DNA of 64,000 nucleotides from an uncultured delta proteobacterium (GTDB taxonomy: Bacteria > Desulfobacterota > Binatia > UBA9968). Positions 1-64,000 of the stretch are shown piece after piece. The translations under genes and the position numbers were made by a program. The DNA is taken from assembly GCA_963816145.1 (NCBI GenBank), contig CAWFJP010000004.1, forward strand, positions 512,001 through 576,000. The letters are read 5' to 3'. The stretch's first letter is position 1. The number at the start of each line of letters is the position of its first letter. The notes below the pieces were generated by a model that did no database searches, was not told the DNA's origin, and was given only the letters and a program-made list of their open reading frames with translations.

Positions 1-1254
1 AGCCATCGAGTGTCGCCGATCGTAAGGGATTTTTGAATAGTGGTAAAGCGAGAGTTCGTTTTGGTTGGCTTGAGAATAATTGTAAGCAAGGGAGAAGCGC
101 GAGTCCACGTCATCCGGGCGAAGTTGTAATAGCCGCTCTGTTAAACCGAACAACAAGTGTTTTTCTTTTTCGATGTCCGCAGCTTTGCGCAAGGTATCCA
201 ACAAAATAATCTCTCCACCATCCGCTTGAGGTGCAAGGACTTTCATTTGTTTGACGATGTCCTGGCTTCGCTCTTTACGTCGCGCTCGCACAAACGCGAG
301 GGCGGCATCACCAAGTCTTGCCAATATAACCTTCTTGTCTTCGCTTTTGTCTGCAGCAACGAGGAAACATTCTCCGGCTTTATCGTGTTCTGCGTACTTC
401 TGATAGCCGAGGCCGAAATACCTTTGAATATCACTATTGTCACGATACTTATTTGCTAACGCCTCAAGCTTAGTGAGCGCACCACCTTTCCCTAGATCTA
501 GTCGCAGATATTCACCGCGAGCCTCCCATCTCTGTCTGTTTGCTTCAATCTGCCCTTCATCAGTGGCAAAGAACGCCTCAGTGATCCGCTTCTCGCCATT
601 GGTATCTCCCGTTAAGATCATATGAAACACAGCGAATTCGTAATCTTGCCTGTGCCAGTCTTGTTTCGGCTCTAACCACTCCGGAGACGTCGTTGCGTGT
701 GGTGTGGGTGTATCGTCGGCTGCCGCCGACATATCTGTCTCGGGAATAAAGATAGATTTTGCTTTCGGCCGGAGAGATTGGATCATCTCTAGGAGCTTTC
801 CAAACGATTTTTCTGGTGCGCTACGTTCAAACGGTATGTATTCCAGATTCCCCTGTAGTCCCCCCGGTTGCCGTAATCCACTTTCTACTAAAAGGATCAG
901 TTCCATGCCTCGTCCGATTGCTAGTCCAATTTCTTGAATTATCCAGTCAGAGGTTTTTGGTGAGTATCGATCTTCAGGGCCATTTAGTAACTTGCGCCTG
1001 AATTTATTTCTAGAGAGATGCACCGTATCTATAACGGCTTCCTTTCGTGTACAGATACCAATAAACAAGTTTTTGTCTTTAATAAGATTCAAAACCTTAT
1101 CCGCGAGATCTTTCGGCTCCGCAGGTTCAGCGCTTTCCCAGCTGAATTCAATTTCCATGCTTTTGATCTGGTTAAAATACTTTAGAAATGCCTCGACAAC
1201 CGAATGATCGTCGGCTGTAAAGCTGTGGCCTACAAAAGCATTAAGCTGAGTCAT
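1..1254 (-). CDS. TIR-like domain plus TPR-repeat protein, 3' end outside window (not in ORF track)
   Basis: Manual translation from ATG 1254 (GAGGTG RBS upstream) is open to base 1: MTQLNAFVGHSF...KNLFIGICT...SDWIIQEIGLAIG...PGGLQGNLEYIPF (TIR-like strands, catalytic-type Glu), then TPR-like helices such as LLQLRPDDVDSRFSLAYNYS. Visibly AT-richer than the rest of the window. Confidence 0.8.
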   Translation of the reverse strand, partial: MTQLNAFVGHSFTADDHSVVEAFLKYFNQIKSMEIEFSWESAEPAEPKDLADKVLNLIKDKNLFIGICTRKEAVIDTVHLSRNKFRRKLLNGPEDRYSPKTSDWIIQEIGLAIGRGMELILLVESGLRQPGGLQGNLEYIPFERSAPEKSFGKLLEMIQSLRPKAKSIFIPETDMSAAADDTPTPHATTSPEWLEPKQDWHRQDYEFAVFHMILTGDTNGEKRITEAFFATDEGQIEANRQRWEARGEYLRLDLGKGGALTKLEALANKYRDNSDIQRYFGLGYQKYAEHDKAGECFLVAADKSEDKKVILARLGDAALAFVRARRKERSQDIVKQMKVLAPQADGGEIILLDTLRKAADIEKEKHLLFGLTERLLQLRPDDVDSRFSLAYNYSQANQNELSLYHYSKIPYDRRHSMA

Positions 1255-1277
1255 TTTCTTGTCACCTCAAAACGACG

Positions 1278-1304
1278 AGGGGCAGGTTTCAAACCTGCCC
1301 CTAC
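1278..1304 (-). repeat. GTAG-type REP palindrome
   Basis: Minus strand reads GTAGGGGCAGGTTTGAAACCTGCCCCT; relatives at 6828-6851 and 52561-52586. Confidence 0.75.
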
Positions 1305-1333
1305 ATAAGTTGCGAAAATGTAATTAGCCTTTC

Positions 1334-3619
1334 TTACGCCTTCCCCGCCTCCTTCAACGCCCGCAGCACATTCTCCGGACTGAGCGGCAGCTTGGTCACC
1401 CGCACGCCGGTCGCGTTGAAGATCGCGTTGGCGATGCAGGCCATGGGCGGGACGCAGGCGATTTCGCCGGCGCCTTTGGCGCCGTAGGGGCCGGCGCCGG
1501 GGTAGCCTTCGACCAGCGTGGTTTCGATGCGCGGCATCATGTTGATGGTCGGCATCAGATAGTCGACGAAGCTTGGGTTCAAGGTCCGGCCGTCTTTGTC
1601 GAAGACGACTTGCTCGCACAACGCCTGGCCGATGCTCATCGCGGCGGCGCCTTCGATCTGGCCTTCGGCGGCTGCTCTATGAATCGGCTGGCCGATGTCG
1701 TGGACGGCGACGTATTTTAAAATTTTCACGTTGCCGGTGTCCGGTGCTCGACTTCGACGATGCAGGCGTGGGCCGTGAAGGGCTGGGAGCTGCCGTGGGC
1801 TTTTTCCTCGGCCATCAATGCAAGGTTGTCGCAGTAGCCGCGGCCGATGACTTCGCCGATGACGTTGTGCGCGTCGGTGGCGACGGTGGCGAGAGGGACG
1901 CTTTTCGCCGGCGTGCCTTTGACCCGAATCTGCTTGTCGACGATCTCCAAATCTTCCGGGCTCGCTTCCAGTTTGCCGGCGGCCATTTTGAATAGCTGAT
2001 TGCGCGCGTCGATGGCGGCGAGCCGAGACGCGGTGCCGGAAACCAGGATGCCGCGGCTGCCGACCGTGCCGGCGTCCCATGGACTGGCGTCGGTATCGAC
2101 GTTCGACCACGGTGACATCGGTCACCGGTATGCCGAGCTCTTCGGCGACGATCATTGGAATACCGAAACCGGGGATGGTGCCCATGTCGATCTTGCCGAT
2201 ATGGACCGTCACCGAGCCGTCTTCGTTGACTTTGACGATGGAGCCGCCGCCGGGACCGGCGCTTTCGATCCATGAGCCGGTGGCCAGGCCGATGCCCTGG
2301 TTCTTTTCCAGCTTCACTTTGCCCCAGCCGATTTTCTCCTTGGCGATCTTGATGGTCTCGCCGAGCGAAACATCGCGTAGCTTGGGCACGCCGACGATCT
2401 TATCGCCCGCCTTGGGCATGTTCTTCATGCGGAGTTCCGTTGGGTCCATGCCGAGCTTGGCGGCGATGGAGTCCATATGCGATTCGACAGCGAAGGCCGC
2501 TTGCGGGCCGCCGGGGCCGCGCACCGGGCCGCAGACCTGTTTGTTGGTGTAGACGGTGAAGCCTTCGATGTGGCAGTTGGGCATCAAGTACCAGCCGCCG
2601 AGCATGTTGGTGCAGCGGCCGCCCGCTTGAACGCCGAAGCCCGAATAGCCGCCGGCATCGTAGAAAACTTTACCGGTGCGAGCGACAATGGTGCCGTCTT
2701 TTTTCACGCCGGTCTTGATGTACATGCGCGCACCCGCGCGAATGGTCGTCGAGATGGTTTCCTCAGCCTTATCGAGAACGATCATCACCGCGCGCTTGGT
2801 CTTGATCGCCAACAGGCCGCAGATCGGTTCTACGGCGGCGCTGGAGGTGATGCCGCTGCCCTTGCCGCCGAAACCGCCACCCAAGCCGGTGGAGATGACG
2901 CGAACGTCATTCAATCGCAACCCTAGCATCTTCGCGGTTTCCTGGCGCACCGGGAAGGGCGCCTGGGCGTTGGCCCAGACGGTGAGCCGGCCGTTGGGTT
3001 CCATCTGCGCCGCGGCGATGCGCGGTTCCAAATACTGCGGATGGATCATCTTGGTGTCGTAAACTTCCTCGACTACGAGATCGGCTTCGGACATAGCCTT
3101 GTCGGGATCGCCGACATGGACGACGGCGTGGCCGCAGACATTTTTCATGTCTGCGGGAGCGGTTTTTGGCAGCGGCATGTCGTCATGCAGCACCGGCGCG
3201 GTGGGTTTGGTTGCCTCTTCAGCATCGATGACTACCGGCAGCGGCTCGTAATTGACTTTGATCTTCTTGAGTGCGGCCTTGGCGATGGCCGGGGTATCGG
3301 CGGCGACGGCCGCGACCGGGTCGCCCATGAAACGGACTTTACCGCGCGCGAGGATGTGGCGGTCGATGTAGCTGCGGCCGTAGCGCACATTCGGCGCATC
3401 AGCCGATGTGACCACGGCGTGGACGCCGGGGACTTTCTTTGCTTCGCTGGTGTCGATGCTGACAATTTTCGCGTGGGCGTATTGGCTGCGCAGGATCGCG
3501 CCATGGAGTTGGTCTTTGAGCATCAAGTCGATGCCGTAAACGCCCTTGCCGATGACGCGCTCGATGCCGCCCATTCGGGCGGGGCTGGTGCCGATGAATT
3601 TGAATTCAGCTTTTGCCAT
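1334..3619 (-). CDS. Xanthine dehydrogenase-family molybdopterin-binding large subunit (two compensating frameshifts near 2105 and 1745)
   Basis: GGGFGGKG, RGPGGPQ and GAKGAGE motifs. The family-typical middle part (DTDASPWDAGTVGSR...) lies in the overlapping 1726..2118 frame. Confidence 0.9.
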   Translation of the reverse strand: MAKAEFKFIGTSPARMGGIERVIGKGVYGIDLMLKDQLHGAILRSQYAHAKIVSIDTSEAKKVPGVHAVVTSADAPNVRYGRSYIDRHILARGKVRFMGDPVAAVAADTPAIAKAALKKIKVNYEPLPVVIDAEEATKPTAPVLHDDMPLPKTAPADMKNVCGHAVVHVGDPDKAMSEADLVVEEVYDTKMIHPQYLEPRIAAAQMEPNGRLTVWANAQAPFPVRQETAKMLGLRLNDVRVISTGLGGGFGGKGSGITSSAAVEPICGLLAIKTKRAVMIVLDKAEETISTTIRAGARMYIKTGVKKDGTIVARTGKVFYDAGGYSGFGVQAGGRCTNMLGGWYLMPNCHIEGFTVYTNKQVCGPVRGPGGPQAAFAVESHMDSIAAKLGMDPTELRMKNMPKAGDKIVGVPKLRDVSLGETIKIAKEKIGWGKVKLEKNQGIGLATGSWIESAGPGGGSIVKVNEDGSVTVHIGKIDMGTIPGFGIPMIVAEELGIPVTDVTVVERRYRRQSMGRRHGRQPRHPGFRHRVSARRHRRAQSAIQNGRRQTGSEPGRFGDRRQADSGQRHAGEKRPSRHRRHRRAQRHRRSHRPRLLRQPCIDGRGKSPRQLPALHGPRLHRRSRAPDTGNVKILKYVAVHDIGQPIHRAAAEGQIEGAAAMSIGQALCEQVVFDKDGRTLNPSFVDYLMPTINMMPRIETTLVEGYPGAGPYGAKGAGEIACVPPMACIANAIFNATGVRVTKLPLSPENVLRALKEAGKA

Positions 3620-3649
3620 GACTGGTCTCCTAATCTGCTTAAGAAATTT

Positions 3650-3726
3650 TCCCGCAAAGGCGCAAAGGCGCCAAGGTAAGAAATAAACACTCCTCCGAAC
3701 TTTGCGTCTTTGCGCCTTGGCGGGAG
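3650..3726. repeat. Inverted 9-mer-periodic element (CGCAAAGGCG type)
   Basis: TCCCGCAAAGGCGCAAAGGCGCCAAG ... CTTTGCGTCTTTGCGCCTTGGCGGGA between the S and L subunit genes. Confidence 0.85.
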
Positions 3727-3751
3727 ATCATTTTCTTCTCGGGTTCTTTCC

Positions 3752-4216
3752 TTAGAGCTTCGATGCCGCGAGGTGGATCGCGTCGACGATCTTGTTGTAG
3801 CCGGTGCAGCGGCAGATGTTGCCGGAGACCGCTTCTTCGATGTCCGCCGGTGTCGGCTTGGTGGTGCGGTCGAGCAGCGCTTTCACCGACATGATGTAGC
3901 CCGGCGTGCAGTAGCCGCACTGCACCGCGCCGGTGTCGATGAAGGCTTGTTGCACCGGGTGGAGCTTTTCGCCCTCGGCCAAGCCTTCGATGGTAGTGAT
4001 CTTGGCGCCGTTGGCGTCGGCGGCAAGTGTCACGCAGGAATTGATCGGCTTGCCGTTGTAGATCACCGTGCAGGCGCCGCACTCGCCGGTGTTGCAGCAC
4101 AGCTTGCTGCCCTTCATTTCCAAAGTGTCGCGGAGAAACTCCAACAGCGAAGTCGATGCCTCGGCGCTGGCGCTGACCGCTTGGCCATTGATGGTCGTAT
4201 TGATCGTGACGGACAT
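3752..4216 (-). CDS. 2x[2Fe-2S] small subunit (CoxS/XdhC-like)
   Basis: CNTGECGAC, QCGYC and CRCTGY motifs; start overlaps the upstream stop (TAATG). Confidence 0.93.
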   Translation of the reverse strand: MSVTINTTINGQAVSASAEASTSLLEFLRDTLEMKGSKLCCNTGECGACTVIYNGKPINSCVTLAADANGAKITTIEGLAEGEKLHPVQQAFIDTGAVQCGYCTPGYIMSVKALLDRTTKPTPADIEEAVSGNICRCTGYNKIVDAIHLAASKL

Positions 4217-5079
4217 TATGCAACCTCCTTGCCGGTGGCGGCTTTCCAAGTTTGTTCGAGACCGCGGCGGGTCAATGCTTCGACGATCCAGCGGCGGTTC
4301 TCGGCGCTGCTGCGCTGATCGCTGATCGGGCTCGCTTCGCTCGCTGCTAGCGTGCCGGCTTCTTTCAACAGGGCGGCGGTGAGCGGCTTGCCCTTTAGCA
4401 ATGCTTCAGTCTTCGGCGCGCGCACCGGCGTCGGCGCCACGGCGCCCAAGCCGATGCGAACATCTTTCACGTTGCCGGCGTCGGCGCTGAGCAGGACAGC
4501 GACGCCGACCATGGCGATGTCCATGGCGCCGCGCACGGCGTGCTTCAAATAAACGCCTTTGCTGCCCGCCGGCGGAATCGGCACTTCGATCTCCGTCAAC
4601 AAGCCTTTGACACCGGCCGCGCTCTTGCCCGGGCCGTGAAAAAATGACTTGAACGGTTCGCTGCGCTCGCCGTCGGAAAAGGCGAGGATCGCGTTAGCTT
4701 CCAACACCAGGAGCGGCGTCAGGGTTTCGCCGGAGGGTGAGGCGCGGCAGATATTACCGCCGATGGTGGCGGTGTTGCGCACCTGCAGCGAGGCGAACTG
4801 GTGCGCCGATTCCCAGAGCACCGGCAGCTTGTCGCGCACAATGGCGCTGGTTTCGATCTCGCGGATGGTCGTCAGCGCGCCGATGCGCAGCGTGCCGCCG
4901 CTTTCCGAGATGCCGGCGAGGCTCGGGATTTTTTTGATATTGACCAGACAGCCCGGCTCTTCCTTGAATTTAATATCCACCATCACGTCGGTGCCGCCGG
5001 CGATCACCTTGGCCTCGTTGCCATGTTTGGACAACAGCGCCAAAGCGTCGCTGATCGATTTCGGTTCAAAGTATTCCAT
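4216..5079 (-). CDS. FAD-binding medium subunit (CoxM/CutM-like)
   Basis: AGGTD and QVRNTATIGGN motifs. Confidence 0.93.
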   Translation of the reverse strand: MEYFEPKSISDALALLSKHGNEAKVIAGGTDVMVDIKFKEEPGCLVNIKKIPSLAGISESGGTLRIGALTTIREIETSAIVRDKLPVLWESAHQFASLQVRNTATIGGNICRASPSGETLTPLLVLEANAILAFSDGERSEPFKSFFHGPGKSAAGVKGLLTEIEVPIPPAGSKGVYLKHAVRGAMDIAMVGVAVLLSADAGNVKDVRIGLGAVAPTPVRAPKTEALLKGKPLTAALLKEAGTLAASEASPISDQRSSAENRRWIVEALTRRGLEQTWKAATGKEVA

Positions 5080-5262
5080 GGTATTTCCTCATTATGGGTT
5101 TTTGTCTCATTGGAACTGTGTCTTAGCCCAAGTCGCGTGATATTGGCAAGGGCAGCAGAGGATTTGCCGGAGTAAATCCGCGGAAATATCACTGAGACTG
5201 GCGGCTCCGGACCTATGGGTCGTTAAAGACACCTGGCAGCGAGAACTTGAGGCTTACTGTAG

Positions 5263-5601
5263 ATGAAGCGAGATCCGCAGCGGGTCGCGCGCCCCAAAGA
5301 AGCCGGCAGATGGCGCGATTGGTTTATGCCGGCGGATGTCGAATACGATCGGCCATTGTTTCAAGACTTTCTCGTCAAATACGCATACGAACTGGACTGG
5401 ACGTTGAATCCCAATCCGCGCATCGCGGCGGAACATTCCACGCTCTACGTGCAGAGAATGCTCGAAGAGGGCATCGAAGCACGGCGCAAGGCGAAATCCC
5501 GACTTCGCGCCAGGTTCAAAGCTTGGCGATTCGTTGGATCATTCTTGAGCGCTTGGACTGGTTCGCTTGCCGCAGGCACCGGTTGTTTTCTCCAGCTCTG
5601 A
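5263..5601 (+). CDS. Hypothetical protein
   Basis: 112-aa ORF filling an otherwise empty gap; no recognised motif. Confidence 0.4.
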   Translation: MKRDPQRVARPKEAGRWRDWFMPADVEYDRPLFQDFLVKYAYELDWTLNPNPRIAAEHSTLYVQRMLEEGIEARRKAKSRLRARFKAWRFVGSFLSAWTGSLAAGTGCFLQL

Positions 5602-5750
5602 TGGAATCGCTCGCCGGACTCATTATCGCGAAAAATTCGTTGAAGTCTTAACTAAACTCACCTTGCAGTTTGTATCTACCGAGAATATAGAATCAGTGCA
5701 TTCACGCAGCCGGCGTTGATCATTTTTGAGCCGCTAAAGGAATTTAATCG

Positions 5751-6791
5751 ATGCGATTGCCACACCGCGACCCGATTCAGCTGGGTCTGACAGCTTACGA
5801 ACTGTTTCAAGAAAAAGAGGGGATTCCCTCGGTCACCGGTTTTTTCATCGAAGACCTGATGGACGTCGAGGTCAAGCCCTGGGCGCGCATGGGGGCGCTC
5901 GGATTCGTATCTGAATCTCGGCGAGCAGCAGGAGACACGACGCTTATATTTGCGAGATCCCCGCCGGCAAACAGACCGAGCCGCAGCATCATATGTTCGA
6001 GACGCTCGATCTACATTCACAAAGGGCGCGGCGCGACCACGGTTTGGTTCGAGGGCGACGCCAAGCAGACTTTCGAGTGGGCCGCCGGGGCGATCTTTGC
6101 GATTCCGCTCAACGTTTCCTACCAGCACTTCAATGTTTCTAACGAGCCGGTGCGCTTTCTTGCCGGCACCAACGCGCCCCATGTGATCAATTTGTTTCAC
6201 AACGAAGATTTTATTTTTCGCAATCCGTTTCAGTTCCGCGATCGCTTCACGCCGGAGCGGGAATTTTTCAACTACAATAAGAAACTAACGGTGCGCTCGT
6301 GGGAATCGAACCTAGTTCCTGACGTCAACACTTTTACCCTCGACGATTATCCGATGAAGGGCAAGGGCGTGAAGATCATGCGCTTCGGTCTTGCCGGCAC
6401 GACTTACGGCTGCCACGTGCAGGAATTCCCCGCTGGCAGTCGCAGCCTGTTTCACCGCCATGGCCCGGGTGCCATCGTGTGCGTAACTCAGGGAACGGGC
6501 TTCGCAATGGTGTGGCGCGACGGCGAGGAGCGCACGCGCTTCGAGATCAAGCCCGGTTCGATCTATTCGCCCGGCGATCTCATGTACCACGGCCATTTCA
6601 ACACCGGCCACACAACGCTGCGCCACTTCGCCATGCGCGGCCGCAGTCCAAAGTTCAGCCAGGATCGCTTCCGCACCAAGCTGCATGAGATGATTCCGCT
6701 CGACGAAGAGCCGCCGGAGATTCATCCGATGTATTTGGCAGAGTTAAAGCGCAATGGCGTGAAGTCGGAGATATCCGTGGTTGAAGAGTAG
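5751..6791 (+). CDS. Bicupin protein (gentisate 1,2-dioxygenase-like fold), local indels at about 5900-6010
   Basis: Homologous to 31107 and 32377: FEWAAGAIFAIPLN..YQHFN, HRHGPGA, YHGHFN. The segment CEIPAGKQTEPQHHMFE is shifted out of frame. Confidence 0.85.
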   Translation: MRLPHRDPIQLGLTAYELFQEKEGIPSVTGFFIEDLMDVEVKPWARMGALGFVSESRRAAGDTTLIFARSPPANRPSRSIICSRRSIYIHKGRGATTVWFEGDAKQTFEWAAGAIFAIPLNVSYQHFNVSNEPVRFLAGTNAPHVINLFHNEDFIFRNPFQFRDRFTPEREFFNYNKKLTVRSWESNLVPDVNTFTLDDYPMKGKGVKIMRFGLAGTTYGCHVQEFPAGSRSLFHRHGPGAIVCVTQGTGFAMVWRDGEERTRFEIKPGSIYSPGDLMYHGHFNTGHTTLRHFAMRGRSPKFSQDRFRTKLHEMIPLDEEPPEIHPMYLAELKRNGVKSEISVVEE

Positions 6792-6799
6792 AGAGAATT

Positions 6800-6968
6800 A
6801 ACCACAAAGAGCACAAAAGGCACAAAATAGGGGCGCAGCATGCTGCGCCCTCGGAGTCGGGACAACAGGCGCAAGGAACACAAGGGCGACAAAGTAAAAA
6901 GCTAATTCACCACTAAGGCATAGAAAATAAATTTCTTTCCTTCGTGTCCTTCGTGCCTTCGTGGTGAA
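6800..6968. repeat. Cluster of ACCACRAAG 9-mer arms with a GTAG-like REP
   Basis: AACCACAAAGAGCACAAAAGGCACAAAA; TAGGGGCGCAGCATGCTGCGCCCT; TTCACCACTAAGGCA ... CTTCGTGTCCTTCGTGCCTTCGTGGTGAA. Confidence 0.75.
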
Positions 6969-6987
6969 CCAAATCCGGGGAGAATTT

Positions 6988-8445
6988 ATGTCTGAACTTG
7001 CTTACACGGATTTTCGCAGCTTCGTCGAAGAAGCGAAAAGGATCAGCGACTTTCGGATCATCGAAGGGGCGGATTGGGATGCCGAGATCGGAGCGTTGGT
7101 GGAATCCACCGCCGAGTTGGTATCGCAGCCGCCGATGCTGATCTTCGACAAAGTCAAAGGCTACCCGGCTGGGTTTCGGGTTTGCAGCTTGCCCTACGCG
7201 GCCTATCGTAGAGTAGCCTTGGCGCTCGGTTTGCCGACTGACAAGACGAAATTAGAAACTTTGCGCTTGGCAGCGCGCAAAGTGCGCGGCGCCGAGCCGA
7301 TCCCGCCCAAGGAAGTCAGCACCTCGCCGCTCTTCGAGAACAAACTGACTGGCGCCGATGTCGACATGCTGAAATTCCCGGCGTTGCGTTTTCACGAGAA
7401 CGACGGCGGGCGCTATTTCGGCCCCGGCGGTGGTTTGATCAACCGCGATCCCGACAGCGGCTACGTCAACACCGGCACCTATCGCATGCAGCTGCACGAC
7501 AAGAATACGCTTGGTCTGTGGATGAGCCCCGGACAAAATGGCCGGCAGATTTGCGCCAAGTATTGGGACAAGGGGAAGAGCTGCCCGGTGGTGGCAAGTT
7601 ACGGCCAGCATCCGATGGTGTTCATGCCTTCGTACACCAAGTTTCCCTACGGCCGCTCGGAGATGGAGATTTCGGGCGGTTTGATCGGCAGACCGTTGGA
7701 AGTTTTGCGCGGGCCGATTACTGGACTGCCGATTCCCGCGTCTTCCGAGATCGCCATCGAAGGCGAAATACCGCCGCCGTCGGAAGAGGCGCGTGCCGAG
7801 GGACCGTTCGGCGAATGGCCGGGCTATTATTCCGGCGGCACCACCGGCACGGGCGAGAACCAACCGATCATTCGCATCAAAGCGATCTATCATCGCAACG
7901 ATCCGATCCTCGAAGACGAGGCGCCGCTCTGGCCGGGAGCGGTGAAGATGGATCTGCATATCTCCGCCGGCGTGCTGTGGGACCAGCTCGAGAGCGCAGG
8001 CATTCAAGACATCGCCGGCGTCTACAACCATACGTCTTACATGACGGTGGTGTCGATCAAGCAACGCTATCCCGGACATGCCAAGCAAGCGGGGCAAGCG
8101 GCGCTTAGCTGCGCGGCGGGCAATCGCAACGGCCGTTACGTCGTTGTCGTCGACGACGACATCGACCCGACCAACATGAAAGAGGTCTTGTGGGCGATGA
8201 TGACGCGGGTCGATCCGCCGACCAATATCGACATCATCGACGGCTGCTGGTCGACGCCGCTCGATCCGCGCATGCCGCCGGAGAAGCGCGAAAACAAGGA
8301 CCACACCAACGGACGGGCAATTTTCTACGCCGTGCGGCCATATCATTGGAAAGATAAATTCCCCAAAGTCAGCCGGTCGAGTCGCGAGTTGCGCGAGAAG
8401 ACGATCGCCAAGTTTCGGGGAGTCATCCCGTTTCCGGGGGTGTGA
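6988..8445 (+). CDS. UbiD-family (de)carboxylase
   Basis: DGGRY, NTGTYR, EGPFGEWPGYY and VVVVDDDID motifs. Confidence 0.93.
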   Translation: MSELAYTDFRSFVEEAKRISDFRIIEGADWDAEIGALVESTAELVSQPPMLIFDKVKGYPAGFRVCSLPYAAYRRVALALGLPTDKTKLETLRLAARKVRGAEPIPPKEVSTSPLFENKLTGADVDMLKFPALRFHENDGGRYFGPGGGLINRDPDSGYVNTGTYRMQLHDKNTLGLWMSPGQNGRQICAKYWDKGKSCPVVASYGQHPMVFMPSYTKFPYGRSEMEISGGLIGRPLEVLRGPITGLPIPASSEIAIEGEIPPPSEEARAEGPFGEWPGYYSGGTTGTGENQPIIRIKAIYHRNDPILEDEAPLWPGAVKMDLHISAGVLWDQLESAGIQDIAGVYNHTSYMTVVSIKQRYPGHAKQAGQAALSCAAGNRNGRYVVVVDDDIDPTNMKEVLWAMMTRVDPPTNIDIIDGCWSTPLDPRMPPEKRENKDHTNGRAIFYAVRPYHWKDKFPKVSRSSRELREKTIAKFRGVIPFPGV

Positions 8446-8484
8446 TCGGGGAAAGTAATTGACGGGTGACATTCTGTGATCCGA

Positions 8485-8722
8485 CCTCTTCCCCCTTGAG
8501 AGACTGTGTCGCAACTGTCATTTCGAGGTGAAGCCGAGAAATCTCTTCTTCATATGTGGCTGAAAACACGAGATCCCTCGCTGCGCTCGGGATGACAAAT
8601 GTGGGGCATTTGCGCATTACGACACAGCCTCCGACGGGGGAAGGCTAGGATGGGGGTCCTGCGCACGTCATTGAAATTGACGGGCACCCCCACCTCAATC
8701 CTCCCCCGTCAAGGGGGAGGAG
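8485..8722. repeat. CCCCC..GGGGG double-hairpin element interrupted by a MITE
   Basis: Matches the uninterrupted copy at 53406-53506 once 8500-8631 is removed. Confidence 0.85.
8500..8631. mobile_element. About 130-bp MITE-like element with 15-bp TIRs carrying a TGTC-REP pair
   Basis: GAGACTGTGTCGCAA ... TTACGACACAGCCTC; the interior is nearly the reverse complement of 29355-29486. Confidence 0.8.
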
Positions 8723-8776
8723 GTAATAAAGTCGGAGCACGATAATTCTTTCACAACAGTGTGAGGCTGCAGCATT

Positions 8777-10056
8777 ATGATTTCGCGCGAGGAAAACCAA
8801 CTGCTAACTCAAACCGGCGCCGGCACGCCGTGCGGCGAGTTGCTGCGCCGCTACTGGCAGCCGGTGGCGTTATCGGAGGAGTTGAAAGCTGACGAGGCGC
8901 CTTTAGCTGTGACCTTGATGGGCGAAGAATTGGCGATTTTCCGCGACGACAAGGGGCGCGTCGGCGTGCTCGATGCACATTGCTGCCATCGCGGCGCTGA
9001 TTTGACTTACGGTCGCTTAGAGGATGGCGGTCTGCGCTGCATTTACCACGGCTGGTTGTACGACATTAAAGGTAGAATCCTCGAACAACCCGGAGAGCCC
9101 AATGGCGGCGAAAACCGCGATGCGTTTTGCCAGCCGTCGTTTCCGTGTCAGGAATCCGGCGGGGTGATCTTCGCCTATATCGGACCGGGGAGCCGCCGCT
9201 GTTGCCCAACTACGAGTTTCTCCAAGTGCCGGATGACCACCGCTTCGTTTCCAAGATTCATCACTCGTGCAACTACCTGCAGTCCAACGAAGGCAACATC
9301 GATCCGGTGCATCTGTCGTTTTTACATCGCAAGCTGGAGTTGACCGAACTCGACAAGCAACGGCGCGTCACCGGCAGCGAAAGTTCGCCGAATGCTTTAT
9401 TCGGCGCCGATCTGGCGCCGCGCATCGAGTTGGAGCTCACCGATTTCGGCGTGCGAATTTTCACCGTGCGCGATATCGAAGACGAAAAGATTTATTTTCG
9501 CACCTCCAACTTCATCATGCCCAACTTTAGCACCTTCCCCGGGCAAACGGCGGCGGAAGGATATTCGGTCAACTGGCATGTGCCCATCGACGATTACAAT
9601 CACTGGAAATTCGTCATAGTTTTCAGCCGCAAGCGGGCGTTGGTACGCGAAATGATGTTGCGCGGGCGCGACGAATTGACCGCCGACTATCATATGGTAC
9701 GCAACAAGGCGAATCGTTATCTGCAAGACCGCGAGTCGATGAAGAACAAATCGTTCAGCGGTATCGGACATAATTTTCAGGCCCAGGATGCTTGTGTGAT
9801 CGAAGGCGCCGGCGCGATTCAAAATCGTACTAAAGAACATCTGGTGACCTCGGATAAAGCCATCGTCGCGGCGCGCAAGTTGTTGCTCAAGGGGATTCAG
9901 GACGTAAAAGAGGGCCGCGATCCGTTGCATGTCATCCGCGATCCCAAGGCTAACCATTTTTCGCATCTGGCAGTGATCTCCGAGGTGACGCCGAAGGCGG
10001 CGGATATTCGGGCTATCGTGCAGGAAAAGATTAGGCAGCAGAGCGCGATGAGTTAA
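8777..10056 (+). CDS. Rieske non-heme iron oxygenase alpha subunit (Pht3/OphA2/LigXa-like), frameshift near 9190
   Basis: CCHRG..CIYHGW Rieske motif; EGNIDPVHLSFLH and QD mononuclear-iron motifs in the 9127 frame; close paralog of 56626. Confidence 0.9.
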
Positions 10057-10077
10057 ACCAGATGCTTTGTTCTCTCA

Positions 10078-10175
10078 ACCCTCGCCCACGAAGTGGGAGA
10101 GGGAAGGGTGAGGGTCATGGCATCGCTCAAACCGAGCCCTCACCCCGACCCTCTCCCATCGGAATGGGCGAGGGT
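10078..10175. repeat. CCCTC-type double-hairpin element
   Basis: ACCCTCGCCCACGAAGTGGGAGAGGGAAGGGTGAGGG ... CCCTCACCCCGACCCTCTCCCATCGGAATGGGCGAGGGT. Confidence 0.85.
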
Positions 10176-10197
10176 GATATCGGATTGTGGGAAGTAT

Positions 10198-11385
10198 ATG
10201 AATGATATTCTCCGGCTAGGCATGGCAGGCTTGGGCGTGGCGAGCACGCAGATCCTGCCGCCGATCGCCAAGTTGCCGTTTATCAGAATCACCGCGGCCG
10301 CGGATATGCGCGCGGACGCGGTGGCGAAGTTCCGCGAGCAGTATCGGGCCGAAGGTTACACCAGTGTCGAGGAACTCTGTGCTAGCCCGAACGTCGACGC
10401 GATCTACATCGCCACCCCCAACTCGCTCCACGCCGAGCACGCGATCATCGCCGCCAAGCACAAAAAGCATATCATCGTCGAAAAGCCCATGGCGATGAAC
10501 CTGGCGGAATGCGATGCGATGAATGAAGCGGCGGATCGATACGGCGTCAAATTGCTCTGCGGCCACACCCACAGCTTCGATCCGCCGATCCGCAAGATTC
10601 GCGAGATCGTCAAAAGCGGCGAGTTGGGGAAGCTGTGCATGATCCACAGCTGGAACTACAACGAGTTCATGTACCGGCCGCGCATGAAGCATGAGCTGGC
10701 GATGACCCGCGGCGTCGTGCTCAACCAAGGACCGCACCATGTCGATATCGTGCGCCTGATCGGCGGCGGCATGGTTCGCAGTGTGCGCGCCATGACCGGC
10801 GTCTGGGACCCGGCGCGCGAGTGGGAAGGCAGCTACAGCTGTTATCTCGAATTCGCAGACGGCACGCCGGCGACGCTGGTTTACAGCGGCTATGGCTTTT
10901 TCGACACCGCGGAGTTATTCGACTGGGTCGGCGAGGGCGGCCAGCATCGAGCGCCGGAGACGAATTTGTCGGTGCGCGCCAAGCTCCGCGAAGTGCGCAC
11001 CGCAGAGGAAGAAGAGCAGTTGAAGGAAGGCATGCGTTTCGGCGGCAGTCGTGAGGGCGAGTTCAGTCATGTCTGGAGCGGCGAGCGCAGGCAGCCGTTC
11101 TTCGGCCACACCGTGGTGAGCTGTCAGAAGGGCGACATCCGCCAGACGCCGGATGGTTTGAAAATCTACGGCGAGACCGAGCAACGCGAGATCAATTTGC
11201 CGGCGGGCAGCCGCGGCCGCGAGGCGGAAGTCGAAGAACTCTACGACGCCGTGGTCAAGGGCCGGCCGGTGTTTCACGGCGGCCGTTGGGGGGCGGCGAC
11301 TTTGGAGGTTTGTTTGGCTATGCTGGAGTCCGCGAAGCAGCGCAAGGAAATCCTGCTGTCGCATCAGGTGCCGAGTCCGGAGTAA
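10198..11385 (+). CDS. Gfo/Idh/MocA oxidoreductase (OphB/Pht4-like dihydrodiol dehydrogenase)
   Basis: GLG Rossmann motif, IATPN..H, VEKPMA and QGPH motifs; follows a Rieske gene. Confidence 0.88.
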   Translation: MNDILRLGMAGLGVASTQILPPIAKLPFIRITAAADMRADAVAKFREQYRAEGYTSVEELCASPNVDAIYIATPNSLHAEHAIIAAKHKKHIIVEKPMAMNLAECDAMNEAADRYGVKLLCGHTHSFDPPIRKIREIVKSGELGKLCMIHSWNYNEFMYRPRMKHELAMTRGVVLNQGPHHVDIVRLIGGGMVRSVRAMTGVWDPAREWEGSYSCYLEFADGTPATLVYSGYGFFDTAELFDWVGEGGQHRAPETNLSVRAKLREVRTAEEEEQLKEGMRFGGSREGEFSHVWSGERRQPFFGHTVVSCQKGDIRQTPDGLKIYGETEQREINLPAGSRGREAEVEELYDAVVKGRPVFHGGRWGAATLEVCLAMLESAKQRKEILLSHQVPSPE

Positions 11386-11390
11386 AAAAC

Positions 11391-11510
11391 GTTCAAGGTT
11401 CAAGGGTTCAAAGTTCAAGGTTCCGGATTGTCTTATTTCTCCATGGGAGACTGTGTCGTCATGCGGAGATCTTTCGTTCCTGTCATCCCGAGCGGCGCGA
11501 GGGAACTCGT
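11391..11510. repeat. GTTCAAG 7-mer array plus partial MITE end and TGTC REP
   Basis: GTTCAAGGTTCAAGGGTTCAAAGTTCAAGGTTC; GAGACTGTGTCGT at 11447; TGTCATCCCGAGCGGCGCGAGGGA. Confidence 0.7.
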
Positions 11511-11523
11511 TTTTGAGACGATT

Positions 11524-12654
11524 ATGAAATTTCCGACGGGTCTTTTGTTGCTGGCGGTTCTTTGCTGCGCTGTTATTCCAGCCTTCGCGGCCGAGTCCAA
11601 ACCCGCTTGGCAGGCCGAATGGGAGCGGACGGTCAAGGCCGCGGAGGACGAAGGGCAGTTGACGGTCTACATCGCCGGCTACGGCGCGTTGATCGATTCG
11701 GGGCTGTTTCAGAAGGCTTACCCGAAAATCAAGGTGACCAGCGTCACCGGTTCGGGCACGCAGCTCGCGCCGCGCATCGTCGCCGAGCGGCGCGCCGAAA
11801 AATACCTCGCCGACGTTTACAGCGGCGGCGGCGGGTCCCTGTATCAAAACCTCTACCTCGGCAAAATGCTTGATCCAATCAAGCCGGCGCTGATCTTGCC
11901 GGAAGTCGTCGACTCGACTAAATGGTGGGAAGGAAAACTAAAATACGTCGACCGTGAGGGGCGTTACATTATTGTTTATGAAGCTAACGTAGCCGCCGGG
12001 GCGAGTCCGGCTTACAACACCAATCTGATCAACCCCAAAGACTACAAATCCCTGTGGGACTTTCTAAACCCCAAGCTGAAAGGCAAGATCGTCTCCCCCG
12101 ACATCAGGCGCGTGCGCGGTTCCGGACCATCGTTTCAGTATCTTTACTATCATGCCGACCTCGGCCCCGAATTCATGCGCCGATTTTACAGCGAGATGGA
12201 TGTGACGCTGACGGCCGATCTGCGCCAGGCTATGGATTGGCTCTCGGCGGGCAAGTTTGCGTTGTCGATGCCGACGCAAAGTTCTTCGACCGCTAAAGCC
12301 AAGGCTCAGGGGTTGCCAGTGGATGAATTCGATCCGCATCACTTTAAAGAGGGCCCGAGCATCTCCGTGGCATTTGGCCAACTTGCATTGATGAACCGCG
12401 CGCCCCATCCCAACGCGGCCAAGGTATTTGTCAATTGGCTGCTTTCGCGCGAAGGGCAAAGCGCCTTCCAGCGCATAATCAGCACGCCGGGAGAAGCGAA
12501 AAACTCGCGGCGCATCGACGTGCCGAAGGATCACATTCCGGCGGCGGAGCGGCGCGTCGACGGCGGAAAGTATTTTGATCCGGACGACCTGAATTCTCGG
12601 GATATTACCCCGGTGACCAAGTTGATGGATGAGATTTTTGCCGGTAAGAAGTAA
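11524..12654 (+). CDS. Extracellular solute-binding protein (Fbp/PotD-like), paralog 1
   Basis: Signal peptide, WERTVKAA..EG and APHPNAAKVFVNWLLSREGQ motifs. Confidence 0.9.
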   Translation: MKFPTGLLLLAVLCCAVIPAFAAESKPAWQAEWERTVKAAEDEGQLTVYIAGYGALIDSGLFQKAYPKIKVTSVTGSGTQLAPRIVAERRAEKYLADVYSGGGGSLYQNLYLGKMLDPIKPALILPEVVDSTKWWEGKLKYVDREGRYIIVYEANVAAGASPAYNTNLINPKDYKSLWDFLNPKLKGKIVSPDIRRVRGSGPSFQYLYYHADLGPEFMRRFYSEMDVTLTADLRQAMDWLSAGKFALSMPTQSSSTAKAKAQGLPVDEFDPHHFKEGPSISVAFGQLALMNRAPHPNAAKVFVNWLLSREGQSAFQRIISTPGEAKNSRRIDVPKDHIPAAERRVDGGKYFDPDDLNSRDITPVTKLMDEIFAGKK

Positions 12655-12728
12655 CCGGGCCTGTTGCGCACGGAAGATTGAAAATAGAAGATAGCGCGTC
12701 CAGGCGCCAATGTTAGAGGGGGCTTGCA

Positions 12729-13910
12729 ATGATAACAGCAGAAGAAAATGAAATGCTGACCAAAGTCGGGCCCGGCACGCCGGCGGGCGAATTGCTGCGG
12801 CGCTATTGGCACCCGATTTCAATTGCTGCGGATATTACGCCTGAGAGCCCGACAAAGTTCGTGCGTATTCTCGGGGAAGACCTGGTGCTTTATCAGACGC
12901 CGAACGGGGAAGCTGGCCTGCTTCATGATCGTTGCCCGCACCGTGGCGCGTCTCTCTCCTATGGCCGCTGCGAAGAGCGCGGAATCTCTTGCGCCTATCA
13001 TGGTTGGTTGTTCAACAGCAAAGGCGACTGTTTGGAGACGCCGGCGGAGCCGGCGGATAGTAAGTTTCATCTAACGGTGAAGCAAAAAGCCTACCCGGTG
13101 AAAAAACTTGCCGGCCTGTACTGGGCATATATGGGACCGCTGCCGGCGCCGGAAATACCCAAGTGGGATGTCTGGGCGCGCACCGACGGCTGGCATTGGC
13201 TCCGCGCCCTGCCGACGCTCGACTGTAATTGGTTGCAGGCTATGGAGAACTCGGTCGACACGACGCATCTGCACATACTCCACCAGGAGCTGGTCACCGA
13301 TGGCTTTGAGGTCACCAGTACAACCCGCGGCACCATCGACAATTTAGACATGTACGAGACCGAAGAGTTTGAATATGGAATCATCAAACGGCGGGTGTTC
13401 GGCGACGGCAAAATCGAAGAACATCCGTTGTTGTTTCCCACCTGGCTGCGTCAGGCCAATCGCACGCAAATCCGCGTGCCGATCGACGACACGCACACCT
13501 ATGTTGTCTACGTTCACTTTGTTCCCGACGCCGCCGGGCCGCGTCCGGCCGGCGGCGAGGTGCCTGTCAATTACCGCAGGCCTTTCAAAAACCCACCGGA
13601 TCAACGCCATCCGATCGCCAAACATCGCCTCGACGAGGTCGACGCTCAGGATTTCATGGCTTGGGAAACTCAAGGGCCGATTCATGACCGGACCCGCGAG
13701 CGGCTCAGCACCTCGGATCGCGGCATCGTTGTTTACCGCGAGATGCTAACCCGTGAGATCAAGAAAGTGCAGCGGGGCTTGGAGCCGATGAACGTCTTCC
13801 GGGATCCCAACGGCCCGATCATCGACACCAAGCTAGAGGAGTCGGTAAAGGTCGGAAAAGCCGGCGGCTTCGCGCATATTTTGCCACCGAAGGCGACGAG
13901 AGAAGCTTAA
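12729..13910 (+). CDS. Rieske oxygenase alpha subunit
   Basis: CPHRG..CAYHGW, ENSVDTTHLHILH and QDFMAWETQG motifs. Confidence 0.92.
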   Translation: MITAEENEMLTKVGPGTPAGELLRRYWHPISIAADITPESPTKFVRILGEDLVLYQTPNGEAGLLHDRCPHRGASLSYGRCEERGISCAYHGWLFNSKGDCLETPAEPADSKFHLTVKQKAYPVKKLAGLYWAYMGPLPAPEIPKWDVWARTDGWHWLRALPTLDCNWLQAMENSVDTTHLHILHQELVTDGFEVTSTTRGTIDNLDMYETEEFEYGIIKRRVFGDGKIEEHPLLFPTWLRQANRTQIRVPIDDTHTYVVYVHFVPDAAGPRPAGGEVPVNYRRPFKNPPDQRHPIAKHRLDEVDAQDFMAWETQGPIHDRTRERLSTSDRGIVVYREMLTREIKKVQRGLEPMNVFRDPNGPIIDTKLEESVKVGKAGGFAHILPPKATREA

Positions 13911-14128
13911 CTGCATTTAGCGCAAGAGTGGGATTGTTAATCTTTGCGTTGCGACCGAGCGCTCTCGTTTCAATCGAGGGCATCCAACCGAACGCTGCAG
14001 GACTGAATTCCCACTTTGCGAAATTTGACGCGAACTCCTTCATTGCAGCGGAGGCCGGCAGCTTTCTCAGCTCTAGTCGAGCGGACGTTTACGAGCGCTT
14101 CGTGGTTCAAAGACAGGGAGAGCGAAAC

Positions 14129-15262
14129 GTGAGACAAAAAGCGCTGCTTTCCGTGGTTTTATTGCTGCTGTGCTTTGCCGGGATCACGAGCGCCGCCGAA
14201 ACCAAACCGGCTTGGCAGCGCGAGTGGGAGAGAATTCTCGAAGCGGCGAAGAAAGAAGGCTCGCTATCGCTCTACCTCTTTCAGGGCGAGGGCGAGCTCG
14301 GCGCGGTGGCGCAGCTGTTTCAAAAAAAATATCCGGAGATCAATGTCATTACGACTACCGGCCGGGGCAATACGCTTGGGCCGCGTATCATGGCGGAGCG
14401 GCGTGCCGGCAAGTTTTTGGTTGATGCTTATATCAGCGGGGTGACGACGGCCTATGAAGTGTTTTATCGGGCGAAAATCCTCGACAGCGTGCGCGCGGCG
14501 CTGATCCTTCCCGAGGTCCTCGATGAGTCCAAGTGGTTGCTCGGCCAGCATCACTACGTCGACCCGGAGAACCGTTATATATTTGTCTATCTCGGCAATG
14601 TCGACAATTATGTCTCGTACCATACCAAGTCGGTGGAGGCGGGTGAGATTCGTTCCTACTGGGACTTTCTCCAACCCAAGTGGAAAGGCAAGATTCTCTC
14701 GCGAGATCCGAAGATATCCGGTAGCCAGCGCATCGGCCTACGGATGTTTTATCATACGCCGGAGTTGGGGCCCGAGTTTATCCGGCGCCTGTATGGCGAG
14801 ATGGATCTGACGTTGACTCAAGAAATCCGCCAGGCGACGGATTGGCTGGGGAGCGGGAAGTTCGCCATTTGTTTTTTCTGCTCGGAAATTCTGCGGGCGA
14901 AGGAGCAGGGGGTGCCGGTCGATGAATTTCGCACGGCGCAGTGGAAAGAAAGCCGGGCGATTTCCGCCGGCAACAAAGGCTCCATAGCGTTGCCGACCCA
15001 ACCGCCGCATCCGAACGCGGCACGTTTGTTCGTCAATTGGCTGCTTTCGCGCGAAGGTCAGACGGCGTTGCAGCGCGCGGCAAACACGCCGTTCAATTCC
15101 GAGGAATCGCTGCGCACGGATGTGCCAAAGGACATGGTGCGCAGTGAAGTGCGGCGCATCGATGGCGTCAAATACTTAATGGCGGAAAAGCCGGAGTATA
15201 TGGACATGGCGCCGATTCAGGAGATCGTCGAGAAGGCGTTGGCGCAGGGGAAGAAGAAGTAA
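14129..15262 (+). CDS. Solute-binding protein, paralog 2
   Basis: GTG start after GGGAG, signal peptide, PHPNAARLFVNWLLSREGQ. Confidence 0.9.
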   Translation: MRQKALLSVVLLLLCFAGITSAAETKPAWQREWERILEAAKKEGSLSLYLFQGEGELGAVAQLFQKKYPEINVITTTGRGNTLGPRIMAERRAGKFLVDAYISGVTTAYEVFYRAKILDSVRAALILPEVLDESKWLLGQHHYVDPENRYIFVYLGNVDNYVSYHTKSVEAGEIRSYWDFLQPKWKGKILSRDPKISGSQRIGLRMFYHTPELGPEFIRRLYGEMDLTLTQEIRQATDWLGSGKFAICFFCSEILRAKEQGVPVDEFRTAQWKESRAISAGNKGSIALPTQPPHPNAARLFVNWLLSREGQTALQRAANTPFNSEESLRTDVPKDMVRSEVRRIDGVKYLMAEKPEYMDMAPIQEIVEKALAQGKKK

Positions 15263-15368
15263 GGCGCCAGGAGTAACGGGTGCAGAAAAAAGCCAGTTGA
15301 GCGTCTCAAGGCGGCGAAAAAAAGTTAATAAATAATTGAGAATGGAGAATGGAATCTTGAATAGACGG

Positions 15369-16487
15369 ATGACGATCGTATCTAGATTTGTTTTGGCAAT
15401 GGTATTTTGCGGGGCAGCGAGTGTCGCTTTGGCTGCGCAGGCGAAGCCGGCTTGGCAAGCGGAGTGGGAGAAAGTCGTCGAAGCAGCCAAGAAAGAAGGC
15501 CAGCTGTCGATTTACATCAGCGGCTATGAGGAGGTGCTGCCGGATTTCCAAAAGGAGTATCCGGAAATCAAGGTTGCGCCGATCACCGGCCGCGGCAGTC
15601 AGGTCGGCCAGCGTCTGCTCGCCGAGCGGCGCGCCGATAAGTTTCTTGCCGATGTCGTCAGTGCCGGCGGCGTGACGACGTATCAGCAACTGTTCCCGGG
15701 GAAAGTCTTCGACCCGATCAAACCGGCGCTGCTGTTGCCGGAGATCAACGACGTCACCAAGTGGTATCAAGGCAAGCACCACTATGCCGACCCGGAGAAT
15801 CAATACATTTTCAGCTATGTCGGCACCGCGACCTACGGGTCGGTGAACTACAATACCAAACTGGTCGACGTGAAAGATTTCAAATCCTATTGGGACCTGC
15901 TCAATCCCAAGTGGAAAGGAAAAATCATCTCGCGGGATGTTCGCGTGCCCGGCCCCGGTTCAGGCAATGCGCGGTTGTTTTACTACTTGCCGGATGTCGG
16001 ACCCTCGTTTATCAAAAAACTGTACGGCGAAATGGACGTGACTTTGTTTCGCGACTACCGCCAAGGCAGCGACTGGCTCGCCGTCGGTAAGGCGGCGATC
16101 TGTTTTTTCTGCGAGGTCGATGTGTCCAAGCAGCAGGGGCTGCCGGTGGATACCTTCGGCCCTGGGGTTTTCAAGGAAGGCGCCGGCCTGGTGCAGCAAT
16201 TCGGCACCCTCGGGCTGGTAAACCGCGCGCCCCATCCCAACGCCGCGAAAGTCTACATCAACTGGTTGCTGTCGCGCAGAGGCCAGATCGCCCTGCAGAA
16301 AAACATGCTCAAAACCGAGAATCCCACCGATTCGTTGCGCATCGATATTCCCAAGGACGATGTGCCGGTGCTCCAGCGCCGGGTCGAAGGCGTGAAGTAC
16401 CTCGACACCAGCCGGCCGGAGTGGCAGGAGATGAAACCGATCTTGGATGTCATGAATGAGGCGCTCAAGGCGGCGGGGAAGAGTTGA
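15369..16487 (+). CDS. Solute-binding protein, paralog 3
   Basis: Same family motifs; ends NEALKAAGKS like paralogs 4 and 5. Confidence 0.9.
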   Translation: MTIVSRFVLAMVFCGAASVALAAQAKPAWQAEWEKVVEAAKKEGQLSIYISGYEEVLPDFQKEYPEIKVAPITGRGSQVGQRLLAERRADKFLADVVSAGGVTTYQQLFPGKVFDPIKPALLLPEINDVTKWYQGKHHYADPENQYIFSYVGTATYGSVNYNTKLVDVKDFKSYWDLLNPKWKGKIISRDVRVPGPGSGNARLFYYLPDVGPSFIKKLYGEMDVTLFRDYRQGSDWLAVGKAAICFFCEVDVSKQQGLPVDTFGPGVFKEGAGLVQQFGTLGLVNRAPHPNAAKVYINWLLSRRGQIALQKNMLKTENPTDSLRIDIPKDDVPVLQRRVEGVKYLDTSRPEWQEMKPILDVMNEALKAAGKS

Positions 16488-16490
16488 ACT

Positions 16491-16522
16491 AATGGATAAT
16501 TGAGAATGGAGAATTGAAAATT
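16491..16522 (+). repeat. AATKGAR 7-mer array (also about 15333-15356, 17649-17682, 18813-18985, 20200-20231)
   Basis: AATGGATAATTGAGAATGGAGAATTGAAAATT. Confidence 0.85.
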
Positions 16523-17645
16523 GTTACTGAGAGTCGCTGCGGTAAGTAGTGTTTTTTTGGCGATCTTTGGTCTCGCAGTTGGAGCTTTAGCGGCCCAGCC
16601 AAAACCCGCCTGGCAGCGGGAGTGGGAGACGACCCTCGACGCGGCCAAAAAAGAAGGGCAGGTCGTGGTTTACATTGGTGGCTACGAAGCGGTGCTGCCG
16701 GACTTTGAAAAGGAATTTCCGGAGATCAAGCTCGTGGTCGTTCCGGCGCGCGGCGCGCAAATCGTCCAACGGTTGATCAGCGAGCGCCGCGGCGACAAAT
16801 ATCTCGCTGATGTCGTCAGCACGGGAGCGAATGCGACCTACCAGCAGCTCTATCCGGCCAAAGTATTGGATCCGATCAAACCGGCGCTAATTCTTCCTGA
16901 GATAATCGACCCATCCAAATGGTATGAAGGAAAGCACCATTACGCCGACCCCGAGGGCCAATACGTTTTCAACTATGTCGGTTCGGCGACCTACGGATCG
17001 GTGAATTACAACACCAAGCTGGTCGATACGAAGGAGTTTAAATCTTACTGGGATCTGCTGAGTCCAAAATGGAAGGATAAAATCGTCGCCCGCGATGTTC
17101 GCGCGCCCGGCCCCGGCGGCGGTAACGCCCGCTTCTTTTATTATCATCCCGAGTTGGGCGCGCCGTTTATTCGAAAACTCTACGGCGAGATGAATTTGAC
17201 TTTGTTTCGTGATTTTCGCCAGGGGCCGGATTGGCTGGCGGCGGGAAAGTTCGCCATCTGTTTTTCCTGCGACGTGGAGATACCGAAGCAGCAGGGCTTA
17301 CCCGTGGACACCTTCGGGCCGCGGGTTTTCAAAGAAGGCGGCGGCTTGGTCCAGGCGTTCGGCACTTTAACGCTGGTCAATCGCGCGCCGCATCCCAACG
17401 CGGCCAAGGTTTTTGTCAATTGGCTATTATCGCGCCGCGGCCAGATGGCTTTGCAAAAGCGCTTGAGCACCGGCGAAAGCCCCGGTGATTCTCTGCGCAT
17501 CGACATTCCCAAAGACGATGTGCCGCTGCTAAACCGACGGCTGGAAGGCGTTAGGTATGTCGACACGGGCAGACCCGAGATGCTCGAGATGAAACCGATT
17601 CTAGACGTCGTGAATGAGGCGCTGAAAGCAGCGGGAAAGAGCTAG
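16521..17645 (+). CDS. Solute-binding protein, paralog 4
   Basis: TTG start, signal peptide, family motifs. Confidence 0.9.
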   Translation: MLLRVAAVSSVFLAIFGLAVGALAAQPKPAWQREWETTLDAAKKEGQVVVYIGGYEAVLPDFEKEFPEIKLVVVPARGAQIVQRLISERRGDKYLADVVSTGANATYQQLYPAKVLDPIKPALILPEIIDPSKWYEGKHHYADPEGQYVFNYVGSATYGSVNYNTKLVDTKEFKSYWDLLSPKWKDKIVARDVRAPGPGGGNARFFYYHPELGAPFIRKLYGEMNLTLFRDFRQGPDWLAAGKFAICFSCDVEIPKQQGLPVDTFGPRVFKEGGGLVQAFGTLTLVNRAPHPNAAKVFVNWLLSRRGQMALQKRLSTGESPGDSLRIDIPKDDVPLLNRRLEGVRYVDTGRPEMLEMKPILDVVNEALKAAGKS

Positions 17646-17663
17646 GTTAATGGATAATTGAGA

Positions 17664-18811
17664 ATGGAGAATGGAAAATTGAGAAGAAAGGTAGCCGCAG
17701 TGATTGGTTCTGTTTCGACCATCATATTCTTTGGATTAGCGATCGATGTCTTGGCGGCGCAGGTGAAGCCCGCCTGGCAGCAGGAATGGGAGAAAACCCT
17801 CGAAGCAGCCAAGAAGGAAGGCCAGGTCGTTGTTTACATCAGCGGCTATGAAGCGATTCTGCCTGACTTCGAGAAGGAGTTCCCTGAGATCAAAGTGACC
17901 GCCGTTACCGGGCGGGGTAATCAGCTGGGGCCGCGCTTGTTGGCGGAGCGGCGCGCGGAAAAGTTTATCGCCGATGTTTCCAGCACCGGTGCCAATCCCA
18001 ACTATCAGCAGTATTCACGCCGACCAAGGCTCTCGATCCGATCAAGCCGGCGTTGATCCTGCCGGAAGTCACGGATCAGACCAAGTGGTATTTGAAGAAG
18101 CACCAGTATTCCGATCCGGAAGGCCAATATGTTTTCAACTACGTCGGCTCGGCGACCTATGGCTCGATTCACTACAACACCAAGATCGTCGAGTCGAAGG
18201 AGTTCAAGTCCTATTGGGATCTGCTCAGTCCCAAGTGGAAAGGCAAGATCGCCATCCGCGATATCCGTGAGGCCGGCCCGGGCGCCGGTAATACCCGGTT
18301 CTTTTATTACAATTCCGAGCTAGGGCCCGGGTTTATTCGCAAGCTGTTTGGCGAGATGGATGCGACGTTGTTCCGTGACTTTCGCCAGGGGCCGGATTGG
18401 CTGGCGACGGGGAAGTATGCCATCTGCTTTTTTTGCGATGTCGATGTGTTGAAGCGCCAAGGCCTGCCGGTGGACACCTTCGGGCCGAAAGTCTTCAAAG
18501 AAGGTGGCGGGTTGGTGCAGCAGTTCGGCACTTTGGCCCTGCTCAATCGCGCGCCCCATCCCAACGCCGCCAAGGTGTTCATCAACTGGCTGCTCTCGCG
18601 CAACGGCCAGATCGCGCTGCAAAAACGAACCATGACCGCGGAAAGCCCGGCCGATTCCCTGCGCATCGATATTCCCAAAGAAGAAGTGCCCTACGACAAT
18701 CGCCGATTGGAAGGCATCAAATATCTCGACACCGGCAAGCCCGAGTGGATCGAGATGAAGCCGATCATCGATGTGGTGAACGAAGCGCTCAAGGCGGCGG
18801 GGAAGAGTTAA
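17664..18811 (+). CDS. Solute-binding protein, paralog 5 (frameshift near 18017)
   Basis: ORFs 17658..18056 and 18053..18811 join into one full-length paralog of 3 and 4. Confidence 0.85.
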
Positions 18812-18998
18812 CGGATAATTGAGAATGGATAATGGAGAATTGAAAATTATCCGGTCCCATACGACTTGAAAGGAGGAAGGTTAAATGTATAAGAAGGAAG
18901 TGGCAGGTATGAAGAAATTCTCGCAATTGGAAGACATAAGGATAATTGAGAATGGATAATGGAGAATTGAAAATTATCCGGTCCCGTCCCCACTTTGA

Positions 18999-19129
18999 GA
19001 TACTGTGTCGCAATGCGCGAAAGCCTCAATCATGTCATCTCGAACGAAGTGAGAGATCTTGCATTTCAGCCACATCCGAAGAAAAGATGTCTCGCCTCCG
19101 ACTCGAAATGACAATTGCGACACAGTTTC
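18999..19129. mobile_element. MITE-like element, diverged copy, inside a degenerate CCCC..GGG hairpin
   Basis: GATACTGTGTCGCAA ... TTGCGACACAGTTTC followed by TCGACGGGAGAAGGTTAG. Confidence 0.75.
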
Positions 19130-19200
19130 TCGACGGGAGAAGGTTAGAATAGGGGGCCTGCGCGCCAGTGAAAAATTTCGCACTCCTCTTGGAAAGACCA

Positions 19201-20187
19201 ATGAAGAAAAAACTGATTTTCGCTGCGGTCGCGTCTTTTGTTTTGGCGCTTGGCGATCTCGCCCGAGCGCAGCAGCCGACGAATGTTACGCGGATCGGCT
19301 TTCTCGCAGCACCCAGCCGATCCGGCATGTCGCATCTCACCGAGGCGTTCCTCCAAGGTCTGCGCGAGGTCGGTTACGTCGAGGGGAAGAATATCGCGAT
19401 CGAATACCGATGGGCCGACGGCAAGTTCGAGCGGCTGCCGGAACTTGCCGCGGAATTGGTTCGTCTGAAGGTCGACGTGATTGTCGCGGCGGTGACGCAA
19501 GCGTCGCTGGCGGCCAAGAATGCGACCGGTGCAATCCCGATTGTCATGGTAGCGGTTGCCAATCCCGTGGACTCCGGCCTTATCGCCAGCCTCGCCCGGC
19601 CGGGGGCGAATCTCACGGGGACGTCTGTCATGAACGACGAGGTTGTCGGCAAGCAGTTAGAGCTGCTCAAGGAAGCTTTGCCGGCAATTTCCAGGGTTGG
19701 CGCTATGTGGAATCCGGCGAATCCGGTCTTCCAAAAGTTGCAATTGCGCGCGCTCGAGGCCACGGCTCGAGCATTGAACGTACGTCTTCAGAAAGTGGAG
19801 GCGCGAGATCAAGAAGAGATCGAGCGCGCCTTCAAAGCGATCGCCAAAGAGCGCACGCGGGCGCTCCACGTCCTCCCCGATCCAGTTTTCACTGCACACC
19901 GCCGAATGATCGCCGACCTTGCCCTCAAGCTTCACCTGCCGGCGGTAAGCGGAACGAAAGAATATGCTGAAGCTGGCCTGCTCATGTCCTACGGCCCGAG
20001 CTTTCCCGAGTCGTATCGCCGCGCGGCAATTTATGTCGATAAAATTCTCAAAGGTGCCAAGCCCGCGGACATCCCTATCGAGCGATCGACCAAGTTCGAG
20101 TTCGTCATCAATCTCAGCACGGCGAAGCAAATCGGCGTGACGCTTCCGCAATCGCTGCTGTATCGGGCGGATAAGGTCATCCGGTAA
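19201..20187 (+). CDS. ABC substrate-binding protein (ABC_sub_bind family)
   Basis: GLREVGYVEGKNIAIEYR, SLARPGANLTG and ILKGAKPADIPIE motifs. Confidence 0.92.
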   Translation: MKKKLIFAAVASFVLALGDLARAQQPTNVTRIGFLAAPSRSGMSHLTEAFLQGLREVGYVEGKNIAIEYRWADGKFERLPELAAELVRLKVDVIVAAVTQASLAAKNATGAIPIVMVAVANPVDSGLIASLARPGANLTGTSVMNDEVVGKQLELLKEALPAISRVGAMWNPANPVFQKLQLRALEATARALNVRLQKVEARDQEEIERAFKAIAKERTRALHVLPDPVFTAHRRMIADLALKLHLPAVSGTKEYAEAGLLMSYGPSFPESYRRAAIYVDKILKGAKPADIPIERSTKFEFVINLSTAKQIGVTLPQSLLYRADKVIR

Positions 20188-20263
20188 AGCGCTGAGGGAC
20201 AATTGAGAATGGATAATGGAGAATTGATAATGCTCGGGCGCTGGCAATCTGAAGGGACTCATA

Positions 20264-21701
20264 ATGGGAAGTGAAAGTTCACTAGCTTACAAAGACCTGC
20301 GCGGTTATCTCGACGCGGCTGACAAGCTCGGCGAACTGCGTCGGGTTAACGGCGCGGATTGGGATCTGGAGCTCGGCGCGATTACCGAAGTGGCGGCGCG
20401 GGCGACGCATCCGAAAGTGGTTCTGTTCGACGACATCAAGGGCTATCCGACGGGGTTTCGCGTCGTTACCAATCCGGTTTGTTCGGCGGCCACGACGGCG
20501 CTCGCTTTCGGACTCGATCCGAAGTTGACCGGTATGGATATTATTCGCGCCTGGAAAGAGCGGCTCGGCAAGCAGACGCCGATCAGGCCCGTGGAAGTTG
20601 GCAACGGGCCGATTACCGAGAACTGCGACAGCGGCGACCAGGTCGATTTGCTCAAGTTCCCGACGCCGCGTTGGCATGAAGAAGACGGCGGTCGTTATAT
20701 CGGCACCGGCTGCATGGTGATCATGGAAGATCCCGACGGCAAGTGGACCAACGTCGGCACTTACCGTGTCTGTGTGCATGACAAGAACACGCTCGGCATC
20801 TGGATTTCGCCGGGCAAGCATGGACGGCTGATCCGGGAAAAATATTGGGCCCAGGGCAAACCCTGTCCGGTGGTGATTAGTTTCGGCCAAGATCCGATTC
20901 TCGCCAAAGTGGCGAGTTGGTACGAAGCCTGGGGTGTGTCGGAGTTGGAAATTGCCGGCTGGCTGTTCGGCGCGCCGGTTAAATATATTCACGGCAAGGA
21001 AACCGGTCTGCCGATTCCCGCGACTTCCGAGCTTAGCCATCGAAGGTTTCATCGTGCCGCCGACCGAAGACAGCCGGCCGGAAGGTCCGTTCGGCGAATG
21101 GACCGGCTACTACGCTTCGGGCACGCGCAACGAGCCGGTGGTCAAAGTCAAAAATGTTTTTTACCGCAACGATCCGATCATCTTCGGCATGCCGCCGGGC
21201 ATCTCCGGCAAATCGGTGCCGCTGAGCGCCGCTAACGTGTGGCTCGCCCTCGAAAAAGCCGGCGTCACCGACGTCCAGGGCGTGTGGGAATATCAGACGC
21301 GCTACATCACGGCGATCTCGATCAAACAAAAATACGGCGGCCACGCCAAGCGCACGGCGATGGCGATGTTAGGCTCGACCTACGGCTACCACCGGCGTTT
21401 CGTCATTATCGTCGATGACGATGTCGATCCATCGAACATCGACGATGTTATGTGGGCCCTGGCCACCCGCTGCGATCCGGCGACGGCGATCAATGTCATC
21501 ACCGACGCCTGGAGCACACCGCTCGACCCGCGCATCACGCCCGACGCCCGGGCGGCGCGCAACTTCACCAATTCGGTCGCGATCATCAACGCCTGCCAGC
21601 CGTACCATTGGAAAGATCAATATGCCAAGACTTGCTACTTTCCTGAGGAAACGCGGCGGGCGGCGGCGGCGAAGTGGAAGGACGTGCTGAAATTGGACTG
21701 A
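20264..21701 (+). CDS. UbiD-family (de)carboxylase (frameshift near 21035)
   Basis: DGGRYIGT and NVGTYR in the first frame; EGPFGEWTGYY in the 20934 frame. Confidence 0.88.
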
Positions 21702-21703
21702 TT

Positions 21704-21887
21704 CCATTTTGGATTTTCGATTTTGGTTTTGGATTGCGGGAGGAAACGTGAAACGATTTTGGATGTTAGTCTGTGAGACCGCTATTGGAATCTGGCACAG
21801 AGGACGCGCAGACGCGGTACAAATTCTGGCAGTGGCTCCGGACATCTTTCCGATAATCTAAAATCCAAAATCCAAAATCGAAAATGG
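21704..21887. repeat. Inverted pair of AATCYAA/AATCGAA 7-mer arrays
   Basis: CCATTTTGGATTTTCGATTTTGGTTTTGGATT ... AATCTAAAATCCAAAATCCAAAATCGAAAATGG. Confidence 0.85.
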
Positions 21888-23010
21888 TGGTGGGGGTGCT
21901 GTCGCGTGCCTGCTTAGGTGTTGCAGCAGCGGTGCTACCATCGCTGCGGAGGCTCCCAAGTGGCAGCAGGACTGGGAGCGAACGGTGGAAGCGGCGAAGA
22001 AGGAAGGGCAGCTTACCCTCTACGGCAGCCCGGAATACGAAGGGCTTTTTGGCGAACTGAACAAAAAGTACCCGGAGATTAAAATTACCGGGGTCTTCAA
22101 TCGCGGCGCGGACGCGGCGCGGCGGCTGATGTCGGAGCGGCGTGCGGATAAATATCTCGCCGATCTCTATCTCAACGGCATGACCACTGGCTACAACGTA
22201 TTCTACAAAGCCAAGGTTCTCGATCCGATCCCGCCTCAGCTGATTCTTCCGGAAGTTACCGATGCCTCGAAGTGGTGGCGCGGCAAGCCGCAATACGTCG
22301 ATCCGGAAAATCAGTATCTGCTCAACTTCAACGGCGAGAATCGCATGGTGGTGGCATTCAATACAAAGCTGGTGAACCCGGCGGAAATCAAATCTTACTG
22401 GGATTTGCTCAATCCCAAGTGGAAGGGGAAGATCGTCGCCTACGATCCGACCCAGGGCGGCTCCGGCGATGCGACGCGGTTTTTCTATCACCACAAAAGT
22501 CTGGGTCCCGAGTTTATTAAGCGAATTCTCACCGAGACCGATATTGTGATCAGCAGAGATACGCGCCAGATGGGGGACTGGCTGGCGGGAGGGAAGTATG
22601 CGCTCTCGATCTTTGGCCCGGTGTCGCGTATGGATTTGGACTTGATGCAGACCCAGGGGTTGCCGGTGGATTGGTTCAAGCCGGAACAGCTGAAGGAGGG
22701 CACCTATATTACGGGAGGATCGGGCGGTGTCGCGTCGATCAATAAAGCACCCCATCCCAATGCTGCCAAAGTCGGCTTGAACTGGCTGTTGTCTCGGGAG
22801 GGGCAAATGGCGTATCAGCGACTTTTCACCCAAGGCAACGACGGCCCGGATTCGATGCGCATCGATATTCCCAAAGACAAAGTGCCGCGCGGTAATCGCC
22901 GGCCCGCGACCGACGACGGACGCACGCCCTTCGTCGATCGCGCCGAGTGGATGGATCAGGAGCCAATCACCAAGTTCATTAAAGAAGTGTTGGAGCAACG
23001 AAGGAAGTAA
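21883..23010 (+). CDS. Solute-binding protein, paralog 6 (start uncertain, indel in signal region)
   Basis: Frame AEAPKWQQDWERTVEAAKKEG continues into ORF 21985..23010; APHPNAAK motif. Confidence 0.85.
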   Translation, partial: NGGGGAVACLLRCCSSGATIAAEAPKWQQDWERTVEAAKKEGQLTLYGSPEYEGLFGELNKKYPEIKITGVFNRGADAARRLMSERRADKYLADLYLNGMTTGYNVFYKAKVLDPIPPQLILPEVTDASKWWRGKPQYVDPENQYLLNFNGENRMVVAFNTKLVNPAEIKSYWDLLNPKWKGKIVAYDPTQGGSGDATRFFYHHKSLGPEFIKRILTETDIVISRDTRQMGDWLAGGKYALSIFGPVSRMDLDLMQTQGLPVDWFKPEQLKEGTYITGGSGGVASINKAPHPNAAKVGLNWLLSREGQMAYQRLFTQGNDGPDSMRIDIPKDKVPRGNRRPATDDGRTPFVDRAEWMDQEPITKFIKEVLEQRRK

Positions 23011-23196
23011 TTCAAAATTTTGGATAGCGGAGAAATCCCGTCAAGATAAAGTCGGTAATATCTCTCAAGGGAATTCTACCGACTGTGTTGGCGCGGGCGG
23101 AGAAAATAATTCGCTGACCCAGCGATCCGAACGCGACGGCTACGGGTTAGTTCTAGTACTGGGGGGTCAAGAAAAAGCGAAAGGCGGAAAAAAATC

Positions 23197-24196
23197 ATGA
23201 ACGGGAAATTTCTTGGTTTCTTGGTTCAAGGGCTTTTTATCGCGGCGAGTGTTTTTGGCGCTTGCCTCTTCCCGCTGAGCTCTTCGATACATGCGGCGCA
23301 GAAGGACTTGCAAAAACTGACGGTCGGCTACACTCCGATCGCCGGCGCGTCGCTGCCGTTCTTCATCGCCGTCGAGGAAAAGATCTTTCAAAAATACGGC
23401 TATGAGATTTCCCCGGTATTCATGGGCGGCTCGCCGCTGATCAATTCGGCGATCCTCGCCGGAGAATTTCCGCATCGGCTACACCGGCGGCGGCGCGGTG
23501 ATCTCGAGCCGGCTCAGCGGCAGCGATCTGATCGCCATCGCATCGCCGTTGCCGGTGCTCACCATCGATGGCTGGTCAAAGCCTGAGATTAAATCCATCA
23601 GCGATTTGCGGGGCAAAAGAGTCGGAGTAACGCGATTCGGCGCCTCGAGTTATTTCTCGGCGTTGTCGATGCTGGAGTCCGGCGGGGTGAAACCCAGCGA
23701 GGTGACCTTTATTCAAAACGGCGGCGTTGGCGAGTCCTACGCAGCCCTAACCGGCGGCCGGGTGGATGTCTGCATGATCGGATATCCCTTCGGTTTGAAT
23801 GCCAAGAATGCCGGTTTTAACCTGCTCTTCCGACCGTCGCAGACCGAATACGGTCTGTTTCCCACCGCGGTCATTGCCGCGCGCGAGTCGTGGTTGAAGG
23901 AAGCCAAAAACCACAAAGTCGCGGTGGATTTTCTACGCGCGCTCAATGAAGGCCAGCAGCTCGCCAGGGAAAACGCCGCGGCATCTAAGCGGGCCTTGAA
24001 AAAATTCACTCGGGTTGACGACGATGCGTCGTTGCAGGGTAGTTTCGAATACTACAGGGACGCTTTTCCCAGCTCCATCAGGGTGATCGAGAAAGCCATG
24101 GCCAACGCGCTGAAGTTTGTCGAACACCCCAAGGCCAAGGGCGCCGACGTCAGGCAATCGTTCGACAACAGCTATGTCGACGAGATGACCAAATGA
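23197..24196 (+). CDS. NMT1/SsuA-type substrate-binding protein (frameshift near 23473)
   Basis: Signal peptide, LRGKRVGVTRFG; ORFs 23197 and 23498 join. Confidence 0.85.
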
Positions 24197-25362
24197 GTTT
24201 AGATAGGCGGACAAAAATCCGATCGAAGCGGACCGTGGCCCATCTTTATCCAGGTTCGTCGATTCCAAAATGGCTGGCGCTATCGTTTGCATGCGTGCTC
24301 GGGTTGGTATCTACCGTGATCGGCGCGGAACAGCCGAAGTGGCAAGCCGAGTGGCAACAGGTGATCGAGGCGGCGAAGAAGGAAGGGCAGCTGTCGCTCT
24401 ACGGCGGCCAGGAGATTACGCATCCAGAGATTGTCGCGGCGTTCAACAAAGAGTTTCCGTTCATTAAAATAACTTCAGCAAGCGGGCGCGCCGCCGACAT
24501 GATGACGCGCATCGTCGCCGAGCGGCGCGCCGAGAAATATCTCGCCGACTTGACGGCCAGCGGTCCCAATGGGCCGCGCATGCTCTATCTCAACAAGATG
24601 CTCGAGCCGATCATGCCGGCATTTATCCTTCCGGAAGTTACCGACGGTTCGAAATGGTATGGCGGCAGGCATTGGTATGCGGATCCGGAGAACAAATATA
24701 TTTTCATGTTCGAGGGTACGATCGTTAGCACTGGGCTCTCGTACAATACCAAGTTGGTCCAGGCCGATGAGATCAAATCCTATTGGGACCTGCTCCAGCC
24801 AAAGTGGAAAGGCAAACTGCTCGCTCAAGACCCGCGCAGCGCCGCTCTGGCGACGCCGGTGTTGATTCTTTACCACCGGGCTGGATTGGGCCCTGACTTT
24901 CTGCGGCGGTTTTACACTGAGACCGAGATCACGCTGTTTCGCGACCGACGCCAGGGGACCAATTGGCTCGCTACTGGGAAATTTCCGCTTTGCCATCTTT
25001 GCCGCGAAATCGACAAAGCCCAACAGCAAGGACTATCCGTTGACGAAGTGGCGCCGGATAAGCTTAAAGAAGGCGGCACCATCGGCGGCGGTGGCAGCAG
25101 CGTCATCGCCCTGATCAACCGGGCGCCGCATCCGAATGCAGCAAAGGTTTTCATAAACTGGTATCTGTCGCGTCAGGGGCAAAGCGTTTGGCAGCATGTG
25201 ATGAACGTCAAGGAAGTGGAAGCGTCCGATTCCATGCGCATCGATATCCCGAAGGATGTCGTGCTGCCGGACGGCAAGCGGGTTGCGGGGAAACAGTACG
25301 AAGTAATTGGCTTTCTCGATCCCGAGCCGGTGCAGAAGCTGTTGCAGGAGATTTTGAAATAA
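24193..25362 (+). CDS. Solute-binding protein, paralog 7
   Basis: Family motifs including APHPNAAKVFINWYLS. Confidence 0.9.
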   Translation: MSLDRRTKIRSKRTVAHLYPGSSIPKWLALSFACVLGLVSTVIGAEQPKWQAEWQQVIEAAKKEGQLSLYGGQEITHPEIVAAFNKEFPFIKITSASGRAADMMTRIVAERRAEKYLADLTASGPNGPRMLYLNKMLEPIMPAFILPEVTDGSKWYGGRHWYADPENKYIFMFEGTIVSTGLSYNTKLVQADEIKSYWDLLQPKWKGKLLAQDPRSAALATPVLILYHRAGLGPDFLRRFYTETEITLFRDRRQGTNWLATGKFPLCHLCREIDKAQQQGLSVDEVAPDKLKEGGTIGGGGSSVIALINRAPHPNAAKVFINWYLSRQGQSVWQHVMNVKEVEASDSMRIDIPKDVVLPDGKRVAGKQYEVIGFLDPEPVQKLLQEILK

Positions 25363-25367
25363 GGATT

Positions 25368-25815
25368 TAACCACAAAGGGCCTAGCGCGGCACAGCCGCA
25401 ACCAAAGGAAAAATTCAGAATCGGATATTAACCGCAAAGGGCGCAAAAAACGCAAAATTCGGAAAGGACAACTCACCACGAAGGACACGAAGATCACGAA
25501 GAAAGAGACTTAAATTCCGAACCTTCGTGTCCTTCGCGCCTTCGTGGTGAACACTTCTTATACGCATGAAGCTGCTCCTGTCGAAGACGCTAAAATTTGC
25601 GCTAGCCGCGAAAACAAAGACCACATAGAAAGAAGATTAGGATTCGGAAAATTGGCCGCAAAGAACGCAAAAAGTCCGATGATCTCCCGCAAGGGTGCTA
25701 AGGATGAAGCTTGTCATTTCGAACGGAGAGAGAAATCCGTCTTCGATCCCTCGCATTCGCTCGGGATGACAGGCCTCCGCCCTGTCACTTGGCGTCTTTG
25801 CGCCTTTGCGGGAGA
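25368..25815. repeat. Dense repeat cluster: 9-mer arms, a complete ACCACGAAG element, and a CGCAAAG element carrying a TGTC-REP pair
   Basis: CTCACCACGAAGGACACGAAGATCACGAAG ... CTTCGTGTCCTTCGCGCCTTCGTGGTGA (25473-25550); composite at 25682-25815. Confidence 0.85.
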
Positions 25816-25841
25816 ATTATCCGGTTTGATTGGAGGAATAC

Positions 25842-26783
25842 ATGCCAGAGCAAGAGATCATGGAAATTCGCGGTTTCTATCGCTCCCATTCGCATCTGCC
25901 GATTTGGGAAGTGATGGACAAGGCGGGGATTTGGCAGCAGAACGGGCTTAAGGTCAGTTTTGAATTCTGCGACAGCTCGGAGGCGGCGGAGAAGGCGTTG
26001 TTCGGCGGCGAAGTCGATTTCGTTTCCGGCAATCACATCTCACCGTACCTTCTCGTCAAGCGCGGCAAGCCGATCGTCTGTCTGACATCGCCGTCCAACG
26101 ACACCAGTGATCGCCTGGTGACCAACTTTCCGATCAAAGCAGTCGCCGAACTGCGCGGCAAGAAAATCGGCGACACGACGTTGGTCGATTCCATCGGCGG
26201 CTACCATCATCCGCGCGGCAATCACATGCTTTACGTCATGCGCGGCGGCTTGAAGCTGGCCGATGTCGAGTGGGTCGAGCTGTCGGAGTCGAACAACGAG
26301 TTCAAGGCGATGCAGCTGGACGTGCTCAAAGCGAAAAAGGTCGACGCGATCTTCGTCAGCGGCAATACCGATAAATTCCAGCAGGCGGGCATGGATGTGC
26401 TGGCGCTGGACCGGCTGCCGATGATCAACGGGCCGACATTGACTTCGACGCTCACCACTTTACAAAATAAAGAAGGTTTGGCAGAGCGGCTGGTAAAAGC
26501 GCAGGTCATGGGTATTCATTTCGCGCGCACCCGCCGCGGCGAGACCGAAGCGATACTCGACGACCTGCGCAAGCGCGAGCCGGAGTGTAGAAACGTTCAA
26601 TATAGAAGCGTCGCCAAGTTGTCGCCCAAGCCCTATCCCGAGCAGGAAGCGGTGGCCAACGCGTACAAGCTATGCTGCCTGAAAAATCCCGAGGCCGAGG
26701 AGCAGAGTCCGCTGGCGCTGTGGGATTTGCATTATCTAAGGACGTTGGATCATTCGGGGTTTATCGATGAGCTATATAAATAG
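25842..26783 (+). CDS. NMT1/SsuA-fold protein lacking a signal peptide
   Basis: GGAGG RBS, ELRGKKIG motif, no hydrophobic N-terminus; C-terminus shared with 55002..55929. Confidence 0.8.
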   Translation: MPEQEIMEIRGFYRSHSHLPIWEVMDKAGIWQQNGLKVSFEFCDSSEAAEKALFGGEVDFVSGNHISPYLLVKRGKPIVCLTSPSNDTSDRLVTNFPIKAVAELRGKKIGDTTLVDSIGGYHHPRGNHMLYVMRGGLKLADVEWVELSESNNEFKAMQLDVLKAKKVDAIFVSGNTDKFQQAGMDVLALDRLPMINGPTLTSTLTTLQNKEGLAERLVKAQVMGIHFARTRRGETEAILDDLRKREPECRNVQYRSVAKLSPKPYPEQEAVANAYKLCCLKNPEAEEQSPLALWDLHYLRTLDHSGFIDELYK

Positions 26784-26789
26784 GGAATG

Positions 26790-26833
26790 GTTCAAACCGT
26801 TCAAACGCTGCGCTCCGTTCAAGCCGTTCAAGT
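26790..26833 (+). repeat. GTTCMARNC 9-mer array (also 35753-35788, 45356-45392, 45663-45696, 52498-52531)
   Basis: GTTCAAACCGTTCAAACGCTGCGCTCCGTTCAAGCCGTTCAAG. Confidence 0.8.
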
Positions 26834-26873
26834 CGTTGACGGAGTGAATCGGGAACGGACCGACCGTTCCGTT

Positions 26874-28016
26874 ATGTCGATGAGAAGAATCACTATGCTG
26901 CATAACCAAATCTGGGCTCCGCTCATTCTTGCCATCGTGGTTTTTTCATTGCCGGGCAGAGTTGTGGCCGCCCAGCTGGATTGGAAGGCGGATTGGGAAC
27001 GAACGGTTGCCGCCGCCAAGAAGGAAGGGCAGGTCAACGTTTATATCTATCGATATGAGGGTTTGCTACAGGATTTCAAACGGGACTTTCCCGGCATCAA
27101 TGTCGTGGCGGTTTCCGGGCGGGGCAACGAACTGACCACGCGGCTCATGTCGGAGCGGCGCGCCGGCAAATATCTCGCCGATGTTTACAGCGCCGGCCCG
27201 GGCGGCAACTACAACGTCCTCTACAAAGGCAAAGCTCTCGAGCCGATCAAGCCGCTGTTGAGCCTGCCGGAAGTCGTCGATGAGTCGAAGTGGTACGGCA
27301 AAGAGCATCGCTACGCGGACGCCGAGGGGAAATACGTCTTCGCCTACTTAGCCAGTCCGAGCGACGCGCAGTTGGCGTTCAACACGACGATGGTCAACCC
27401 CAAGGAATTCAAATCCTATTGGGATGTCATCCAACCGAAGTGGAAGGGCAAGATCGTCTCGCTCGATCTGCGCGACGGCGGATTGGGCGGCACCATGCAG
27501 TTCTTCTACTACAATCCGGAAATCGGCGCGGAGTTTATCAGAAAGTTCTTTAGCACCATGGATATCCAGTTCGCCAAGAATTTCCGGCAGATGACCGACT
27601 GGCTGGCGCAGGGGCGTTACTCTATTTGCTTCGGCTGCAAGGATTCGATGCGCGCCAAGAACCAGGGGCTGCCGGTGGACGACTTCGATACGACACGGTG
27701 GAAGGAAGGGTCGAGCTTTTCGTCCGGCGGCGGTTCGCTGAGCTATCCGAATCAAGCGCCGCACCCCAATGCGGCCAAAGTTTTTATCAATTGGTTCCTG
27801 TCGCGCCGCGGGCAGATTGCGTTGCAGAAGCTCGGCGACGTCGACGATCCGCCCAACTCGCGGCGCATCGACATCCCCAAAGACGATGTGCCGCCGACCA
27901 ATCGCATGGTCCCCGACGGCAAATATTTCGATGTCGTCAAACCGGAGTACGCCGATCAAAAGCCGATCGCCGATCTCGCCAAGGAGATCATGGCGGGGAT
28001 CGACGCGAAGAAGTAG
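26874..28016 (+). CDS. Solute-binding protein, paralog 8
   Basis: Family motifs; close paralog of the next gene. Confidence 0.9.
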   Translation: MSMRRITMLHNQIWAPLILAIVVFSLPGRVVAAQLDWKADWERTVAAAKKEGQVNVYIYRYEGLLQDFKRDFPGINVVAVSGRGNELTTRLMSERRAGKYLADVYSAGPGGNYNVLYKGKALEPIKPLLSLPEVVDESKWYGKEHRYADAEGKYVFAYLASPSDAQLAFNTTMVNPKEFKSYWDVIQPKWKGKIVSLDLRDGGLGGTMQFFYYNPEIGAEFIRKFFSTMDIQFAKNFRQMTDWLAQGRYSICFGCKDSMRAKNQGLPVDDFDTTRWKEGSSFSSGGGSLSYPNQAPHPNAAKVFINWFLSRRGQIALQKLGDVDDPPNSRRIDIPKDDVPPTNRMVPDGKYFDVVKPEYADQKPIADLAKEIMAGIDAKK

Positions 28017-28160
28017 TTGCCGCCGCGGGCAATCTGTCGCCGTTCCATCAAGCTTTGTCTGCCGCCTCAACCGATTCGCGAGTTGACTTTGACATGCCCA
28101 TGGGGAAATATTCTGCCGGTGAATCGAATCGGTTTAAAATTATTCCATCGGAGTGGATTT

Positions 28161-29285
28161 ATGACTAGTCGCCCTGTTGGTTCCCTTGCGCCTTGGCTAG
28201 GCTTTGCGCTTATTTTATTGGCGACCCAAAGCCACGCGGCCCAAGCCGACTGGAAGAAGGACTGGGAGCAAACCGTCGCGGCGGCTAAAAAGGAGGGCCA
28301 GGTCACCGTCTATATTTACCGCTACGAAGGTTTGCTGCAGGATTTCAAGCGCGACTATCCCGGCATCAACGTCGTCGCGGTCACCGGCCGGGGTAACGAC
28401 CTCACCAACCGAATTATCGCCGAACGGCGCGGCGGCAAGTTTATCGTCGATATCTATAGCGGCGGCACCAACAGTCTTTATAATACGCTTTACAAAGGCA
28501 AAGTACTCGATCCGCTCAAGCCGCTGCTGACGCTGCCGGAAGTGACTGATCTATCCAAGTGGTATAATCACGAGCATCGTTACGCCGATCCCGAGGGTAA
28601 ATATATCTTTGCCTTCATCGGCTCGCCGAGCAACGCCCAGTTGGCCTACAATACCAATCTGGTCAATCCCAAGGAGTTCAAATCCTATACCGACGTGATC
28701 AACCCCAAGTGGAAGGGCAAGATCGTCTCCCTCGATCCGCGCGATACCGGACTCGGCGCGACCATGCAATTTTGGTACTTCAATCCGGAAATCGGCCCTG
28801 AGTACATGAAGAGGTTTTTCGGCGGCATGGATGTCTCCTACGCGAAAAACTTCCAGCAGATGACCAACTGGCTGGCGCAAGGCAAATACGCCATCTGCAT
28901 GGGCTGCAAAGACTCGGCGCGGGCAAAGAAGCAGGGGCTGCCGGTGGACGATTTCGACACCAATCATTGGAAAGAAGGTTCGAGCTTCTCTGCTGGCGGC
29001 GGTTCCGTTAGCTACTTGAATCAGGCGCCGCATCCCAACGCCGCCAAGGTTTTCATCAACTGGTTCCTGTCGCGAAAAGGTCAGATCGCGCTGCAAAAAC
29101 TCGGTGATGTCGACGATCCGGCGAATTCACGGCGCATCGATATTCCGAAAGATGATATTCCGCCGGACAACCGGCTCCAGCCGGGAGTGAAGTATTTCGA
29201 CGTGGTCAAGCCGGAATATGGCGATATGAAACAGATCTTCGATCTGGCCAAAGAGATCATGGCCGGAGTGGATAAAGGCAAGTAG
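28161..29285 (+). CDS. Solute-binding protein, paralog 9
   Basis: Shares YIYRYEGLLQDFKRD and LQKLGDVDDP with paralog 8. Confidence 0.9.
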   Translation: MTSRPVGSLAPWLGFALILLATQSHAAQADWKKDWEQTVAAAKKEGQVTVYIYRYEGLLQDFKRDYPGINVVAVTGRGNDLTNRIIAERRGGKFIVDIYSGGTNSLYNTLYKGKVLDPLKPLLTLPEVTDLSKWYNHEHRYADPEGKYIFAFIGSPSNAQLAYNTNLVNPKEFKSYTDVINPKWKGKIVSLDPRDTGLGATMQFWYFNPEIGPEYMKRFFGGMDVSYAKNFQQMTNWLAQGKYAICMGCKDSARAKKQGLPVDDFDTNHWKEGSSFSAGGGSVSYLNQAPHPNAAKVFINWFLSRKGQIALQKLGDVDDPANSRRIDIPKDDIPPDNRLQPGVKYFDVVKPEYGDMKQIFDLAKEIMAGVDKGK

Positions 29286-29354
29286 GAATTCGAGATGCGT
29301 ATCAAGTTTATATGATACACGAAGCGGCAGCAATTCAGACACCTTCCCCATCGA

Positions 29355-29486
29355 CAGACTGTGTCGCAATGCGCAAATGTGGCACATCTGTCATCCCGAG
29401 CGCAGCGAGGGATCTCGTGTTTTCAGCCACATACGAAGAAGAGATTTCTCGGCTTCACCTCGAAATGACAGTTGCGACACAGCCTC
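29355..29486. mobile_element. MITE-like element with CGA flanking duplication inside a CCCCATCGAGGGGG hairpin
   Basis: ccccatCGA-CAGACTGTGTCGCAA ... TTGCGACACAGCCTC-CGAggggg. Confidence 0.82.
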
Positions 29487-29560
29487 CGAGGGGGAGGATT
29501 AAAGAATTAGAGGTTGAACCAACTTCAGTTTGATCACTTATTGGTCCCAAGGAGCGCGAT

Positions 29561-30727
29561 ATGCTCACCAAAGAAGAAAACGAATTGCTCACCAGTGTTG
29601 GCCGCGGCACGCCGGGCGGCGAACTCTTGCGGCGCTACTGGATGCCGGTGGCCTGCACCGGCGAACTGACCGAAGAGAAGTCGATCAAGGCTTTTCGTTT
29701 GTTGGGCGAAGATTTGGTGGTCTATCGCGACAAAGCGGGGCGTTATGGAGTGGTTGGCGAACAGTGTCCACACCGGAAGGCGTCGCTCGCGTTTGGCCGT
29801 GTCGACGAAGAAGGAATTCGTTGTCCGTATCACGGTTGGAAATTCGATTGCACCGGCAAGTGTCTTGAAATGCCGGCAGAGCCGGAATCCGGCGGTTTCA
29901 AAGATAAGATCAAGCATGTCGCTTATCCGGCCGAACGGCTCGGCGGTTTGATCTGGACTTACATGGGACCGCAGCCGGCGCCGTTGTTGCCGCGTTGGGA
30001 TGTGCTCACCTGGGAGAATGGCAAACGCTGGGTGCAAAAGCATGAAATCTACAAATGCAACTGGCTCCAGCCGATGGAAAATTCCGTTGATCCTTCTCAT
30101 CTCTATTGGCTCCACGGCGACACCGCGCACCTGGCGCCGACGGTGGACCATTACGAGGAGGATCATCAATTCATGCCGTTCGAGTACGGCATTATGAAGC
30201 GGCGCATCACTCCCGGTCGCAGGGCCGGCGATCCACCGGTGGTCGATCAGCATCCGTTACTGTTCCCGATTACCCTGCGCCATGTGTTTCGCGCCACCAA
30301 AACAACCGGTTTCGTGCTCCACAATGTGCAAATCCGGGTGCCCGTCGACGATGCCCACACGCAGGTTTTCGTGGTCTACTTCACGCCCAACGATACCGAT
30401 AAGTCGCCGGCGGATGGCGATACCCCCTGGGAGTATTTCCCGATCCGCGACGAAAACGGCGAGTACCGTTTGACCGAGGTCTTGGTGCAGGACGCCATGG
30501 CGTGGGAAACCCAAGGCGCGCCGACCGATCGCACGCAGGAGCATTTGGGTGTCGGCGACGAAGGCATCATTTTGCTCAGAAAACTGCTGCGCGAACAGAT
30601 CGAGATCGTGCGCAACGGCGGCGAACCGCTCGGCATTGTGCGCGATGCGAAAAAGAATCGTTTGATCGAGTTCGAAGTGATCAACGAGCGCATCGGGCTG
30701 GTTGGCAAAGAACGAAAGGTGGCGTAA
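29561..30727 (+). CDS. Rieske oxygenase alpha subunit
   Basis: CPHRK..CPYHGW, ENSVDPSHLYWLH and QDAMAWETQG motifs. Confidence 0.92.
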   Translation: MLTKEENELLTSVGRGTPGGELLRRYWMPVACTGELTEEKSIKAFRLLGEDLVVYRDKAGRYGVVGEQCPHRKASLAFGRVDEEGIRCPYHGWKFDCTGKCLEMPAEPESGGFKDKIKHVAYPAERLGGLIWTYMGPQPAPLLPRWDVLTWENGKRWVQKHEIYKCNWLQPMENSVDPSHLYWLHGDTAHLAPTVDHYEEDHQFMPFEYGIMKRRITPGRRAGDPPVVDQHPLLFPITLRHVFRATKTTGFVLHNVQIRVPVDDAHTQVFVVYFTPNDTDKSPADGDTPWEYFPIRDENGEYRLTEVLVQDAMAWETQGAPTDRTQEHLGVGDEGIILLRKLLREQIEIVRNGGEPLGIVRDAKKNRLIEFEVINERIGLVGKERKVA

Positions 30728-30813
30728 AAATTATCTTGTCGCAGCTGCGCCGAATTTTACTGGCCCCTCGCTGGGGGAAGGCAAGGATGGGGGGTGCTGC
30801 GCGCGATATTGGT

Positions 30814-30988
30814 CTAGTGTCCCGACCCAGAAGTTCACTGCATAATGCAACCGTCATTCCGGGCAAGCTGGCGATAGCTGGCGCGACCCGGAATCCAGAA
30901 GACTCGCGAATCTGGATGCCGGCTTTCGCCGGCATGACGATGTGAAGGCATCCGGCTCATTTTGCAAACTTCCGGCCCAGGACACTAG
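30814..30988. mobile_element. IS630-like-ended MITE carrying a CGTC-REP pair, inserted in the spacer of a CCCC..GGGG element (30763-31029)
   Basis: CTAGTGTCCCGACCCAGAAGTT ... AACTTCCGGCCCAGGACACTAG; REPs at 30852-30939. Confidence 0.75.
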
Positions 30989-31106
30989 CTGGGTACCCCA
31001 CCTTTATTATCCCCCGTCGACGGGGAGGAAAGAAGATTCACAGTGCGGCGAGCGTTTTTAGTCGTTCGAAAATTTTTAGCGTGCAGTAATCAGGAGGAAG
31101 TTTTTA

Positions 31107-32207
31107 ATGGCCGAAATGAATTCACAACCCGTCGATCTCAAGCCGGAGCGGCTCGACACTTATAAAGTTTGGCAGGCCGAACAAAAGATTCCCTGCATTC
31201 GCGGTTTCTTCGTCAAGGACGTGAACACGGTTCCGGTGGAGTACTGGGATTTGAAAGGCGTGCCCTGTTCCTTCGTCGTGCTCGACGGCACCGGCGGTAC
31301 CAATGACGGCTACGTCTGCGAAATTCCCGCCGGCGGCAAGACCAAACCGCAGAAGCATATGTACGAGGAGATGGTCTATGTTTCCAAAGGCTACGGCGCG
31401 ACCACCGTGTGGCAGCGCGACGGCAAGAAGAAGCACACCTTCGAGTGGGGTCCGGGCAGCATGTTCGCGATCCCGATCAATGCCGACTACCAGCACTTCA
31501 ACGCCAGTGGGAGTGAAACTGCGCGGTACTTCGCGGTGACCAATTCGTGCTTCATGATGAACCTATTTCACAACAGCGATTACATCTTCAACAGCGACTA
31601 CGTTTTCACCGACCGCTTCGATCCGCACACCGAAGGTTATTTTAACGGCGAAGGAACGATCACCGGGCGATTTTTCATGACCACCAACTTCGTGCCCGAC
31701 ACGCACACGCTCAAGCTGACCAATTACGACGAGCGCGGCAAGGGCAGCACCAACATGAAATTCGACCTGGCGCGCAACACCATGGGCGCGCATATCTCGG
31801 AGTTTCCCGTGGGGACCTACAAAAAAGGCCATCGCCATGGTCCCGGCGCGCATGTGATTATTCTTTCCGGCCAGGGCTATTCGGTCTTGTGGAAGGACGG
31901 CGAGCCCGAGCGCGTCGACTGGGGGCGCGGCAGCGTCGTGGTGCCGCCGGATCAGTGGTTCCATCAGCATTTCAATTCCGGTGCGGCGCCGGCGCGTTAT
32001 CTGGCACTGCGCTGGAACAACTGGCGCTACCGCTTCATGCGCTCGCAGGATGGCGAGGGCGGAACCTACACGAGCTTGAAATTGGGCGGCAACCAGATCG
32101 AGTTCGAGGACGAAGACCCGCAGATCCACAGAGACTTCGAGGCGGCGATGAAGGCCGCCGGCGCCAAGTGCAACATGCCGTATCATCCGGGGTGCACCCA
32201 GAAGTAA
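31107..32207 (+). CDS. Bicupin protein
   Basis: QKHMYEE, YQHFN, HRHGPGAH and WFHQHFN motifs. Confidence 0.9.
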   Translation: MAEMNSQPVDLKPERLDTYKVWQAEQKIPCIRGFFVKDVNTVPVEYWDLKGVPCSFVVLDGTGGTNDGYVCEIPAGGKTKPQKHMYEEMVYVSKGYGATTVWQRDGKKKHTFEWGPGSMFAIPINADYQHFNASGSETARYFAVTNSCFMMNLFHNSDYIFNSDYVFTDRFDPHTEGYFNGEGTITGRFFMTTNFVPDTHTLKLTNYDERGKGSTNMKFDLARNTMGAHISEFPVGTYKKGHRHGPGAHVIILSGQGYSVLWKDGEPERVDWGRGSVVVPPDQWFHQHFNSGAAPARYLALRWNNWRYRFMRSQDGEGGTYTSLKLGGNQIEFEDEDPQIHRDFEAAMKAAGAKCNMPYHPGCTQK

Positions 32208-32268
32208 TCGCTGCGCGATTACTTCCGGGGTTCAAGGTTCAAACGTTCAAAGTTCAAGGTTCGGAGCT

Positions 32269-32299
32269 AAAAGGCCGGCTTTCTAGCCGGCCTTTTTTT
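32269..32299 (+). terminator. Rho-independent terminator
   Basis: AAAAGGCCGGCT-TTCT-AGCCGGCC-TTTTTTT. Confidence 0.85.
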
Positions 32300-32376
32300 G
32301 TCCGGTTGACGGCCAGCGCGGCTCGCGATACGACACTGCTTAGCGAATTAGTTCTTGTTTACAGGGGGATTCTTTT

Positions 32377-33477
32377 ATGCCGGAAGCCGCGCAGTCGCCG
32401 GTGGCGATCAAGTACGAACGCATCGATACCTATAAGGAGTGGCAAGCCAAACAAAAAATTCCGCTGGTCACCGGTTTCTTCGTCGAGGATTTGAACAAAG
32501 TTCCGGTCGAGCCGTGGGATTTGAAGGGCGTGCCCTGCTCGTTCGTCGTGCTCGACGGCACCGGCGGTGTCAATGACGGCTATGTCTGTGAGATCCCGCC
32601 CAAAAGCAAAACCAAAACCCAGAAACATCTCTACGAAGAGATGGTCTATGTCACCCAAGGCTACGGCGCGACAACGGTGTGGCAGAAAGACGGCAAGAAG
32701 CATACTTTTGAATGGGGACCAGGCAGCTTGTTCGCCGTGCCGATCAATGCCCACTACCAGCATTTCAACGCCAGCGGCAGCGAGTCAGCGCGTTACTTTG
32801 CGGTGACCAACTCCTGCTTCATGATCAATCTGTTTCACAACGTCGATTTTATTTTCAACAACGATTACCCGTTTCTCGATCGCTTCGATCCATCGGATGA
32901 GAACTATTTCAGCGGCAATGGCGAGGTCACCGGCCGCTTCTTCATGACCACCAACTTTGTCCCGGATACTCACACCGTCGGCCTGGCCGACTATAGCGAG
33001 CGCGGCAAGGGCAGCACCAACATGAAGTTCAACCTCGCTGGCCAAACCATGTGCGCGCATATCTCCGAGTTTCCCGTCGGCACCTACAAGAAAGGCCACA
33101 AGCATGGTCCGGGCGCCCATGTGATCATCCTCACCGGCCAAGGTTATTCCGTGCTCTGGCCCGAAGGGCAAGACATGCAGCGGGTCGACTGGAAACCGGG
33201 CAGCGTGGTGGTGCCGCCGGATCAGTGGTTCCATCAACATTTCAACTCGGGCGCCAAGCCGGCGCGTTATCTGGCACTGCGCTGGGGCAGCTGGAAGTTC
33301 CGCTTCATGCGCATGCAAGACGGCGAAGGCGGGACTTATACGAGCATTAAGAAGGGCGGCGGGCAGATTGAGTTCGAGGACGAAGATCCGCGCATTCATC
33401 AAGAGTTCGAAGCTTCGATGAATCTCGCCGGCGCCCGCTGCAATATGCCGTATCATCCGGGGTGTACACAGAAGTAA
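32377..33477 (+). CDS. Bicupin protein, tandem duplicate of 31107
   Basis: Same length (366 aa), long identical stretches, same C-terminus CNMPYHPGCTQK. Confidence 0.9.
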   Translation: MPEAAQSPVAIKYERIDTYKEWQAKQKIPLVTGFFVEDLNKVPVEPWDLKGVPCSFVVLDGTGGVNDGYVCEIPPKSKTKTQKHLYEEMVYVTQGYGATTVWQKDGKKHTFEWGPGSLFAVPINAHYQHFNASGSESARYFAVTNSCFMINLFHNVDFIFNNDYPFLDRFDPSDENYFSGNGEVTGRFFMTTNFVPDTHTVGLADYSERGKGSTNMKFNLAGQTMCAHISEFPVGTYKKGHKHGPGAHVIILTGQGYSVLWPEGQDMQRVDWKPGSVVVPPDQWFHQHFNSGAKPARYLALRWGSWKFRFMRMQDGEGGTYTSIKKGGGQIEFEDEDPRIHQEFEASMNLAGARCNMPYHPGCTQK

Positions 33478-33499
33478 TCGCGCTGCGATTACTTCTGTT

Positions 33500-33582
33500 G
33501 TTTAAAGGTTCAAGCGTTCAAGGTTCAACGTTCGGATTCCGGCCCGCTTTGACCTTGAACGTTGAACTTTTGAACCCTGAAC
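33500..33582. repeat. Inverted pair of GTTCAAG 7-mer arrays (also 50551-50671; single arms at 32230-32262 and 49387-49419)
   Basis: GGTTCAAGCGTTCAAGGTTCAACGTTC ... TTGACCTTGAACGTTGAACTTTTGAACCCTGAAC. Confidence 0.85.
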
Positions 33583-33599
33583 AGAAACGGGAGGTTCCT

Positions 33600-34613
33600 A
33601 TGCCACGACTCAGACTCAGCTTCGTTTCCGCCTACAACGAACGCGTGCAGCCGCTGATGGATGGCAGTATTCAGCCGGAAGGCGTCGAACTTCTGCCGAC
33701 CTATTCCGATCCGTCGGAAACTTTCTGGCGCCAGCTTAAGTTTCACGAGTTTGAAGTCTCGGAGATGTCGCTGTCGTCCTACCTGATCGCCCGATCGCGC
33801 GGCATGGACTTTGTTGCGATCCCTGTGTTCCCGGCGCGCCGCTTCTTTCATGCCGAGCTTTCCTACCATGTCGATTCGGGAATCAAGCAACCAAGCGACG
33901 TGACTGGCCATCGTATTGGCGTCGGCGAATACCAGCAGACCGCTTCGCTCTGGGTGCGCGGCACCTTGGATCATGATTTTGGGGTGTCGCAGTACAAAGT
34001 CGATTGGTACATGGAACGTACCGATGAGTTAAGCCACGGCGGAGCGACCGGATTTGCGCCGCCCAAGGGCATCTCGTTCAACAAGATACCAGCAGATAAG
34101 AGCATCGCTTCGATGCTCGTCAATCACGAGATCGACGTCGCGTCAGTGACGCGAGCGTTTTCGCGCGAATCGAACATCATTGACCGGTCGACTCAGATCC
34201 GGGCCGAGAGCGGTGACTGGAGCAAAGTGAAACCGCTGTTTCCCGACCGCGTCGCTGAAGCCGCCCGGTTCGTCAAGCAGCACGGTTTCGCCCCGGCGAA
34301 TCACGCGTACGCGATCCGCGGCGACGTCGCGCGCAAGTATCCTTGGTTGGCGTTCAATCTATACAAAGCGTTTGCCGCCGCGAAAGCGGCGTGGCGCGAT
34401 CGCTTCGTCGAGAATCTCCCGTCAGGGCTTTTTTTTGGCAGAGAATATGCCGCCAAGACGCGCGAGATTCTCGGCGACGATCCCTATCCCTACGGCATTA
34501 AAGCCAACCGTCCGATGTTGGAAACGATTATTGACTATTCCTACGAGCAAGGTTTGACCCCGCAGAAGGCCAGAATCGAAGATTTGTTCGCGCCGGCGAC
34601 GTTGGATCTCTAA
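33600..34613 (+). CDS. 4,5-dihydroxyphthalate decarboxylase-like (OphC/Pht5 family) protein
   Basis: EFEVSEMSLSSY, AIPVFP.R.F, IGVGEYQQTA and DPYPYGIKANR motifs. Confidence 0.8.
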   Translation: MPRLRLSFVSAYNERVQPLMDGSIQPEGVELLPTYSDPSETFWRQLKFHEFEVSEMSLSSYLIARSRGMDFVAIPVFPARRFFHAELSYHVDSGIKQPSDVTGHRIGVGEYQQTASLWVRGTLDHDFGVSQYKVDWYMERTDELSHGGATGFAPPKGISFNKIPADKSIASMLVNHEIDVASVTRAFSRESNIIDRSTQIRAESGDWSKVKPLFPDRVAEAARFVKQHGFAPANHAYAIRGDVARKYPWLAFNLYKAFAAAKAAWRDRFVENLPSGLFFGREYAAKTREILGDDPYPYGIKANRPMLETIIDYSYEQGLTPQKARIEDLFAPATLDL

Positions 34614-34635
34614 GCTGGCGCAGAGAGGATCGGCG

Positions 34636-35745
34636 ATGATTCGCCCGAGTGTTCCGCTGCTCACTTTGTTGCTGTGCCAACTGTCGCTGCCGCAAACGGT
34701 GCTTGCGGCTGAATCTGTCACAGCGCCCGAAGGCGAATGGGAACGCACGGTCAAAGCCGCCGAGCAGGAAGGCCAAGTCAACGTCTACAAGATCGCCAGC
34801 GACTCCGAGTGGCAAGCCTTTCAGAAAAAATACCCCAAGATCAAAGTCAACCTCTTCCACGCCACGGCAGCACAACATTTGCAGCGCTTGCTGGCCGAGC
34901 GGCGGGCGGGAAAATTTCTCGCCGATGTGGTTCGCCTCGGCGGCGGCACCAGCACGTCGCTTTACAAAGCCAAGGCCATCGACCCGCTGCCGCCGGCGTT
35001 GCTGCTGCCCGAAGTCAAAGATCAGGCAAAATGGTTCGAGGGGCGGCACCAATACAACGACGTCGACAACCAGTATGTGTTTATCTACGCGGCGTTTCCG
35101 TTGCATCTGCTCGGATACAATCCGAAAATCGTCGAGGCGCAGAATCTGCGCAGTTACGCAGACTTATTGGATCCCAAGTGGAAGGGCAAAATTACCCTCA
35201 AAGATCCGCGCGATCCGGGCGGCGCGAGTCCTTTGCTGTTTCTCTATAACAACCCGCAGCTGGGGCCGGAGTTTATCAAGAAGCTCTTTACCATGGCCGG
35301 TCTGACGTTGATCCGCGACGAACGCCAGCAACTCGATTGGATCGCCTCGGGGAAATATCCCCTGGCAATCACGGCAAAGCCGGAACAGCTTGAAGATGCG
35401 AGAAATAAAGGACTGCCCGTAGAAGTGCTCGACGCTCATACGATGAAAAAGGACGGCGTCGGCCTGGAAGCGGGCGGGACGATGATCGCGCTAGCGAACA
35501 AAGCGCCCCATCCGAACGCAGCCAAAGTGCTGGTCAATTGGTTTTTGTCGCGCGACGGACAGATGGCCGTGCAAGAACCCCAAGGCAACGAGCCAGCGTA
35601 TAATTCTCTGCGCGATGATATTCCCAAAGACCATCTACCGCCGCGGGCGCAGCGGCAAAAAGGCGTGAACTACATTCGGCTCTGGGGACCGTCGGTTTGG
35701 GACCGTTCGGCGATCACGGATTTGGTCAGTGAGATGGCGAAATAA
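34636..35745 (+). CDS. Solute-binding protein, paralog 10
   Basis: Signal peptide and family motifs. Confidence 0.9.
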   Translation: MIRPSVPLLTLLLCQLSLPQTVLAAESVTAPEGEWERTVKAAEQEGQVNVYKIASDSEWQAFQKKYPKIKVNLFHATAAQHLQRLLAERRAGKFLADVVRLGGGTSTSLYKAKAIDPLPPALLLPEVKDQAKWFEGRHQYNDVDNQYVFIYAAFPLHLLGYNPKIVEAQNLRSYADLLDPKWKGKITLKDPRDPGGASPLLFLYNNPQLGPEFIKKLFTMAGLTLIRDERQQLDWIASGKYPLAITAKPEQLEDARNKGLPVEVLDAHTMKKDGVGLEAGGTMIALANKAPHPNAAKVLVNWFLSRDGQMAVQEPQGNEPAYNSLRDDIPKDHLPPRAQRQKGVNYIRLWGPSVWDRSAITDLVSEMAK

Positions 35746-35819
35746 GAAAACTCGTTCCAATCGTTCAAACCGTTCAAGCCGTTCAAAACGTGGATGGAAG
35801 AAGAATCGGATTTGGAGTA

Positions 35820-35958
35820 TCTCCGGCAATGGCGCCTGGGCGCAAAGGTGAGCGATGTCATTTCGAACGGAGAGAGAAATCTCGCTTAGATCCCTCGTAT
35901 TCGCTCGGGATGACAGGCCTCTGGCCTGCCACTTGGCGTCTTTGCGCCTTTGCGGGAG
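35820..35958. repeat. Composite CGCAAAG element with internal TGTC-REP pair (second copy of 25682-25815)
   Basis: TGTCATTTCGAACGGAGAGAGAAATC ... GATCCCTCGTATTCGCTCGGGATGACAGGCCTC ... CTTGGCGTCTTTGCGCCTTTGCGGGAG. Confidence 0.85.
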
Positions 35959-35997
35959 GAATATCCGGTGCCTTGTCGACAATAAGGAGACAGGCTT

Positions 35998-37203
35998 ATG
36001 ATCAAGGCAAGCGATCTTTCATGGGATGACGTGGTTCGCGTCGGCGCGGGTACGCCGGGAGGGAATTATTTACGTTCGTTCTGGTGGCCGGTGGCGCTGG
36101 CCGACGAAGTCAAAGATATCCCGGTGCCGGTGAAAATCCTCGGCGAAGAGTTGGTGCTGTTCCGCGATCTCGGCGGTGAACTGGCGTTGCTCGGTGCCTA
36201 CTGTGCGCACCGGCGTGCCTCGCTTGAGTATGGGATCATTCAAGCCAACGGCATTCGCTGCGCTTATCATGGCTGGTGTTACGACCGACAGGGCAAGATC
36301 GTCGATCGGCCGGCGGAGCCGATTAAGACGGCGCCGAATATTAATCATCCGTGCTATCCGGCGCGCGAGTTGGGGGGATTTGTATTTGCCTACTTGGGCA
36401 AGAACAGCCCGCCGCCGCTGCCGCGCTATGATGTGCTGATGCAAGATGGCTACCGGGTGGTTGAACGCGGCGACGCCGAAGCCGGCAAGGCTTATCACTG
36501 CAATTGGCTCCAGGGCGTGGAAAATACCACGGACACGACCCATCTGACGTATCTGCACGGCATTTATAAGTCTTGTCCGGCGTTCAAACCGGTGGAAGGC
36601 GAGTACGGCGTCAAACTTTATATTCTTGAGCCGCGGGCAAAGCCGAATCACGTGGCGATTCGCAAACGCTGCACCGTGTTGCCGACCATCAATCGCAAGT
36701 CCCGCGAGCTCTATCCGAAAAACCCAGGTGAGCCGACGGTGACCCTGCAGCAGGCAATCTGGGTGATCCCCATCGACGACACCCACTGCGAGGAGATGCG
36801 CATGACCGTTTATCCCGAGGCGCCGGCGGAAAAAAGCTACCATGGCGGCTTCGTCAAGCAAGCCAAACAGCGCGAGCGAAAATCCTACGACCGGCGTTTT
36901 TACGGCGAGATCCGCGGCAACGTGCCGCTGGAAGACAAAGCGATGGTGGAAAGCCAAGGCGCGATCGTCGACCGTACCCTCGAGCATCCGGGCTACGGCG
37001 ACCGGGCGATTTTGCTCTTGCGCAAGATGATCCGCGACGGCGTCGCCGCGGTGGCCAACGGCGAGACGCCCAAGGGTGTCATGAAAGAGGACGCCTCCCT
37101 GGTCGATCTCGACATTGGCATCGAGCAATATCCGGTGGGCGCGGTGCCGCAGAATAGAAAAGAATTGCTGGCTGAATTGCAGCAGCAGGCGGAGCAAATC
37201 TGA
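35998..37203 (+). CDS. Rieske oxygenase alpha subunit (divergent)
   Basis: CAHRR..CAYHGW, ENTTDTTHLTYLH and EDKAMVESQG motifs. Confidence 0.9.
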   Translation: MIKASDLSWDDVVRVGAGTPGGNYLRSFWWPVALADEVKDIPVPVKILGEELVLFRDLGGELALLGAYCAHRRASLEYGIIQANGIRCAYHGWCYDRQGKIVDRPAEPIKTAPNINHPCYPARELGGFVFAYLGKNSPPPLPRYDVLMQDGYRVVERGDAEAGKAYHCNWLQGVENTTDTTHLTYLHGIYKSCPAFKPVEGEYGVKLYILEPRAKPNHVAIRKRCTVLPTINRKSRELYPKNPGEPTVTLQQAIWVIPIDDTHCEEMRMTVYPEAPAEKSYHGGFVKQAKQRERKSYDRRFYGEIRGNVPLEDKAMVESQGAIVDRTLEHPGYGDRAILLLRKMIRDGVAAVANGETPKGVMKEDASLVDLDIGIEQYPVGAVPQNRKELLAELQQQAEQI

Positions 37204-37223
37204 AGGCTAAATCAGGACCGTCA

Positions 37224-37492
37224 TTCACTACGAAGTGTCCATGAGCTTACGCTCGTCTACAGAGCATGAAATTGCAGGCCCCTGCACCCCCCCGGTTCGT
37301 CATGCCGGCGCAGGCCGGCATCCAGGGGACGGAGGGGGGATGGATACCGGCTTTCGCCGGTATGACGGAAGCCTTATGCCAATTCGTCGGCCAGATCGTA
37401 CTTGCGCATGTATTTTCTCAGAAGGACACGAAGAGCACGAAGTTCGGAACCTTAAACATCCGAACCCTTCGCGGCCTTCGTGAGCTTCGTGG
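37224..37492. repeat. ACCACGAAG element interrupted by an about 190-bp insert containing a CGTC-REP pair
   Basis: TTCACTACGAA-GTGTCC ... GGACAC-GAAGAGCACGAAG ... CTTCGCGGCCTTCGTGAGCTTCGTGG; REPs at 37298-37367. Confidence 0.7.
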
Positions 37493-37550
37493 CGCGGTGG
37501 ATTTTCTCATGGCCCGCGACTAATGCAGCCAATTTGATGGGACCAAAACG

Positions 37551-38423
37551 ATGAAAACATATAATTCGACGGCTCCCTTGGAGCGCGTGGGATTTATCGG
37601 CCTCGGCAACATGGGCGGCGCCATCGCGCTGCGATTGCTGCGCGCCGGTTATCCACTGACGATTTTAGACTTGGACGCGGAAAAGATGGCGGGTCTCATT
37701 AACGAAGGCGCGACGCGCGCTGCCACGCCGCGAGAAGTGGCCGAGCGTTGCACCATCGTCCTCGCGTCGCTGCAACCGGACGACGTCGAGAAAGTTGCCT
37801 GCGGCACCGACGGCATTGCTCAAAGTAAAAACAAGAGTGTTGTTTTTGTCGATCTCAGCAGCACGACCGAGCAGACGGCGATCAAAGTTGCCGATTCGTT
37901 GCGTGCGTGCGGCATCGAAATGCTCGACTCTCCGGTGAGCGGCGCGGACATCGGCGCGACCAACGGCCATCTGACGCTCTTTGTCGGCGGCAGTTATCAA
38001 GCCTATCAGCGCTGTCTGCCGGTGCTGCAACAGGTCGGGCGGATGGTTACCTATCTCGGTAAGAACGGCAACGGCCAGGTGGGTAAGAAAATCAATCAGA
38101 TGATGCAGGCGCTGTCTGAGCTGGCGATCTACGAAGGCATGTTGCTGGCGCAAAAAGCCGGTTTGCCGCTGCGGAGTTTTGCTCGTGCGGCGTCGGCCGG
38201 CTGTGCTCAGACTTGGCGCTTGGATGAGATGGTCAACGATGTTTTCAACCAGGGTGTGCGCCAACACCGCTTCAGGCTTCGTCCGGGCCGCACGGGCAAC
38301 GCGCTGAAGATGGCCGCGCGGCTGGGTGTCAAACTGCCCGGCACGGAAGCCGCCCACGAGCTGTTTTCGCGCCACGATTGGGAAATCGTGATCGATTTTG
38401 ACGATGACAAAGTTCCTGAGTAG
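37551..38423 (+). CDS. NAD(P)-dependent oxidoreductase, 3-hydroxyisobutyrate dehydrogenase family
   Basis: GFIGLGNMG, DSPVSG and G.GQVGKKINQ motifs. Confidence 0.9.
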   Translation: MKTYNSTAPLERVGFIGLGNMGGAIALRLLRAGYPLTILDLDAEKMAGLINEGATRAATPREVAERCTIVLASLQPDDVEKVACGTDGIAQSKNKSVVFVDLSSTTEQTAIKVADSLRACGIEMLDSPVSGADIGATNGHLTLFVGGSYQAYQRCLPVLQQVGRMVTYLGKNGNGQVGKKINQMMQALSELAIYEGMLLAQKAGLPLRSFARAASAGCAQTWRLDEMVNDVFNQGVRQHRFRLRPGRTGNALKMAARLGVKLPGTEAAHELFSRHDWEIVIDFDDDKVPE

Positions 38424-38429
38424 GTCTCT

Positions 38430-39578
38430 ATGATCGAGCCCAGGTGTTTAGTCGGGTTGTTGCTGGCCGTGGTGATGCTTGCGTTAGCTAGCTCGGTCGC
38501 AGCGGCTGATTCTAACGCCTCCCCAGGCTGGGAGCCTGAGTGGAACCGCACGGTCAAGGCCGCCGAGCAAGAAGGGCAATTGGTGCTTTACAGTCTCACC
38601 GAAGTGGGCGAGGCGATCAGTAACACCGGATTTCAAAAAAAATTTCCCAAAATCAAGATTTCTGTAATTTCGGCGCGTGGCGGCGAACATATTTCGCGCA
38701 TTATGGCCGAGCGGCGGGCGGGAAAGTTTCTCGCCGACGTCGGCAATCTGGGCAATACCTCGCCCTACACTCTCTACCAGAGCAAAGTCCTCGATCCGAT
38801 TGCGTCGGCCTTCATCCTGCCGGAGGTCAAGGATGAGTCGAAATGGTGGCAGGGCAAACAGCAGTTCATCGATCCGGAAGGGAAATATATTCTGGTATAC
38901 GTCGGCGCGCCGTTGTTCTTGGTCGGCTACAACACCAAGCTGGTCAATCCGAGCGGGTTCAAATCATACTGGGAATTGCTCGACCCCATGTGGAAAGGCA
39001 AGATCGTTGCGTTCGATCCCAAAGCCGGCGGCTTTGCTGCGACTCGCGATAGATTTTTTTTTCACAATCCGGAATTGGGACCCGCCTTTGTGCGCCGTTT
39101 GTTTAGCGAGATGGCGCTGACGTTGTACGCGCGCTTTCCCCAGGGAGAAGATTGGCTGGCAGCGGGCAAATATGCGCTTTGTCTATGCCGGCACCAATCG
39201 ATCAGCGAGGCCAAGAGCCAAGGTTTGCCGGTGGACCTGATCGAGCCGGCGCAGTTCAAGGAGGGCGTCGGTGTCGAAAGCCGCGCCAAGACTCTGGTGC
39301 TGATGAATCAGCCAGCCCATCCCAATGCGGCGAAAGTTTTTCTCAATTGGTTTCTGTCGCGCGAGGGGCAAAGCGATTTCCAAAAGAGCGCGGCGAAATA
39401 TGTCGACGCCGGTGCCGAGGGATCGCTGCGCGTGGACATCTCAAAAGACGAGATTCCCGCGCGCAACCGGCTCAATCCCGGTGTCAAATATGTGCCCCAA
39501 TGGAATCCGGACTACTTCGATATGAAACCGATCGCCAAAGTGATCGCCGAAGCGCAGGTTGAAGCGGGGAAGAAGTAA
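38430..39578 (+). CDS. Solute-binding protein, paralog 11
   Basis: Signal peptide and AHPNAAKVFLNWFLSREGQ. Confidence 0.9.
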   Translation: MIEPRCLVGLLLAVVMLALASSVAAADSNASPGWEPEWNRTVKAAEQEGQLVLYSLTEVGEAISNTGFQKKFPKIKISVISARGGEHISRIMAERRAGKFLADVGNLGNTSPYTLYQSKVLDPIASAFILPEVKDESKWWQGKQQFIDPEGKYILVYVGAPLFLVGYNTKLVNPSGFKSYWELLDPMWKGKIVAFDPKAGGFAATRDRFFFHNPELGPAFVRRLFSEMALTLYARFPQGEDWLAAGKYALCLCRHQSISEAKSQGLPVDLIEPAQFKEGVGVESRAKTLVLMNQPAHPNAAKVFLNWFLSREGQSDFQKSAAKYVDAGAEGSLRVDISKDEIPARNRLNPGVKYVPQWNPDYFDMKPIAKVIAEAQVEAGKK

Positions 39579-39593
39579 ATGCAAGAATTCAAG

Positions 39594-39675
39594 CTCACCA
39601 CGAAGGCACGAAGGACACGAAGGTTTCGAAAGAATAATAATCCGGACTTCGTGCTCTTCGTGTCCTTCGTGGTGA
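39594..39675. repeat. Intact ACCACGAAG inverted element
   Basis: CTCACCACGAAGGCACGAAGGACACGAAG ... CTTCGTGCTCTTCGTGTCCTTCGTGGTGA. Confidence 0.85.
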
Positions 39676-39694
39676 AGAATCATGGAGACTACTT

Positions 39695-40930
39695 ATGCTC
39701 AGCCAAGAAGAGAACAACCAACTTACTCAAGTGGGTCGCGGCACGCCGATGGGCGAGTTGTGGCGGCGTTATTGGCTGCCGATCGCGGCTTCATCGGAGC
39801 TAATCGCCAAGCCCACCAAAGCCGTGCGCTTGTTGGGCGAGGATTTGGTGCTATATCGCGACAAACAGGGGCGACCGGGTTTGATCGGGCCCCAGTGCGC
39901 GCACCGGCGCATGTCGATGTTGCTCGGTATCCCGGACAACGATGGCTTGCGCTGCCCCTATCATGGCTGGCTCTACGGTAAAGATGGCAAGTGTCTGGAG
40001 CAGCCCTACGAAACCGCCGAAGATCCTACCAGCAGCTTCAAAGATCGTATCCGCATGCTGGCTTACCCCGTGCAGGAGCTTGGCGGCTTGCTGTTCGCCT
40101 ATCTCGGTCCCGAGCCGGCGCCGTTGATTCCACGCTGGGAGTTATTTGTCCGCGATGGCGTGCTGCGCGACATCGGCGCGGCGGTGATTCCCTGTAACTG
40201 GCTGCAGATCATGGAAAACTCGCTCGACCCGGTGCATGTCGAGTGGCTGCATCAGCATTTTTTTAATTACGTTCAAGAGCGTTTGGGGCGCACTGACGTC
40301 AAGGGTAAGCCGGTGAGCCACAAGAAGATCAACTTCAAAGAATTCGAGCATGGCATCGTCAAAACCCGCATGCTCGACGGTCAGACCGAAGACAGTGAAG
40401 ACTGGCGAGTCGGACACCCGGTGTTGTTCCCAAATATTCTTTTGAGCGGCAGTACCCAGCGGCCGACGTTTCAAATCCGCGTGCCGCTCGACGACACGCA
40501 CACGTTGCATCTTTGGTATACCTGCTATGCGCGCGACGACGCCAAGCCGCAGGATGTCATCCCTTTCTACAACGTTCCCGTGCCCGGTGTGGACGCCACC
40601 GGCGAGCTTGACTGGTCGCTGCTCGATAACAATAGCGGCGAAGACATGATCGCCTGGGTCACCCAGGGCGAAGTTGCCGACCGCACGCAGGAGGCGTTGG
40701 GTTTGTCCGACAAGGGCATTATCCTGTATCGCAAACAGTTGAAAGAGCAGATGGAGAAAGTGCAGGCGGGCCAAGACCCGATGAATGTGTTTCGCGACCC
40801 GGCGATCAACCAATCGATCAAATTGCGGCTCGAAGAAGCTAAGTTGAATAAGTTCAGTTTTCGCGGCAGCGGCCAGACGCGCCAGGGCGGCGCGACCAAG
40901 TACAGTCCGATACTTAATTCAGAAAAATGA
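39695..40930 (+). CDS. Rieske oxygenase alpha subunit (LigXa-like)
   Basis: CAHRR..CPYHGW and ENSLDPVHVEWLH motifs. Confidence 0.92.
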   Translation: MLSQEENNQLTQVGRGTPMGELWRRYWLPIAASSELIAKPTKAVRLLGEDLVLYRDKQGRPGLIGPQCAHRRMSMLLGIPDNDGLRCPYHGWLYGKDGKCLEQPYETAEDPTSSFKDRIRMLAYPVQELGGLLFAYLGPEPAPLIPRWELFVRDGVLRDIGAAVIPCNWLQIMENSLDPVHVEWLHQHFFNYVQERLGRTDVKGKPVSHKKINFKEFEHGIVKTRMLDGQTEDSEDWRVGHPVLFPNILLSGSTQRPTFQIRVPLDDTHTLHLWYTCYARDDAKPQDVIPFYNVPVPGVDATGELDWSLLDNNSGEDMIAWVTQGEVADRTQEALGLSDKGIILYRKQLKEQMEKVQAGQDPMNVFRDPAINQSIKLRLEEAKLNKFSFRGSGQTRQGGATKYSPILNSEK

Positions 40931-40932
40931 CC

Positions 40933-41049
40933 GTTCCAGTTGTTCCAAACGTTCCAATCGTTCCAGCCCCCACCTCTTTCCTCCCCCGCGTCGCGGGGGA
41001 GGATGAAGGAGAGGGATGAAACAACTGGAACCTTTGGAACGATTGAAAC
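40933..41049. repeat. Inverted 9-mer arrays enclosing a CCCCC..GGGGG hairpin
   Basis: GTTCCAGTTGTTCCAAACGTTCCAATCGTTCCAG-[CCCCACCTCTTTCCTCCCCCGCGTCGCGGGGGAGG...]-TGAAACAACTGGAACCTTTGGAACGATTGAAAC. Confidence 0.85.
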
Positions 41050-41068
41050 CTAATCTTTGGAATCGAAC

Positions 41069-42238
41069 ATGAATCTTCGAATCGGTTTAGTCGGCCTCGG
41101 CACCGGCGGAAGATCGTTGCCCCATGCGGTTGCCAAAACGACCGGCTTTACGTTTGTCGCGGGCGCCGATCTGCGCGAGGAGGCGCGGGCGCAGTATGCC
41201 GCGGATTTCGGCATTCAAACCTTCGACAGCGTTGAGGCGATGTGCGGGCTGAAGGATTTGAACGCGGTCTATGTCGCCACGCCCAATCCGTTTCATGCCG
41301 GCCATGCGATCGCCGCGTTGCATGCGGGCAAGCATGTCATGGTCGAGAAGCCGATGGCGCTGACTTTGGCAGACTGCGACCGCATGATCGCCGCGGCGGA
41401 GCGCAATCGCGTCAAACTCATGGTGGCGCACACGCGTAGTTGGAATGCGCCGATTCGAAGGATGCGCGAGATCATTAGCAGCGGCCGGCTCGGCCGGGTC
41501 ACCCAAGTGCACACGCTGCGCTATTCGCCTTGGCTGTTACGGCCGCGGGAACCGGTGGAGATCGACACGGCTCTCGGCGGCGGTGTTTGCTACCGTCAAG
41601 CGCCGCATCAGGTCGACATTGCGCGGCTGCTGGGCGGCGGGTTGGTCGAGAGTGTGCGCGCACACGCCGGCCGTTGGTCGCCGGAGAACGACACGGAGGG
41701 TAATTATTCGGCGTTGTTACAGTTCGCCGGCGGCGTGACCGCGACGTTGATCTACGACGGCTACGGTTATTTCGACGATCGCGAATTGATCGAGGGCGAC
41801 GTGTTCGGCAGCGGGCGGCAATCGAGCCCTGGGCAGCGACTGCGCCAAGCGCGCGCTGCCGGCAAGCTCGACAAGAACACCAGCCGCTCGGGGGTCGCTT
41901 TCGACATCGAACGGGGCGACGGCGATGCTCGCAAACGTCCGCGCCAGCCGTTTTTCGGCATCACCTTGGTCAGTTGCGAACGCGGCGCGTTGCGCCAATC
42001 CTCCGACGGCGTGTTTCTCTACGATGCCCAGGGCCGCTCGGAGGTTGCCTGCCAGCGGTGGGACGGGCCGCTCAAAGTGGAGCTCGACGAGTTCCATCGC
42101 GCCATTACCCTGGACCAGCCCATGCCGCACGACGGCAAGTGGGGCAAAGCGACGCTGGAAGTTTGCCTGGCGATGCTGCAATCGAGCCGCGATCAAAGCG
42201 AAGTGAGGCTCTGTCATCAAGTTGGTAGCCCCTACTAA
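41069..42238 (+). CDS. Gfo/Idh/MocA oxidoreductase (OphB/Pht4-like), paralog of 10198
   Basis: GLG, VATPN..H, VEKPMA and QAPHQVD motifs; again follows a Rieske gene. Confidence 0.88.
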   Translation: MNLRIGLVGLGTGGRSLPHAVAKTTGFTFVAGADLREEARAQYAADFGIQTFDSVEAMCGLKDLNAVYVATPNPFHAGHAIAALHAGKHVMVEKPMALTLADCDRMIAAAERNRVKLMVAHTRSWNAPIRRMREIISSGRLGRVTQVHTLRYSPWLLRPREPVEIDTALGGGVCYRQAPHQVDIARLLGGGLVESVRAHAGRWSPENDTEGNYSALLQFAGGVTATLIYDGYGYFDDRELIEGDVFGSGRQSSPGQRLRQARAAGKLDKNTSRSGVAFDIERGDGDARKRPRQPFFGITLVSCERGALRQSSDGVFLYDAQGRSEVACQRWDGPLKVELDEFHRAITLDQPMPHDGKWGKATLEVCLAMLQSSRDQSEVRLCHQVGSPY

Positions 42239-42269
42239 CATTGCACAGTTGCAGCCGACTCTCGGATTA

Positions 42270-42380
42270 TCTCGCGCAAAGACGCAAAGCCCGCAAAGGC
42301 TGGAAAATAACGGTAATAAACTCTCCAAGATAATTCATCTCTTCCTTCCGAACTTGGCGTCTTTGCGCCTTTGCGGGAGA
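42270..42380. repeat. CGCAAAG inverted element
   Basis: TCTCGCGCAAAGACGCAAAGCCCGCAAAG ... TCCGAACTTGGCGTCTTTGCGCCTTTGCGGGAGA. Confidence 0.85.
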
Positions 42381-42479
42381 AATTTCCGAATCCGAGTTAA
42401 CCGGTGCAAAGCCAAAATCCTCTTGATCTCCAACGCTTCACGCGATATTAACTCGCAGACTCTTTAGCGGGTTATAGCG

Positions 42480-44216
42480 ATGGCCAAGACCGAAACCTAC
42501 GACGCACCGGCCCTGACGCGATCCTGGCTACCGCCACTGGACGGCGGCACCGCGATTATGGCCGCTTTGATCGGTTTCATGGGATTTTACGTGCTCTATC
42601 CCTTGACGCTGATTGTCATCAACAGCTTCAACACCGCGACTATTGCCGAACCGGAAGTTTACGGCTTGGATGCATGGCGCAAAGCCTTCGCCGAGCCGGG
42701 TATCTGGCGCTCTCTCTTGAACAGCGTCAAGATCGGTATCGTGCTGCAGCTGATCGCCCTGCCGACCGGCATCTTTATTTCATGGTTGTTGGCGCGCACC
42801 AATATCCTCTGTGCCAATCTGTTTGAGTTTGGTTTCTGGCTGTCGTTCTTTATGCCCGGCCTGGCCTGCACCTTCGGCTGGATGCTGATGCTCGATCCGA
42901 GCACTGGGCTGCTCAATTCCTGGTTGCGTCAGGTGCCGGGGTTGAGCTGGCTCAATTTCGACATCTACTCATTTTGGGGAATCATTTGGGTCCATGTGGT
43001 GAGCCACGGGCTGTCGACCAAAGTCATGCTGCTGACGCCGGCGTTCCGGCGCATGGATGCTTCGATGGAAGAAGCCAGCCGCATGTCGGGCGCCAGCGCG
43101 CTGACCACATTGGTGCGCATCACGGTGCCGGCGATGACGCCGGTAATCATCGTGGTTTTCCTGTTGAGCGTGATTCGGATTTTCAGCAGCTTGGAAATTG
43201 AACTGCTGCTTGGCGTGCCCTGGGGCTTCTACGTCTATTCGACCAAGATCGTCGATCTGGCGCGCCAGGAGCCGCCGCTGGTAAACCAAGCGGCGGCTTT
43301 GGGCAGTGTGATCTTGATCTTTCTCGTCGCCTTCATACCAATTCAGCGCAAACTCATCGCGCGCCGCCAATTCACCACGGTTACCGGCCAATTCAAACCG
43401 AAAATCATCGAGCTCGGTGCCTGGCGCTATCCGGCGACGGCGTTTGTCGGTTTGGTGCTGTTCGTTCTCGACGTCGTGCCGCTGCTCAGTGTGGTCGGCG
43501 GCAGCTTCATGACCCGCTTCGGGTTTTTCAATTTGCCGAAGACCTGGACCCTGGAGTATTGGCGCATGGCGCTCACCGACCCGCGCATTCTCCAGGGGTT
43601 GCACAATACTTTAATTGTCGCGGTCAGCGCCGGCCTGGTCGGCGCGTTATTCTTCTCCCTGGTCGGCTATGTCTTGGTGCGCACCAAGCTGCCGGGCCGG
43701 GGCATACTGGATTCGATTTGTTGGCTGCCGTCGGCGATTCCCGGCGTGCTCTCGGGCTTGGGGCTATTGTGGATGTTTCTCGGCACGCCGGTGTTTCGGC
43801 CGTTTTACGGCACCATCGTTCTCTTGGTCGTCGCCCAAGTGCTCGGCGGGATTACCTTGGCAACGCAGATTCTCAAAGCCAACTTCGTGCAGTTGGGCAA
43901 GGAGCTCGAAGAGTCGTCGCGCATGTCGGGGGCGGGTTTCTGGCGCACCTATTTGCGTATCGTCTTTCCGCTGATGGCGCAGACCATGGTGATGGTGGCG
44001 GTTATCAAGTTCATGTTCGCGGCGCAGCATAATGGGGCGATCATTTTATTGGCGACCTCGGAAACCCGCACCTTGTCGCTCTTGGCGTTGGATCAGGTCG
44101 CGGCCGGTTACCGTGAGGTGGCCAGTATCACCATCATCATGATCACTGTGCTCACCTTGGGTGTGGCGATCGTGGCACGCTCGTTCGGCCTCAAAGTCGG
44201 CATCCGCGCCGATTAA
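42480..44216 (+). CDS. ABC permease, fused two-domain (FbpB-like)
   Basis: Hydrophobic protein with two EAA loops (MEEASRMSGA, LEESSRMSGA). Confidence 0.93.
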   Translation: MAKTETYDAPALTRSWLPPLDGGTAIMAALIGFMGFYVLYPLTLIVINSFNTATIAEPEVYGLDAWRKAFAEPGIWRSLLNSVKIGIVLQLIALPTGIFISWLLARTNILCANLFEFGFWLSFFMPGLACTFGWMLMLDPSTGLLNSWLRQVPGLSWLNFDIYSFWGIIWVHVVSHGLSTKVMLLTPAFRRMDASMEEASRMSGASALTTLVRITVPAMTPVIIVVFLLSVIRIFSSLEIELLLGVPWGFYVYSTKIVDLARQEPPLVNQAAALGSVILIFLVAFIPIQRKLIARRQFTTVTGQFKPKIIELGAWRYPATAFVGLVLFVLDVVPLLSVVGGSFMTRFGFFNLPKTWTLEYWRMALTDPRILQGLHNTLIVAVSAGLVGALFFSLVGYVLVRTKLPGRGILDSICWLPSAIPGVLSGLGLLWMFLGTPVFRPFYGTIVLLVVAQVLGGITLATQILKANFVQLGKELEESSRMSGAGFWRTYLRIVFPLMAQTMVMVAVIKFMFAAQHNGAIILLATSETRTLSLLALDQVAAGYREVASITIIMITVLTLGVAIVARSFGLKVGIRAD

Positions 44217-44237
44217 CCATCAGTTCAGAGGATTCCA

Positions 44238-45356
44238 TTGGTGAGTTTCTTACGCATTCAAAATCTCTATAAGACTTTTGGCCAGGTTGCGGCGGTCAAT
44301 CGCATCAATCTCGACATTGCCGAGGGTGAGTTTTTCACCATGCTCGGCTCCAGCGGTTGCGGCAAGACGACGACACTCCGCATGATCGGCGGCTTGGAAA
44401 AACCCGACAGCGGCGAGATCCATCTCGGCGAACAGTGTCTGGTGGCGCCGGAAAAAGGGCTGTTCATCAAACCGGAAAAGCGCAACATGGGCATGGTGTT
44501 TCAGTCCTATGCCCTGTGGCCGCATATGACGGTATTCGAAAACGTCGCCTATCCGCTCAAGTTGCGCGGCATCAAAGGCGCCGAAGCGAGCAAGAAGGTC
44601 GAAGACGTGCTCGCCCTCGTGGGCTTGGCCGGCTTGGGCGAGCGGCCGGCGCCGGCGCTCTCCGGCGGCCAGCAACAGCGCGTCGCTTTGGCGCGCGCTT
44701 TGGTGTTCTCGCCGCGGGTGTTGCTGTTGGATGAGCCCTTGAGCAACCTCGATGCCCAATTGCGTGAGGAGATGCGCCGGGAGCTGAAGTCGCTGCAGCA
44801 GCGCGTGAATATCACCGTGATCTTTGTCACCCATGACCAGATCGAAGCGCTGAGTTTGTCCGATCGCATTGCGATCATGAAGTTCGGCGTACTCGAACAG
44901 GTCGGCACGCCGGAGGATGTGTATTTTCGCCCGGCGACGCCATTTGTGCGCGACTTCCTCGGCAAGACCTTCCTCTTGCCCGGCAAGATCTCCGTGTCGA
45001 CTGAACAAACCATCGGCGTCAGTGTCCAGGGCAGCAGCACAGCGTCGTTGAGTTTGCCGCGCAGTAAACTGATTGGCGCGGCCAACGGTTTGTTGACGGT
45101 TGGCCAGGGCGTTACCGTGGCGATCCGCCCGGAGCAGGTCAATTTGACCGCCGGGCGTCAGGACGGGCGCGCCAATATGGTCGAGGCGACTTTGCAAACG
45201 GTGCAGTTTCTCGGCGACCGCTACGAGTACACGGTTACCTTGGGCGGGGAAACCCGAGTGTTGGCTTCGCCGGAGCCGCAGCATCTCAAGTCGGGGGACC
45301 GGGTTTATCTCGAACTCAAGCCCGAAGGCATGACGCTGTGGCCAACTGAAAAATAG
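44238..45356 (+). CDS. ABC ATP-binding protein (FbpC/PotA-like, TOBE domain)
   Basis: GSSGCGKT, LSGGQQQR and LLLDEP motifs. Confidence 0.95.
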   Translation: MVSFLRIQNLYKTFGQVAAVNRINLDIAEGEFFTMLGSSGCGKTTTLRMIGGLEKPDSGEIHLGEQCLVAPEKGLFIKPEKRNMGMVFQSYALWPHMTVFENVAYPLKLRGIKGAEASKKVEDVLALVGLAGLGERPAPALSGGQQQRVALARALVFSPRVLLLDEPLSNLDAQLREEMRRELKSLQQRVNITVIFVTHDQIEALSLSDRIAIMKFGVLEQVGTPEDVYFRPATPFVRDFLGKTFLLPGKISVSTEQTIGVSVQGSSTASLSLPRSKLIGAANGLLTVGQGVTVAIRPEQVNLTAGRQDGRANMVEATLQTVQFLGDRYEYTVTLGGETRVLASPEPQHLKSGDRVYLELKPEGMTLWPTEK

Positions 45357-45467
45357 TTCAAGCCGTTCAAATCGTTTAAAAGGTTCAAGCCGTCGGAATG
45401 CGCCGGCATGCCGCCCTGACAATTGAAATTCGGTATTCAAGAAGCCTGGACGGCAGGTCACTCGTAT

Positions 45468-45635
45468 ATGAAATCGCTGCTCGGATCTGTTGCTGCCGGA
45501 TTGATTATCGCGACGGGATCGATGGTCGGCGATTACCAAACGGCTGCCACCGCTGCGGTTGATACGGAGTGGGCTCGCACCGTCGAGGCGGCGACAAAAG
45601 AAGGCAAGGTCAGCGTCTTTCTCGACCAGCGCTAA
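45468..45635 (+). pseudogene. 5' fragment of a twelfth solute-binding paralog
   Basis: Signal peptide plus EWARTVEAATKEGKVSVF, then a stop; the rest is absent. Confidence 0.7.
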
Positions 45636-45708
45636 CACATCGAAGCGGTTCGAGCCTCCGAGTGGAACTGCTGGAACCCTTGGAACGCTTGGAACCCAAG
45701 ATTGCTTT

Positions 45709-46977
45709 TCACTTCTCAGCGGTTCTGTATCTCTCATCATCCCATCGAAACTTTGGGATTGCCGGGATTTGCCACGCGGTCAAGATCGTCACCAGCGTGA
45801 CGAATAGGCCGCCGAAAAGGGTGGTTTCGCGCACACCGATGAGCGGGATCATTAGGCCCGACTCGACCTGGCCGAGCGGGTGCAGGCCGCGGTTGCTCAG
45901 TTGAAACACGCCCATCACGCGGCCGCGAAATTTGTCCGGAGTGATCATCTGCATGATCGTGCCGCGCGCCGCGCCCCAGACGGTGTCGGTCAAGCCGACC
46001 AGGGTCATCAAGCTCAATGCCAGCGCGAAGTTGGGCGCGAGCCCGAAGAGCGCAAAGAATAACCCATAGAAAATCGCCGTGACGATGAGAATCTTGCCTT
46101 GATAGGGTTTTTGTCCGATGGCGAGAAACAGCCCCGAACCGACGACTGCGCCGAGGCCGCGCGCCGATTGCAACAGACCGAAACCTTGCGCGCCGACGCG
46201 GAGCACATCGCTGGCGAAGATCGTCAGCATCGTATGGTCCAAGCCGAACACCGATGACACCGCTTCCATGACGGTGAGGCCGAGGATGATTGGCCGGGCG
46301 ACGATGTATTTAAAACCCTCCTGGGTCTCGGCCATGAATTGGCGCTGCCGTTTGGGTTCGGCCTTGGCCGTGATTCGCAGCATCGTCAACGTGACGACGA
46401 CGACCAGAAAGCTCATCGCATTGGCATAAAACGCACCGGCGGTGCCCATCAGACTGATAGCGATGCCGCCGAGCGACGGGCCGATAAGGGCGGAGCCTTT
46501 CCAGAGTAGCGAATTGAGCGCGACGGCATTGGGCAGCGCCGAGCGCGGCACCAGCGCGGGAAACATCGCTTGTCGCGTCGGTCCGTCGAAGGCGCCCACC
46601 GCCGAGCTCAAGAACGTGAACATGTAGATATGCCAAGGCTGGATGTGGCCGAAATCATCCAAGAGGCCGACGGCGAGGGACAGCGAGCCCAAAATCACCT
46701 GAGTCCATAACAGCATCCTTCGCCGATCGTAGCGATCGGCGAAGGTGCCGCTGATAACACCGAGACTGAGTGCGGGGATGGCGCGAAAGATGCCGTTGAG
46801 ACCGAGCAGCACCGCCGAGCCGGTGAGTTGGTAGAGTAGCCAACTGGTTGCGGTCATTTGCATCCAGGTGCCGATGTTGGAAATCAATTGTCCGGACCAG
46901 AATAGGCGAAAGTCGCGATAGCCTAGTGCGGCGAGGCGGCCGTGGACTGGAATGGTTTGCTCGGTGGCGTCGTTCAT
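45709..46977 (-). CDS. MFS transporter (MFS_3/EntS-like)
   Basis: RDFRLFW, GTFADRYDRRR and RGRVMG motifs. Confidence 0.92.
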   Translation of the reverse strand: MNDATEQTIPVHGRLAALGYRDFRLFWSGQLISNIGTWMQMTATSWLLYQLTGSAVLLGLNGIFRAIPALSLGVISGTFADRYDRRRMLLWTQVILGSLSLAVGLLDDFGHIQPWHIYMFTFLSSAVGAFDGPTRQAMFPALVPRSALPNAVALNSLLWKGSALIGPSLGGIAISLMGTAGAFYANAMSFLVVVVTLTMLRITAKAEPKRQRQFMAETQEGFKYIVARPIILGLTVMEAVSSVFGLDHTMLTIFASDVLRVGAQGFGLLQSARGLGAVVGSGLFLAIGQKPYQGKILIVTAIFYGLFFALFGLAPNFALALSLMTLVGLTDTVWGAARGTIMQMITPDKFRGRVMGVFQLSNRGLHPLGQVESGLMIPLIGVRETTLFGGLFVTLVTILTAWQIPAIPKFRWDDERYRTAEK

Positions 46978-47156
46978 GAGTTTTCTTGTCGCATAAATTA
47001 TTGCCGGAGTGGGTGCATTACGTTTATTGTCATGTTTGCAGGTGAATTCGCCGCGCTAATTTACAATTCCATCAAACTACCATGGCATTGCGAATTTAAA
47101 ACGTCTGTTCGGCGGTGCGTGCGAATAATTTGCCGTCGTGCCACGAAATTAAAGAT

Positions 47157-48428
47157 CTATTCTTTGGTGGGCCGATTCGTGGGCTGTCGATCCAGACGAA
47201 AGCGCGGAATTTCGCTGAGTCGCCAGGCGGTGAGAAGTGTGACGGAAGCGACGACGATGCCGCCGAGGGCAGTTGCCAATCTGGCGCCGACGACCGGAAC
47301 CAGCAGACCGGTTTCCACTTGGCCAAGCGGATTGAGACCTTGGTTGCTCAGCTGAAAAATGCCCATGATCCGGCCGCGCAATCGTTCGGGAGCCAACCAT
47401 TGAAGTATCGTACTACGGGCAGCGGCCCAGATCGTATCCATGGCGCCGACAAAAGTGAGCAACAAGAGCGATAGGATGAACGAGGGTGAATAGCCGAAGA
47501 GCACGAAACCGATACCGTAGAGAAGCGCCGACGTTAGAAGTATTTTGCCCTGAGCGGGCGCTTGTCCAAAGGCGATGTAAATGCTCGAGCCGATCACCGC
47601 GCCGAGGCCGCGCGCCGATTGCAATAGACCGAAGCCATGGGCGCCGACGCGCAAAATGTCGCTAGCGAAGATCGTCAGGAGGGCGTTGTCGAGGCCAAAA
47701 ATTGACGTGGTCGCTTCCATGACGATCACACCGAGAATGACGTTTTGCGAATAGACATAAGACAATCCGGCCTTCACTTCGCTGGCGAAATGGCGTCCGG
47801 TCTCAGCGCCGGGGGATGATGTTTTCATCATCATCAGCGCGCTGACGACGACAAGAAAGCTCGCGGCGTTGGCGTAAAATGCGCCGCTGGTGCCCATCAA
47901 GCTAATCGCGACGCCGCCGAGCATCGGTCCAAGCAGCGCAGCGCCTTTCCAAAGAATTGCATTGAGCGCCACGGCGTTCGGCAGTACCTCCTTGGGAATG
48001 AGCAGTGGGAAAAGTGCCTGGCGCGCCGGGCCGTCGCATGAACCCACCGCGGCGCTGAGAAAGGTCATCGTGTAAATGTGCCAGGGGCGGATATTTTCAG
48101 AGTGATCGAGGATGCCCAGGATGAGCGCGAGAGTGCCGAGCAGGCATTGCGTTGTCAGCAGCAGTTTCTTGCGATCATATCGGTCGGCGAGGGTGCCGCT
48201 GAAAATTCCCAGAACTAGAGCCGGTCCGGCGCGAAACAGACCATTCAGCCCTAACTGGAGCGGCGATTTGGTCAGCTTGTAGAGCAGCCAATTGATCGCC
48301 GTCATCTGCATCCAGGTGCCGATGTTGGAGATAAAAATACTGGTCCAGAACAGGCGAAAGTCGCGGTAACGAAACGACGCGAACCTTCCGACCGTTGGCG
48401 GGTTCACTTCGTCGAATGGGTCTGGCAT
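47157..48428 (-). CDS. MFS transporter, tandem paralog
   Basis: ISNIGTWMQMTA shared with 45709..46977. Confidence 0.92.
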   Translation of the reverse strand: MPDPFDEVNPPTVGRFASFRYRDFRLFWTSIFISNIGTWMQMTAINWLLYKLTKSPLQLGLNGLFRAGPALVLGIFSGTLADRYDRKKLLLTTQCLLGTLALILGILDHSENIRPWHIYTMTFLSAAVGSCDGPARQALFPLLIPKEVLPNAVALNAILWKGAALLGPMLGGVAISLMGTSGAFYANAASFLVVVSALMMMKTSSPGAETGRHFASEVKAGLSYVYSQNVILGVIVMEATTSIFGLDNALLTIFASDILRVGAHGFGLLQSARGLGAVIGSSIYIAFGQAPAQGKILLTSALLYGIGFVLFGYSPSFILSLLLLTFVGAMDTIWAAARSTILQWLAPERLRGRIMGIFQLSNQGLNPLGQVETGLLVPVVGARLATALGGIVVASVTLLTAWRLSEIPRFRLDRQPTNRPTKE

Positions 48429-48474
48429 TCGTGCTATCTGGGACTTGTGCGCAGGTCAGTGAGCGCAGTCGCGG

Positions 48475-49377
48475 CTAGTTAAAATCCCAGTGCGCGAAAC
48501 CCATGGCGCAGCCGACGCCGGTTTGGGTGCGGTAAAGGGGCGAATACTCGATGACTTTACCGGGTCGGTTGGCCGCGCCGGCGATGACGATCCAATTCAG
48601 TATCTCCGACGTGCCTTCGCGGAAAATCGCTGAGGGCATTGCCGCCATGTAGGCCGTGTCGTTGGTTTGCAGCGCTTCGAGAAACTCATGATCGAGAGCT
48701 TCATCGATCTTGGTGTGGCTGAGACCGCCGGAAGCGGCGATGACGACACGAGCTTCACTGGGAAATTCGCGAATCAGCGCGGCCAGGGACTGGCCGAAAT
48801 GGAGACAGCGCTGGGCCGAGGGTGCCGGCGGATAGTAGGTGTTGACCATCACCGGGATTAGCCGGCAGTTATTTTCGGGAACGAGAAACTTGAGCACCCG
48901 GGCGAAGGCGTGGCCGAGGCCGCCGTCGTAGCGGGTCTTTTTCGAATACGATGGGTCGAAACCCTGGTCCATGAGACCGGTGATTAAAGCTTCAGCCATC
49001 TTGGCGTCGATGTTGTACTTGGTTCGATTCTCCGATTTCGCCTGGTTCAAATAGCGCAGGCTGACGCTCGCTTCGGCGTCGGCGCCCATGAAGATCGTGA
49101 ATGGCGGCATGTTGTCGTCGACCAAATTCTCGTGCTGGTCGTCGCCGACGATGATCAAAACATCGGGCTTAAGCGCCGCGACTTTTTGCCGCAGCTGATC
49201 GATAGCGTTTATGCAGCCTTTCCACTTGGTCCATTTGACTTCATCGGTCTCAGCGGCGAGCTCCGGTTTGTCGGGCAGACTCTCGCCCTTGCGGGTATTC
49301 AGAAGGTGCCAGTTACTCGGGTCGAGCATCAATTGTGGGGCGTGGGACATGGCCACGCAGCCGACTAGGTTTGCCAT
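48475..49377 (-). CDS. LigB-family (class III) extradiol ring-cleavage dioxygenase
   Basis: SHAP, GDDQHEN, GHAF, SGGLSH and GTSEILNW motifs. Confidence 0.87.
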   Translation of the reverse strand: MANLVGCVAMSHAPQLMLDPSNWHLLNTRKGESLPDKPELAAETDEVKWTKWKGCINAIDQLRQKVAALKPDVLIIVGDDQHENLVDDNMPPFTIFMGADAEASVSLRYLNQAKSENRTKYNIDAKMAEALITGLMDQGFDPSYSKKTRYDGGLGHAFARVLKFLVPENNCRLIPVMVNTYYPPAPSAQRCLHFGQSLAALIREFPSEARVVIAASGGLSHTKIDEALDHEFLEALQTNDTAYMAAMPSAIFREGTSEILNWIVIAGAANRPGKVIEYSPLYRTQTGVGCAMGFAHWDFN

Positions 49378-49427
49378 AGGATTATTCGTTCAAGGTTCAA
49401 GGGTCAAAGTTCAAAATTCAGAAAGAT

Positions 49428-50471
49428 TTATGCGACGGCCGCTTTCATATCGGACAGCTCCGGCACGTTGACGTTTAATTTAAACCAGCTGGCGCCGCTG
49501 TCGTCGCTGCCGAACAGGTCGCCGTTCTGTTGCGCCGCATACATGTTGTTGGAGTTGGTCGGATCGAAGGCGAAGCTTTCGACGAAGCTGTGATTGGCCT
49601 GGGAAACGGCGCCCTCCAATTTTTTCCAGCTTTTGCCGGCGTCGGTGGATTGGATCAAAAACGCTTGGGCATCGCCGCCGCGCTTGCGCCATTGCCCAGG
49701 CTGGCCATTGGCCACTGCCGAATAAAGCACATTATGCTTGGTCGGATGAACCGCCAGCGGCACGGAGTATTCTTCTTTGAATTCCATCGCCATCGGCGCC
49801 CAGTTCTTGCCGCCGTCGACGCTCGAGTAAAGCGCGCGGCCCGGCGCTTTGCCGGCGCGGCAATCATGGCCGCCGGTGGCGATGAATATTTTATTGCCGT
49901 CGTCGGGATGGAGCACGATGGTGTGCACATCGCAGTCGAGATTTTTATTCAACAGCTCCCAGTTCCTGCCGCCGTCGGTGGTCTTGAGCATGTAGCCGAC
50001 TTGCAAGGCGACGTACATCGTCTTTGGGTCCTTCGGGTCGATGGTGATGTCGCGCACGTGAGGCTCCACGGTCGCCACCGGATAGGTGATCGTCGAAACC
50101 CAGGGAATATTCCACACGGTGTCGAGCCGCTCCCAGCTTTTGGCTTCGTCGTGGGTGACGAATACATCGATCGGTTCGGTGCCGGCATAGAGAGTTTTGC
50201 TATCATGAGGATCGAAGGTGAGGCAGCGGACTTTGCCGGGCCCGCGCTTGCCGTAGCAGGGCTTTTTCCAAGTGGCGCCGAAATCCTCGCTGACCCAAAC
50301 GCCGTCGCCGCGGGTGCCGGCGAAAACCCGATTGGGCGTCTCAGGCGAAACCGCCACTTCGGGAATCTGCCAATCTTTGAGGCCGTGATGTTGTTGTTTC
50401 CAGCTTCGGCCATCTTCGCTTTTAAGCGTAACTACGCCTTCATCGGTTGCGACGTAAAGGATCGATGCCAT
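49428..50471 (-). CDS. BNR/Asp-box beta-propeller protein
   Basis: Repeated S.D.G..W boxes, an HVR motif, no signal peptide. Confidence 0.85.
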   Translation of the reverse strand: MASILYVATDEGVVTLKSEDGRSWKQQHHGLKDWQIPEVAVSPETPNRVFAGTRGDGVWVSEDFGATWKKPCYGKRGPGKVRCLTFDPHDSKTLYAGTEPIDVFVTHDEAKSWERLDTVWNIPWVSTITYPVATVEPHVRDITIDPKDPKTMYVALQVGYMLKTTDGGRNWELLNKNLDCDVHTIVLHPDDGNKIFIATGGHDCRAGKAPGRALYSSVDGGKNWAPMAMEFKEEYSVPLAVHPTKHNVLYSAVANGQPGQWRKRGGDAQAFLIQSTDAGKSWKKLEGAVSQANHSFVESFAFDPTNSNNMYAAQQNGDLFGSDDSGASWFKLNVNVPELSDMKAAVA

Positions 50472-50681
50472 AAATTATCCTCCTGATTTTTCTGAGATCA
50501 TATCTACTACAGGCGGCATAAACGGACAACAGCCGTTCCGGTCAAGAATGGTTCAAGGTTCAAAAGTTCAAGGTTCAAGGTCGGATTTTGGATTCAGCGA
50601 TGAATTGACTGATGCGCCGGATATCGACGATCCGAGCTCCGATTGAACCTGGAACTTTTGAACCTTGAACGGATTGAGGTT

Positions 50682-51633
50682 CTAGTACCCCAGTTCTTTG
50701 TTGACCAGATTATTCAGCGGCTCGCCGGCGATGAAGCGGCGCAGGTTTTCCTTGAACACCGGCAGCACCGCGGGCCATTTCTCGCTGGTGATGCCGGCGA
50801 TGCGCGGCGTGATGATGACGTTGGGCAGCTGCCAAAGCTCGGAATCTTCCGGCAGCGGTTGCCTGGCGAAGGCGTCGAGGACGGCGCCGGCAAACCATTT
50901 TTCTTTGAGCGCGCGGACGAGTAACCGTTCTTCGACGGCGCGGCCGCCGGTGAGATTAATAAAGTAGGCGCTCGGTTTCATCGCCCGCAGCTCTGGTTCG
51001 CCGATGATGTTGAACGTCGACGGCACCGAGGCGAGCAGCAGGACGACGAAGTCGGACTGCGCCATCAAGGCGGGCAAGAAATCGGGGTCGCCCAGTGCGT
51101 CGACGAAGTCCGGTTTGGCGCCGGGATTTCGTTTGGTCGCGAGCACGCGCATGCCGAGCGCTTTGGCTTTGCGCGCCAGCTCCATGCCGACGGTGCCGAG
51201 ACCGACGATGCCGAGGGTCTGGCCTGCGACTTCGACCGGTTGAAGCTTCTGCCATTTCTTCTGCGCTTGCGCGGCGATCGCATCCGGGAGTTTTTTTGCC
51301 AGGGCGAAGATGCAGGCTAACGCGAATTCGGAAAATACCGTGCCGTGGATACCCTTGGAGCCGGTCACTTGAATCGGTCTCGACTTTACCGACGGTGTGA
51401 GATAGGCATTCACCCCGCCGCGGGTGACGTGGAGCCAGCGAAGTCGCGTCATTCGCTGGATGATCTCATCCGGCACTGTCTCTTCGGTGAAGACGCCGTC
51501 GATCTTGGCCCAGCCATTGCGGATCGACGCCGCTGTCGTCGCTTTGACGGAGCTCACAGTTGGGAAATTCTTGTTTGAGGGACGCCAGTTCTTTGTCGGG
51601 AAGTTTGAGTCTCAGCCAGATGTTTTGCGGCAT
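50682..51633 (-). CDS. D-2-hydroxyacid dehydrogenase family (frameshift near 51510)
   Basis: GIVGLGTVG and PLPEDSELWQLPNVIITP motifs; N-terminus MPQNIWLRL in the adjacent frame. Confidence 0.87.
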
Positions 51634-51791
51634 GGCGATTTCCGTATAGGAACCGGTCCGGTCTGTCAATCAATCGGTTGGTTCGTTGAATGTCTATTGC
51701 CCGCGTGCTACTTAGCCGATGAGTCTGGTGAGGGGGAACGGCAATCCAAAATCGAAAATCGAAAATCCAAAATGGTCGAGGCGATGCCATA

Positions 51792-52496
51792 TTGGTGAAA
51801 AATGTTGCCTTGTCCTGCCGCATCCTCGCCAAGCTCGGCCAATTCAAAGAGACCACCGGCCATGTCAGCGCGCGCAGCGCGAGCGGCGCGAGCATGCTGA
51901 TCCGCGGCCGCGGCAAGGAAGAGTCGGGACTGCTGTTCACCAAACCGAGCGATGTTGTCGCAGCTGACTTTGACGGCCGGATGCTGCGCGACAAAGCCGG
52001 CCTCAAGACGCCCAACGAGTCGTGCATTCACGGCGAGCTCTACCGGGCTCGGCCCGATGTAGGTGCCATTGTGCACGCCCATCCGCCGTCGCTGGTGTTG
52101 ACGAGCATGGCCGGCATCGAGCTCAAGCCGGCGTTCGGCGGCTTCGACCCGCGCGCCATGCGCTTGGCGTTGCGGCCGATTCCCGTCTTCGAGAGCAGCT
52201 TGACGCTGCACACCAAGGAACAAGTTCACGCCATGATGGATGTCATGGGCGACAACGATATTTGCATCATGCGCGGCCACGGTGTGGTGGTGTGCGGCAA
52301 GTCCGTGGAGGACGCGACCATCAAGGCGATCAAGCTCGATGCGCTGGCCGAGATGAATTTAGAGCTGGCGCGACTGGGCAAGAGCGCGACGATATCCGAA
52401 GCCGACATCGCGGCGTTTCAAAATCGCACGGGTAAAGGTGACGGATCGGTGCAGCCGGTGTGGCGGTATTACGTCGAGTGGTTGAAAAGCAGTTAA
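51792..52496 (+). CDS. Class II aldolase/adducin family protein (start uncertain)
   Basis: GHVSAR, E..IH..LY.ARPDVGAIVHAH and MRGHG motifs. Confidence 0.9.
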   Translation: MVKNVALSCRILAKLGQFKETTGHVSARSASGASMLIRGRGKEESGLLFTKPSDVVAADFDGRMLRDKAGLKTPNESCIHGELYRARPDVGAIVHAHPPSLVLTSMAGIELKPAFGGFDPRAMRLALRPIPVFESSLTLHTKEQVHAMMDVMGDNDICIMRGHGVVVCGKSVEDATIKAIKLDALAEMNLELARLGKSATISEADIAAFQNRTGKGDGSVQPVWRYYVEWLKSS

Positions 52497-52640
52497 GGTT
52501 CCAAAGGTTCCAGTCGTTCCAGAAGTTCCAGTGGTTTTGACCTTGGTTCAAGATTTATTTTGTAGGGGCGACCGGCGGTCGCCCTCCGGAGGCCGACAAT
52601 CGAAAATCCAAAAGCAGCCCCGCAGACCAAAATCCAAAAT

Positions 52641-53351
52641 TTGAAGCGCCGTTTGGTCGAAGGTATTCAGGTAATCACCGGCGAAGGCGTGCTCACCGGC
52701 TCGGGTCACTTGAGCGCGCGCATCCCCGGCACCGATACGTTCCTGATCAATCCGCGCTTTGCCGGCGTGCTCGCCGATCCGAAGGATATTTGCACGGTGA
52801 CGTTCGACGGCAAGCGGATCGCCGGCAAAGGGCCGATCCCTTCGGAGTCGCCGATTCACGCCGCGGTTTATCGGGCGCGGCCGGATGTCGGCAGCGTGAT
52901 ACATTGCCACGCGCGCTATTCGATCCTCGTCGGTTTGCTGGACCGGGGTTTGGTGCCGTTCAACCGTGAAGCGCGGATTTTTGCCGACGGCGTGCCGGTG
53001 TTTCACGATAGCCGCGGTATCAACGACTTCGCGCTGGCCGAGCGTATGGTCGACAATCTCGGGCCGCACTGGGCGACGTTTCTACGCGGCCATGGTATCG
53101 TCGTGGCGGGTCCGGGGATCGAAGGTGTCTGTATCTCGGCGATCCAGCTCGAACGGGCCTGCCAGGATCAACTGTTGATGATGAGCATTACCGAGGTGAA
53201 ACCGATGACCGACGCCGGGCGCGGCCGCAATTCGGCGCGCTTGGAAAATCCCTACCGAGCTTGGCCGTTCCTTCTATGGAAACACAAGGTGAAGTCGAAG
53301 ACGCAGATTCGCGCGGGCATTCGGACATTGAAAGAAGGCGAGCATTATTAA
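52641..53351 (+). CDS. Class II aldolase/adducin family protein (start uncertain)
   Basis: GHLSAR, ESPIH..VYRARPDVGSVIHCH and LRGHG motifs. Confidence 0.9.
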   Translation: MKRRLVEGIQVITGEGVLTGSGHLSARIPGTDTFLINPRFAGVLADPKDICTVTFDGKRIAGKGPIPSESPIHAAVYRARPDVGSVIHCHARYSILVGLLDRGLVPFNREARIFADGVPVFHDSRGINDFALAERMVDNLGPHWATFLRGHGIVVAGPGIEGVCISAIQLERACQDQLLMMSITEVKPMTDAGRGRNSARLENPYRAWPFLLWKHKVKSKTQIRAGIRTLKEGEHY

Positions 53352-53405
53352 TGGCACAGCTTGATAGGATGAGTTTACCGCTGCGTCCGGTGCACACTTT
53401 CCGAT

Positions 53406-53506
53406 TCCTTCCCCCTCGACGGGGGAAGGTTAGGATGGGGGTGCTGCGCACGCCGTATAGATTGATTGGCACCCCCACCTCTGTCCTCCCCCATCGAGGG
53501 GGAGGA
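53406..53506. repeat. Uninterrupted CCCCC..GGGGG double-hairpin element (empty-site reference)
   Basis: TTCCCCCTCGACGGGGGAAGGTTAGGATGGGGGTG ... CACCCCCACCTCTGTCCTCCCCCATCGAGGGGGAGG. Confidence 0.88.
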
Positions 53507-53533
53507 TGTTGGATGGGCCGGAATTTTCAGCTA

Positions 53534-54547
53534 ATGCACCGAGCAGTAATTGCGCTGGCATTATTCTTCTATTCATTGGCATATTCGCCCTTCACGCTTT
53601 CCGCCCAGGACAAGAAGCTCGACTCTTTCACCATCTCCTACGCGTCGGTTTCCGGCACGCGGGCGCCGTTGTGGATCGCCAAGGATTTAGGGCTGTTCGA
53701 GAAATATGGACTCGACGGCAATCTGGTTTACATCGCCTCGGGCGTGACTTCGGTCAACGCGCTGCTCGGCGGCAGCGTCGATATTATCGCGGCGTCCGGC
53801 TCCTCAGCCGTCGGCGCGGCGGCGCGCGGCGCGCCGCTGGTGATCATCGCTAGCTTGGGTCATATCGCCTATAAACTGATCGCCCATCCGTCGATCACTT
53901 CGGTCCAAGGACTGCGCGGCAAGATTATCGGCTCGAGCCGCATCGGCGCAGGGACCGATTTCGCATTGCAACGGTTGCTGCCCAAATTGGGCCTCACGCC
54001 GGGAAAAGATGTCACGCTGCTGCCCACCGGCATCAGCGAATCGGACCGCCGCCTGTTGATGCTGGTGCAGGGTAGGATCGATGCGACGCTCGGCACCGAG
54101 GACAATCTTCTGCAGCTCGCCGCGCGCGGCATGAACTTCAACGTCCTTGCCGATGTCTATGAAGCCGGTGTGTACACCACCGGCAGCGATATCGCCACCA
54201 GCCGCGCGCTGCTCAAACAGAAACCGCGCCAGCTCAAAGCGTTTCTCATGGCGATCACCGAAGGCACCTACATCGGCCGCACCCAAAAAGAAGTGGCGCT
54301 GCGGATCTATCGAAAGTATCTGAAGATCGAAGACCCGAAGATGCTCGACTCGATGCATAAAAATTATTTACTCGGCTCGATTCCGGCGCGGCCGTTTCCC
54401 AAGGAAGAGGCGATCCAGAACGACATCGAAGACCTGAGCAGCAGCTACCCGCATCTGAAGGGCCGGCGGGCGGCGGAGTTCCTCGATATCTCCTTGCTCA
54501 AGAGCATGGAGGACGAGGGGTTTTTCAAAAAACTTTACGGTAAATAA
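53534..54547 (+). CDS. NMT1/SsuA-type substrate-binding protein
   Basis: Signal peptide, PLWIAKDLGLFEKYG and LRGKIIG motifs. Confidence 0.9.
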   Translation: MHRAVIALALFFYSLAYSPFTLSAQDKKLDSFTISYASVSGTRAPLWIAKDLGLFEKYGLDGNLVYIASGVTSVNALLGGSVDIIAASGSSAVGAAARGAPLVIIASLGHIAYKLIAHPSITSVQGLRGKIIGSSRIGAGTDFALQRLLPKLGLTPGKDVTLLPTGISESDRRLLMLVQGRIDATLGTEDNLLQLAARGMNFNVLADVYEAGVYTTGSDIATSRALLKQKPRQLKAFLMAITEGTYIGRTQKEVALRIYRKYLKIEDPKMLDSMHKNYLLGSIPARPFPKEEAIQNDIEDLSSSYPHLKGRRAAEFLDISLLKSMEDEGFFKKLYGK

Positions 54548-54572
54548 CGGTTGTCCCGTCGAACGACCCGCT

Positions 54573-54986
54573 TTGAAACAAACCAAACCGCGCTTACTTC
54601 AATACGAACTTCCCGGTGGATGGACCGTGCTCGCGGGCGCCACCGACGCGGACAACGATTATCTGAGCACCGAACTGGCGGAACCCAATGACTGGTGGTT
54701 TCACGCCGACAGCGTGCCGGGCAGCCATGTGATCCTGCGCGCCAAACCGGATGCCGAGCCGAGCCGGGAAACGCTGCGCCAGGCGGCGTCGGTGGCGTTG
54801 TACCACAGCAAGGCGCGCAATGCCGGGCTCGCTCCCGTGCACTGCACTCAGGCGCGCAACGTCAAGAAGCCGCGCGGTGTCAAAACCGGCACCGTCCAGG
54901 TATCCAAAGGTACAGTACTCAAAGTGCGCCCCGATATCAGTTTCGCCGTGCGCGTCAGCGGCGCGCCGAAGCCGGCTGCTGAGTAG
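54573..54986 (+). CDS. Stand-alone NFACT RNA-binding domain protein (DUF814)
   Basis: G..DADND.L, DWWFHA..VPGSHV and AA..A.YHSKAR motifs. Confidence 0.87.
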   Translation: MKQTKPRLLQYELPGGWTVLAGATDADNDYLSTELAEPNDWWFHADSVPGSHVILRAKPDAEPSRETLRQAASVALYHSKARNAGLAPVHCTQARNVKKPRGVKTGTVQVSKGTVLKVRPDISFAVRVSGAPKPAAE

Positions 54987-55001
54987 GGACTACGAGCTTC
55001 T

Positions 55002-55929
55002 ATGCAAAAACTCACTTTGGCCTACCGGGATGACGATCGCACCCCGGTGATCTTCGCCATTCGCGAGATGGCCCGGCGCCATTACGGTCTCATGGTGAAG
55101 ATCGTCCGCATCAAGGGTGGCGACGCCTACGAAGCGGCGCTTTTCAACGGTGCCGCGGATATCATCATCGAACATCTCGAATATCTTTACGACGAAGCGG
55201 TCAAGGGCAAGAAGGTGCTGATTTTCTGCGCGCCGAGCAAAGGCGGCGGGCTCGATCTGGTGGTGCGGCCAGAGGTTCGGAGTGTGGAAGAGTTGCGCGG
55301 TCAGACCATGGCCGTCCGTTCCCATGGCCAACCGCACGCGGTGACGTTGTGGCTGCGCATGCTGGGATTGGAAAAAGATGTCGCCACCTTGATCGTCCAC
55401 GACAAGGATGTCGGCCGCTGGGGCCAGTGGAAGAAAGTCGTCAGCGGCGAGTGCGTTGCCACCTTCATGTCGCCTTTGTACTTGCCCGAAGCATTGAATG
55501 CCGGGTTGAAAAGTCCTTGAGGTTCCCGACATTCCCATCGTCGGCCAATTCGCCCAGGCTTGCCTGGCCGAATTCGGCCGAAAGAATGACGCCGTGATGC
55601 GCGCCTATGTGCAGTCGGTCCTGCACGCGTTGGTTTGGCTGACCCATCGTCCCGGAGAAGCCCTGGCTACGCTGGCGCCAGAGCTGAAAGCCTGCATGGA
55701 AATCGCCGATGACAGCGAGCTCAAACGCCGCTTCGATGCGGTAGTCACCGGCTTAAAAATCCGTCCCTATCCGACGCTGCAAGCGATCGCCAACACCTAC
55801 GAGATTGCCGTCATGGAGTACCCCGACGCGAAAGGGTTGAATCCGCTGTCGCTGTGGGATTTGCATTGGGTGAAGGATCTCGATGATGGCGGTTTTATCG
55901 ATGGACTAGTTCGGCAGCTGTCGGCGTAA
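55002..55929 (+). CDS. NMT1/SsuA-fold protein lacking a signal peptide (frameshift near 55515)
   Basis: ORFs 55002 and 55594 join; ends PYPT..AIAN.Y...PLSLWDLHW..LDDGGFID like 25842. Confidence 0.78.
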
Positions 55930-55944
55930 TCCGAGTCCCAATTC

Positions 55945-56026
55945 CGTCATTCCGGTGAAAACCGGAATCCAGGTTCGTTTTCCGTTCAAAGGCAAAGACT
56001 GGACACCGGCTTTCGCCGGTGTGACG
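55945..56026. repeat. CGTC-REP inverted doublet upstream of the GIY-YIG gene
   Basis: CGTCATTCCGGTGAAAACCGGAATCCAG ... CTGGACACCGGCTTTCGCCGGTGTGACG. Confidence 0.9.
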
Positions 56027-56116
56027 ATGGGATGCGGGACTCTGGGATTTTTTCTTACACTGCCGGGATTTGTCAATTCCCTCGGATCGAAATAGTATGG
56101 CTACGGTGTTCGACCA

Positions 56117-56400
56117 GTGAAGCAACCCTGCGTTTACATTTTGGCAAGTAGACGCAATGGAACTTTGTATGCGGGTGTGACATCCGATTTGATGCAGCGG
56201 ATTTGGCAGCACAGGAACGACCAGGTTGAAGGATTTACGAAGCGCTACGGTGCACAAATTAGTCTGGTATGAAATCTGCGGTCAATGGAGTTGCAATTGC
56301 GCGCGAAAAAGCGATCAAGGAATGGAAACGGACTTGGAAGATCGAGCTGATTGAAAAAGCAAATCCCGAGTGGCGCGACTTGTATGCTGAACTGCTTTGA
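56117..56400 (+). pseudogene. Small GIY-YIG nuclease (YhbQ/UPF0213-like), frameshifted (not in ORF track)
   Basis: MKQPCVYILASRRNGTLYAGVTSDLMQRIWQHRNDQVEGFTKRYG / HKLVWYE / AIAREKAIKEWKRTWKIELIEKANPEWRDLYAELL*, with small deletions at about 56250-56295. Confidence 0.88.
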
Positions 56401-56401
56401 G

Positions 56402-56589
56402 TGGACACCGGCTTTCGCCGGTGTGACGAAGAAGGGACCGATGTTAGGTGTCGGGGTGCTGAATGTCAGGATGCCGACGCAGCTAGGCCACACCGTCCGT
56501 CATTCCGGCGCAGGCCGGAATCCAGGTTGGGTGCGGGGGCGTGGCGAATTAGACGCAGAAGATGGACACCGGCTTCCGCCGGTGTGACG
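56402..56589. repeat. Three CGTC-REP units downstream of the GIY-YIG gene
   Basis: TGGACACCGGCTTTCGCCGGTGTGACG directly after the stop; doublet at 56498-56589. Confidence 0.9.
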
Positions 56590-56625
56590 ATGTGATTGTG
56601 TGATTCTGTCGAGAGGTGGACTTTT

Positions 56626-57891
56626 ATGATTGCCGCTGAAGAAAACCAGCTTTTAACCCAAACCGATCGCGGAACTCCATGCGGCGAATTGATGCGGCGA
56701 TACTGGCAGCCGGTGGCGTTGAGCGAAGAGCTGCCTGCCGGCGGCGCGCCGCTCAAAGTGAAGATCCTCGGCGAAGAGCTGGCGTTGTTCCGCGACGATC
56801 AGGGGCGGCCCGGTTTGATCGGCCTGCACTGCTCGCACCGCGGCACCGACTTGAGCTATGGCCGGGTCGAGGACGGCGGGCTGCGCTGCCTCTATCATGG
56901 CTGGCTCTACGATATTTGCGGCCGGGTGATCGATCAACCGGGCGAGCCCGGCGGCGGCGCCAACAAGGCGGCGATTCGGCATCCGGCTTATCCCTGTCAG
57001 GAAGTCGGCGGAATCATTCTCGCCTACATGGGACCGGGCGAGCCGCCGCTCGTGCCCAATTATGAATTCCTCAAAGTCGCGCCGGAATATCGCACGGTGG
57101 TCAAAGTGATGTACGAGTGCAACTATTTGCAGGGCAACGAAGGCAACATCGATCCGGTGCACTTATCGTTCCTGCATCAAATTTTAGATGAGGCGCAGAT
57201 CGCCCGCCGGCGCGTCGTCCAAGCCGTCAACGCGTCGGATAATACGTTGCTCGCCAAAGACGTGGCGCCGACCATCGAGGTCGCGGTGATGAACTTCGGT
57301 CTGCGAATTTCTACCCTGCGCGATGCCAGCGCCGACAAGCGCTATCTGCGCACGACCAATTTTATCATGCCCAATCTGGCGGCCTTTGGCGGCTCGACGG
57401 TGGGCGAGGGCTATGCGGTGCACTGGCATGTGCCGATCGACGATCACCATCACTGGAAATATATCTTTGCCTTTAGCCGCAGCGGTCCTTTGGATGAGTT
57501 CTTGCGCACGCGCAGCCGCGCTGAATTGACCGCCGATTACCGCCTGACCAAAAATGCCGCGAACCGTTACCAACAGGACCGCGCGTCGATGCAGACTCAG
57601 ACTTTCACCGGCCTGGGCACCAACTTTCAAGTGCACGACGCCTTCGCCACCGAGAGCCAGGGACCGGTGCAGAATCGCACGGAAGAAAATCTTGTCTCGT
57701 CGGACAAAGCGATCGTGGCGGCGCGCAAACTGATCTTGAACGGCATCAAAGACGTGCGGGAAGGCCGCGATCCGCAGCATGTGGTACGCGATCCCAAAGC
57801 CAATGCTTTTCCCAACTTGGTGGTAATCTCCGATGTGATCGCGAAATCGATGGATTGGAAAGAGTACACGCGGAGCAGGGAAGTTAAATAG
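56626..57891 (+). CDS. Rieske oxygenase alpha subunit (Pht3/OphA2-like)
   Basis: CSHRG..CLYHGW and EGNIDPVHLSFLH motifs. Confidence 0.93.
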   Translation: MIAAEENQLLTQTDRGTPCGELMRRYWQPVALSEELPAGGAPLKVKILGEELALFRDDQGRPGLIGLHCSHRGTDLSYGRVEDGGLRCLYHGWLYDICGRVIDQPGEPGGGANKAAIRHPAYPCQEVGGIILAYMGPGEPPLVPNYEFLKVAPEYRTVVKVMYECNYLQGNEGNIDPVHLSFLHQILDEAQIARRRVVQAVNASDNTLLAKDVAPTIEVAVMNFGLRISTLRDASADKRYLRTTNFIMPNLAAFGGSTVGEGYAVHWHVPIDDHHHWKYIFAFSRSGPLDEFLRTRSRAELTADYRLTKNAANRYQQDRASMQTQTFTGLGTNFQVHDAFATESQGPVQNRTEENLVSSDKAIVAARKLILNGIKDVREGRDPQHVVRDPKANAFPNLVVISDVIAKSMDWKEYTRSREVK

Positions 57892-57946
57892 CCACGCCCC
57901 TCGGTCGTGGCTCAGTAGCATAGTAATCCTGGGGGTGTGCGTTCAA

Positions 57947-58015
57947 GAGATTTCTCGCTGCGCTCGAAATGACAGATGTGAGTCTCTGTCATCCCGAACG
58001 AAGAGAGGGATCTCG
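57947..58015. repeat. Free-standing TGTC-REP pair (opposite relative orientation to the MITE-borne pairs)
   Basis: AGATTTCTCGCTGCGCTCGAAATGACA ... TGTCATCCCGAACGAAGAGAGGGATCTC. Confidence 0.8.
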
Positions 58016-58062
58016 CCGCAATGAACCAGCGATGGCTGATACGAACTGAACGGGGAGCCGAT

Positions 58063-59038
58063 ATGCCAAGGAAACTCTTTATCTTGATTTGCTTGCTGAT
58101 CCTGCCCTCAGCGGCGGTGGCCCAGGAACACTATTTCATTGCCTATGCCGGTTTCGCCGGTTTTCAGTCGCCACTATGGGCGACCAAGGAACTCGGTCTG
58201 CTTGACCAAATACGGCATCAATGCCGACTTGATTTTGACGCCCGGTTCGACGCGGCAGATTCAGGCCATGCTCGGCAATAGCGTGCATTTCGCCCAAGTC
58301 GATGCTGTGACGACGATCAACGCCATCGCCCAAGGCGCCGACCTGGTGATGATCTCCGGTTCGCTCAATACGTTTCCGTTCAGCTTCGTCGCCCAGAAAG
58401 AGATTCGCAAGCCTGAGGATCTCGCCGGCAAGAAAGTCGGCATCGTCGGATTCGGCGGCGCCAACGAGCTGGCGGTGCTGTTGGCACTCAAAGAATGGAA
58501 CATGGCGCGCCAGTCGGTGACGATCCTGCAAGCCGGCGGCGCGCCGCAGCGCTATTTGGCGCTTATGACCAAAGCGCTCGACGCCACGGTATTGGCCCAG
58601 CCCGAAATCGGCGAAGCCCAGCGCATGGGCATGAGCGTGCTGGCGCATATGCGCGATATGAAAACCGCGGCATTCCCGATGAACGCCATGGTGGTACGCC
58701 GGTCATTCCTCCAGCGGAATCGCGAGTTGGTGAAGCGTTACCAGCAGGCCTACGCCGAGGCGACCTATCAGATGATCCATAACAAGGAGAGAGCGACCGC
58801 GGTGCTGACCAAGTGGCTGCAGCAGAAAAATCCCAAAGCGATCGAAGAGACCTATCAGTACGTCGCCACCAGCTTCGCTTTTCCCACGCGCATCTCGCCG
58901 CAAGGCATCCGCAACACCTTGGACATGGTGGCGGAGAAAAATCCCAAGATCGATCGGAACATCGCGAAGTATGTCGATGAAAGCACCCTCGATGAACTCG
59001 AAAAAGAGGGATTCTTCAAGCGCATCACTGGGAAGTGA
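58063..59038 (+). CDS. NMT1/SsuA-type substrate-binding protein (frameshift near 58200)
   Basis: Signal peptide, SPLWATKELGL and DLAGKKVG motifs. Confidence 0.85.
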
Positions 59039-59043
59039 TGCGC

Positions 59044-59161
59044 GTTCCAACTGTTCCAGCCGTTCCAATGGTTCCAACTGTTTGGGCCCATGCGACGCGG
59101 GCGAACTGACGATTGGAACTTGAACTGAGCGAAGCGGTTGAACGACTTGAACGTTTTGAAC
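59044..59161. repeat. Inverted pair of 9-mer arrays
   Basis: GTTCCAACTGTTCCAGCCGTTCCAATGGTTCCAAC ... TTGAACGACTTGAACGTTTTGAAC. Confidence 0.8.
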
Positions 59162-59191
59162 AAACCGACCGCAGGGAGGTTTGTGAGGTTT

Positions 59192-60016
59192 ATGCTTACG
59201 AGAATCCAACACTTTGCCATCGTCAGCGAAAACTTCGTCCGTGAAGCCAAGTTCTTCGAGACCGCTTTCGGCATGAAGCGGTCGAAGCCGGGGTCGGAAG
59301 AAGAGCAGAAGGCGATCCGAACCAACTACGCCGTCAGCATCGGCGACGGCTACGTCGGCGTCACCATGATCGGCCGCAAGCCCGGTTACGTGCCCGGGCT
59401 GCATCATTTCGGCGTCGACGTGGACGACGTCGAAGAGGCGATCCGGCGCATCAAGAAGAAATATCCCCAGGTCGCCGTGCTGAAGCGGCCGTCGAACCGG
59501 CCGTTCGCCACCTACGGCGCCCATGACCCGGAGGGCAATTACTTCGATCTGACGCAGGAGGGCATGGCGAACCGCCGCGATGTCTATGTTGAGCAACAAC
59601 GCGAAGCGCCGCGCCGCATTCACCATCTCAAACTGCGGGTCATGAACGCGCCGATGATCGCCGAGTTTTTCCGCGATAGCTTCGATCTCAAAGAAGCCGA
59701 GAAAGCCTTGGAAGATCCCAACTTCTATCTCACCGACGGCAGAATGACGCTCATCATCGCACCGTGGAAAATGTCGGACTTCGAGGGCGCCGGCATCGAC
59801 CGTCCCGGCCTCGAGCATGTCGGCTTTCAAGTCGAAAACGTCGAAACGGTAAAAAAAGAATTAATCGCCCTGCGCGACCAAGACCCCGACATGCGCGAGC
59901 GCATCATCGCCGAGCGCAGCGAAGGCGAGCGGCGTGAAGCGCTGATCGCCGGATGCCGCTACTGCAAGCACGTGACCTCGAGCCCGGACGGGGTGTTCGT
60001 GGATATCTGCCAATGA
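59192..60016 (+). CDS. Two-domain VOC/glyoxalase-family protein
   Basis: IQHFAI, GLHHFGVDV, DPEGNYFDL and GLEHVGFQV motifs. Confidence 0.88.
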   Translation: MLTRIQHFAIVSENFVREAKFFETAFGMKRSKPGSEEEQKAIRTNYAVSIGDGYVGVTMIGRKPGYVPGLHHFGVDVDDVEEAIRRIKKKYPQVAVLKRPSNRPFATYGAHDPEGNYFDLTQEGMANRRDVYVEQQREAPRRIHHLKLRVMNAPMIAEFFRDSFDLKEAEKALEDPNFYLTDGRMTLIIAPWKMSDFEGAGIDRPGLEHVGFQVENVETVKKELIALRDQDPDMRERIIAERSEGERREALIAGCRYCKHVTSSPDGVFVDICQ

Positions 60017-60096
60017 CGCGACACCGATTTTTCAACATGCAAGAGGTCTCGGAATACCAGAACTAACACCTGACCTAGCGGTACTGGAGAATACTC

Positions 60097-61209
60097 ATGG
60101 CTGGCGTCGTCGATGCGGATACACATATTATCGAACATCCTGGGATGTGGGAGCTCTTTGACCCGAAACTTTATCCACGTCGACCGGTATTGGCGTCGAC
60201 CACCGATAACAGTGTCTACGGACATAACAACCAGGTCTGGTTGATCGATGGCGTGGCCGTGCCCAAGCGCTTTGGCAAAGGCAGTGCCATTGTCGCCGTG
60301 GGTGGGTCCGACGCGGAAGAGGCGCGCACGGACATTGCAAAGGCGGTGCGCTACATCACCGACGCCACCGCGCGGGTAAGAGACATGGACATGCGCGGCG
60401 TCGACGCTGAAGTCGTATTTCCGACCCTGTTACTGGGTTACCTGCCGGTGGAGGTCGACCTGGAGGTGGCCATCTGCGCTGCCTACAACCGTTACCTGGC
60501 AAAAGCCTGGGAACAGGGCGGCGATCGCTTGCGCTGGGTTGTCGTCCCACCGCTGCGGGACATACAGGCTTCGGTGCGCGAGATCGAAACCGCGCGTGAC
60601 CACGGCGCGGTGGGCGTGTTCTTTCGCGGCGTAGAGGGGGAGCGCTCCCTGGCAGAGTCGTATTTTTTTCCGGTGTACGAGGCCGCCAACCGGTTGGGTA
60701 TGGCCATTTGCATTCACACCGGCGCCGGTGCGCCGGAAATCACTAAAGTCTTTGACCGCAGCTTCAGCCACAACTTGCCGCACGTGCGCTCGCTGCCGCT
60801 GTTCGCCTTTCGCGACCTCGTGGCGCACAAAATTCCCGAACGCTTCCCGGAACTGCGGTTTGGCTTCATCGAGGCGTCGGCCTCCTGGGTACCCTACGTG
60901 CTACACCACCTCCAACGGTCCAGCGGCGCCAAACTCAACTCCGGCGGCGACGCCGATGCAGCCATGGAGTGGGGTCCGAAGCTATTCAGAGACTACCGGC
61001 TCTACGTTGCCGCCGAGGCGGACGAAGACCTGGCCTATCTCCTGACTCATATTGGCGAAGACAACATGATCATGGGCTCGGATTACGGCCACCAGGATCA
61101 ATCCAAAGAAGATGGTATGGTGGGTGTGATGCGGCGCAAGAAAAGCATAGCGCCGGCGGTGATCGAAAAAATTCTCTGCGACAACCCGCGTCGCTTCTAC
61201 GGACTGTAG
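60097..61209 (+). CDS. Amidohydrolase_2 family protein (decarboxylase/hydratase-like)
   Basis: DADTH, ICIH, FIEA and GSDYGH motifs. Confidence 0.9.
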   Translation: MAGVVDADTHIIEHPGMWELFDPKLYPRRPVLASTTDNSVYGHNNQVWLIDGVAVPKRFGKGSAIVAVGGSDAEEARTDIAKAVRYITDATARVRDMDMRGVDAEVVFPTLLLGYLPVEVDLEVAICAAYNRYLAKAWEQGGDRLRWVVVPPLRDIQASVREIETARDHGAVGVFFRGVEGERSLAESYFFPVYEAANRLGMAICIHTGAGAPEITKVFDRSFSHNLPHVRSLPLFAFRDLVAHKIPERFPELRFGFIEASASWVPYVLHHLQRSSGAKLNSGGDADAAMEWGPKLFRDYRLYVAAEADEDLAYLLTHIGEDNMIMGSDYGHQDQSKEDGMVGVMRRKKSIAPAVIEKILCDNPRRFYGL

Positions 61210-61283
61210 CGGGGGAGGCTGTTCGGGGCACATTGGAAGGTTCGAGTAGATATGGCATTATTGTTATCGGCCGGAGGCGAGTT

Positions 61284-61475
61284 ATGACAAGTTCTGCAAA
61301 GGCGATTTTGGATTCCTTCGATGCGCTTCCTGATACCGAGAAACGGGACGTTGTGCGTGCCATACTCCAGCGCGCCCTGCGCTTGGATTCACCGCCTCTT
61401 ACTGATGAAGAGCTGGTGGCACAAGCCGAAGATATTTTTCTCGAGTTAGACAAGCGCGAAGCCGCGGATGGCTAA
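61284..61475 (+). CDS. Putative antitoxin
   Basis: GGAGG RBS, 63 aa with an acidic C-terminus, stop overlaps the toxin start. Confidence 0.7.
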   Translation: MTSSAKAILDSFDALPDTEKRDVVRAILQRALRLDSPPLTDEELVAQAEDIFLELDKREAADG

Positions 61476-61900
61476 AGCAAATCGCGGCGAAGTTTGGATC
61501 GTCGACTTGGGTTTGGCCGCTAACTCCGTCCTTGTTTGGTTCTCAGTGTTCCTTTTTCCGATCAAGAACGCTCACTTAATACAGCAGTTGCTCATACTAC
61601 GAGTCCTCGGGGTGGCGATTTGAAGTCACAGTGCGCGCGATGTTTCTAAAAGCGGGTGTCTTCGATGCGCAGAATCTCGTGACCATCCCAGAAGCCAGAT
61701 TGATTCGGCGCGTCGGTGCGCTTCGAGCGGAAGATCTGAAATCGGTGGAAGCCTCGGTACGAGCTTGGCTTGGCCTTCAATCGGCGCCGCCCCCCAATAT
61801 TGTTGCTCCACTGTGCAGTCGATGCCCCGCGAAGGCGAACCGAGTACTCCACTTGATCGCTTCATGCTGTGGCGCGCAGCATGCGTGGGTAGCCCAGTAA
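61468..61900 (+). CDS. PemK/MazF-family toxin, frameshifted
   Basis: MAKANRGEVWIVDLG.. / RPCLVLS / ..FDAQNLVTIPEARLIRRVGAL..VEASVRAWLGL; 3' end uncertain. Confidence 0.8.
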
Positions 61901-61977
61901 CTCACAAGTAAAGATGCGACTCTGATGGCGCTGCTGATGGCGCTATTCAGAGACTACCGGCTCTACATTGGAAGAAA

Positions 61978-62211
61978 GGGGTCAGACTTTTACGTCTCGA
62001 CTTTCTTCGTCAGTTTCTCAATCTCCCGCCGCATACCTTCATCCGCTTTCATACGCCCGCTCAACCGGCCAATCAAAGTCCCCAGCGTCGCCGCGTCCCG
62101 CGCGAAATACCGCGCCACTTCGCTTAGAGTCGAACGATCAAGGTCAAATCTGTGTCTTTGATCTTCATCCAGCTTCAATCTACGAAATATCAAAAGTAAA
62201 GATGCGACTCT
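61978..62211 (-). mobile_element. Internally deleted Y1/RAYT-type transposase element with GGGGTCAG-type ends
   Basis: C-terminal HTH-like remnant STLSEVARYFARDAATL...KKVET* directly followed by AAGTCTGACCCC; the other end AGAGTCGCATCTTTAC is an imperfect inverted match. Confidence 0.55.
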
Positions 62212-62309
62212 AATTGCCTGCTCTTGACTACCGCGGACAGGCAAAGGAGAATGCCCGCGCTGGAGCAAAGAGCCGGCAAACTATCTTCTCATGAGCTGAG
62301 GGAGCGGGT

Positions 62310-63500
62310 ATGAGGGACAACATGCGCGGCGCGGCCGCTATCGTCGGGATTGGCGAGCTGAAGCCAGAGCGGACGCGGCCGGGCCGCGATGCGATGAGCT
62401 TGCTGGCTGAGGCGGCGTATCTTGCGATTCAAGATGCTGGGCTGACAAAAGCGGACATCGACGGGATGATCCTGGAAGAGGGCATGACCCCGACCGGGAG
62501 CGGCTACAACCCGAAGATGGCCGAATACATGGGCATCTACCCAACCTTCGCCACCGGCTGTGATGCGCAAGGCGCGGCCGGAGTCACGATGGCGCTGCAG
62601 GCGGCTGCCTACATCAACGCGGGCTTGTGTGACTACGTGCTCTGCGGCATGAGTGCCGCGATAGACGGCTCGCGGCCCCGACGCCCAGCTGGGCCAGGTC
62701 ACACCGAGACGGCTACCTCTGAGTTCGCCGCACCCTTCGGCCCGACCGTGGGGGCGAACGGCTGGTACGCCATGATTGCCAAGCGCTACGAGAAGCTGTA
62801 CGGCGCTACCGTGGAGAAGCGCGCCAAGATCAGCGTGGACCTGCGCTACAACGCCAACCACAATCCGATGGCCATCTGGCACGACGTGCCGATTACGGTC
62901 GACGACGTGGTTAACTCGCGCATCGTGGCAGATCCACTTCATTTATTGGAATGCGTCATGCCCTGCGCCGGGGCTTGCGCGTTCATCGTGACCCGGGCGG
63001 ACATCGCGCGAGGTATGCGCCATAAGCCAGCCTACGTGCTCGGCGGCGCCAACGGCGTGTCGCGCAGCAACCTCACGCACGTCGGCGAGATCACCATCTC
63101 CCCAGTGGGTCGGGCCGCGCGAAAAGCGTTCGCCATGTCGGGCTACGGCCCGTCCGATGTCCAGGTTATGGAGATTTACGACTCATTCACCATCACCGTG
63201 ATGTGTGAGCTGGAAGAGTCCGGCTTCTGCCCGAAGGGCACCGCTGGCGACTGGGTTCAGGAGCACGATTTGACCTTTAAAGGCGATAAGCCACTGAACA
63301 CGCATGGCGGTCAGCTCTCCTATGGCCAGGCGTCAACCGCGGGTGGCTGTGCCCAGGTCACCGAGGCGGTGCGCCAGATCCGTCGCGACGCCGGCGAGCA
63401 CCAGGTACCGGGTCCTACCGATTTGGTCTACGTGACAGGCTCCGGCGGCACCTTCTCCCAGCAGTCGGCGCTGCTGCTAGCGAGCGGCGCAGCACTGTAG
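62310..63500 (+). CDS. Thiolase-family protein (SCP-x/Ltp2-like)
   Basis: PLHLLEC, EIYDSFT and NTHGGQLS motifs. Confidence 0.9.
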   Translation: MRDNMRGAAAIVGIGELKPERTRPGRDAMSLLAEAAYLAIQDAGLTKADIDGMILEEGMTPTGSGYNPKMAEYMGIYPTFATGCDAQGAAGVTMALQAAAYINAGLCDYVLCGMSAAIDGSRPRRPAGPGHTETATSEFAAPFGPTVGANGWYAMIAKRYEKLYGATVEKRAKISVDLRYNANHNPMAIWHDVPITVDDVVNSRIVADPLHLLECVMPCAGACAFIVTRADIARGMRHKPAYVLGGANGVSRSNLTHVGEITISPVGRAARKAFAMSGYGPSDVQVMEIYDSFTITVMCELEESGFCPKGTAGDWVQEHDLTFKGDKPLNTHGGQLSYGQASTAGGCAQVTEAVRQIRRDAGEHQVPGPTDLVYVTGSGGTFSQQSALLLASGAAL

Positions 63501-63580
63501 GGCCGCACTCCTGTCATGCTGAGCCCGCGGGCGAAGCATCCGTAAACCCGAAAAGCCCCAAACACGAAGGAGTCACCGAG

Positions 63581-64000
63581 ATGGCCACTACGAGCGAGTA
63601 CAAGAAGCCTCTTCCTACCCCATCCCACGTCAGCCAGCCATTCTGGGATGCTGCGAAGGAACATCGCCTCACCTACCAACGCTGCACCGCATGTGGAACC
63701 CGGGTTTTCTACCCGCGCGACGTCTGCCCTGGGCCCGAGTGTTTCGGTGTTGGGACGTTGGAGTGGGTCGAGTCTAGCGGGAAGGGTTGGGTCTACGCTT
63801 CCTCGATCTCTTACCAGCCGGCCCACCCGGCGTTCGCTGACGACGTGCCCTACGTGCTCGCCATCATCGAGCTGGACGAGGGCGTGCGCATGCACAGCAA
63901 TGTGGTCGGGATCGATCCGAAAGAAGTCGAGATCGGCATGCGCGTCGAAGTCGTCTGGGACGACGTCACGCCCGAGTTCAGCCTACCGAAGTTCCGCCCA
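63581..64000 (+). CDS. DUF35 Zn-ribbon/OB-fold protein (ChsH2-like), stop outside window (not in ORF track)
   Basis: PFWDAAKEHRL.YQRC..CG...YPR..C...C and VPYVLAIIELDEGVRM motifs; AAGGAG upstream; usual thiolase partner. Confidence 0.9.
   Translation, partial: MATTSEYKKPLPTPSHVSQPFWDAAKEHRLTYQRCTACGTRVFYPRDVCPGPECFGVGTLEWVESSGKGWVYASSISYQPAHPAFADDVPYVLAIIELDEGVRMHSNVVGIDPKEVEIGMRVEVVWDDVTPEFSLPKFRP

Follow-up and report, generated by a model that had tools for sequence, protein, structure and literature searches.

Mosaics of short, non-coding and mostly palindromic repeats have well-described counterparts in the BIMEs of E. coli and the NIMEs of Neisseria. Several of their building blocks are also documented. 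Tagged REP hairpins have been sorted into superfamilies (PMC3733652), and the available text of PMC11893778 reports that Ssn-related motifs (SRM) are bound and cut, as single strands, by small GIY-YIG nucleases, with SRM in the flanks of 71% of the ssn genes and on both sides of 42%. Tandem repeats have been given another role: in the parts of these papers that we could consult, heptamer families of Geobacter metallireducens were proposed as regulator sites (PMC2700814) and TAACTGA repeats immediately ahead of start codons as sites for translational regulators (PMC4679880). Here, we compare with these systems the repeats of the window, that is, the whole 64-kb stretch of DNA analysed.

A mosaic of repeats in an aromatic-catabolism gene cluster

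Between its genes, this aromatic-catabolism cluster carries a dense BIME/NIME-like mosaic whose repeats are mostly of known kinds. Some ten families of short repeats that form hairpins, frequently nested in one another, were found between the outermost elements, a GTAG-tagged hairpin at 1280-1304 and a TGTC-type hairpin at 63512-63540; these limits agree with those of a previous sequence-only reading, and all the families it named are present where it had placed them. The gene map was curated by hand, and starts were shifted downstream of the repeats where a signal peptide and a ribosome-binding site (RBS) were evident. On this map, 32 of the 43 spacers of at least 30 nt contain one repeat or more, elements occupy 37% of the spacer bases (3,187 of 8,554), and 60 of the 62 listed element segments lie wholly within spacers. 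For the chance expectation, 100 first-order Markov simulations of the window were averaged. We counted 9 CGTC hairpins (simulated mean 0.01), 13 TGTC hairpins (0.08), 9 CCCC..GGGG hairpins (0.14), 7 CGCAAAG arrays (0.42) and 6 CTGTGTCGYAA inverted-repeat ends (0.03), as well as 6 CACGAAG arrays, 5 GTTCAA 7-mer arrays, 8 GTTCMA 9-mer arrays, 6 AATGGAG arrays and 2 AATCCAA arrays, for all of which the simulated mean is 0. Every family is far above the simulations, confirming the dense, multi-family occupation of the spacers claimed by the sequence-only reading. Its description of the families stands for their identity and places and is corrected on three points: the CGCAAAG unit repeats every 8 nt rather than every 9, the GTAG-type hairpins are three singletons only (1280-1304, 52562-52584 and the ATAG variant at 6827-6850), and some half of the GTTCMA arrays stand alone, lacking an inverted partner. 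The pattern is real yet largely ordinary, most of the repeats being of already described kinds.

Hairpins of described kinds and their enzymes

The CGTC hairpins are shown to be SRM by the search motif given in the available text of PMC11893778, which fits 7 of the 9 CGTC units against 0.39 matches per simulated window, and none of the 13 TGTC units. They form a doublet at 30853-30938 (within the composite 30764..31030, described below), a head-to-head doublet at 37299..37366, and a group around an ssnA-like GIY-YIG gene located on the plus strand at 56096..56400. This group comprises a doublet upstream of the gene (55945..56026), a single minus-strand hairpin that abuts its stop codon (56401..56428) and a further doublet with one unit fitting the motif (56498..56589), so that CGTC hairpins stand on both sides of the gene in an SRM-gene-SRM layout. 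The gene is split by two frameshifts over three reading frames, matches the Pfam GIY-YIG domain (E 1e-7) and is colinear with a 94-aa Neisseria homologue, itself flanked by the same hairpins, its successive pieces aligning to residues 2-47, 49-53 and 60-94. Among GIY-YIG homologues of a plasmid collection, the published motif was found in the flanks in 5 of 8 taxa and in both flanks in 4 of 8, in agreement with the 71% and 42% reported in the text of PMC11893778 available to us. Both the layout and this published pairing support the GIY-YIG product as the cognate enzyme of the CGTC hairpins, as had been proposed from the sequence.

The GTAG and TGTC hairpins fit the published tagged-REP superfamilies (PMC3733652). 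The first GTAG-tagged hairpin (1280..1304, minus strand) has a 9-bp stem and lies 29 nt past the CoxL stop codon. TGTC units occur inside composites, as a tail-to-tail doublet lacking a surrounding carrier (57949..58012) and as the single plus-strand hairpin at 63512..63540. The second enzyme gene is a RAYT/TIRYT-type Y1 transposase remnant (61975..62130, minus strand), adjoined by an end motif containing GGGGTCAG (61975-61993). Alignment shows a tyrosine-transposase gene reduced to its last 46 codons (61993-62130), which share 91% identity over 46 residues with 307-aa proteins containing Y1_Tnp and Bac_DnaA_C domains; the predicted transposase remnant is therefore borne out, and it belongs to the REP-associated family. 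Some of these 307-aa relatives are named RayT in one source.

The window contains no intact enzyme gene, and since both of its enzyme genes are degraded, nothing encoded in it can mobilise anything. Neither a GIY-YIG nor a RAYT homologue was found in the 1.27 Mb of loci examined, a test of low power. The suggestion that each family is served by its own enzyme did not hold: across 76 loci, no ORF family was over-represented at 250 nt or less from CGCAAAG elements, again with low power, and the 115 spacer reading frames contain no transposase domain beyond the two remnants.

Nested composites and array-armed palindromes

Nesting was readable in eight relations, and its order is the same in all eight, with no reverse case, as expected from the proposal that REP pairs are cargo, MITEs carriers, and G5 (CCCCC..GGGGG) or 9-mer elements hosts. 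REP doublets are innermost, within MITE-like inverted repeats or CGCAAAG arms, and MITE-like units lie inside or between G5 hairpins, a G5 doublet being found intact at 53407..53505 as a pair of inverted arms, some 35 nt long, that each contain a CCCCC-TCGA-GGGGG hairpin (-64.2 kcal/mol, z -6.2). In the composite 8484..8722, the left hairpin loop of a G5 doublet holds a MITE-A (ends at 8504-8514 and 8617-8627) that carries a TGTC doublet (8516-8597). A second copy (18985..19165, TGTC doublet 19033-19113) is also in a G5 hairpin loop, and the third (29340..29510, TGTC doublet 29389-29470) has an interior inverted with respect to that of the 8484 copy; half a MITE-A end with one TGTC hairpin remains on the plus strand at 11447..11506. 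The three MITE-A copies all occupy one and the same position in a G5 hairpin loop, which composite copying explains as well as targeted insertion does. In 30764..31030, G5 arms enclose a MITE-B with 22-nt inverted ends (30814-30835 and 30967-30988), which in turn encloses the CGTC doublet. GTTCMA 9-mer arms surround a G5 hairpin (40966-41012) at 40932..41051 (-64.1 kcal/mol, z -8.0), and CACAAAG/CACGAAG arms surround the ATAG-tagged, GTAG-like hairpin (6827-6850) at 6800..6966.

Other palindromes have arms made of tandem units. CGCAAAG palindromes are found at 3646..3729 (arms of three 8-mers, -44.8 kcal/mol, z -6.6) and 42266..42385, CACGAAG palindromes at 25470..25552, 37418..37500 and 39592..39677 (-46.5 kcal/mol, z -8.8), and GTTCAAG palindromes at 33505..33582 and 50550..50670 (28-nt arms, 96% complementary, -58.9 kcal/mol, z -9.3). 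Unclassified units at 25369..25460 (CACAAAG, CGCAAAA and a CTAG-tagged hairpin) are common to loci L028 and L053. The CGCAAAG family was detected in at least 128 stretches from MAGs labelled as many different phyla, with a nearly identical arm consensus across them. Twice in the window, CGCAAAG arms surround a TGTC doublet (25655..25825 around 25712-25771, and 35828..35967 around 35856-35915), and at least five copies from other MAGs keep the same junctions, which indicates that this composite spreads as one unit and speaks against families parasitising one another. Comparison of orthologous spacers in related Acidobacteriota revealed the insertion polymorphism that such a comparison had been suggested to look for: one CGCAAAG element is found at an orthologous site in both species, and another two occur in one of the species but are missing from the other, at sites lacking clean boundaries or target-site duplications.

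We favour, with a probability of about 0.55, a BIME/NIME-like mosaic in which hairpins spread at the DNA level and composites are copied whole. The hairpin families would survive where they are least harmful, just past stop codons and away from the start signals of the next gene, and the layers may have arisen because existing hairpins offer, at their apex, a safe, perhaps preferred, landing site; a composite, once formed, would be copied as such. The array-armed palindromes, with three or four tandem 7-9-mers per arm, would be a further class without a known enzyme, their arms conserved across phyla and their centres free to vary.

Arrays at gene boundaries and rival readings

A different, rather unlikely reading is that selection maintains the arrays and palindromes as regulatory elements of the host, either as operator-like arrays bound by an abundant DNA- or RNA-binding protein or as intercistronic RNA structures setting how strongly neighbouring cistrons are expressed relative to one another, and that they spread mainly via recombination and gene duplication. 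The position of the arrays agrees with it. The single GTTCMA arrays start 0-21 nt past a stop codon: the plus-strand GTTCAAG arrays (7-mers in the first) at 11391..11423 (5 nt) and 32229..32262 (21 nt), the plus-strand GTTCMA 9-mer arrays at 26790..26837 and 35752..35791 (6 nt each) and 45356..45393 (at the ABC ATPase stop codon itself), and the minus-strand one at 45663..45697, 11 nt past the stop codon of a minus-strand MFS gene and in sense orientation to it. In 59044..59161, an array (59044-59082) begins 5 nt past a stop codon and has a partial inverted partner (59112-59161), and in 52498..52640 (plus strand), an array (52498-52536) is followed by the GTAG REP (52562-52584) and AATCCAA-like units up to the start of the second aldolase II gene. 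Adjacency to stop codons is significant (Fisher combined p = 3.8e-5, 11 arrays) and counts for the favoured mosaic as well, and 8 of 9 single arrays are sense to the preceding gene, the only antisense single array being a plus-strand GTTCAAG array between two minus-strand genes (49388..49420). This strand bias is, however, inseparable from replication-strand bias, as nearly all genes here are on one strand. Folding predictions give single arrays no structure at all (MFE 0), as expected of a single-strand binding platform, and their placement and predicted lack of structure would also suit a protein-binding-site role.

Other arrays, AATGGAG and AATCCAA, abut start codons and provide both RBS and start codon. 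On the plus strand, AATGGAG arrays precede an SBP gene (15334..15354, 7-mers), fill a stop-to-start spacer and carry its GGAG site and TTG start codon (16491..16520), hold a start codon in their last unit (17649..17685), are bounded by CGGATAATT and AATTATCCG (18812..18854, locally duplicated at 18939..18981) and lie upstream of a UbiD gene (20197..20232). AATCCAA 7-mer arms (21702-21735 and 21855-21887) around 125 nt end at an SBP start (21702..21887), and a plus-strand AATCCAA array lies just upstream of the aldolase II start (51743..51773). The AATGGAG arrays are spaced by 1157, 1158 and 1168 nt, in agreement with the periods of the tandem SBP paralogues, 1158 and 1166 nt. Contrary to their previous classification, these arrays are not products of transposition, as they follow a tandem gene duplication and make up the region where translation starts; in the favoured reading, like the AATCCAA arrays beside start codons, they would be no part of the spreading hairpins, and they were probably copied along with the SBP genes, supplying an RBS and a start codon. 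Precedents for a regulatory role are the G. metallireducens heptamers and the TAACTGA repeats, as far as the consulted parts of PMC2700814 and PMC4679880 go, and the near-constant CGCAAAG arm consensus also agrees with it. Against regulation, only 6 of 21 elements fold more stably as the sense than as the antisense strand, hence no sign of selection on mRNA structure, no element has an Rfam match, CGCAAAG elements are gained and lost between related species, flanking genes have functions unrelated to one another, and palindrome centres are unconstrained, with loops of 0-187 nt.

Somewhat less probable still is an origin without dedicated enzymes, in which arrays arise by replication slippage and palindromes grow outward and are perfected by intramolecular template switching at hairpins, layering being the order of growth rather than of serial insertions. 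Arms do consist of tandem repeats of variable unit number with periods of 7, 8 or 9, single arrays are as frequent as paired ones, and no enzyme gene was found beside the CGCAAAG elements. Moreover, CGGATAATT and AATTATCCG are common to AATGGAG arrays and the outer ends of CGCAAAG elements, suggesting local expansion of a terminal segment, and the flipped MITE-A interior between fixed outer ends is what inverted-arm recombination would produce. Outward growth would, however, copy unique flanks, yet the outer arms are repeat families with the same consensus in unrelated genomes. Arms are barely more alike within an element than between elements (0.78 versus 0.74; the partner from the same element matches best in only 8 of 93), thus giving no sign of hairpin-templated correction, and a nuclease partner has been demonstrated for the CGTC family, according to the available text of PMC11893778.

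Frameshifts were noted in an SBP gene (17658-18811), a Rieske oxygenase gene (8777-10056), UbiD (20264-21690), NMT1 (23197-24196), the GIY-YIG gene and a MazF-like gene. Although these make imperfect sequence quality possible, chance matches or assembly artefacts have a negligible probability and are refuted, as simulated sequences yield essentially no matches and the same elements recur in independently assembled MAGs and finished plasmids.

A dense repeat mosaic in an aromatic-compound cluster

The window carries a genuine, very dense mosaic of repeats between its genes. All the families proposed by the sequence-only reading were recovered by a tandem-repeat scan, an inverted-repeat scan and the reading of every spacer, and their counts far exceed those of 100 first-order Markov simulations of the window: 13 TGTC hairpins were observed versus 0.08 expected, 9 CGTC hairpins versus 0.01, and 8 GTTCMA 9-mer arrays versus none. 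At least one element occupies 32 of the 43 spacers of 30 nt or more, 60 of the 62 element segments listed are wholly intergenic, and the elements cover 37% of spacer bases and 5% of the window. The first and last elements, at 1280-1304 and 63512-63540, agree with the outer limits set by that reading. Some of its details were amended: the CGCAAAG unit, given there as a 9-mer, has a period of 8 in the tandem-repeat scan, and the GTTCMA arrays are present, about half of them lacking an inverted partner.

The palindromic elements are predicted to fold into long, very stable hairpins (z of -3.8 to -9.3 versus shuffles): the GTTCAAG palindrome at 50550-50670 reaches -58.9 kcal/mol, and the intact doublet of the CCCCC..GGGGG hairpin (G5) reaches -64.2 kcal/mol; single arrays have no predicted structure. 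An Rfam scan of the whole window returned no family at gathering score. Mosaic intergenic repeats are represented by BIME in E. coli and NIME in Neisseria, and the window resembles both in that several unrelated short repeat families share spacers in recurring arrangements. Unlike them, it combines about ten families, strict concentric nesting and arms made of tandem 7-9-mers. NIME clusters are mentioned in Di Nocera et al. 2013 (PMC3733652). Already described are the Ssn nucleases with their hairpin motif (SRM), tagged REPs and their dimers, REP dimers inside palindromes, and TIRYT, a class of REP-associated tyrosine transposases; the palindromes whose arms are tandem arrays (array-armed palindromes) stand apart from these kinds. 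The window provides an unusually dense example of mosaic repeats from an uncultured lineage, in which both known types of REP-associated enzyme stand side by side as degraded copies.

The window has a G+C content of about 57%, and its genes form a cluster for the catabolism and uptake of aromatic compounds. About 11 paralogous genes for solute-binding proteins (SBP) lie at 11428-39578, three of them in a tandem series of 1158-1166 nt, and are interleaved with genes for LigXa-type Rieske oxygenases (seven in the window), which suggests a large, recently expanded cluster for aromatic uptake and demethylation. UbiD decarboxylases, cupins, LigB, CoxLMS-type molybdenum dehydrogenase subunits and ABC and MFS transporters are also encoded, and from 5 to 45 kb almost every gene is on the plus strand. 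Frameshifts split a Rieske oxygenase (8777-10056), an SBP (17658-18811), a UbiD (20264-21690) and an NMT1 gene (23197-24196), and a GIY-YIG gene (56096-56400) and a MazF-like gene (61476-61900) are also split between frames, reflecting either indel errors of the assembly or a decaying region that accumulates pseudogenes. An antitoxin-like small ORF (61284-61475) precedes the broken PemK/MazF-like toxin gene, whose N-terminal piece lies in one frame and whose C-terminal piece (61580-61897) lies in another (Pfam PemK, E 0.002). At the edge of the window, where local G+C is 52%, an open minus-strand ORF of more than 418 residues (1-1254) matched no Pfam or NCBIfam family, and NCBIfam gave no match for 10 unexplained ORFs. 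At least five gene starts were drawn into upstream repeats by simple ORF finding, and starts were reset downstream of the repeats where a signal peptide and a ribosome-binding site were evident; for annotation, this means that such repeats extend predicted ORFs at their 5' ends.

Tagged hairpins, the GIY-YIG gene and a transposase remnant

The nine CGTC units form four head-to-head doublets and one single unit, all in spacers. The GIY-YIG gene has a doublet (55945-56026) on one side and, on the other, a single unit (56401-56428) that abuts its stop codon. It is a single-domain gene of about 94 codons whose three pieces lie in three reading frames, indicating two frameshifts, possibly through sequencing error. 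The N-terminal piece matches Pfam GIY-YIG (E 1e-7), and the pieces align in order to a 94-aa Neisseria homologue (residues 2-47 at 70% identity, 49-53, and 60-94 at 51%). Members of the Ssn family are GIY-YIG nucleases cutting single-stranded DNA beside hairpins named NTS or SRM (Chenal et al. 2025, PMC11893778). The published SRM motif matches seven of the nine CGTC units, versus 0.39 matches per simulated window, and none of the 13 TGTC units; one match falls inside a gene of the window. Matches are found upstream of the GIY-YIG gene (55999-56026) and at its stop codon (56401-56428), with more at 55945 and 56498.

SRM corresponds to the CGTC-tagged REPs and to dRS3 of Neisseria. The CGTC hairpins of the window share with SRM the CGTCAT head, the AT that opens the stem, a loop of 4-6 nt, a CCAG-type tail, a mostly head-to-head doublet arrangement and the presence of the motif on both sides of a GIY-YIG gene of similar length. 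They differ from it in that the stem core is CCGG instead of CCCGC and one doublet is carried inside a MITE-like inverted repeat; unlike known Ssn loci, the gene bears frameshifts, and the host lineage is uncultured and unrelated to Neisseria. Homologues of the GIY-YIG protein were found by tblastn in 22 records of a plasmid collection, and none in 1.27 Mb of comparison loci from other genomes. In the flanks of homologues from eight taxa, the hairpins have the same design as those of the window, and the SRM motif is present in five of the eight loci and on both sides in four; for Ssn homologues, 71% and 42% have been reported (PMC11893778). On the Azospirillum lipoferum plasmid NC_016623.1 (positions 560-1090 of locus L132), an Ssn-like GIY-YIG gene with hairpin doublets on both sides lies between sufB and sufC, an arrangement that resembles an insertion into the spacer of an operon. 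Given the published pairing, the fit of the motif and the alignment, the GIY-YIG gene and the CGTC hairpins appear to be a degraded member of the known Ssn/SRM system. This bears out the proposal, made from the sequence alone, that the gene is a candidate cognate enzyme, one repeat family indeed having a known nuclease partner. In the literature text searched, no paper has both "GIY-YIG" and "repetitive extragenic palindromic". The window adds a new host and stem variant to the recently published Ssn/SRM pairing, and shows SRM doublets being carried inside other elements.

The 13 TGTC units, again all in spacers, form six doublets and one single unit; five doublets are head-to-head and one is tail-to-tail. 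CGTC and TGTC units are tagged REPs of the superfamily whose unpaired tag is CGTC, TGTC or CCTC: their stem begins with AT, loop and tail are short, most units are dimeric and all are extragenic. REPs have been sorted into GTAG- and CGTC-tagged superfamilies, TGTC being a variant tag and head-to-head dimers the usual form, with a preference for sites downstream of genes and, in three species, dimers within longer palindromes (PMC3733652); REPINs and RAYTs, the latter being REP-associated tyrosine transposases, were described by Bertels and Rainey 2011 (PMC3116915). The hairpins of the window are likewise tagged, extragenic, located downstream of genes and arranged as inverted doublets. However, the TGTC units have imperfect stems and five of the six doublets join a TTTCGA-type unit to a CCCGA-type unit, the doublet at 19033-19113 joining a CTCGA-type to a TTTCGA-type unit. 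GTAG-type hairpins, also named by the sequence-only reading, do exist, but only as three singletons with differing stems, and unlike in the GTAG REP/RAYT association no RAYT adjoins them. The window contains no RAYT gene flanked by GTAG REPs: its lone RAYT-like sequence is a TIR-associated remnant of 46 codons, with no GTAG hairpin adjoining it.

This remnant was reached through a minus-strand ORF (61993-62280) for which a language-model look-up weakly suggested a DnaA_C-like domain. The 115 stop-to-stop spacer frames of the window contain no transposase domain, their only matches being to GIY-YIG and PemK. Twenty relatives of the ORF were found among longer proteins, most of them of 307 residues with Y1_Tnp, often together with Bac_DnaA_C, and some are named RayT by one source. 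The remnant proper (61993-62130) covers only residues 262-307 of these proteins, at 91% identity. The motif GGGGTCAG adjoins its stop codon and fits GGGGWSAS, the sequence that marks the inverted repeats flanking TIRYT genes, and an Iodobacter homologue carries GGGGTCAG in its 26-nt inverted ends. TIRtrons encode TIRYT, which are Y1 transposases with a DnaA_C-like C-terminal domain and inverted repeats containing GGGGWSAS (PMC3733652; bioRxiv 10.1101/279083). The remnant resembles them in its match to 307-aa Y1_Tnp and Bac_DnaA_C proteins and in its end motif; unlike an intact TIRtron, it keeps 46 of 307 codons, its catalytic part and other inverted end are absent, and its end sequence is single-copy in the window. 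The sequence-only reading was right that a transposase remnant is present, and the 46-codon match identifies it as REP-type, yet it is not tied to any family of the window: its end sequence has no other copy there, and GGGGWSAS is not enriched (4 sites versus 12 expected in the window). No RAYT homologue was found in the 1.27 Mb of comparison loci, and no evidence was found linking the DnaA_C-like domain to the 9-mer arrays. Two 28-nt direct copies (61902-61929 and 62190-62217), 89% identical and 288 nt apart, bracket the remnant, and a 12-nt tandem duplication follows the copy at 61902-61929.

MITEs, G5 hairpins and the order of nesting

Two inverted-repeat elements of the window, MITE-A and MITE-B, have the basic features of MITEs, namely terminal inverted repeats, absence of coding sequence and a length of 50-500 bp, and MITE-A also has several copies. 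MITE-A, with CTGTGTCGYAA ends, is present in three copies of about 125-140 nt and one remnant, and may have a GA target-site duplication in the G5 loop; MITE-B is a single copy of 175 nt with 22-nt ends (30814-30835 and 30967-30988) that can be read with a TA or CTAG target-site duplication. No parent IS was found in the window (115 spacer frames). BLAST against plasmids gave no match for MITE-A or the CACGAAG palindrome, only marginal 31-nt matches for the GTTCAAG palindrome, and two short arm matches, in Iodobacter and Leptolinea, for the G5 doublet. The G5 doublet of the Iodobacter fluviatilis plasmid NZ_CP025783.1 (locus L138, 1500-1610), 88% identical to the window arm over 42 nt, lies between two DUF4132 ORFs about 150 nt upstream of an IS200/IS605 tnpA, and the same plasmid also carries a TIRYT-like transposase with GGGGTCAG inverted ends.

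The nesting is directional, as had been claimed: its order is the same in all eight readable relations. The TGTC doublet lies inside MITE-A in all three copies, and MITE-A in turn lies in the loop of a G5 hairpin, at the same loop position in all three. A CGTC doublet is found inside MITE-B, which G5 arms enclose in turn; 9-mer arms surround a G5 hairpin, CACGAAG arms a GTAG-like hairpin and, in two cases, CGCAAAG arms a TGTC doublet. This last composite is found again in other MAGs, in at least five copies whose left and right junctions are unchanged, and is therefore inherited or copied as one unit. Both the recurrent junctions and the constant position of MITE-A temper the proposal that the families parasitise one another. 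The MITE-A copies at 8484-8643 and 29340-29510 have their interiors (the TGTC doublet and an asymmetric segment of 20 nt) in opposite orientations, while the outermost ends and the surrounding G5 hairpin keep the same orientation; this flip suits either recombination between the inverted arms or insertion in either orientation at the hairpin apex.

Array-armed palindromes in the window and beyond

Array-armed palindromes are the outer shells of the nests; their arm consensus is near-identical in MAGs from many phyla, and their centres vary. We searched a collection of species-representative genomes with an 18-mer of the CGCAAAG arm and retrieved the flanks of 80 loci. The 18-mer occurs in at least 128 stretches, versus about 17 chance matches expected in the whole collection. 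Among the matches listed, most are in Pyrinomonadaceae and other Acidobacteriota MAGs; others carry MAG labels of Syntrophobacter, Deltaproteobacteria, Thermodesulfobacteriota, Bacteroidota, Verrucomicrobia, Kiritimatiellae, Planctomycetota, Alpha- and Gammaproteobacteria and further groups, and in the odd-phylum loci examined the match is mostly to a genuine array that has an inverted partner. The families do not spread jointly: Acidobacteriota loci totalling 1.0 Mb contain 251 CGCAAAG arrays, and the other families of the window are essentially absent from them. Across loci, 91 arrays are paired and 128 unpaired; their loops, of 0-187 nt, are unrelated in sequence, and 18 of the 43 loops of 40 nt or more are structured (z of -2 or below), some of them being further array palindromes with other units. 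CGCAAAG arrays nested with palindromes of CACCAAT-type, ACGAAAA-type and CTCTGCGT-type units were seen in loci L044 (about 9890-10130), L089 (about 190-430) and L098 (305-484), grouped under Verrucomicrobia, Kiritimatiellae and Pyrinomonadaceae, and so array-armed palindromes come in many flavours.

Gain or loss of elements was found among Acidobacteriota: in a pair of orthologous loci with 93% identity, one element is conserved in place and one is present in a single species, and a more distant pair shows another present/absent element, these cases having no clean boundaries. The interpretation made from the sequence alone is right in part; its idea that each family is served by its own enzyme was not supported for CGCAAAG. 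No ORF family is enriched beside its elements (563 ORFs within 250 nt in 76 loci, the largest cross-locus cluster being 4 ORFs from 3 loci), and none of the 115 spacer frames of the window has a transposase domain. The arms give no sign of concerted evolution, their identity being 0.78 within elements versus 0.74 between them. With crude gene calling, 63 of 141 CGCAAAG midpoints fall inside called ORFs; the remainder are in tandem (52), convergent (18) and divergent (8) spacers, versus shares of spacer bases of 61%, 22% and 18%, and a depletion in divergent spacers is at most weak.

A joint reading, to which we give roughly one chance in five, is that array-armed palindromes form a single widespread, gene-less class of intergenic element, covering the CGCAAAG, CACGAAG and GTTCMA units as well as the other units of Verrucomicrobia, Kiritimatiellae and Acidobacteriota. 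The recognised part, kept alike from phylum to phylum, would be the arms and not the interior, and a conserved host function, not element-specific transposases, would maintain or spread the palindromes. The hairpin apex would serve as a standard landing pad for REP doublets and MITEs, leading to the strict nesting order. If a single mechanism does underlie these palindromes, it would add a new chapter to the account of how spacers in bacteria take shape.

The position of the arrays relative to genes was also considered. GTTCMA arrays and palindromes lie near stop codons beyond uniform placement (Fisher combined p = 3.8e-5, 11 cases), and in eight of nine single arrays the GTTCMA reading is on the coding strand of the preceding gene, a bias inseparable from a replication-strand bias because almost all genes are on one strand. 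Selection on sense-RNA structure is unsupported: of 21 elements, only 6 fold more stably as the sense strand, and the Wilcoxon test (p 0.09) leans the other way. The 7-mer arrays had been viewed as transposing elements, but this fails for the AATGGAG family, which is better explained by gene duplication than by an enzyme or transposition of its own: four of its arrays are spaced by 1157, 1158 and 1168 nt, in agreement with the SBP tandem period of 1158 and 1166 nt. They bridge the stop-to-start gap and carry both the GGAG site and the TTG start codon of the gene that follows, and no array of the family occurs in the window outside 15.3-20.3 kb or in 1.27 Mb of other loci. AATCCAA arrays also end where genes start.

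Tandem heptamer families are known from Geobacter metallireducens (Aklujkar et al. 2009, PMC2700814), some of them hairpin pairs according to its supplement legends, and TAACTGA repeats lie a few nt upstream of start codons in Beggiatoaceae, cyanobacteria and Bacteroidetes (MacGregor 2015, PMC4679880). The window shares with both the intergenic arrays of 4-5 tandem heptamers and, with the TAACTGA arrays, the location of AATGGAG and AATCCAA arrays a few nt upstream of start codons. The unit sequences differ, and the portions of PMC2700814 and PMC4679880 consulted report neither nesting nor CGCAAAG, CACGAAG or GTTCMA units, a point on which the supplementary alignments of the former may bear; in the literature text searched, these three unit strings were found in no paper.

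An N-terminal fragment of an SBP paralogue (45468-45637), with a signal peptide and an EW..TVEAA.KEG motif followed by a stop codon, is flanked by two convergent GTTCMA 9-mer arrays. Finally, the AATGGAG arrays at 18812-18854 and 18939-18981 are bounded by CGGATAATT and AATTATCCG, and the CGCAAAG element ends at 25815-25829 and 35955-35970 have the same motif (GGGAGAATTATCCGG); because of this shared motif, the heptamer array may have grown from an element terminus.

Follow-up and report, generated by a model that had tools for sequence, protein, structure and literature searches.

What is a small, broken nuclease gene doing amid five hairpins of a repeat family that is dispersed through its host's genome? 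The question is raised by a window of 64,000 nucleotides (the whole stretch of DNA analyzed here) from an uncultured delta proteobacterium, whose genome (G000) is available as a 7.8-Mb assembly in 31 contigs. Two familiar systems offered themselves as models. RAYTs are HUH Y1 transposases whose genes are flanked by doublets of GTAG REP units (REPtrons), and Slx1-like nucleases, which cut branched DNA, combine a GIY-YIG domain with a further C-terminal domain. The original prediction drew on both, describing the locus as a RAYT/REP-like system with a different enzyme and as the master locus of a REP family propagated by a structure-specific GIY-YIG nuclease.

The cassette occupies the spacer between a frameshifted NMT1-like gene, which ends at 55929, and a Rieske oxygenase gene that starts near 56626. 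Within this spacer lies a broken ssn-type GIY-YIG nuclease gene on the forward strand (56117..56400), which is 284 nt long where 288 nt would be expected, is divided among three forward reading frames (56117-56272, about 56252-56290, and 56269-56400), and ends with a TGA stop at 56398-56400. A putative sigma-70-like promoter, TTGTCA-17-TAGTAT at 56070..56098 (+), is located 19 nt upstream of the GTG start; it is a consensus match only, agreeing at 9 of 12 positions. The N-terminal 51-aa frame matches the Pfam GIY-YIG model (PF01541) with an E-value of 7.7e-8, and in an intact orthologue the match extends over positions 2-77 of the 78 in the model (residues 4-77, E 2.6e-17). The orthologue protein is one 95-aa GIY-YIG domain, and the absence of a second Pfam domain rules out an Slx1-like identity. 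Residues Y7, Y18, and E65 are invariant across eight homologues (alignment A1), and the tail motif to which the original prediction had pointed, W.R.WK..LIE..NP.W.DL, is present, with its W, R, K, L, N, P, W, and D invariant in eight homologues. A search of NCBIfam returned no model specific to this type of GIY-YIG protein, and PADLOC gave only weak partial matches to it (14.6-17.1 bits). The sole match returned by a PDB sequence search, to WD40, was dismissed as spurious.

The gene on the 5' side of the cassette is named NMT1-like solely for its resemblance to NMT1 genes nearby, and Pfam yielded no match for it at E 1e-5. It is split into ORFs at 55002-55520 and 55594-55929 by one extra A within an A-run near 55511-55514, and its orthologue in G009 is a single 308-aa frame. 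Either a real lesion or a homopolymer error in the assembly could account for this frameshift. Elsewhere in the window, two genes (20231-21232 and 9076-10053) appear truncated when judged by Pfam coverage: one, a UbiD-like ORF, ends at profile position 151 of 206 and is missing its C-terminal domain, and the other has a LigXa_C domain and no Rieske domain.

A family of GIY-YIG nucleases that is paired with hairpins has been described by Chenal et al. (Nat Commun 2025, PMC11893778). In the parts of that article on which we draw, the Ssn family is counted separately from Slx1 within the GIY-YIG nucleases and is paired with NTS/SRM hairpins, the Neisseria NTS having the consensus CGTCATTCCCGCGMAVGCGGGAATCYRG and the SRM being its degenerate form. 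SsnA of Neisseria meningitidis, a 94-aa protein assigned to cd10448, binds the NTS as single-stranded DNA only and cuts it a few nucleotides upstream; it is inactive on RNA, and its cleavage activity is abolished by Y6A, Y17A, and E64A. Cleavage of the NTS is governed by the three bases before the palindrome, and binding by the C after it. Among ssnA homologues, 71% are SRM-flanked and 42% have an SRM on both sides. SsnA reduces transformation by NTS-bearing DNA, and restriction of incoming ssDNA in Neisseria is the sole function demonstrated in these parts of the article. The Discussion likens NTS-ssnA-NTS to an insertion sequence, IS200/IS605, RAYT, and REP/BIME, and propagation of the repeats by an Ssn nuclease is offered in the article as a hypothesis. 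This work supersedes two elements of the original prediction: the statement that no experimental characterization was known, and the expectation of Slx1-like cutting of branched DNA, since Ssn cuts hairpin-bearing single-stranded DNA. When the literature was searched for GIY-YIG together with SsnA or Ssn, Chenal et al. was the only work found on the Ssn family. Nothing relevant came from pairing GIY-YIG with 'repetitive extragenic palindromic' or with REPIN; judged by titles and abstract openings, the papers found with REPIN deal with restriction enzymes. A term search of the RepRanger paper (PMC12306157) found mention of neither Ssn nor GIY-YIG.

The hairpins have a literature of their own. 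According to the sections of Di Nocera 2013 (Di Nocera, De Gregorio, and Rocco, BMC Genomics, PMC3733652) used here, CGTC REPs have 8-bp stems and 4-nt loops, occur mostly as HH dimers, and include dRS3 of Neisseria. They 'apparently lack a dedicated transposase', and it is considered plausible that many REPs undergo transcription and work as RNA elements.

We searched the window with the pattern CGTCAYNCCGG-loop-CCGGNRT and observed 8 matches, where 0.01 would be expected. Five are at the cassette locus, at 55945(+), 56003(-), 56405(-), 56498(+), and 56566(-), and three are at two gene-free sites, at 30916-, 37298+, and 37344-. Upstream of the gene is a convergent (HH) doublet at 55945-56026, ATTCCGG(+)/ACACCGG(-). 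Its outer unit is an SRM or CGTC-1 REP hairpin with the stem ATTCCGG (55945..55972, +), for which the ssDNA fold has an energy of -7.8 kcal/mol, and its inner unit is an SRM hairpin with the stem ACACCGG (55999..56026, -) that lies 90 nt before the start codon. Downstream, an SRM hairpin with the stem ACACCGG (56401..56428, -) begins one base past the TGA stop, and beyond it is a second doublet (56498-56589) composed of an outer ATTCCGG unit (56498..56525, +) and an SRM-like ACACCGG unit with the loop GGAA (56562..56589, -). The published SRM pattern matches four of the five local units (55945, 55999, 56401, and 56498), and the fifth is one loop base off that degenerate pattern. Folded as ssDNA, all five units give 8-bp stems closed by 4-nt loops, with energies from -7.8 to -10.1 kcal/mol and z values from -3.0 to -5.4. 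The predicted anatomy, a small GIY-YIG gene flanked by five REP units with one of them right after its stop, is thus what the locus contains. Terminator-like sites were not found at the cassette locus, and an Rfam search with the local hairpins gave microRNA-hairpin matches below threshold only, no family reaching threshold.

Recurrence of the family at gene-free positions had likewise been noted, and both sites were recovered by the three pattern matches together with one arm recognized by eye. The first (30852..30939) is a convergent doublet of an ATTCCGG arm with a 23-nt loop, which is the arm that fell outside the pattern search, and an ATGCCGG arm. Hairpins have been gained or lost between congeners at this position: G019, G004, G007, and G023 lack the doublet in their orthologous intergenic spacers. 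The spacer (window 30761-31087) measures 327-363 bp here versus 66-125 bp, hairpin-free, in those four genomes. In G002 the orthologous spacer carries another hairpin (..ATCATTCCGAGGCGAAGCCGAGGAATC..), and therefore different lineages filled the same spacer independently. The second gene-free site (37298..37367) is an ATGCCGG/ATACCGG convergent doublet of the 68-nt family described below, and it sits within a composite-repeat insertion of ~350 bp (window 37204-37578); the genes that flank this insertion have a stop/start overlap (ATGA) in G002. The N-terminus of the downstream gene differs here from that in G002. The window also holds, at 37421-37492, a 72-nt inverted-repeat element (CACGAAG..GCACGAAG ... 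CTTCGTG..GCTTCGTG) that is unrelated to the CGTC hairpins and recurs many times, at identities of 83-92%, in G007, G019, G023, and G002.

For the genome as a whole, a scan for perfect 7-bp stems directly following GTC revealed 334 units of the CGTC hairpin family in 213 clusters, and in 107 of these clusters two units 20-40 bp apart converge, their CGTC tags lying outermost. The tag is CGTC in 242 and TGTC in 60 of 302 family units. The published SRM pattern matches the genome 320 times, compared with the 16-63 matches expected from three Markov-1 simulations. By family count, the repeat load of this genome is the highest among the 41 genomes searched (204 pattern matches). The commonest stem is ATGCCGG (135 copies), followed by ATTCCGG (76), ATACCGG (62), ATTCCCG (24), ATACCGT (11), ACCCCGG (9), ATACCCG (8), and ACACCGG (3); all three genome copies of the ACACCGG variant are located in the cassette. 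Other GTC-headed hairpins, with the arms CTCCCCC (13), CCCCTTT (7), and CTCTCCC (4), may be a separate repeat family. Among 321 units collected irrespective of pairing at the two variable stem positions, 312 proved to be Watson-Crick at both, with six pair types. The covariation of stems that the original prediction had noted is therefore real and genome-wide, although much of it can be put down to amplification of subfamilies instead of recurrent compensatory change. Of 112 convergent doublets, all but one join two different stem variants and are thus heterodimers. ATGCCGG/ATTCCGG doublets (50) are mostly 86 nt long with a median pairwise identity of 73%, and ATACCGG/ATGCCGG doublets (34) are mostly 68 nt long with a median pairwise identity of 93%; ACCCCGG/ATACCGT occurs 8 times, and the 2 doublets of the type ATTCCGG/ACACCGG are both at the cassette.

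The gene in the window, as assembled, cannot make the enzyme. In an alignment with seven intact orthologues (A2), it has one 2-nt deletion at 56249..56250 (+; columns 134-135) and another at 56281..56287 (+; columns 168-169, the exact site being ambiguous by a few bases), and these account for its shortened length. The suggestion that this copy might be inactivated thus holds for the assembly. Two points raise the possibility that the gene is broken in the assembly only. Wetland-metagenome contigs from one public run, which are ~98% identical over 56209-56404, have extra letters at both deletion sites, two of them at the first, and the neighboring gene has its homopolymer frameshift. The extra letters also mean that intact, near-identical copies of the gene exist in nature. 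None of four public runs provided a contig matching the window across both deletion sites, and in runs X2, X3, and X5 parts of the GIY-YIG gene are without cover. The assembly, for its part, contains 79 open frames of at least 1000 aa, and most of the 55 window ORFs scanned give full-length domain matches; two lesions in 284 nt exceed the level of assembly error that these long ORFs and full-length domains imply. We consider it probable that the gene is a real and recent pseudogene.

The cassette is conserved among relatives of its host. A DNA search of 40 relatives for the cassette neighborhood identified an intact orthologue (95 aa) in seven congeners (G021, G018, G007, G015, G002, G012, and G006), and the orthologue is broken in three genomes (G019, G022, and the window genome). 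The intact orthologues are under purifying selection. Their variable columns number 37, 22, and 84 of 95 by codon position, dN is 0.08-0.19, and dN/dS lies at 0.06-0.08 in those pairs, 4 of 21, whose dS is unsaturated (NG86); since dS was saturated in the other 17 pairs, we give dN/dS for these four together with the codon-position counts. In each of the ten genomes, the gene has units of the ATTCCGG(+)/ACACCGG(-) doublet on at least one of its sides. Five relatives have a complete doublet on both sides, G018 and G006 have a lone ACACCGG(-) unit directly after the stop, and the window locus has such a lone unit 3' of the gene plus the additional doublet. Across the 41 genomes, 17 of the 22 matches to the ACACCGG variant are inside the cassette, and the matches occur in every orthologue-bearing genome plus one each in G003 and G009. 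In G023 and G014 the same two genes are separated by a spacer of ~90 bp from which the cassette is wholly absent, with no hairpin remaining, and in G009 a 361-aa ORF occupies the cassette site.

Repeat copy number tends to be higher where the gene is present, a correlation that the original prediction had proposed to check. The median family count is 57.5 in congeners with the orthologue (n=10) and 11 in those without it (n=14), a difference with a one-sided Mann-Whitney p of 0.003 among kin that are not independent; this comparison leaves out G005 (unpublished) and includes MAGs with a completeness of 60-100%. G003 and G010, in which no window-type orthologue was seen in the searches made, have 60 and 41 repeat matches, respectively.

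The association of gene and hairpins also extends across phyla. A profile built from eight homologues was used to gather the 80 closest loci from MAGs and isolates. The encoded proteins have identities of 62-82%, and the loci carry labels that include Proteobacteria, Dehalococcoidia, Chloroflexota, Planctomycetota, NC10, Nitrospirae, and Elusimicrobia; identities of this order across phyla suggest horizontal spread. We observed that these window-type Ssn proteins (L033-L112) are far more alike across phyla than vertical descent would give, examples coming from Dehalococcoidia, Planctomycetota, Betaproteobacteria, and NC10. With the published pattern, an SRM is found within 200 bp of the gene at 68 of the 80 loci (upstream at 53, downstream at 59, and on both sides at 44), and SRMs number 4.7 per kb close to the gene versus 0.23 per kb farther away, a 20-fold difference. 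The palindromes anticipated in the flanks of homologues are thus present at most of these loci. In the layout seen most often, a + unit precedes the start by ~40 nt and a - unit follows the stop at a distance of 4-50 nt.

Paralogous clades in congeners each have their own hairpin class: the hairpins of one clade equal the Neisseria NTS consensus, those of a second read TGTCATTTCGA...GAGAAATC, and those of a third read TGTCATCCTGAGC...GAAGGATC. The sole intact Ssn-like paralogue in the window's own genome is a 97-aa protein encoded on another contig (C3:188155-188448; L001:1486-1779) that has 45% identity to the window-type orthologues. It is surrounded by hairpins of the forms GTCATCCC...GGGATC (95 copies) and GTCATTTC...GAAATC (169 copies), which often form convergent mixed doublets and are both missed by the published SRM pattern.

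Given these observations, the local hairpins are at once CGTC-1 REPs and Ssn-related motifs (SRM), and the locus is very probably a decayed cassette of the Ssn type, with the gene amid its cognate SRM hairpins. The assignment of the protein to the Ssn family is made from its Pfam match, size, residue positions, and shared hairpins, and is put forward as a likely one. By analogy with the biochemistry of SsnA in Chenal et al. (2025), the intact enzyme would be a 95-aa single-domain GIY-YIG nuclease, site-specific for single-stranded DNA, which would bind the hairpin of the strand reading CGTCA-stem-loop-stem-TCC and hydrolyze that same strand on the 5' side of its CGTC tag, at a distance of a few nucleotides, leaving double-stranded DNA and RNA untouched. 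The ~330 family copies, mostly convergent heterodimer doublets, would be its dispersed targets, and the intact paralogue on the other contig is tied to different hairpin classes.

Could the neighborhood have arisen by chance, with a dying GIY-YIG gene in a long spacer that gathered REPs? Repeats are plentiful in this genome, with their 213 clusters, and other spacers independently acquired different hairpins, but a chance neighborhood is contradicted by the same flanking arrangement in 10 congeners, by the hairpins at 68 of 80 distant loci and their 20-fold enrichment beside the gene, and by the near-confinement of the ACACCGG variant to the cassette; we give it negligible probability. It is exceedingly improbable that an HUH tyrosine transposase of the RAYT type, encoded elsewhere in the genome, is the enzyme to which the repeats belong, with the GIY-YIG gene as a bystander. 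The genome does contain nine Pfam Y1_Tnp matches, yet none of them is flanked by family units, the nearest unit to any of the nine being at least ~1.5 kb away, and the tag is CGTC rather than GTAG, which rules out a REPtron identity; in addition, the sections of Di Nocera 2013 (PMC3733652) used here report no CGTC-flanked tyrosine transposase gene. A third possibility is that the hairpins are chiefly RNA elements (terminators, mRNA stabilizers, or gene regulators), to which the link with the nuclease would be secondary. One unit abuts a stop codon, and transcribed REPs are considered plausible in the same sections of PMC3733652. However, the locus yielded neither terminator-like sites nor an Rfam family at threshold, the doublets occur in both orientations, and SsnA is inactive on RNA in the parts of PMC11893778 cited above, so that this reading is very unlikely.

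Evidence on both sides bears on whether the nuclease also mobilizes the repeats, as a RAYT does for REPINs, the cassette being autonomous and the dispersed doublets non-autonomous. In favor of such a role, 10 congeners have the entire cassette and the ~90-bp spacers of G023 and G014 are free of it and of hairpins, orthologous spacers differ in whether they carry a gene-free doublet, and doublet families have fixed lengths, the 68-nt family with its 93% median pairwise identity among them. Further support comes from the higher family counts with the orthologue (57.5 versus 11), from the 62-82% identity of proteins across phyla, and from the double doublets, which place hairpins of the same strand and orientation around the gene in the manner of IS200/IS605 ends. 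On the other hand, GIY-YIG enzymes hydrolyze DNA and are not known to form a covalent intermediate, and therefore rejoining would need host functions. The searches of the Ssn, GIY-YIG, and REPIN literature found no report of transposition, the cassette's own ACACCGG hairpin is unamplified (17 of its 22 copies in 41 genomes being in the cassette), the top repeat load of 204 matches coincides with a broken gene, and G003 and G010 have their 60 and 41 matches with no window-type orthologue seen. We consider a mobilizing role doubtful. The more specific claim that this is the master locus fits poorly: ATTCCGG/ACACCGG doublets are confined to the cassette, the doublet types that abound in the genome are different ones, and the gene itself is broken. 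What stands of the proposed RAYT/REP-like system is a real and conserved association of gene and repeats; the association itself, and the analogy with RAYT and REP, were already in print. The strands of evidence might also be joined in one reading of an autonomous cassette in this genus, which is possible but unlikely. Two same-oriented hairpins would bracket the gene on each strand, and Ssn cuts 5' of each hairpin could release a single-stranded copy of the gene plus a hairpin. The dispersed heterodimer doublets would be non-autonomous derivatives, ACACCGG would serve as an end or operator variant to which the enzyme binds and which escapes amplification, and the nuclease would have been lost after the largest repeat burst, that of the present genome.

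Since the pairing of Ssn with SRM is already published (Chenal et al. 2025), the locus is a further member of this group and adds a member, not a principle. Its value is comparative. Inside one genus, a single chromosomal site has the cassette intact, broken, or absent, repeat loads vary about a hundred-fold (2 to 204 matches), and the nucleases form three or more coexisting clades with a separate hairpin class for each. It is therefore testable here whether Ssn spreads CGTC REPs or merely uses them, and the co-evolution of hairpin and specificity is therefore testable as well. If the unlikely reading of an autonomous cassette were true, the genus would provide a natural experiment on the spread of CGTC REPs, a question open since 2013. 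Ssn enzymes are also of practical interest as site-specific cutters of single-stranded DNA, and the ATTCCGG/ACACCGG pair beside one gene is a ready comparison of specificity.

Compared with known systems, the locus resembles a REPtron or REPIN (RAYT) system in that a single small gene is bracketed by doublets of the genome's dispersed palindromes, in that the doublet resembles the replicating unit, and in that the enzyme would recognize its hairpin as single-stranded DNA. It differs in having a GIY-YIG enzyme of hydrolytic chemistry in place of a covalent HUH tyrosine, CGTC tags in place of GTAG, and a mobilization that is hypothetical. With the CGTC-1 REPs of PMC3733652, as described in the sections used here, the units share the CGTC/TGTC tag, the 8-bp stem, the 4-nt loop, A-T at the first stem positions, their occurrence mostly as HH dimers with the tags outside, and the absence of a flanked tyrosine transposase; the differences are that a GIY-YIG gene is the partner, both here and in Chenal et al., and that ACACCGG breaks the A-T rule at the second stem position. 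The closest comparison is with Ssn of Neisseria. The local units differ from the NTS consensus only within the stem, whose core is CCGG here and CCCGCG there. The flanking units are doublets here and single units there, ACACCGG is hardly found outside the cassette, and the assembly, 31 contigs from an uncultured host, contains the gene in broken form. The likeness to SsnA is nevertheless extensive. Both are single-domain GIY-YIG proteins of 94-95 aa, and Y7, Y18, and E65 of the orthologue are one residue off Y6, Y17, and E64 of SsnA, a match by position only. In both systems, oriented CGTCA-stem-loop-stem-TCCAG hairpins stand on both sides of the gene, genome copies number in the hundreds, and different nuclease clades are each accompanied by a different hairpin variant.
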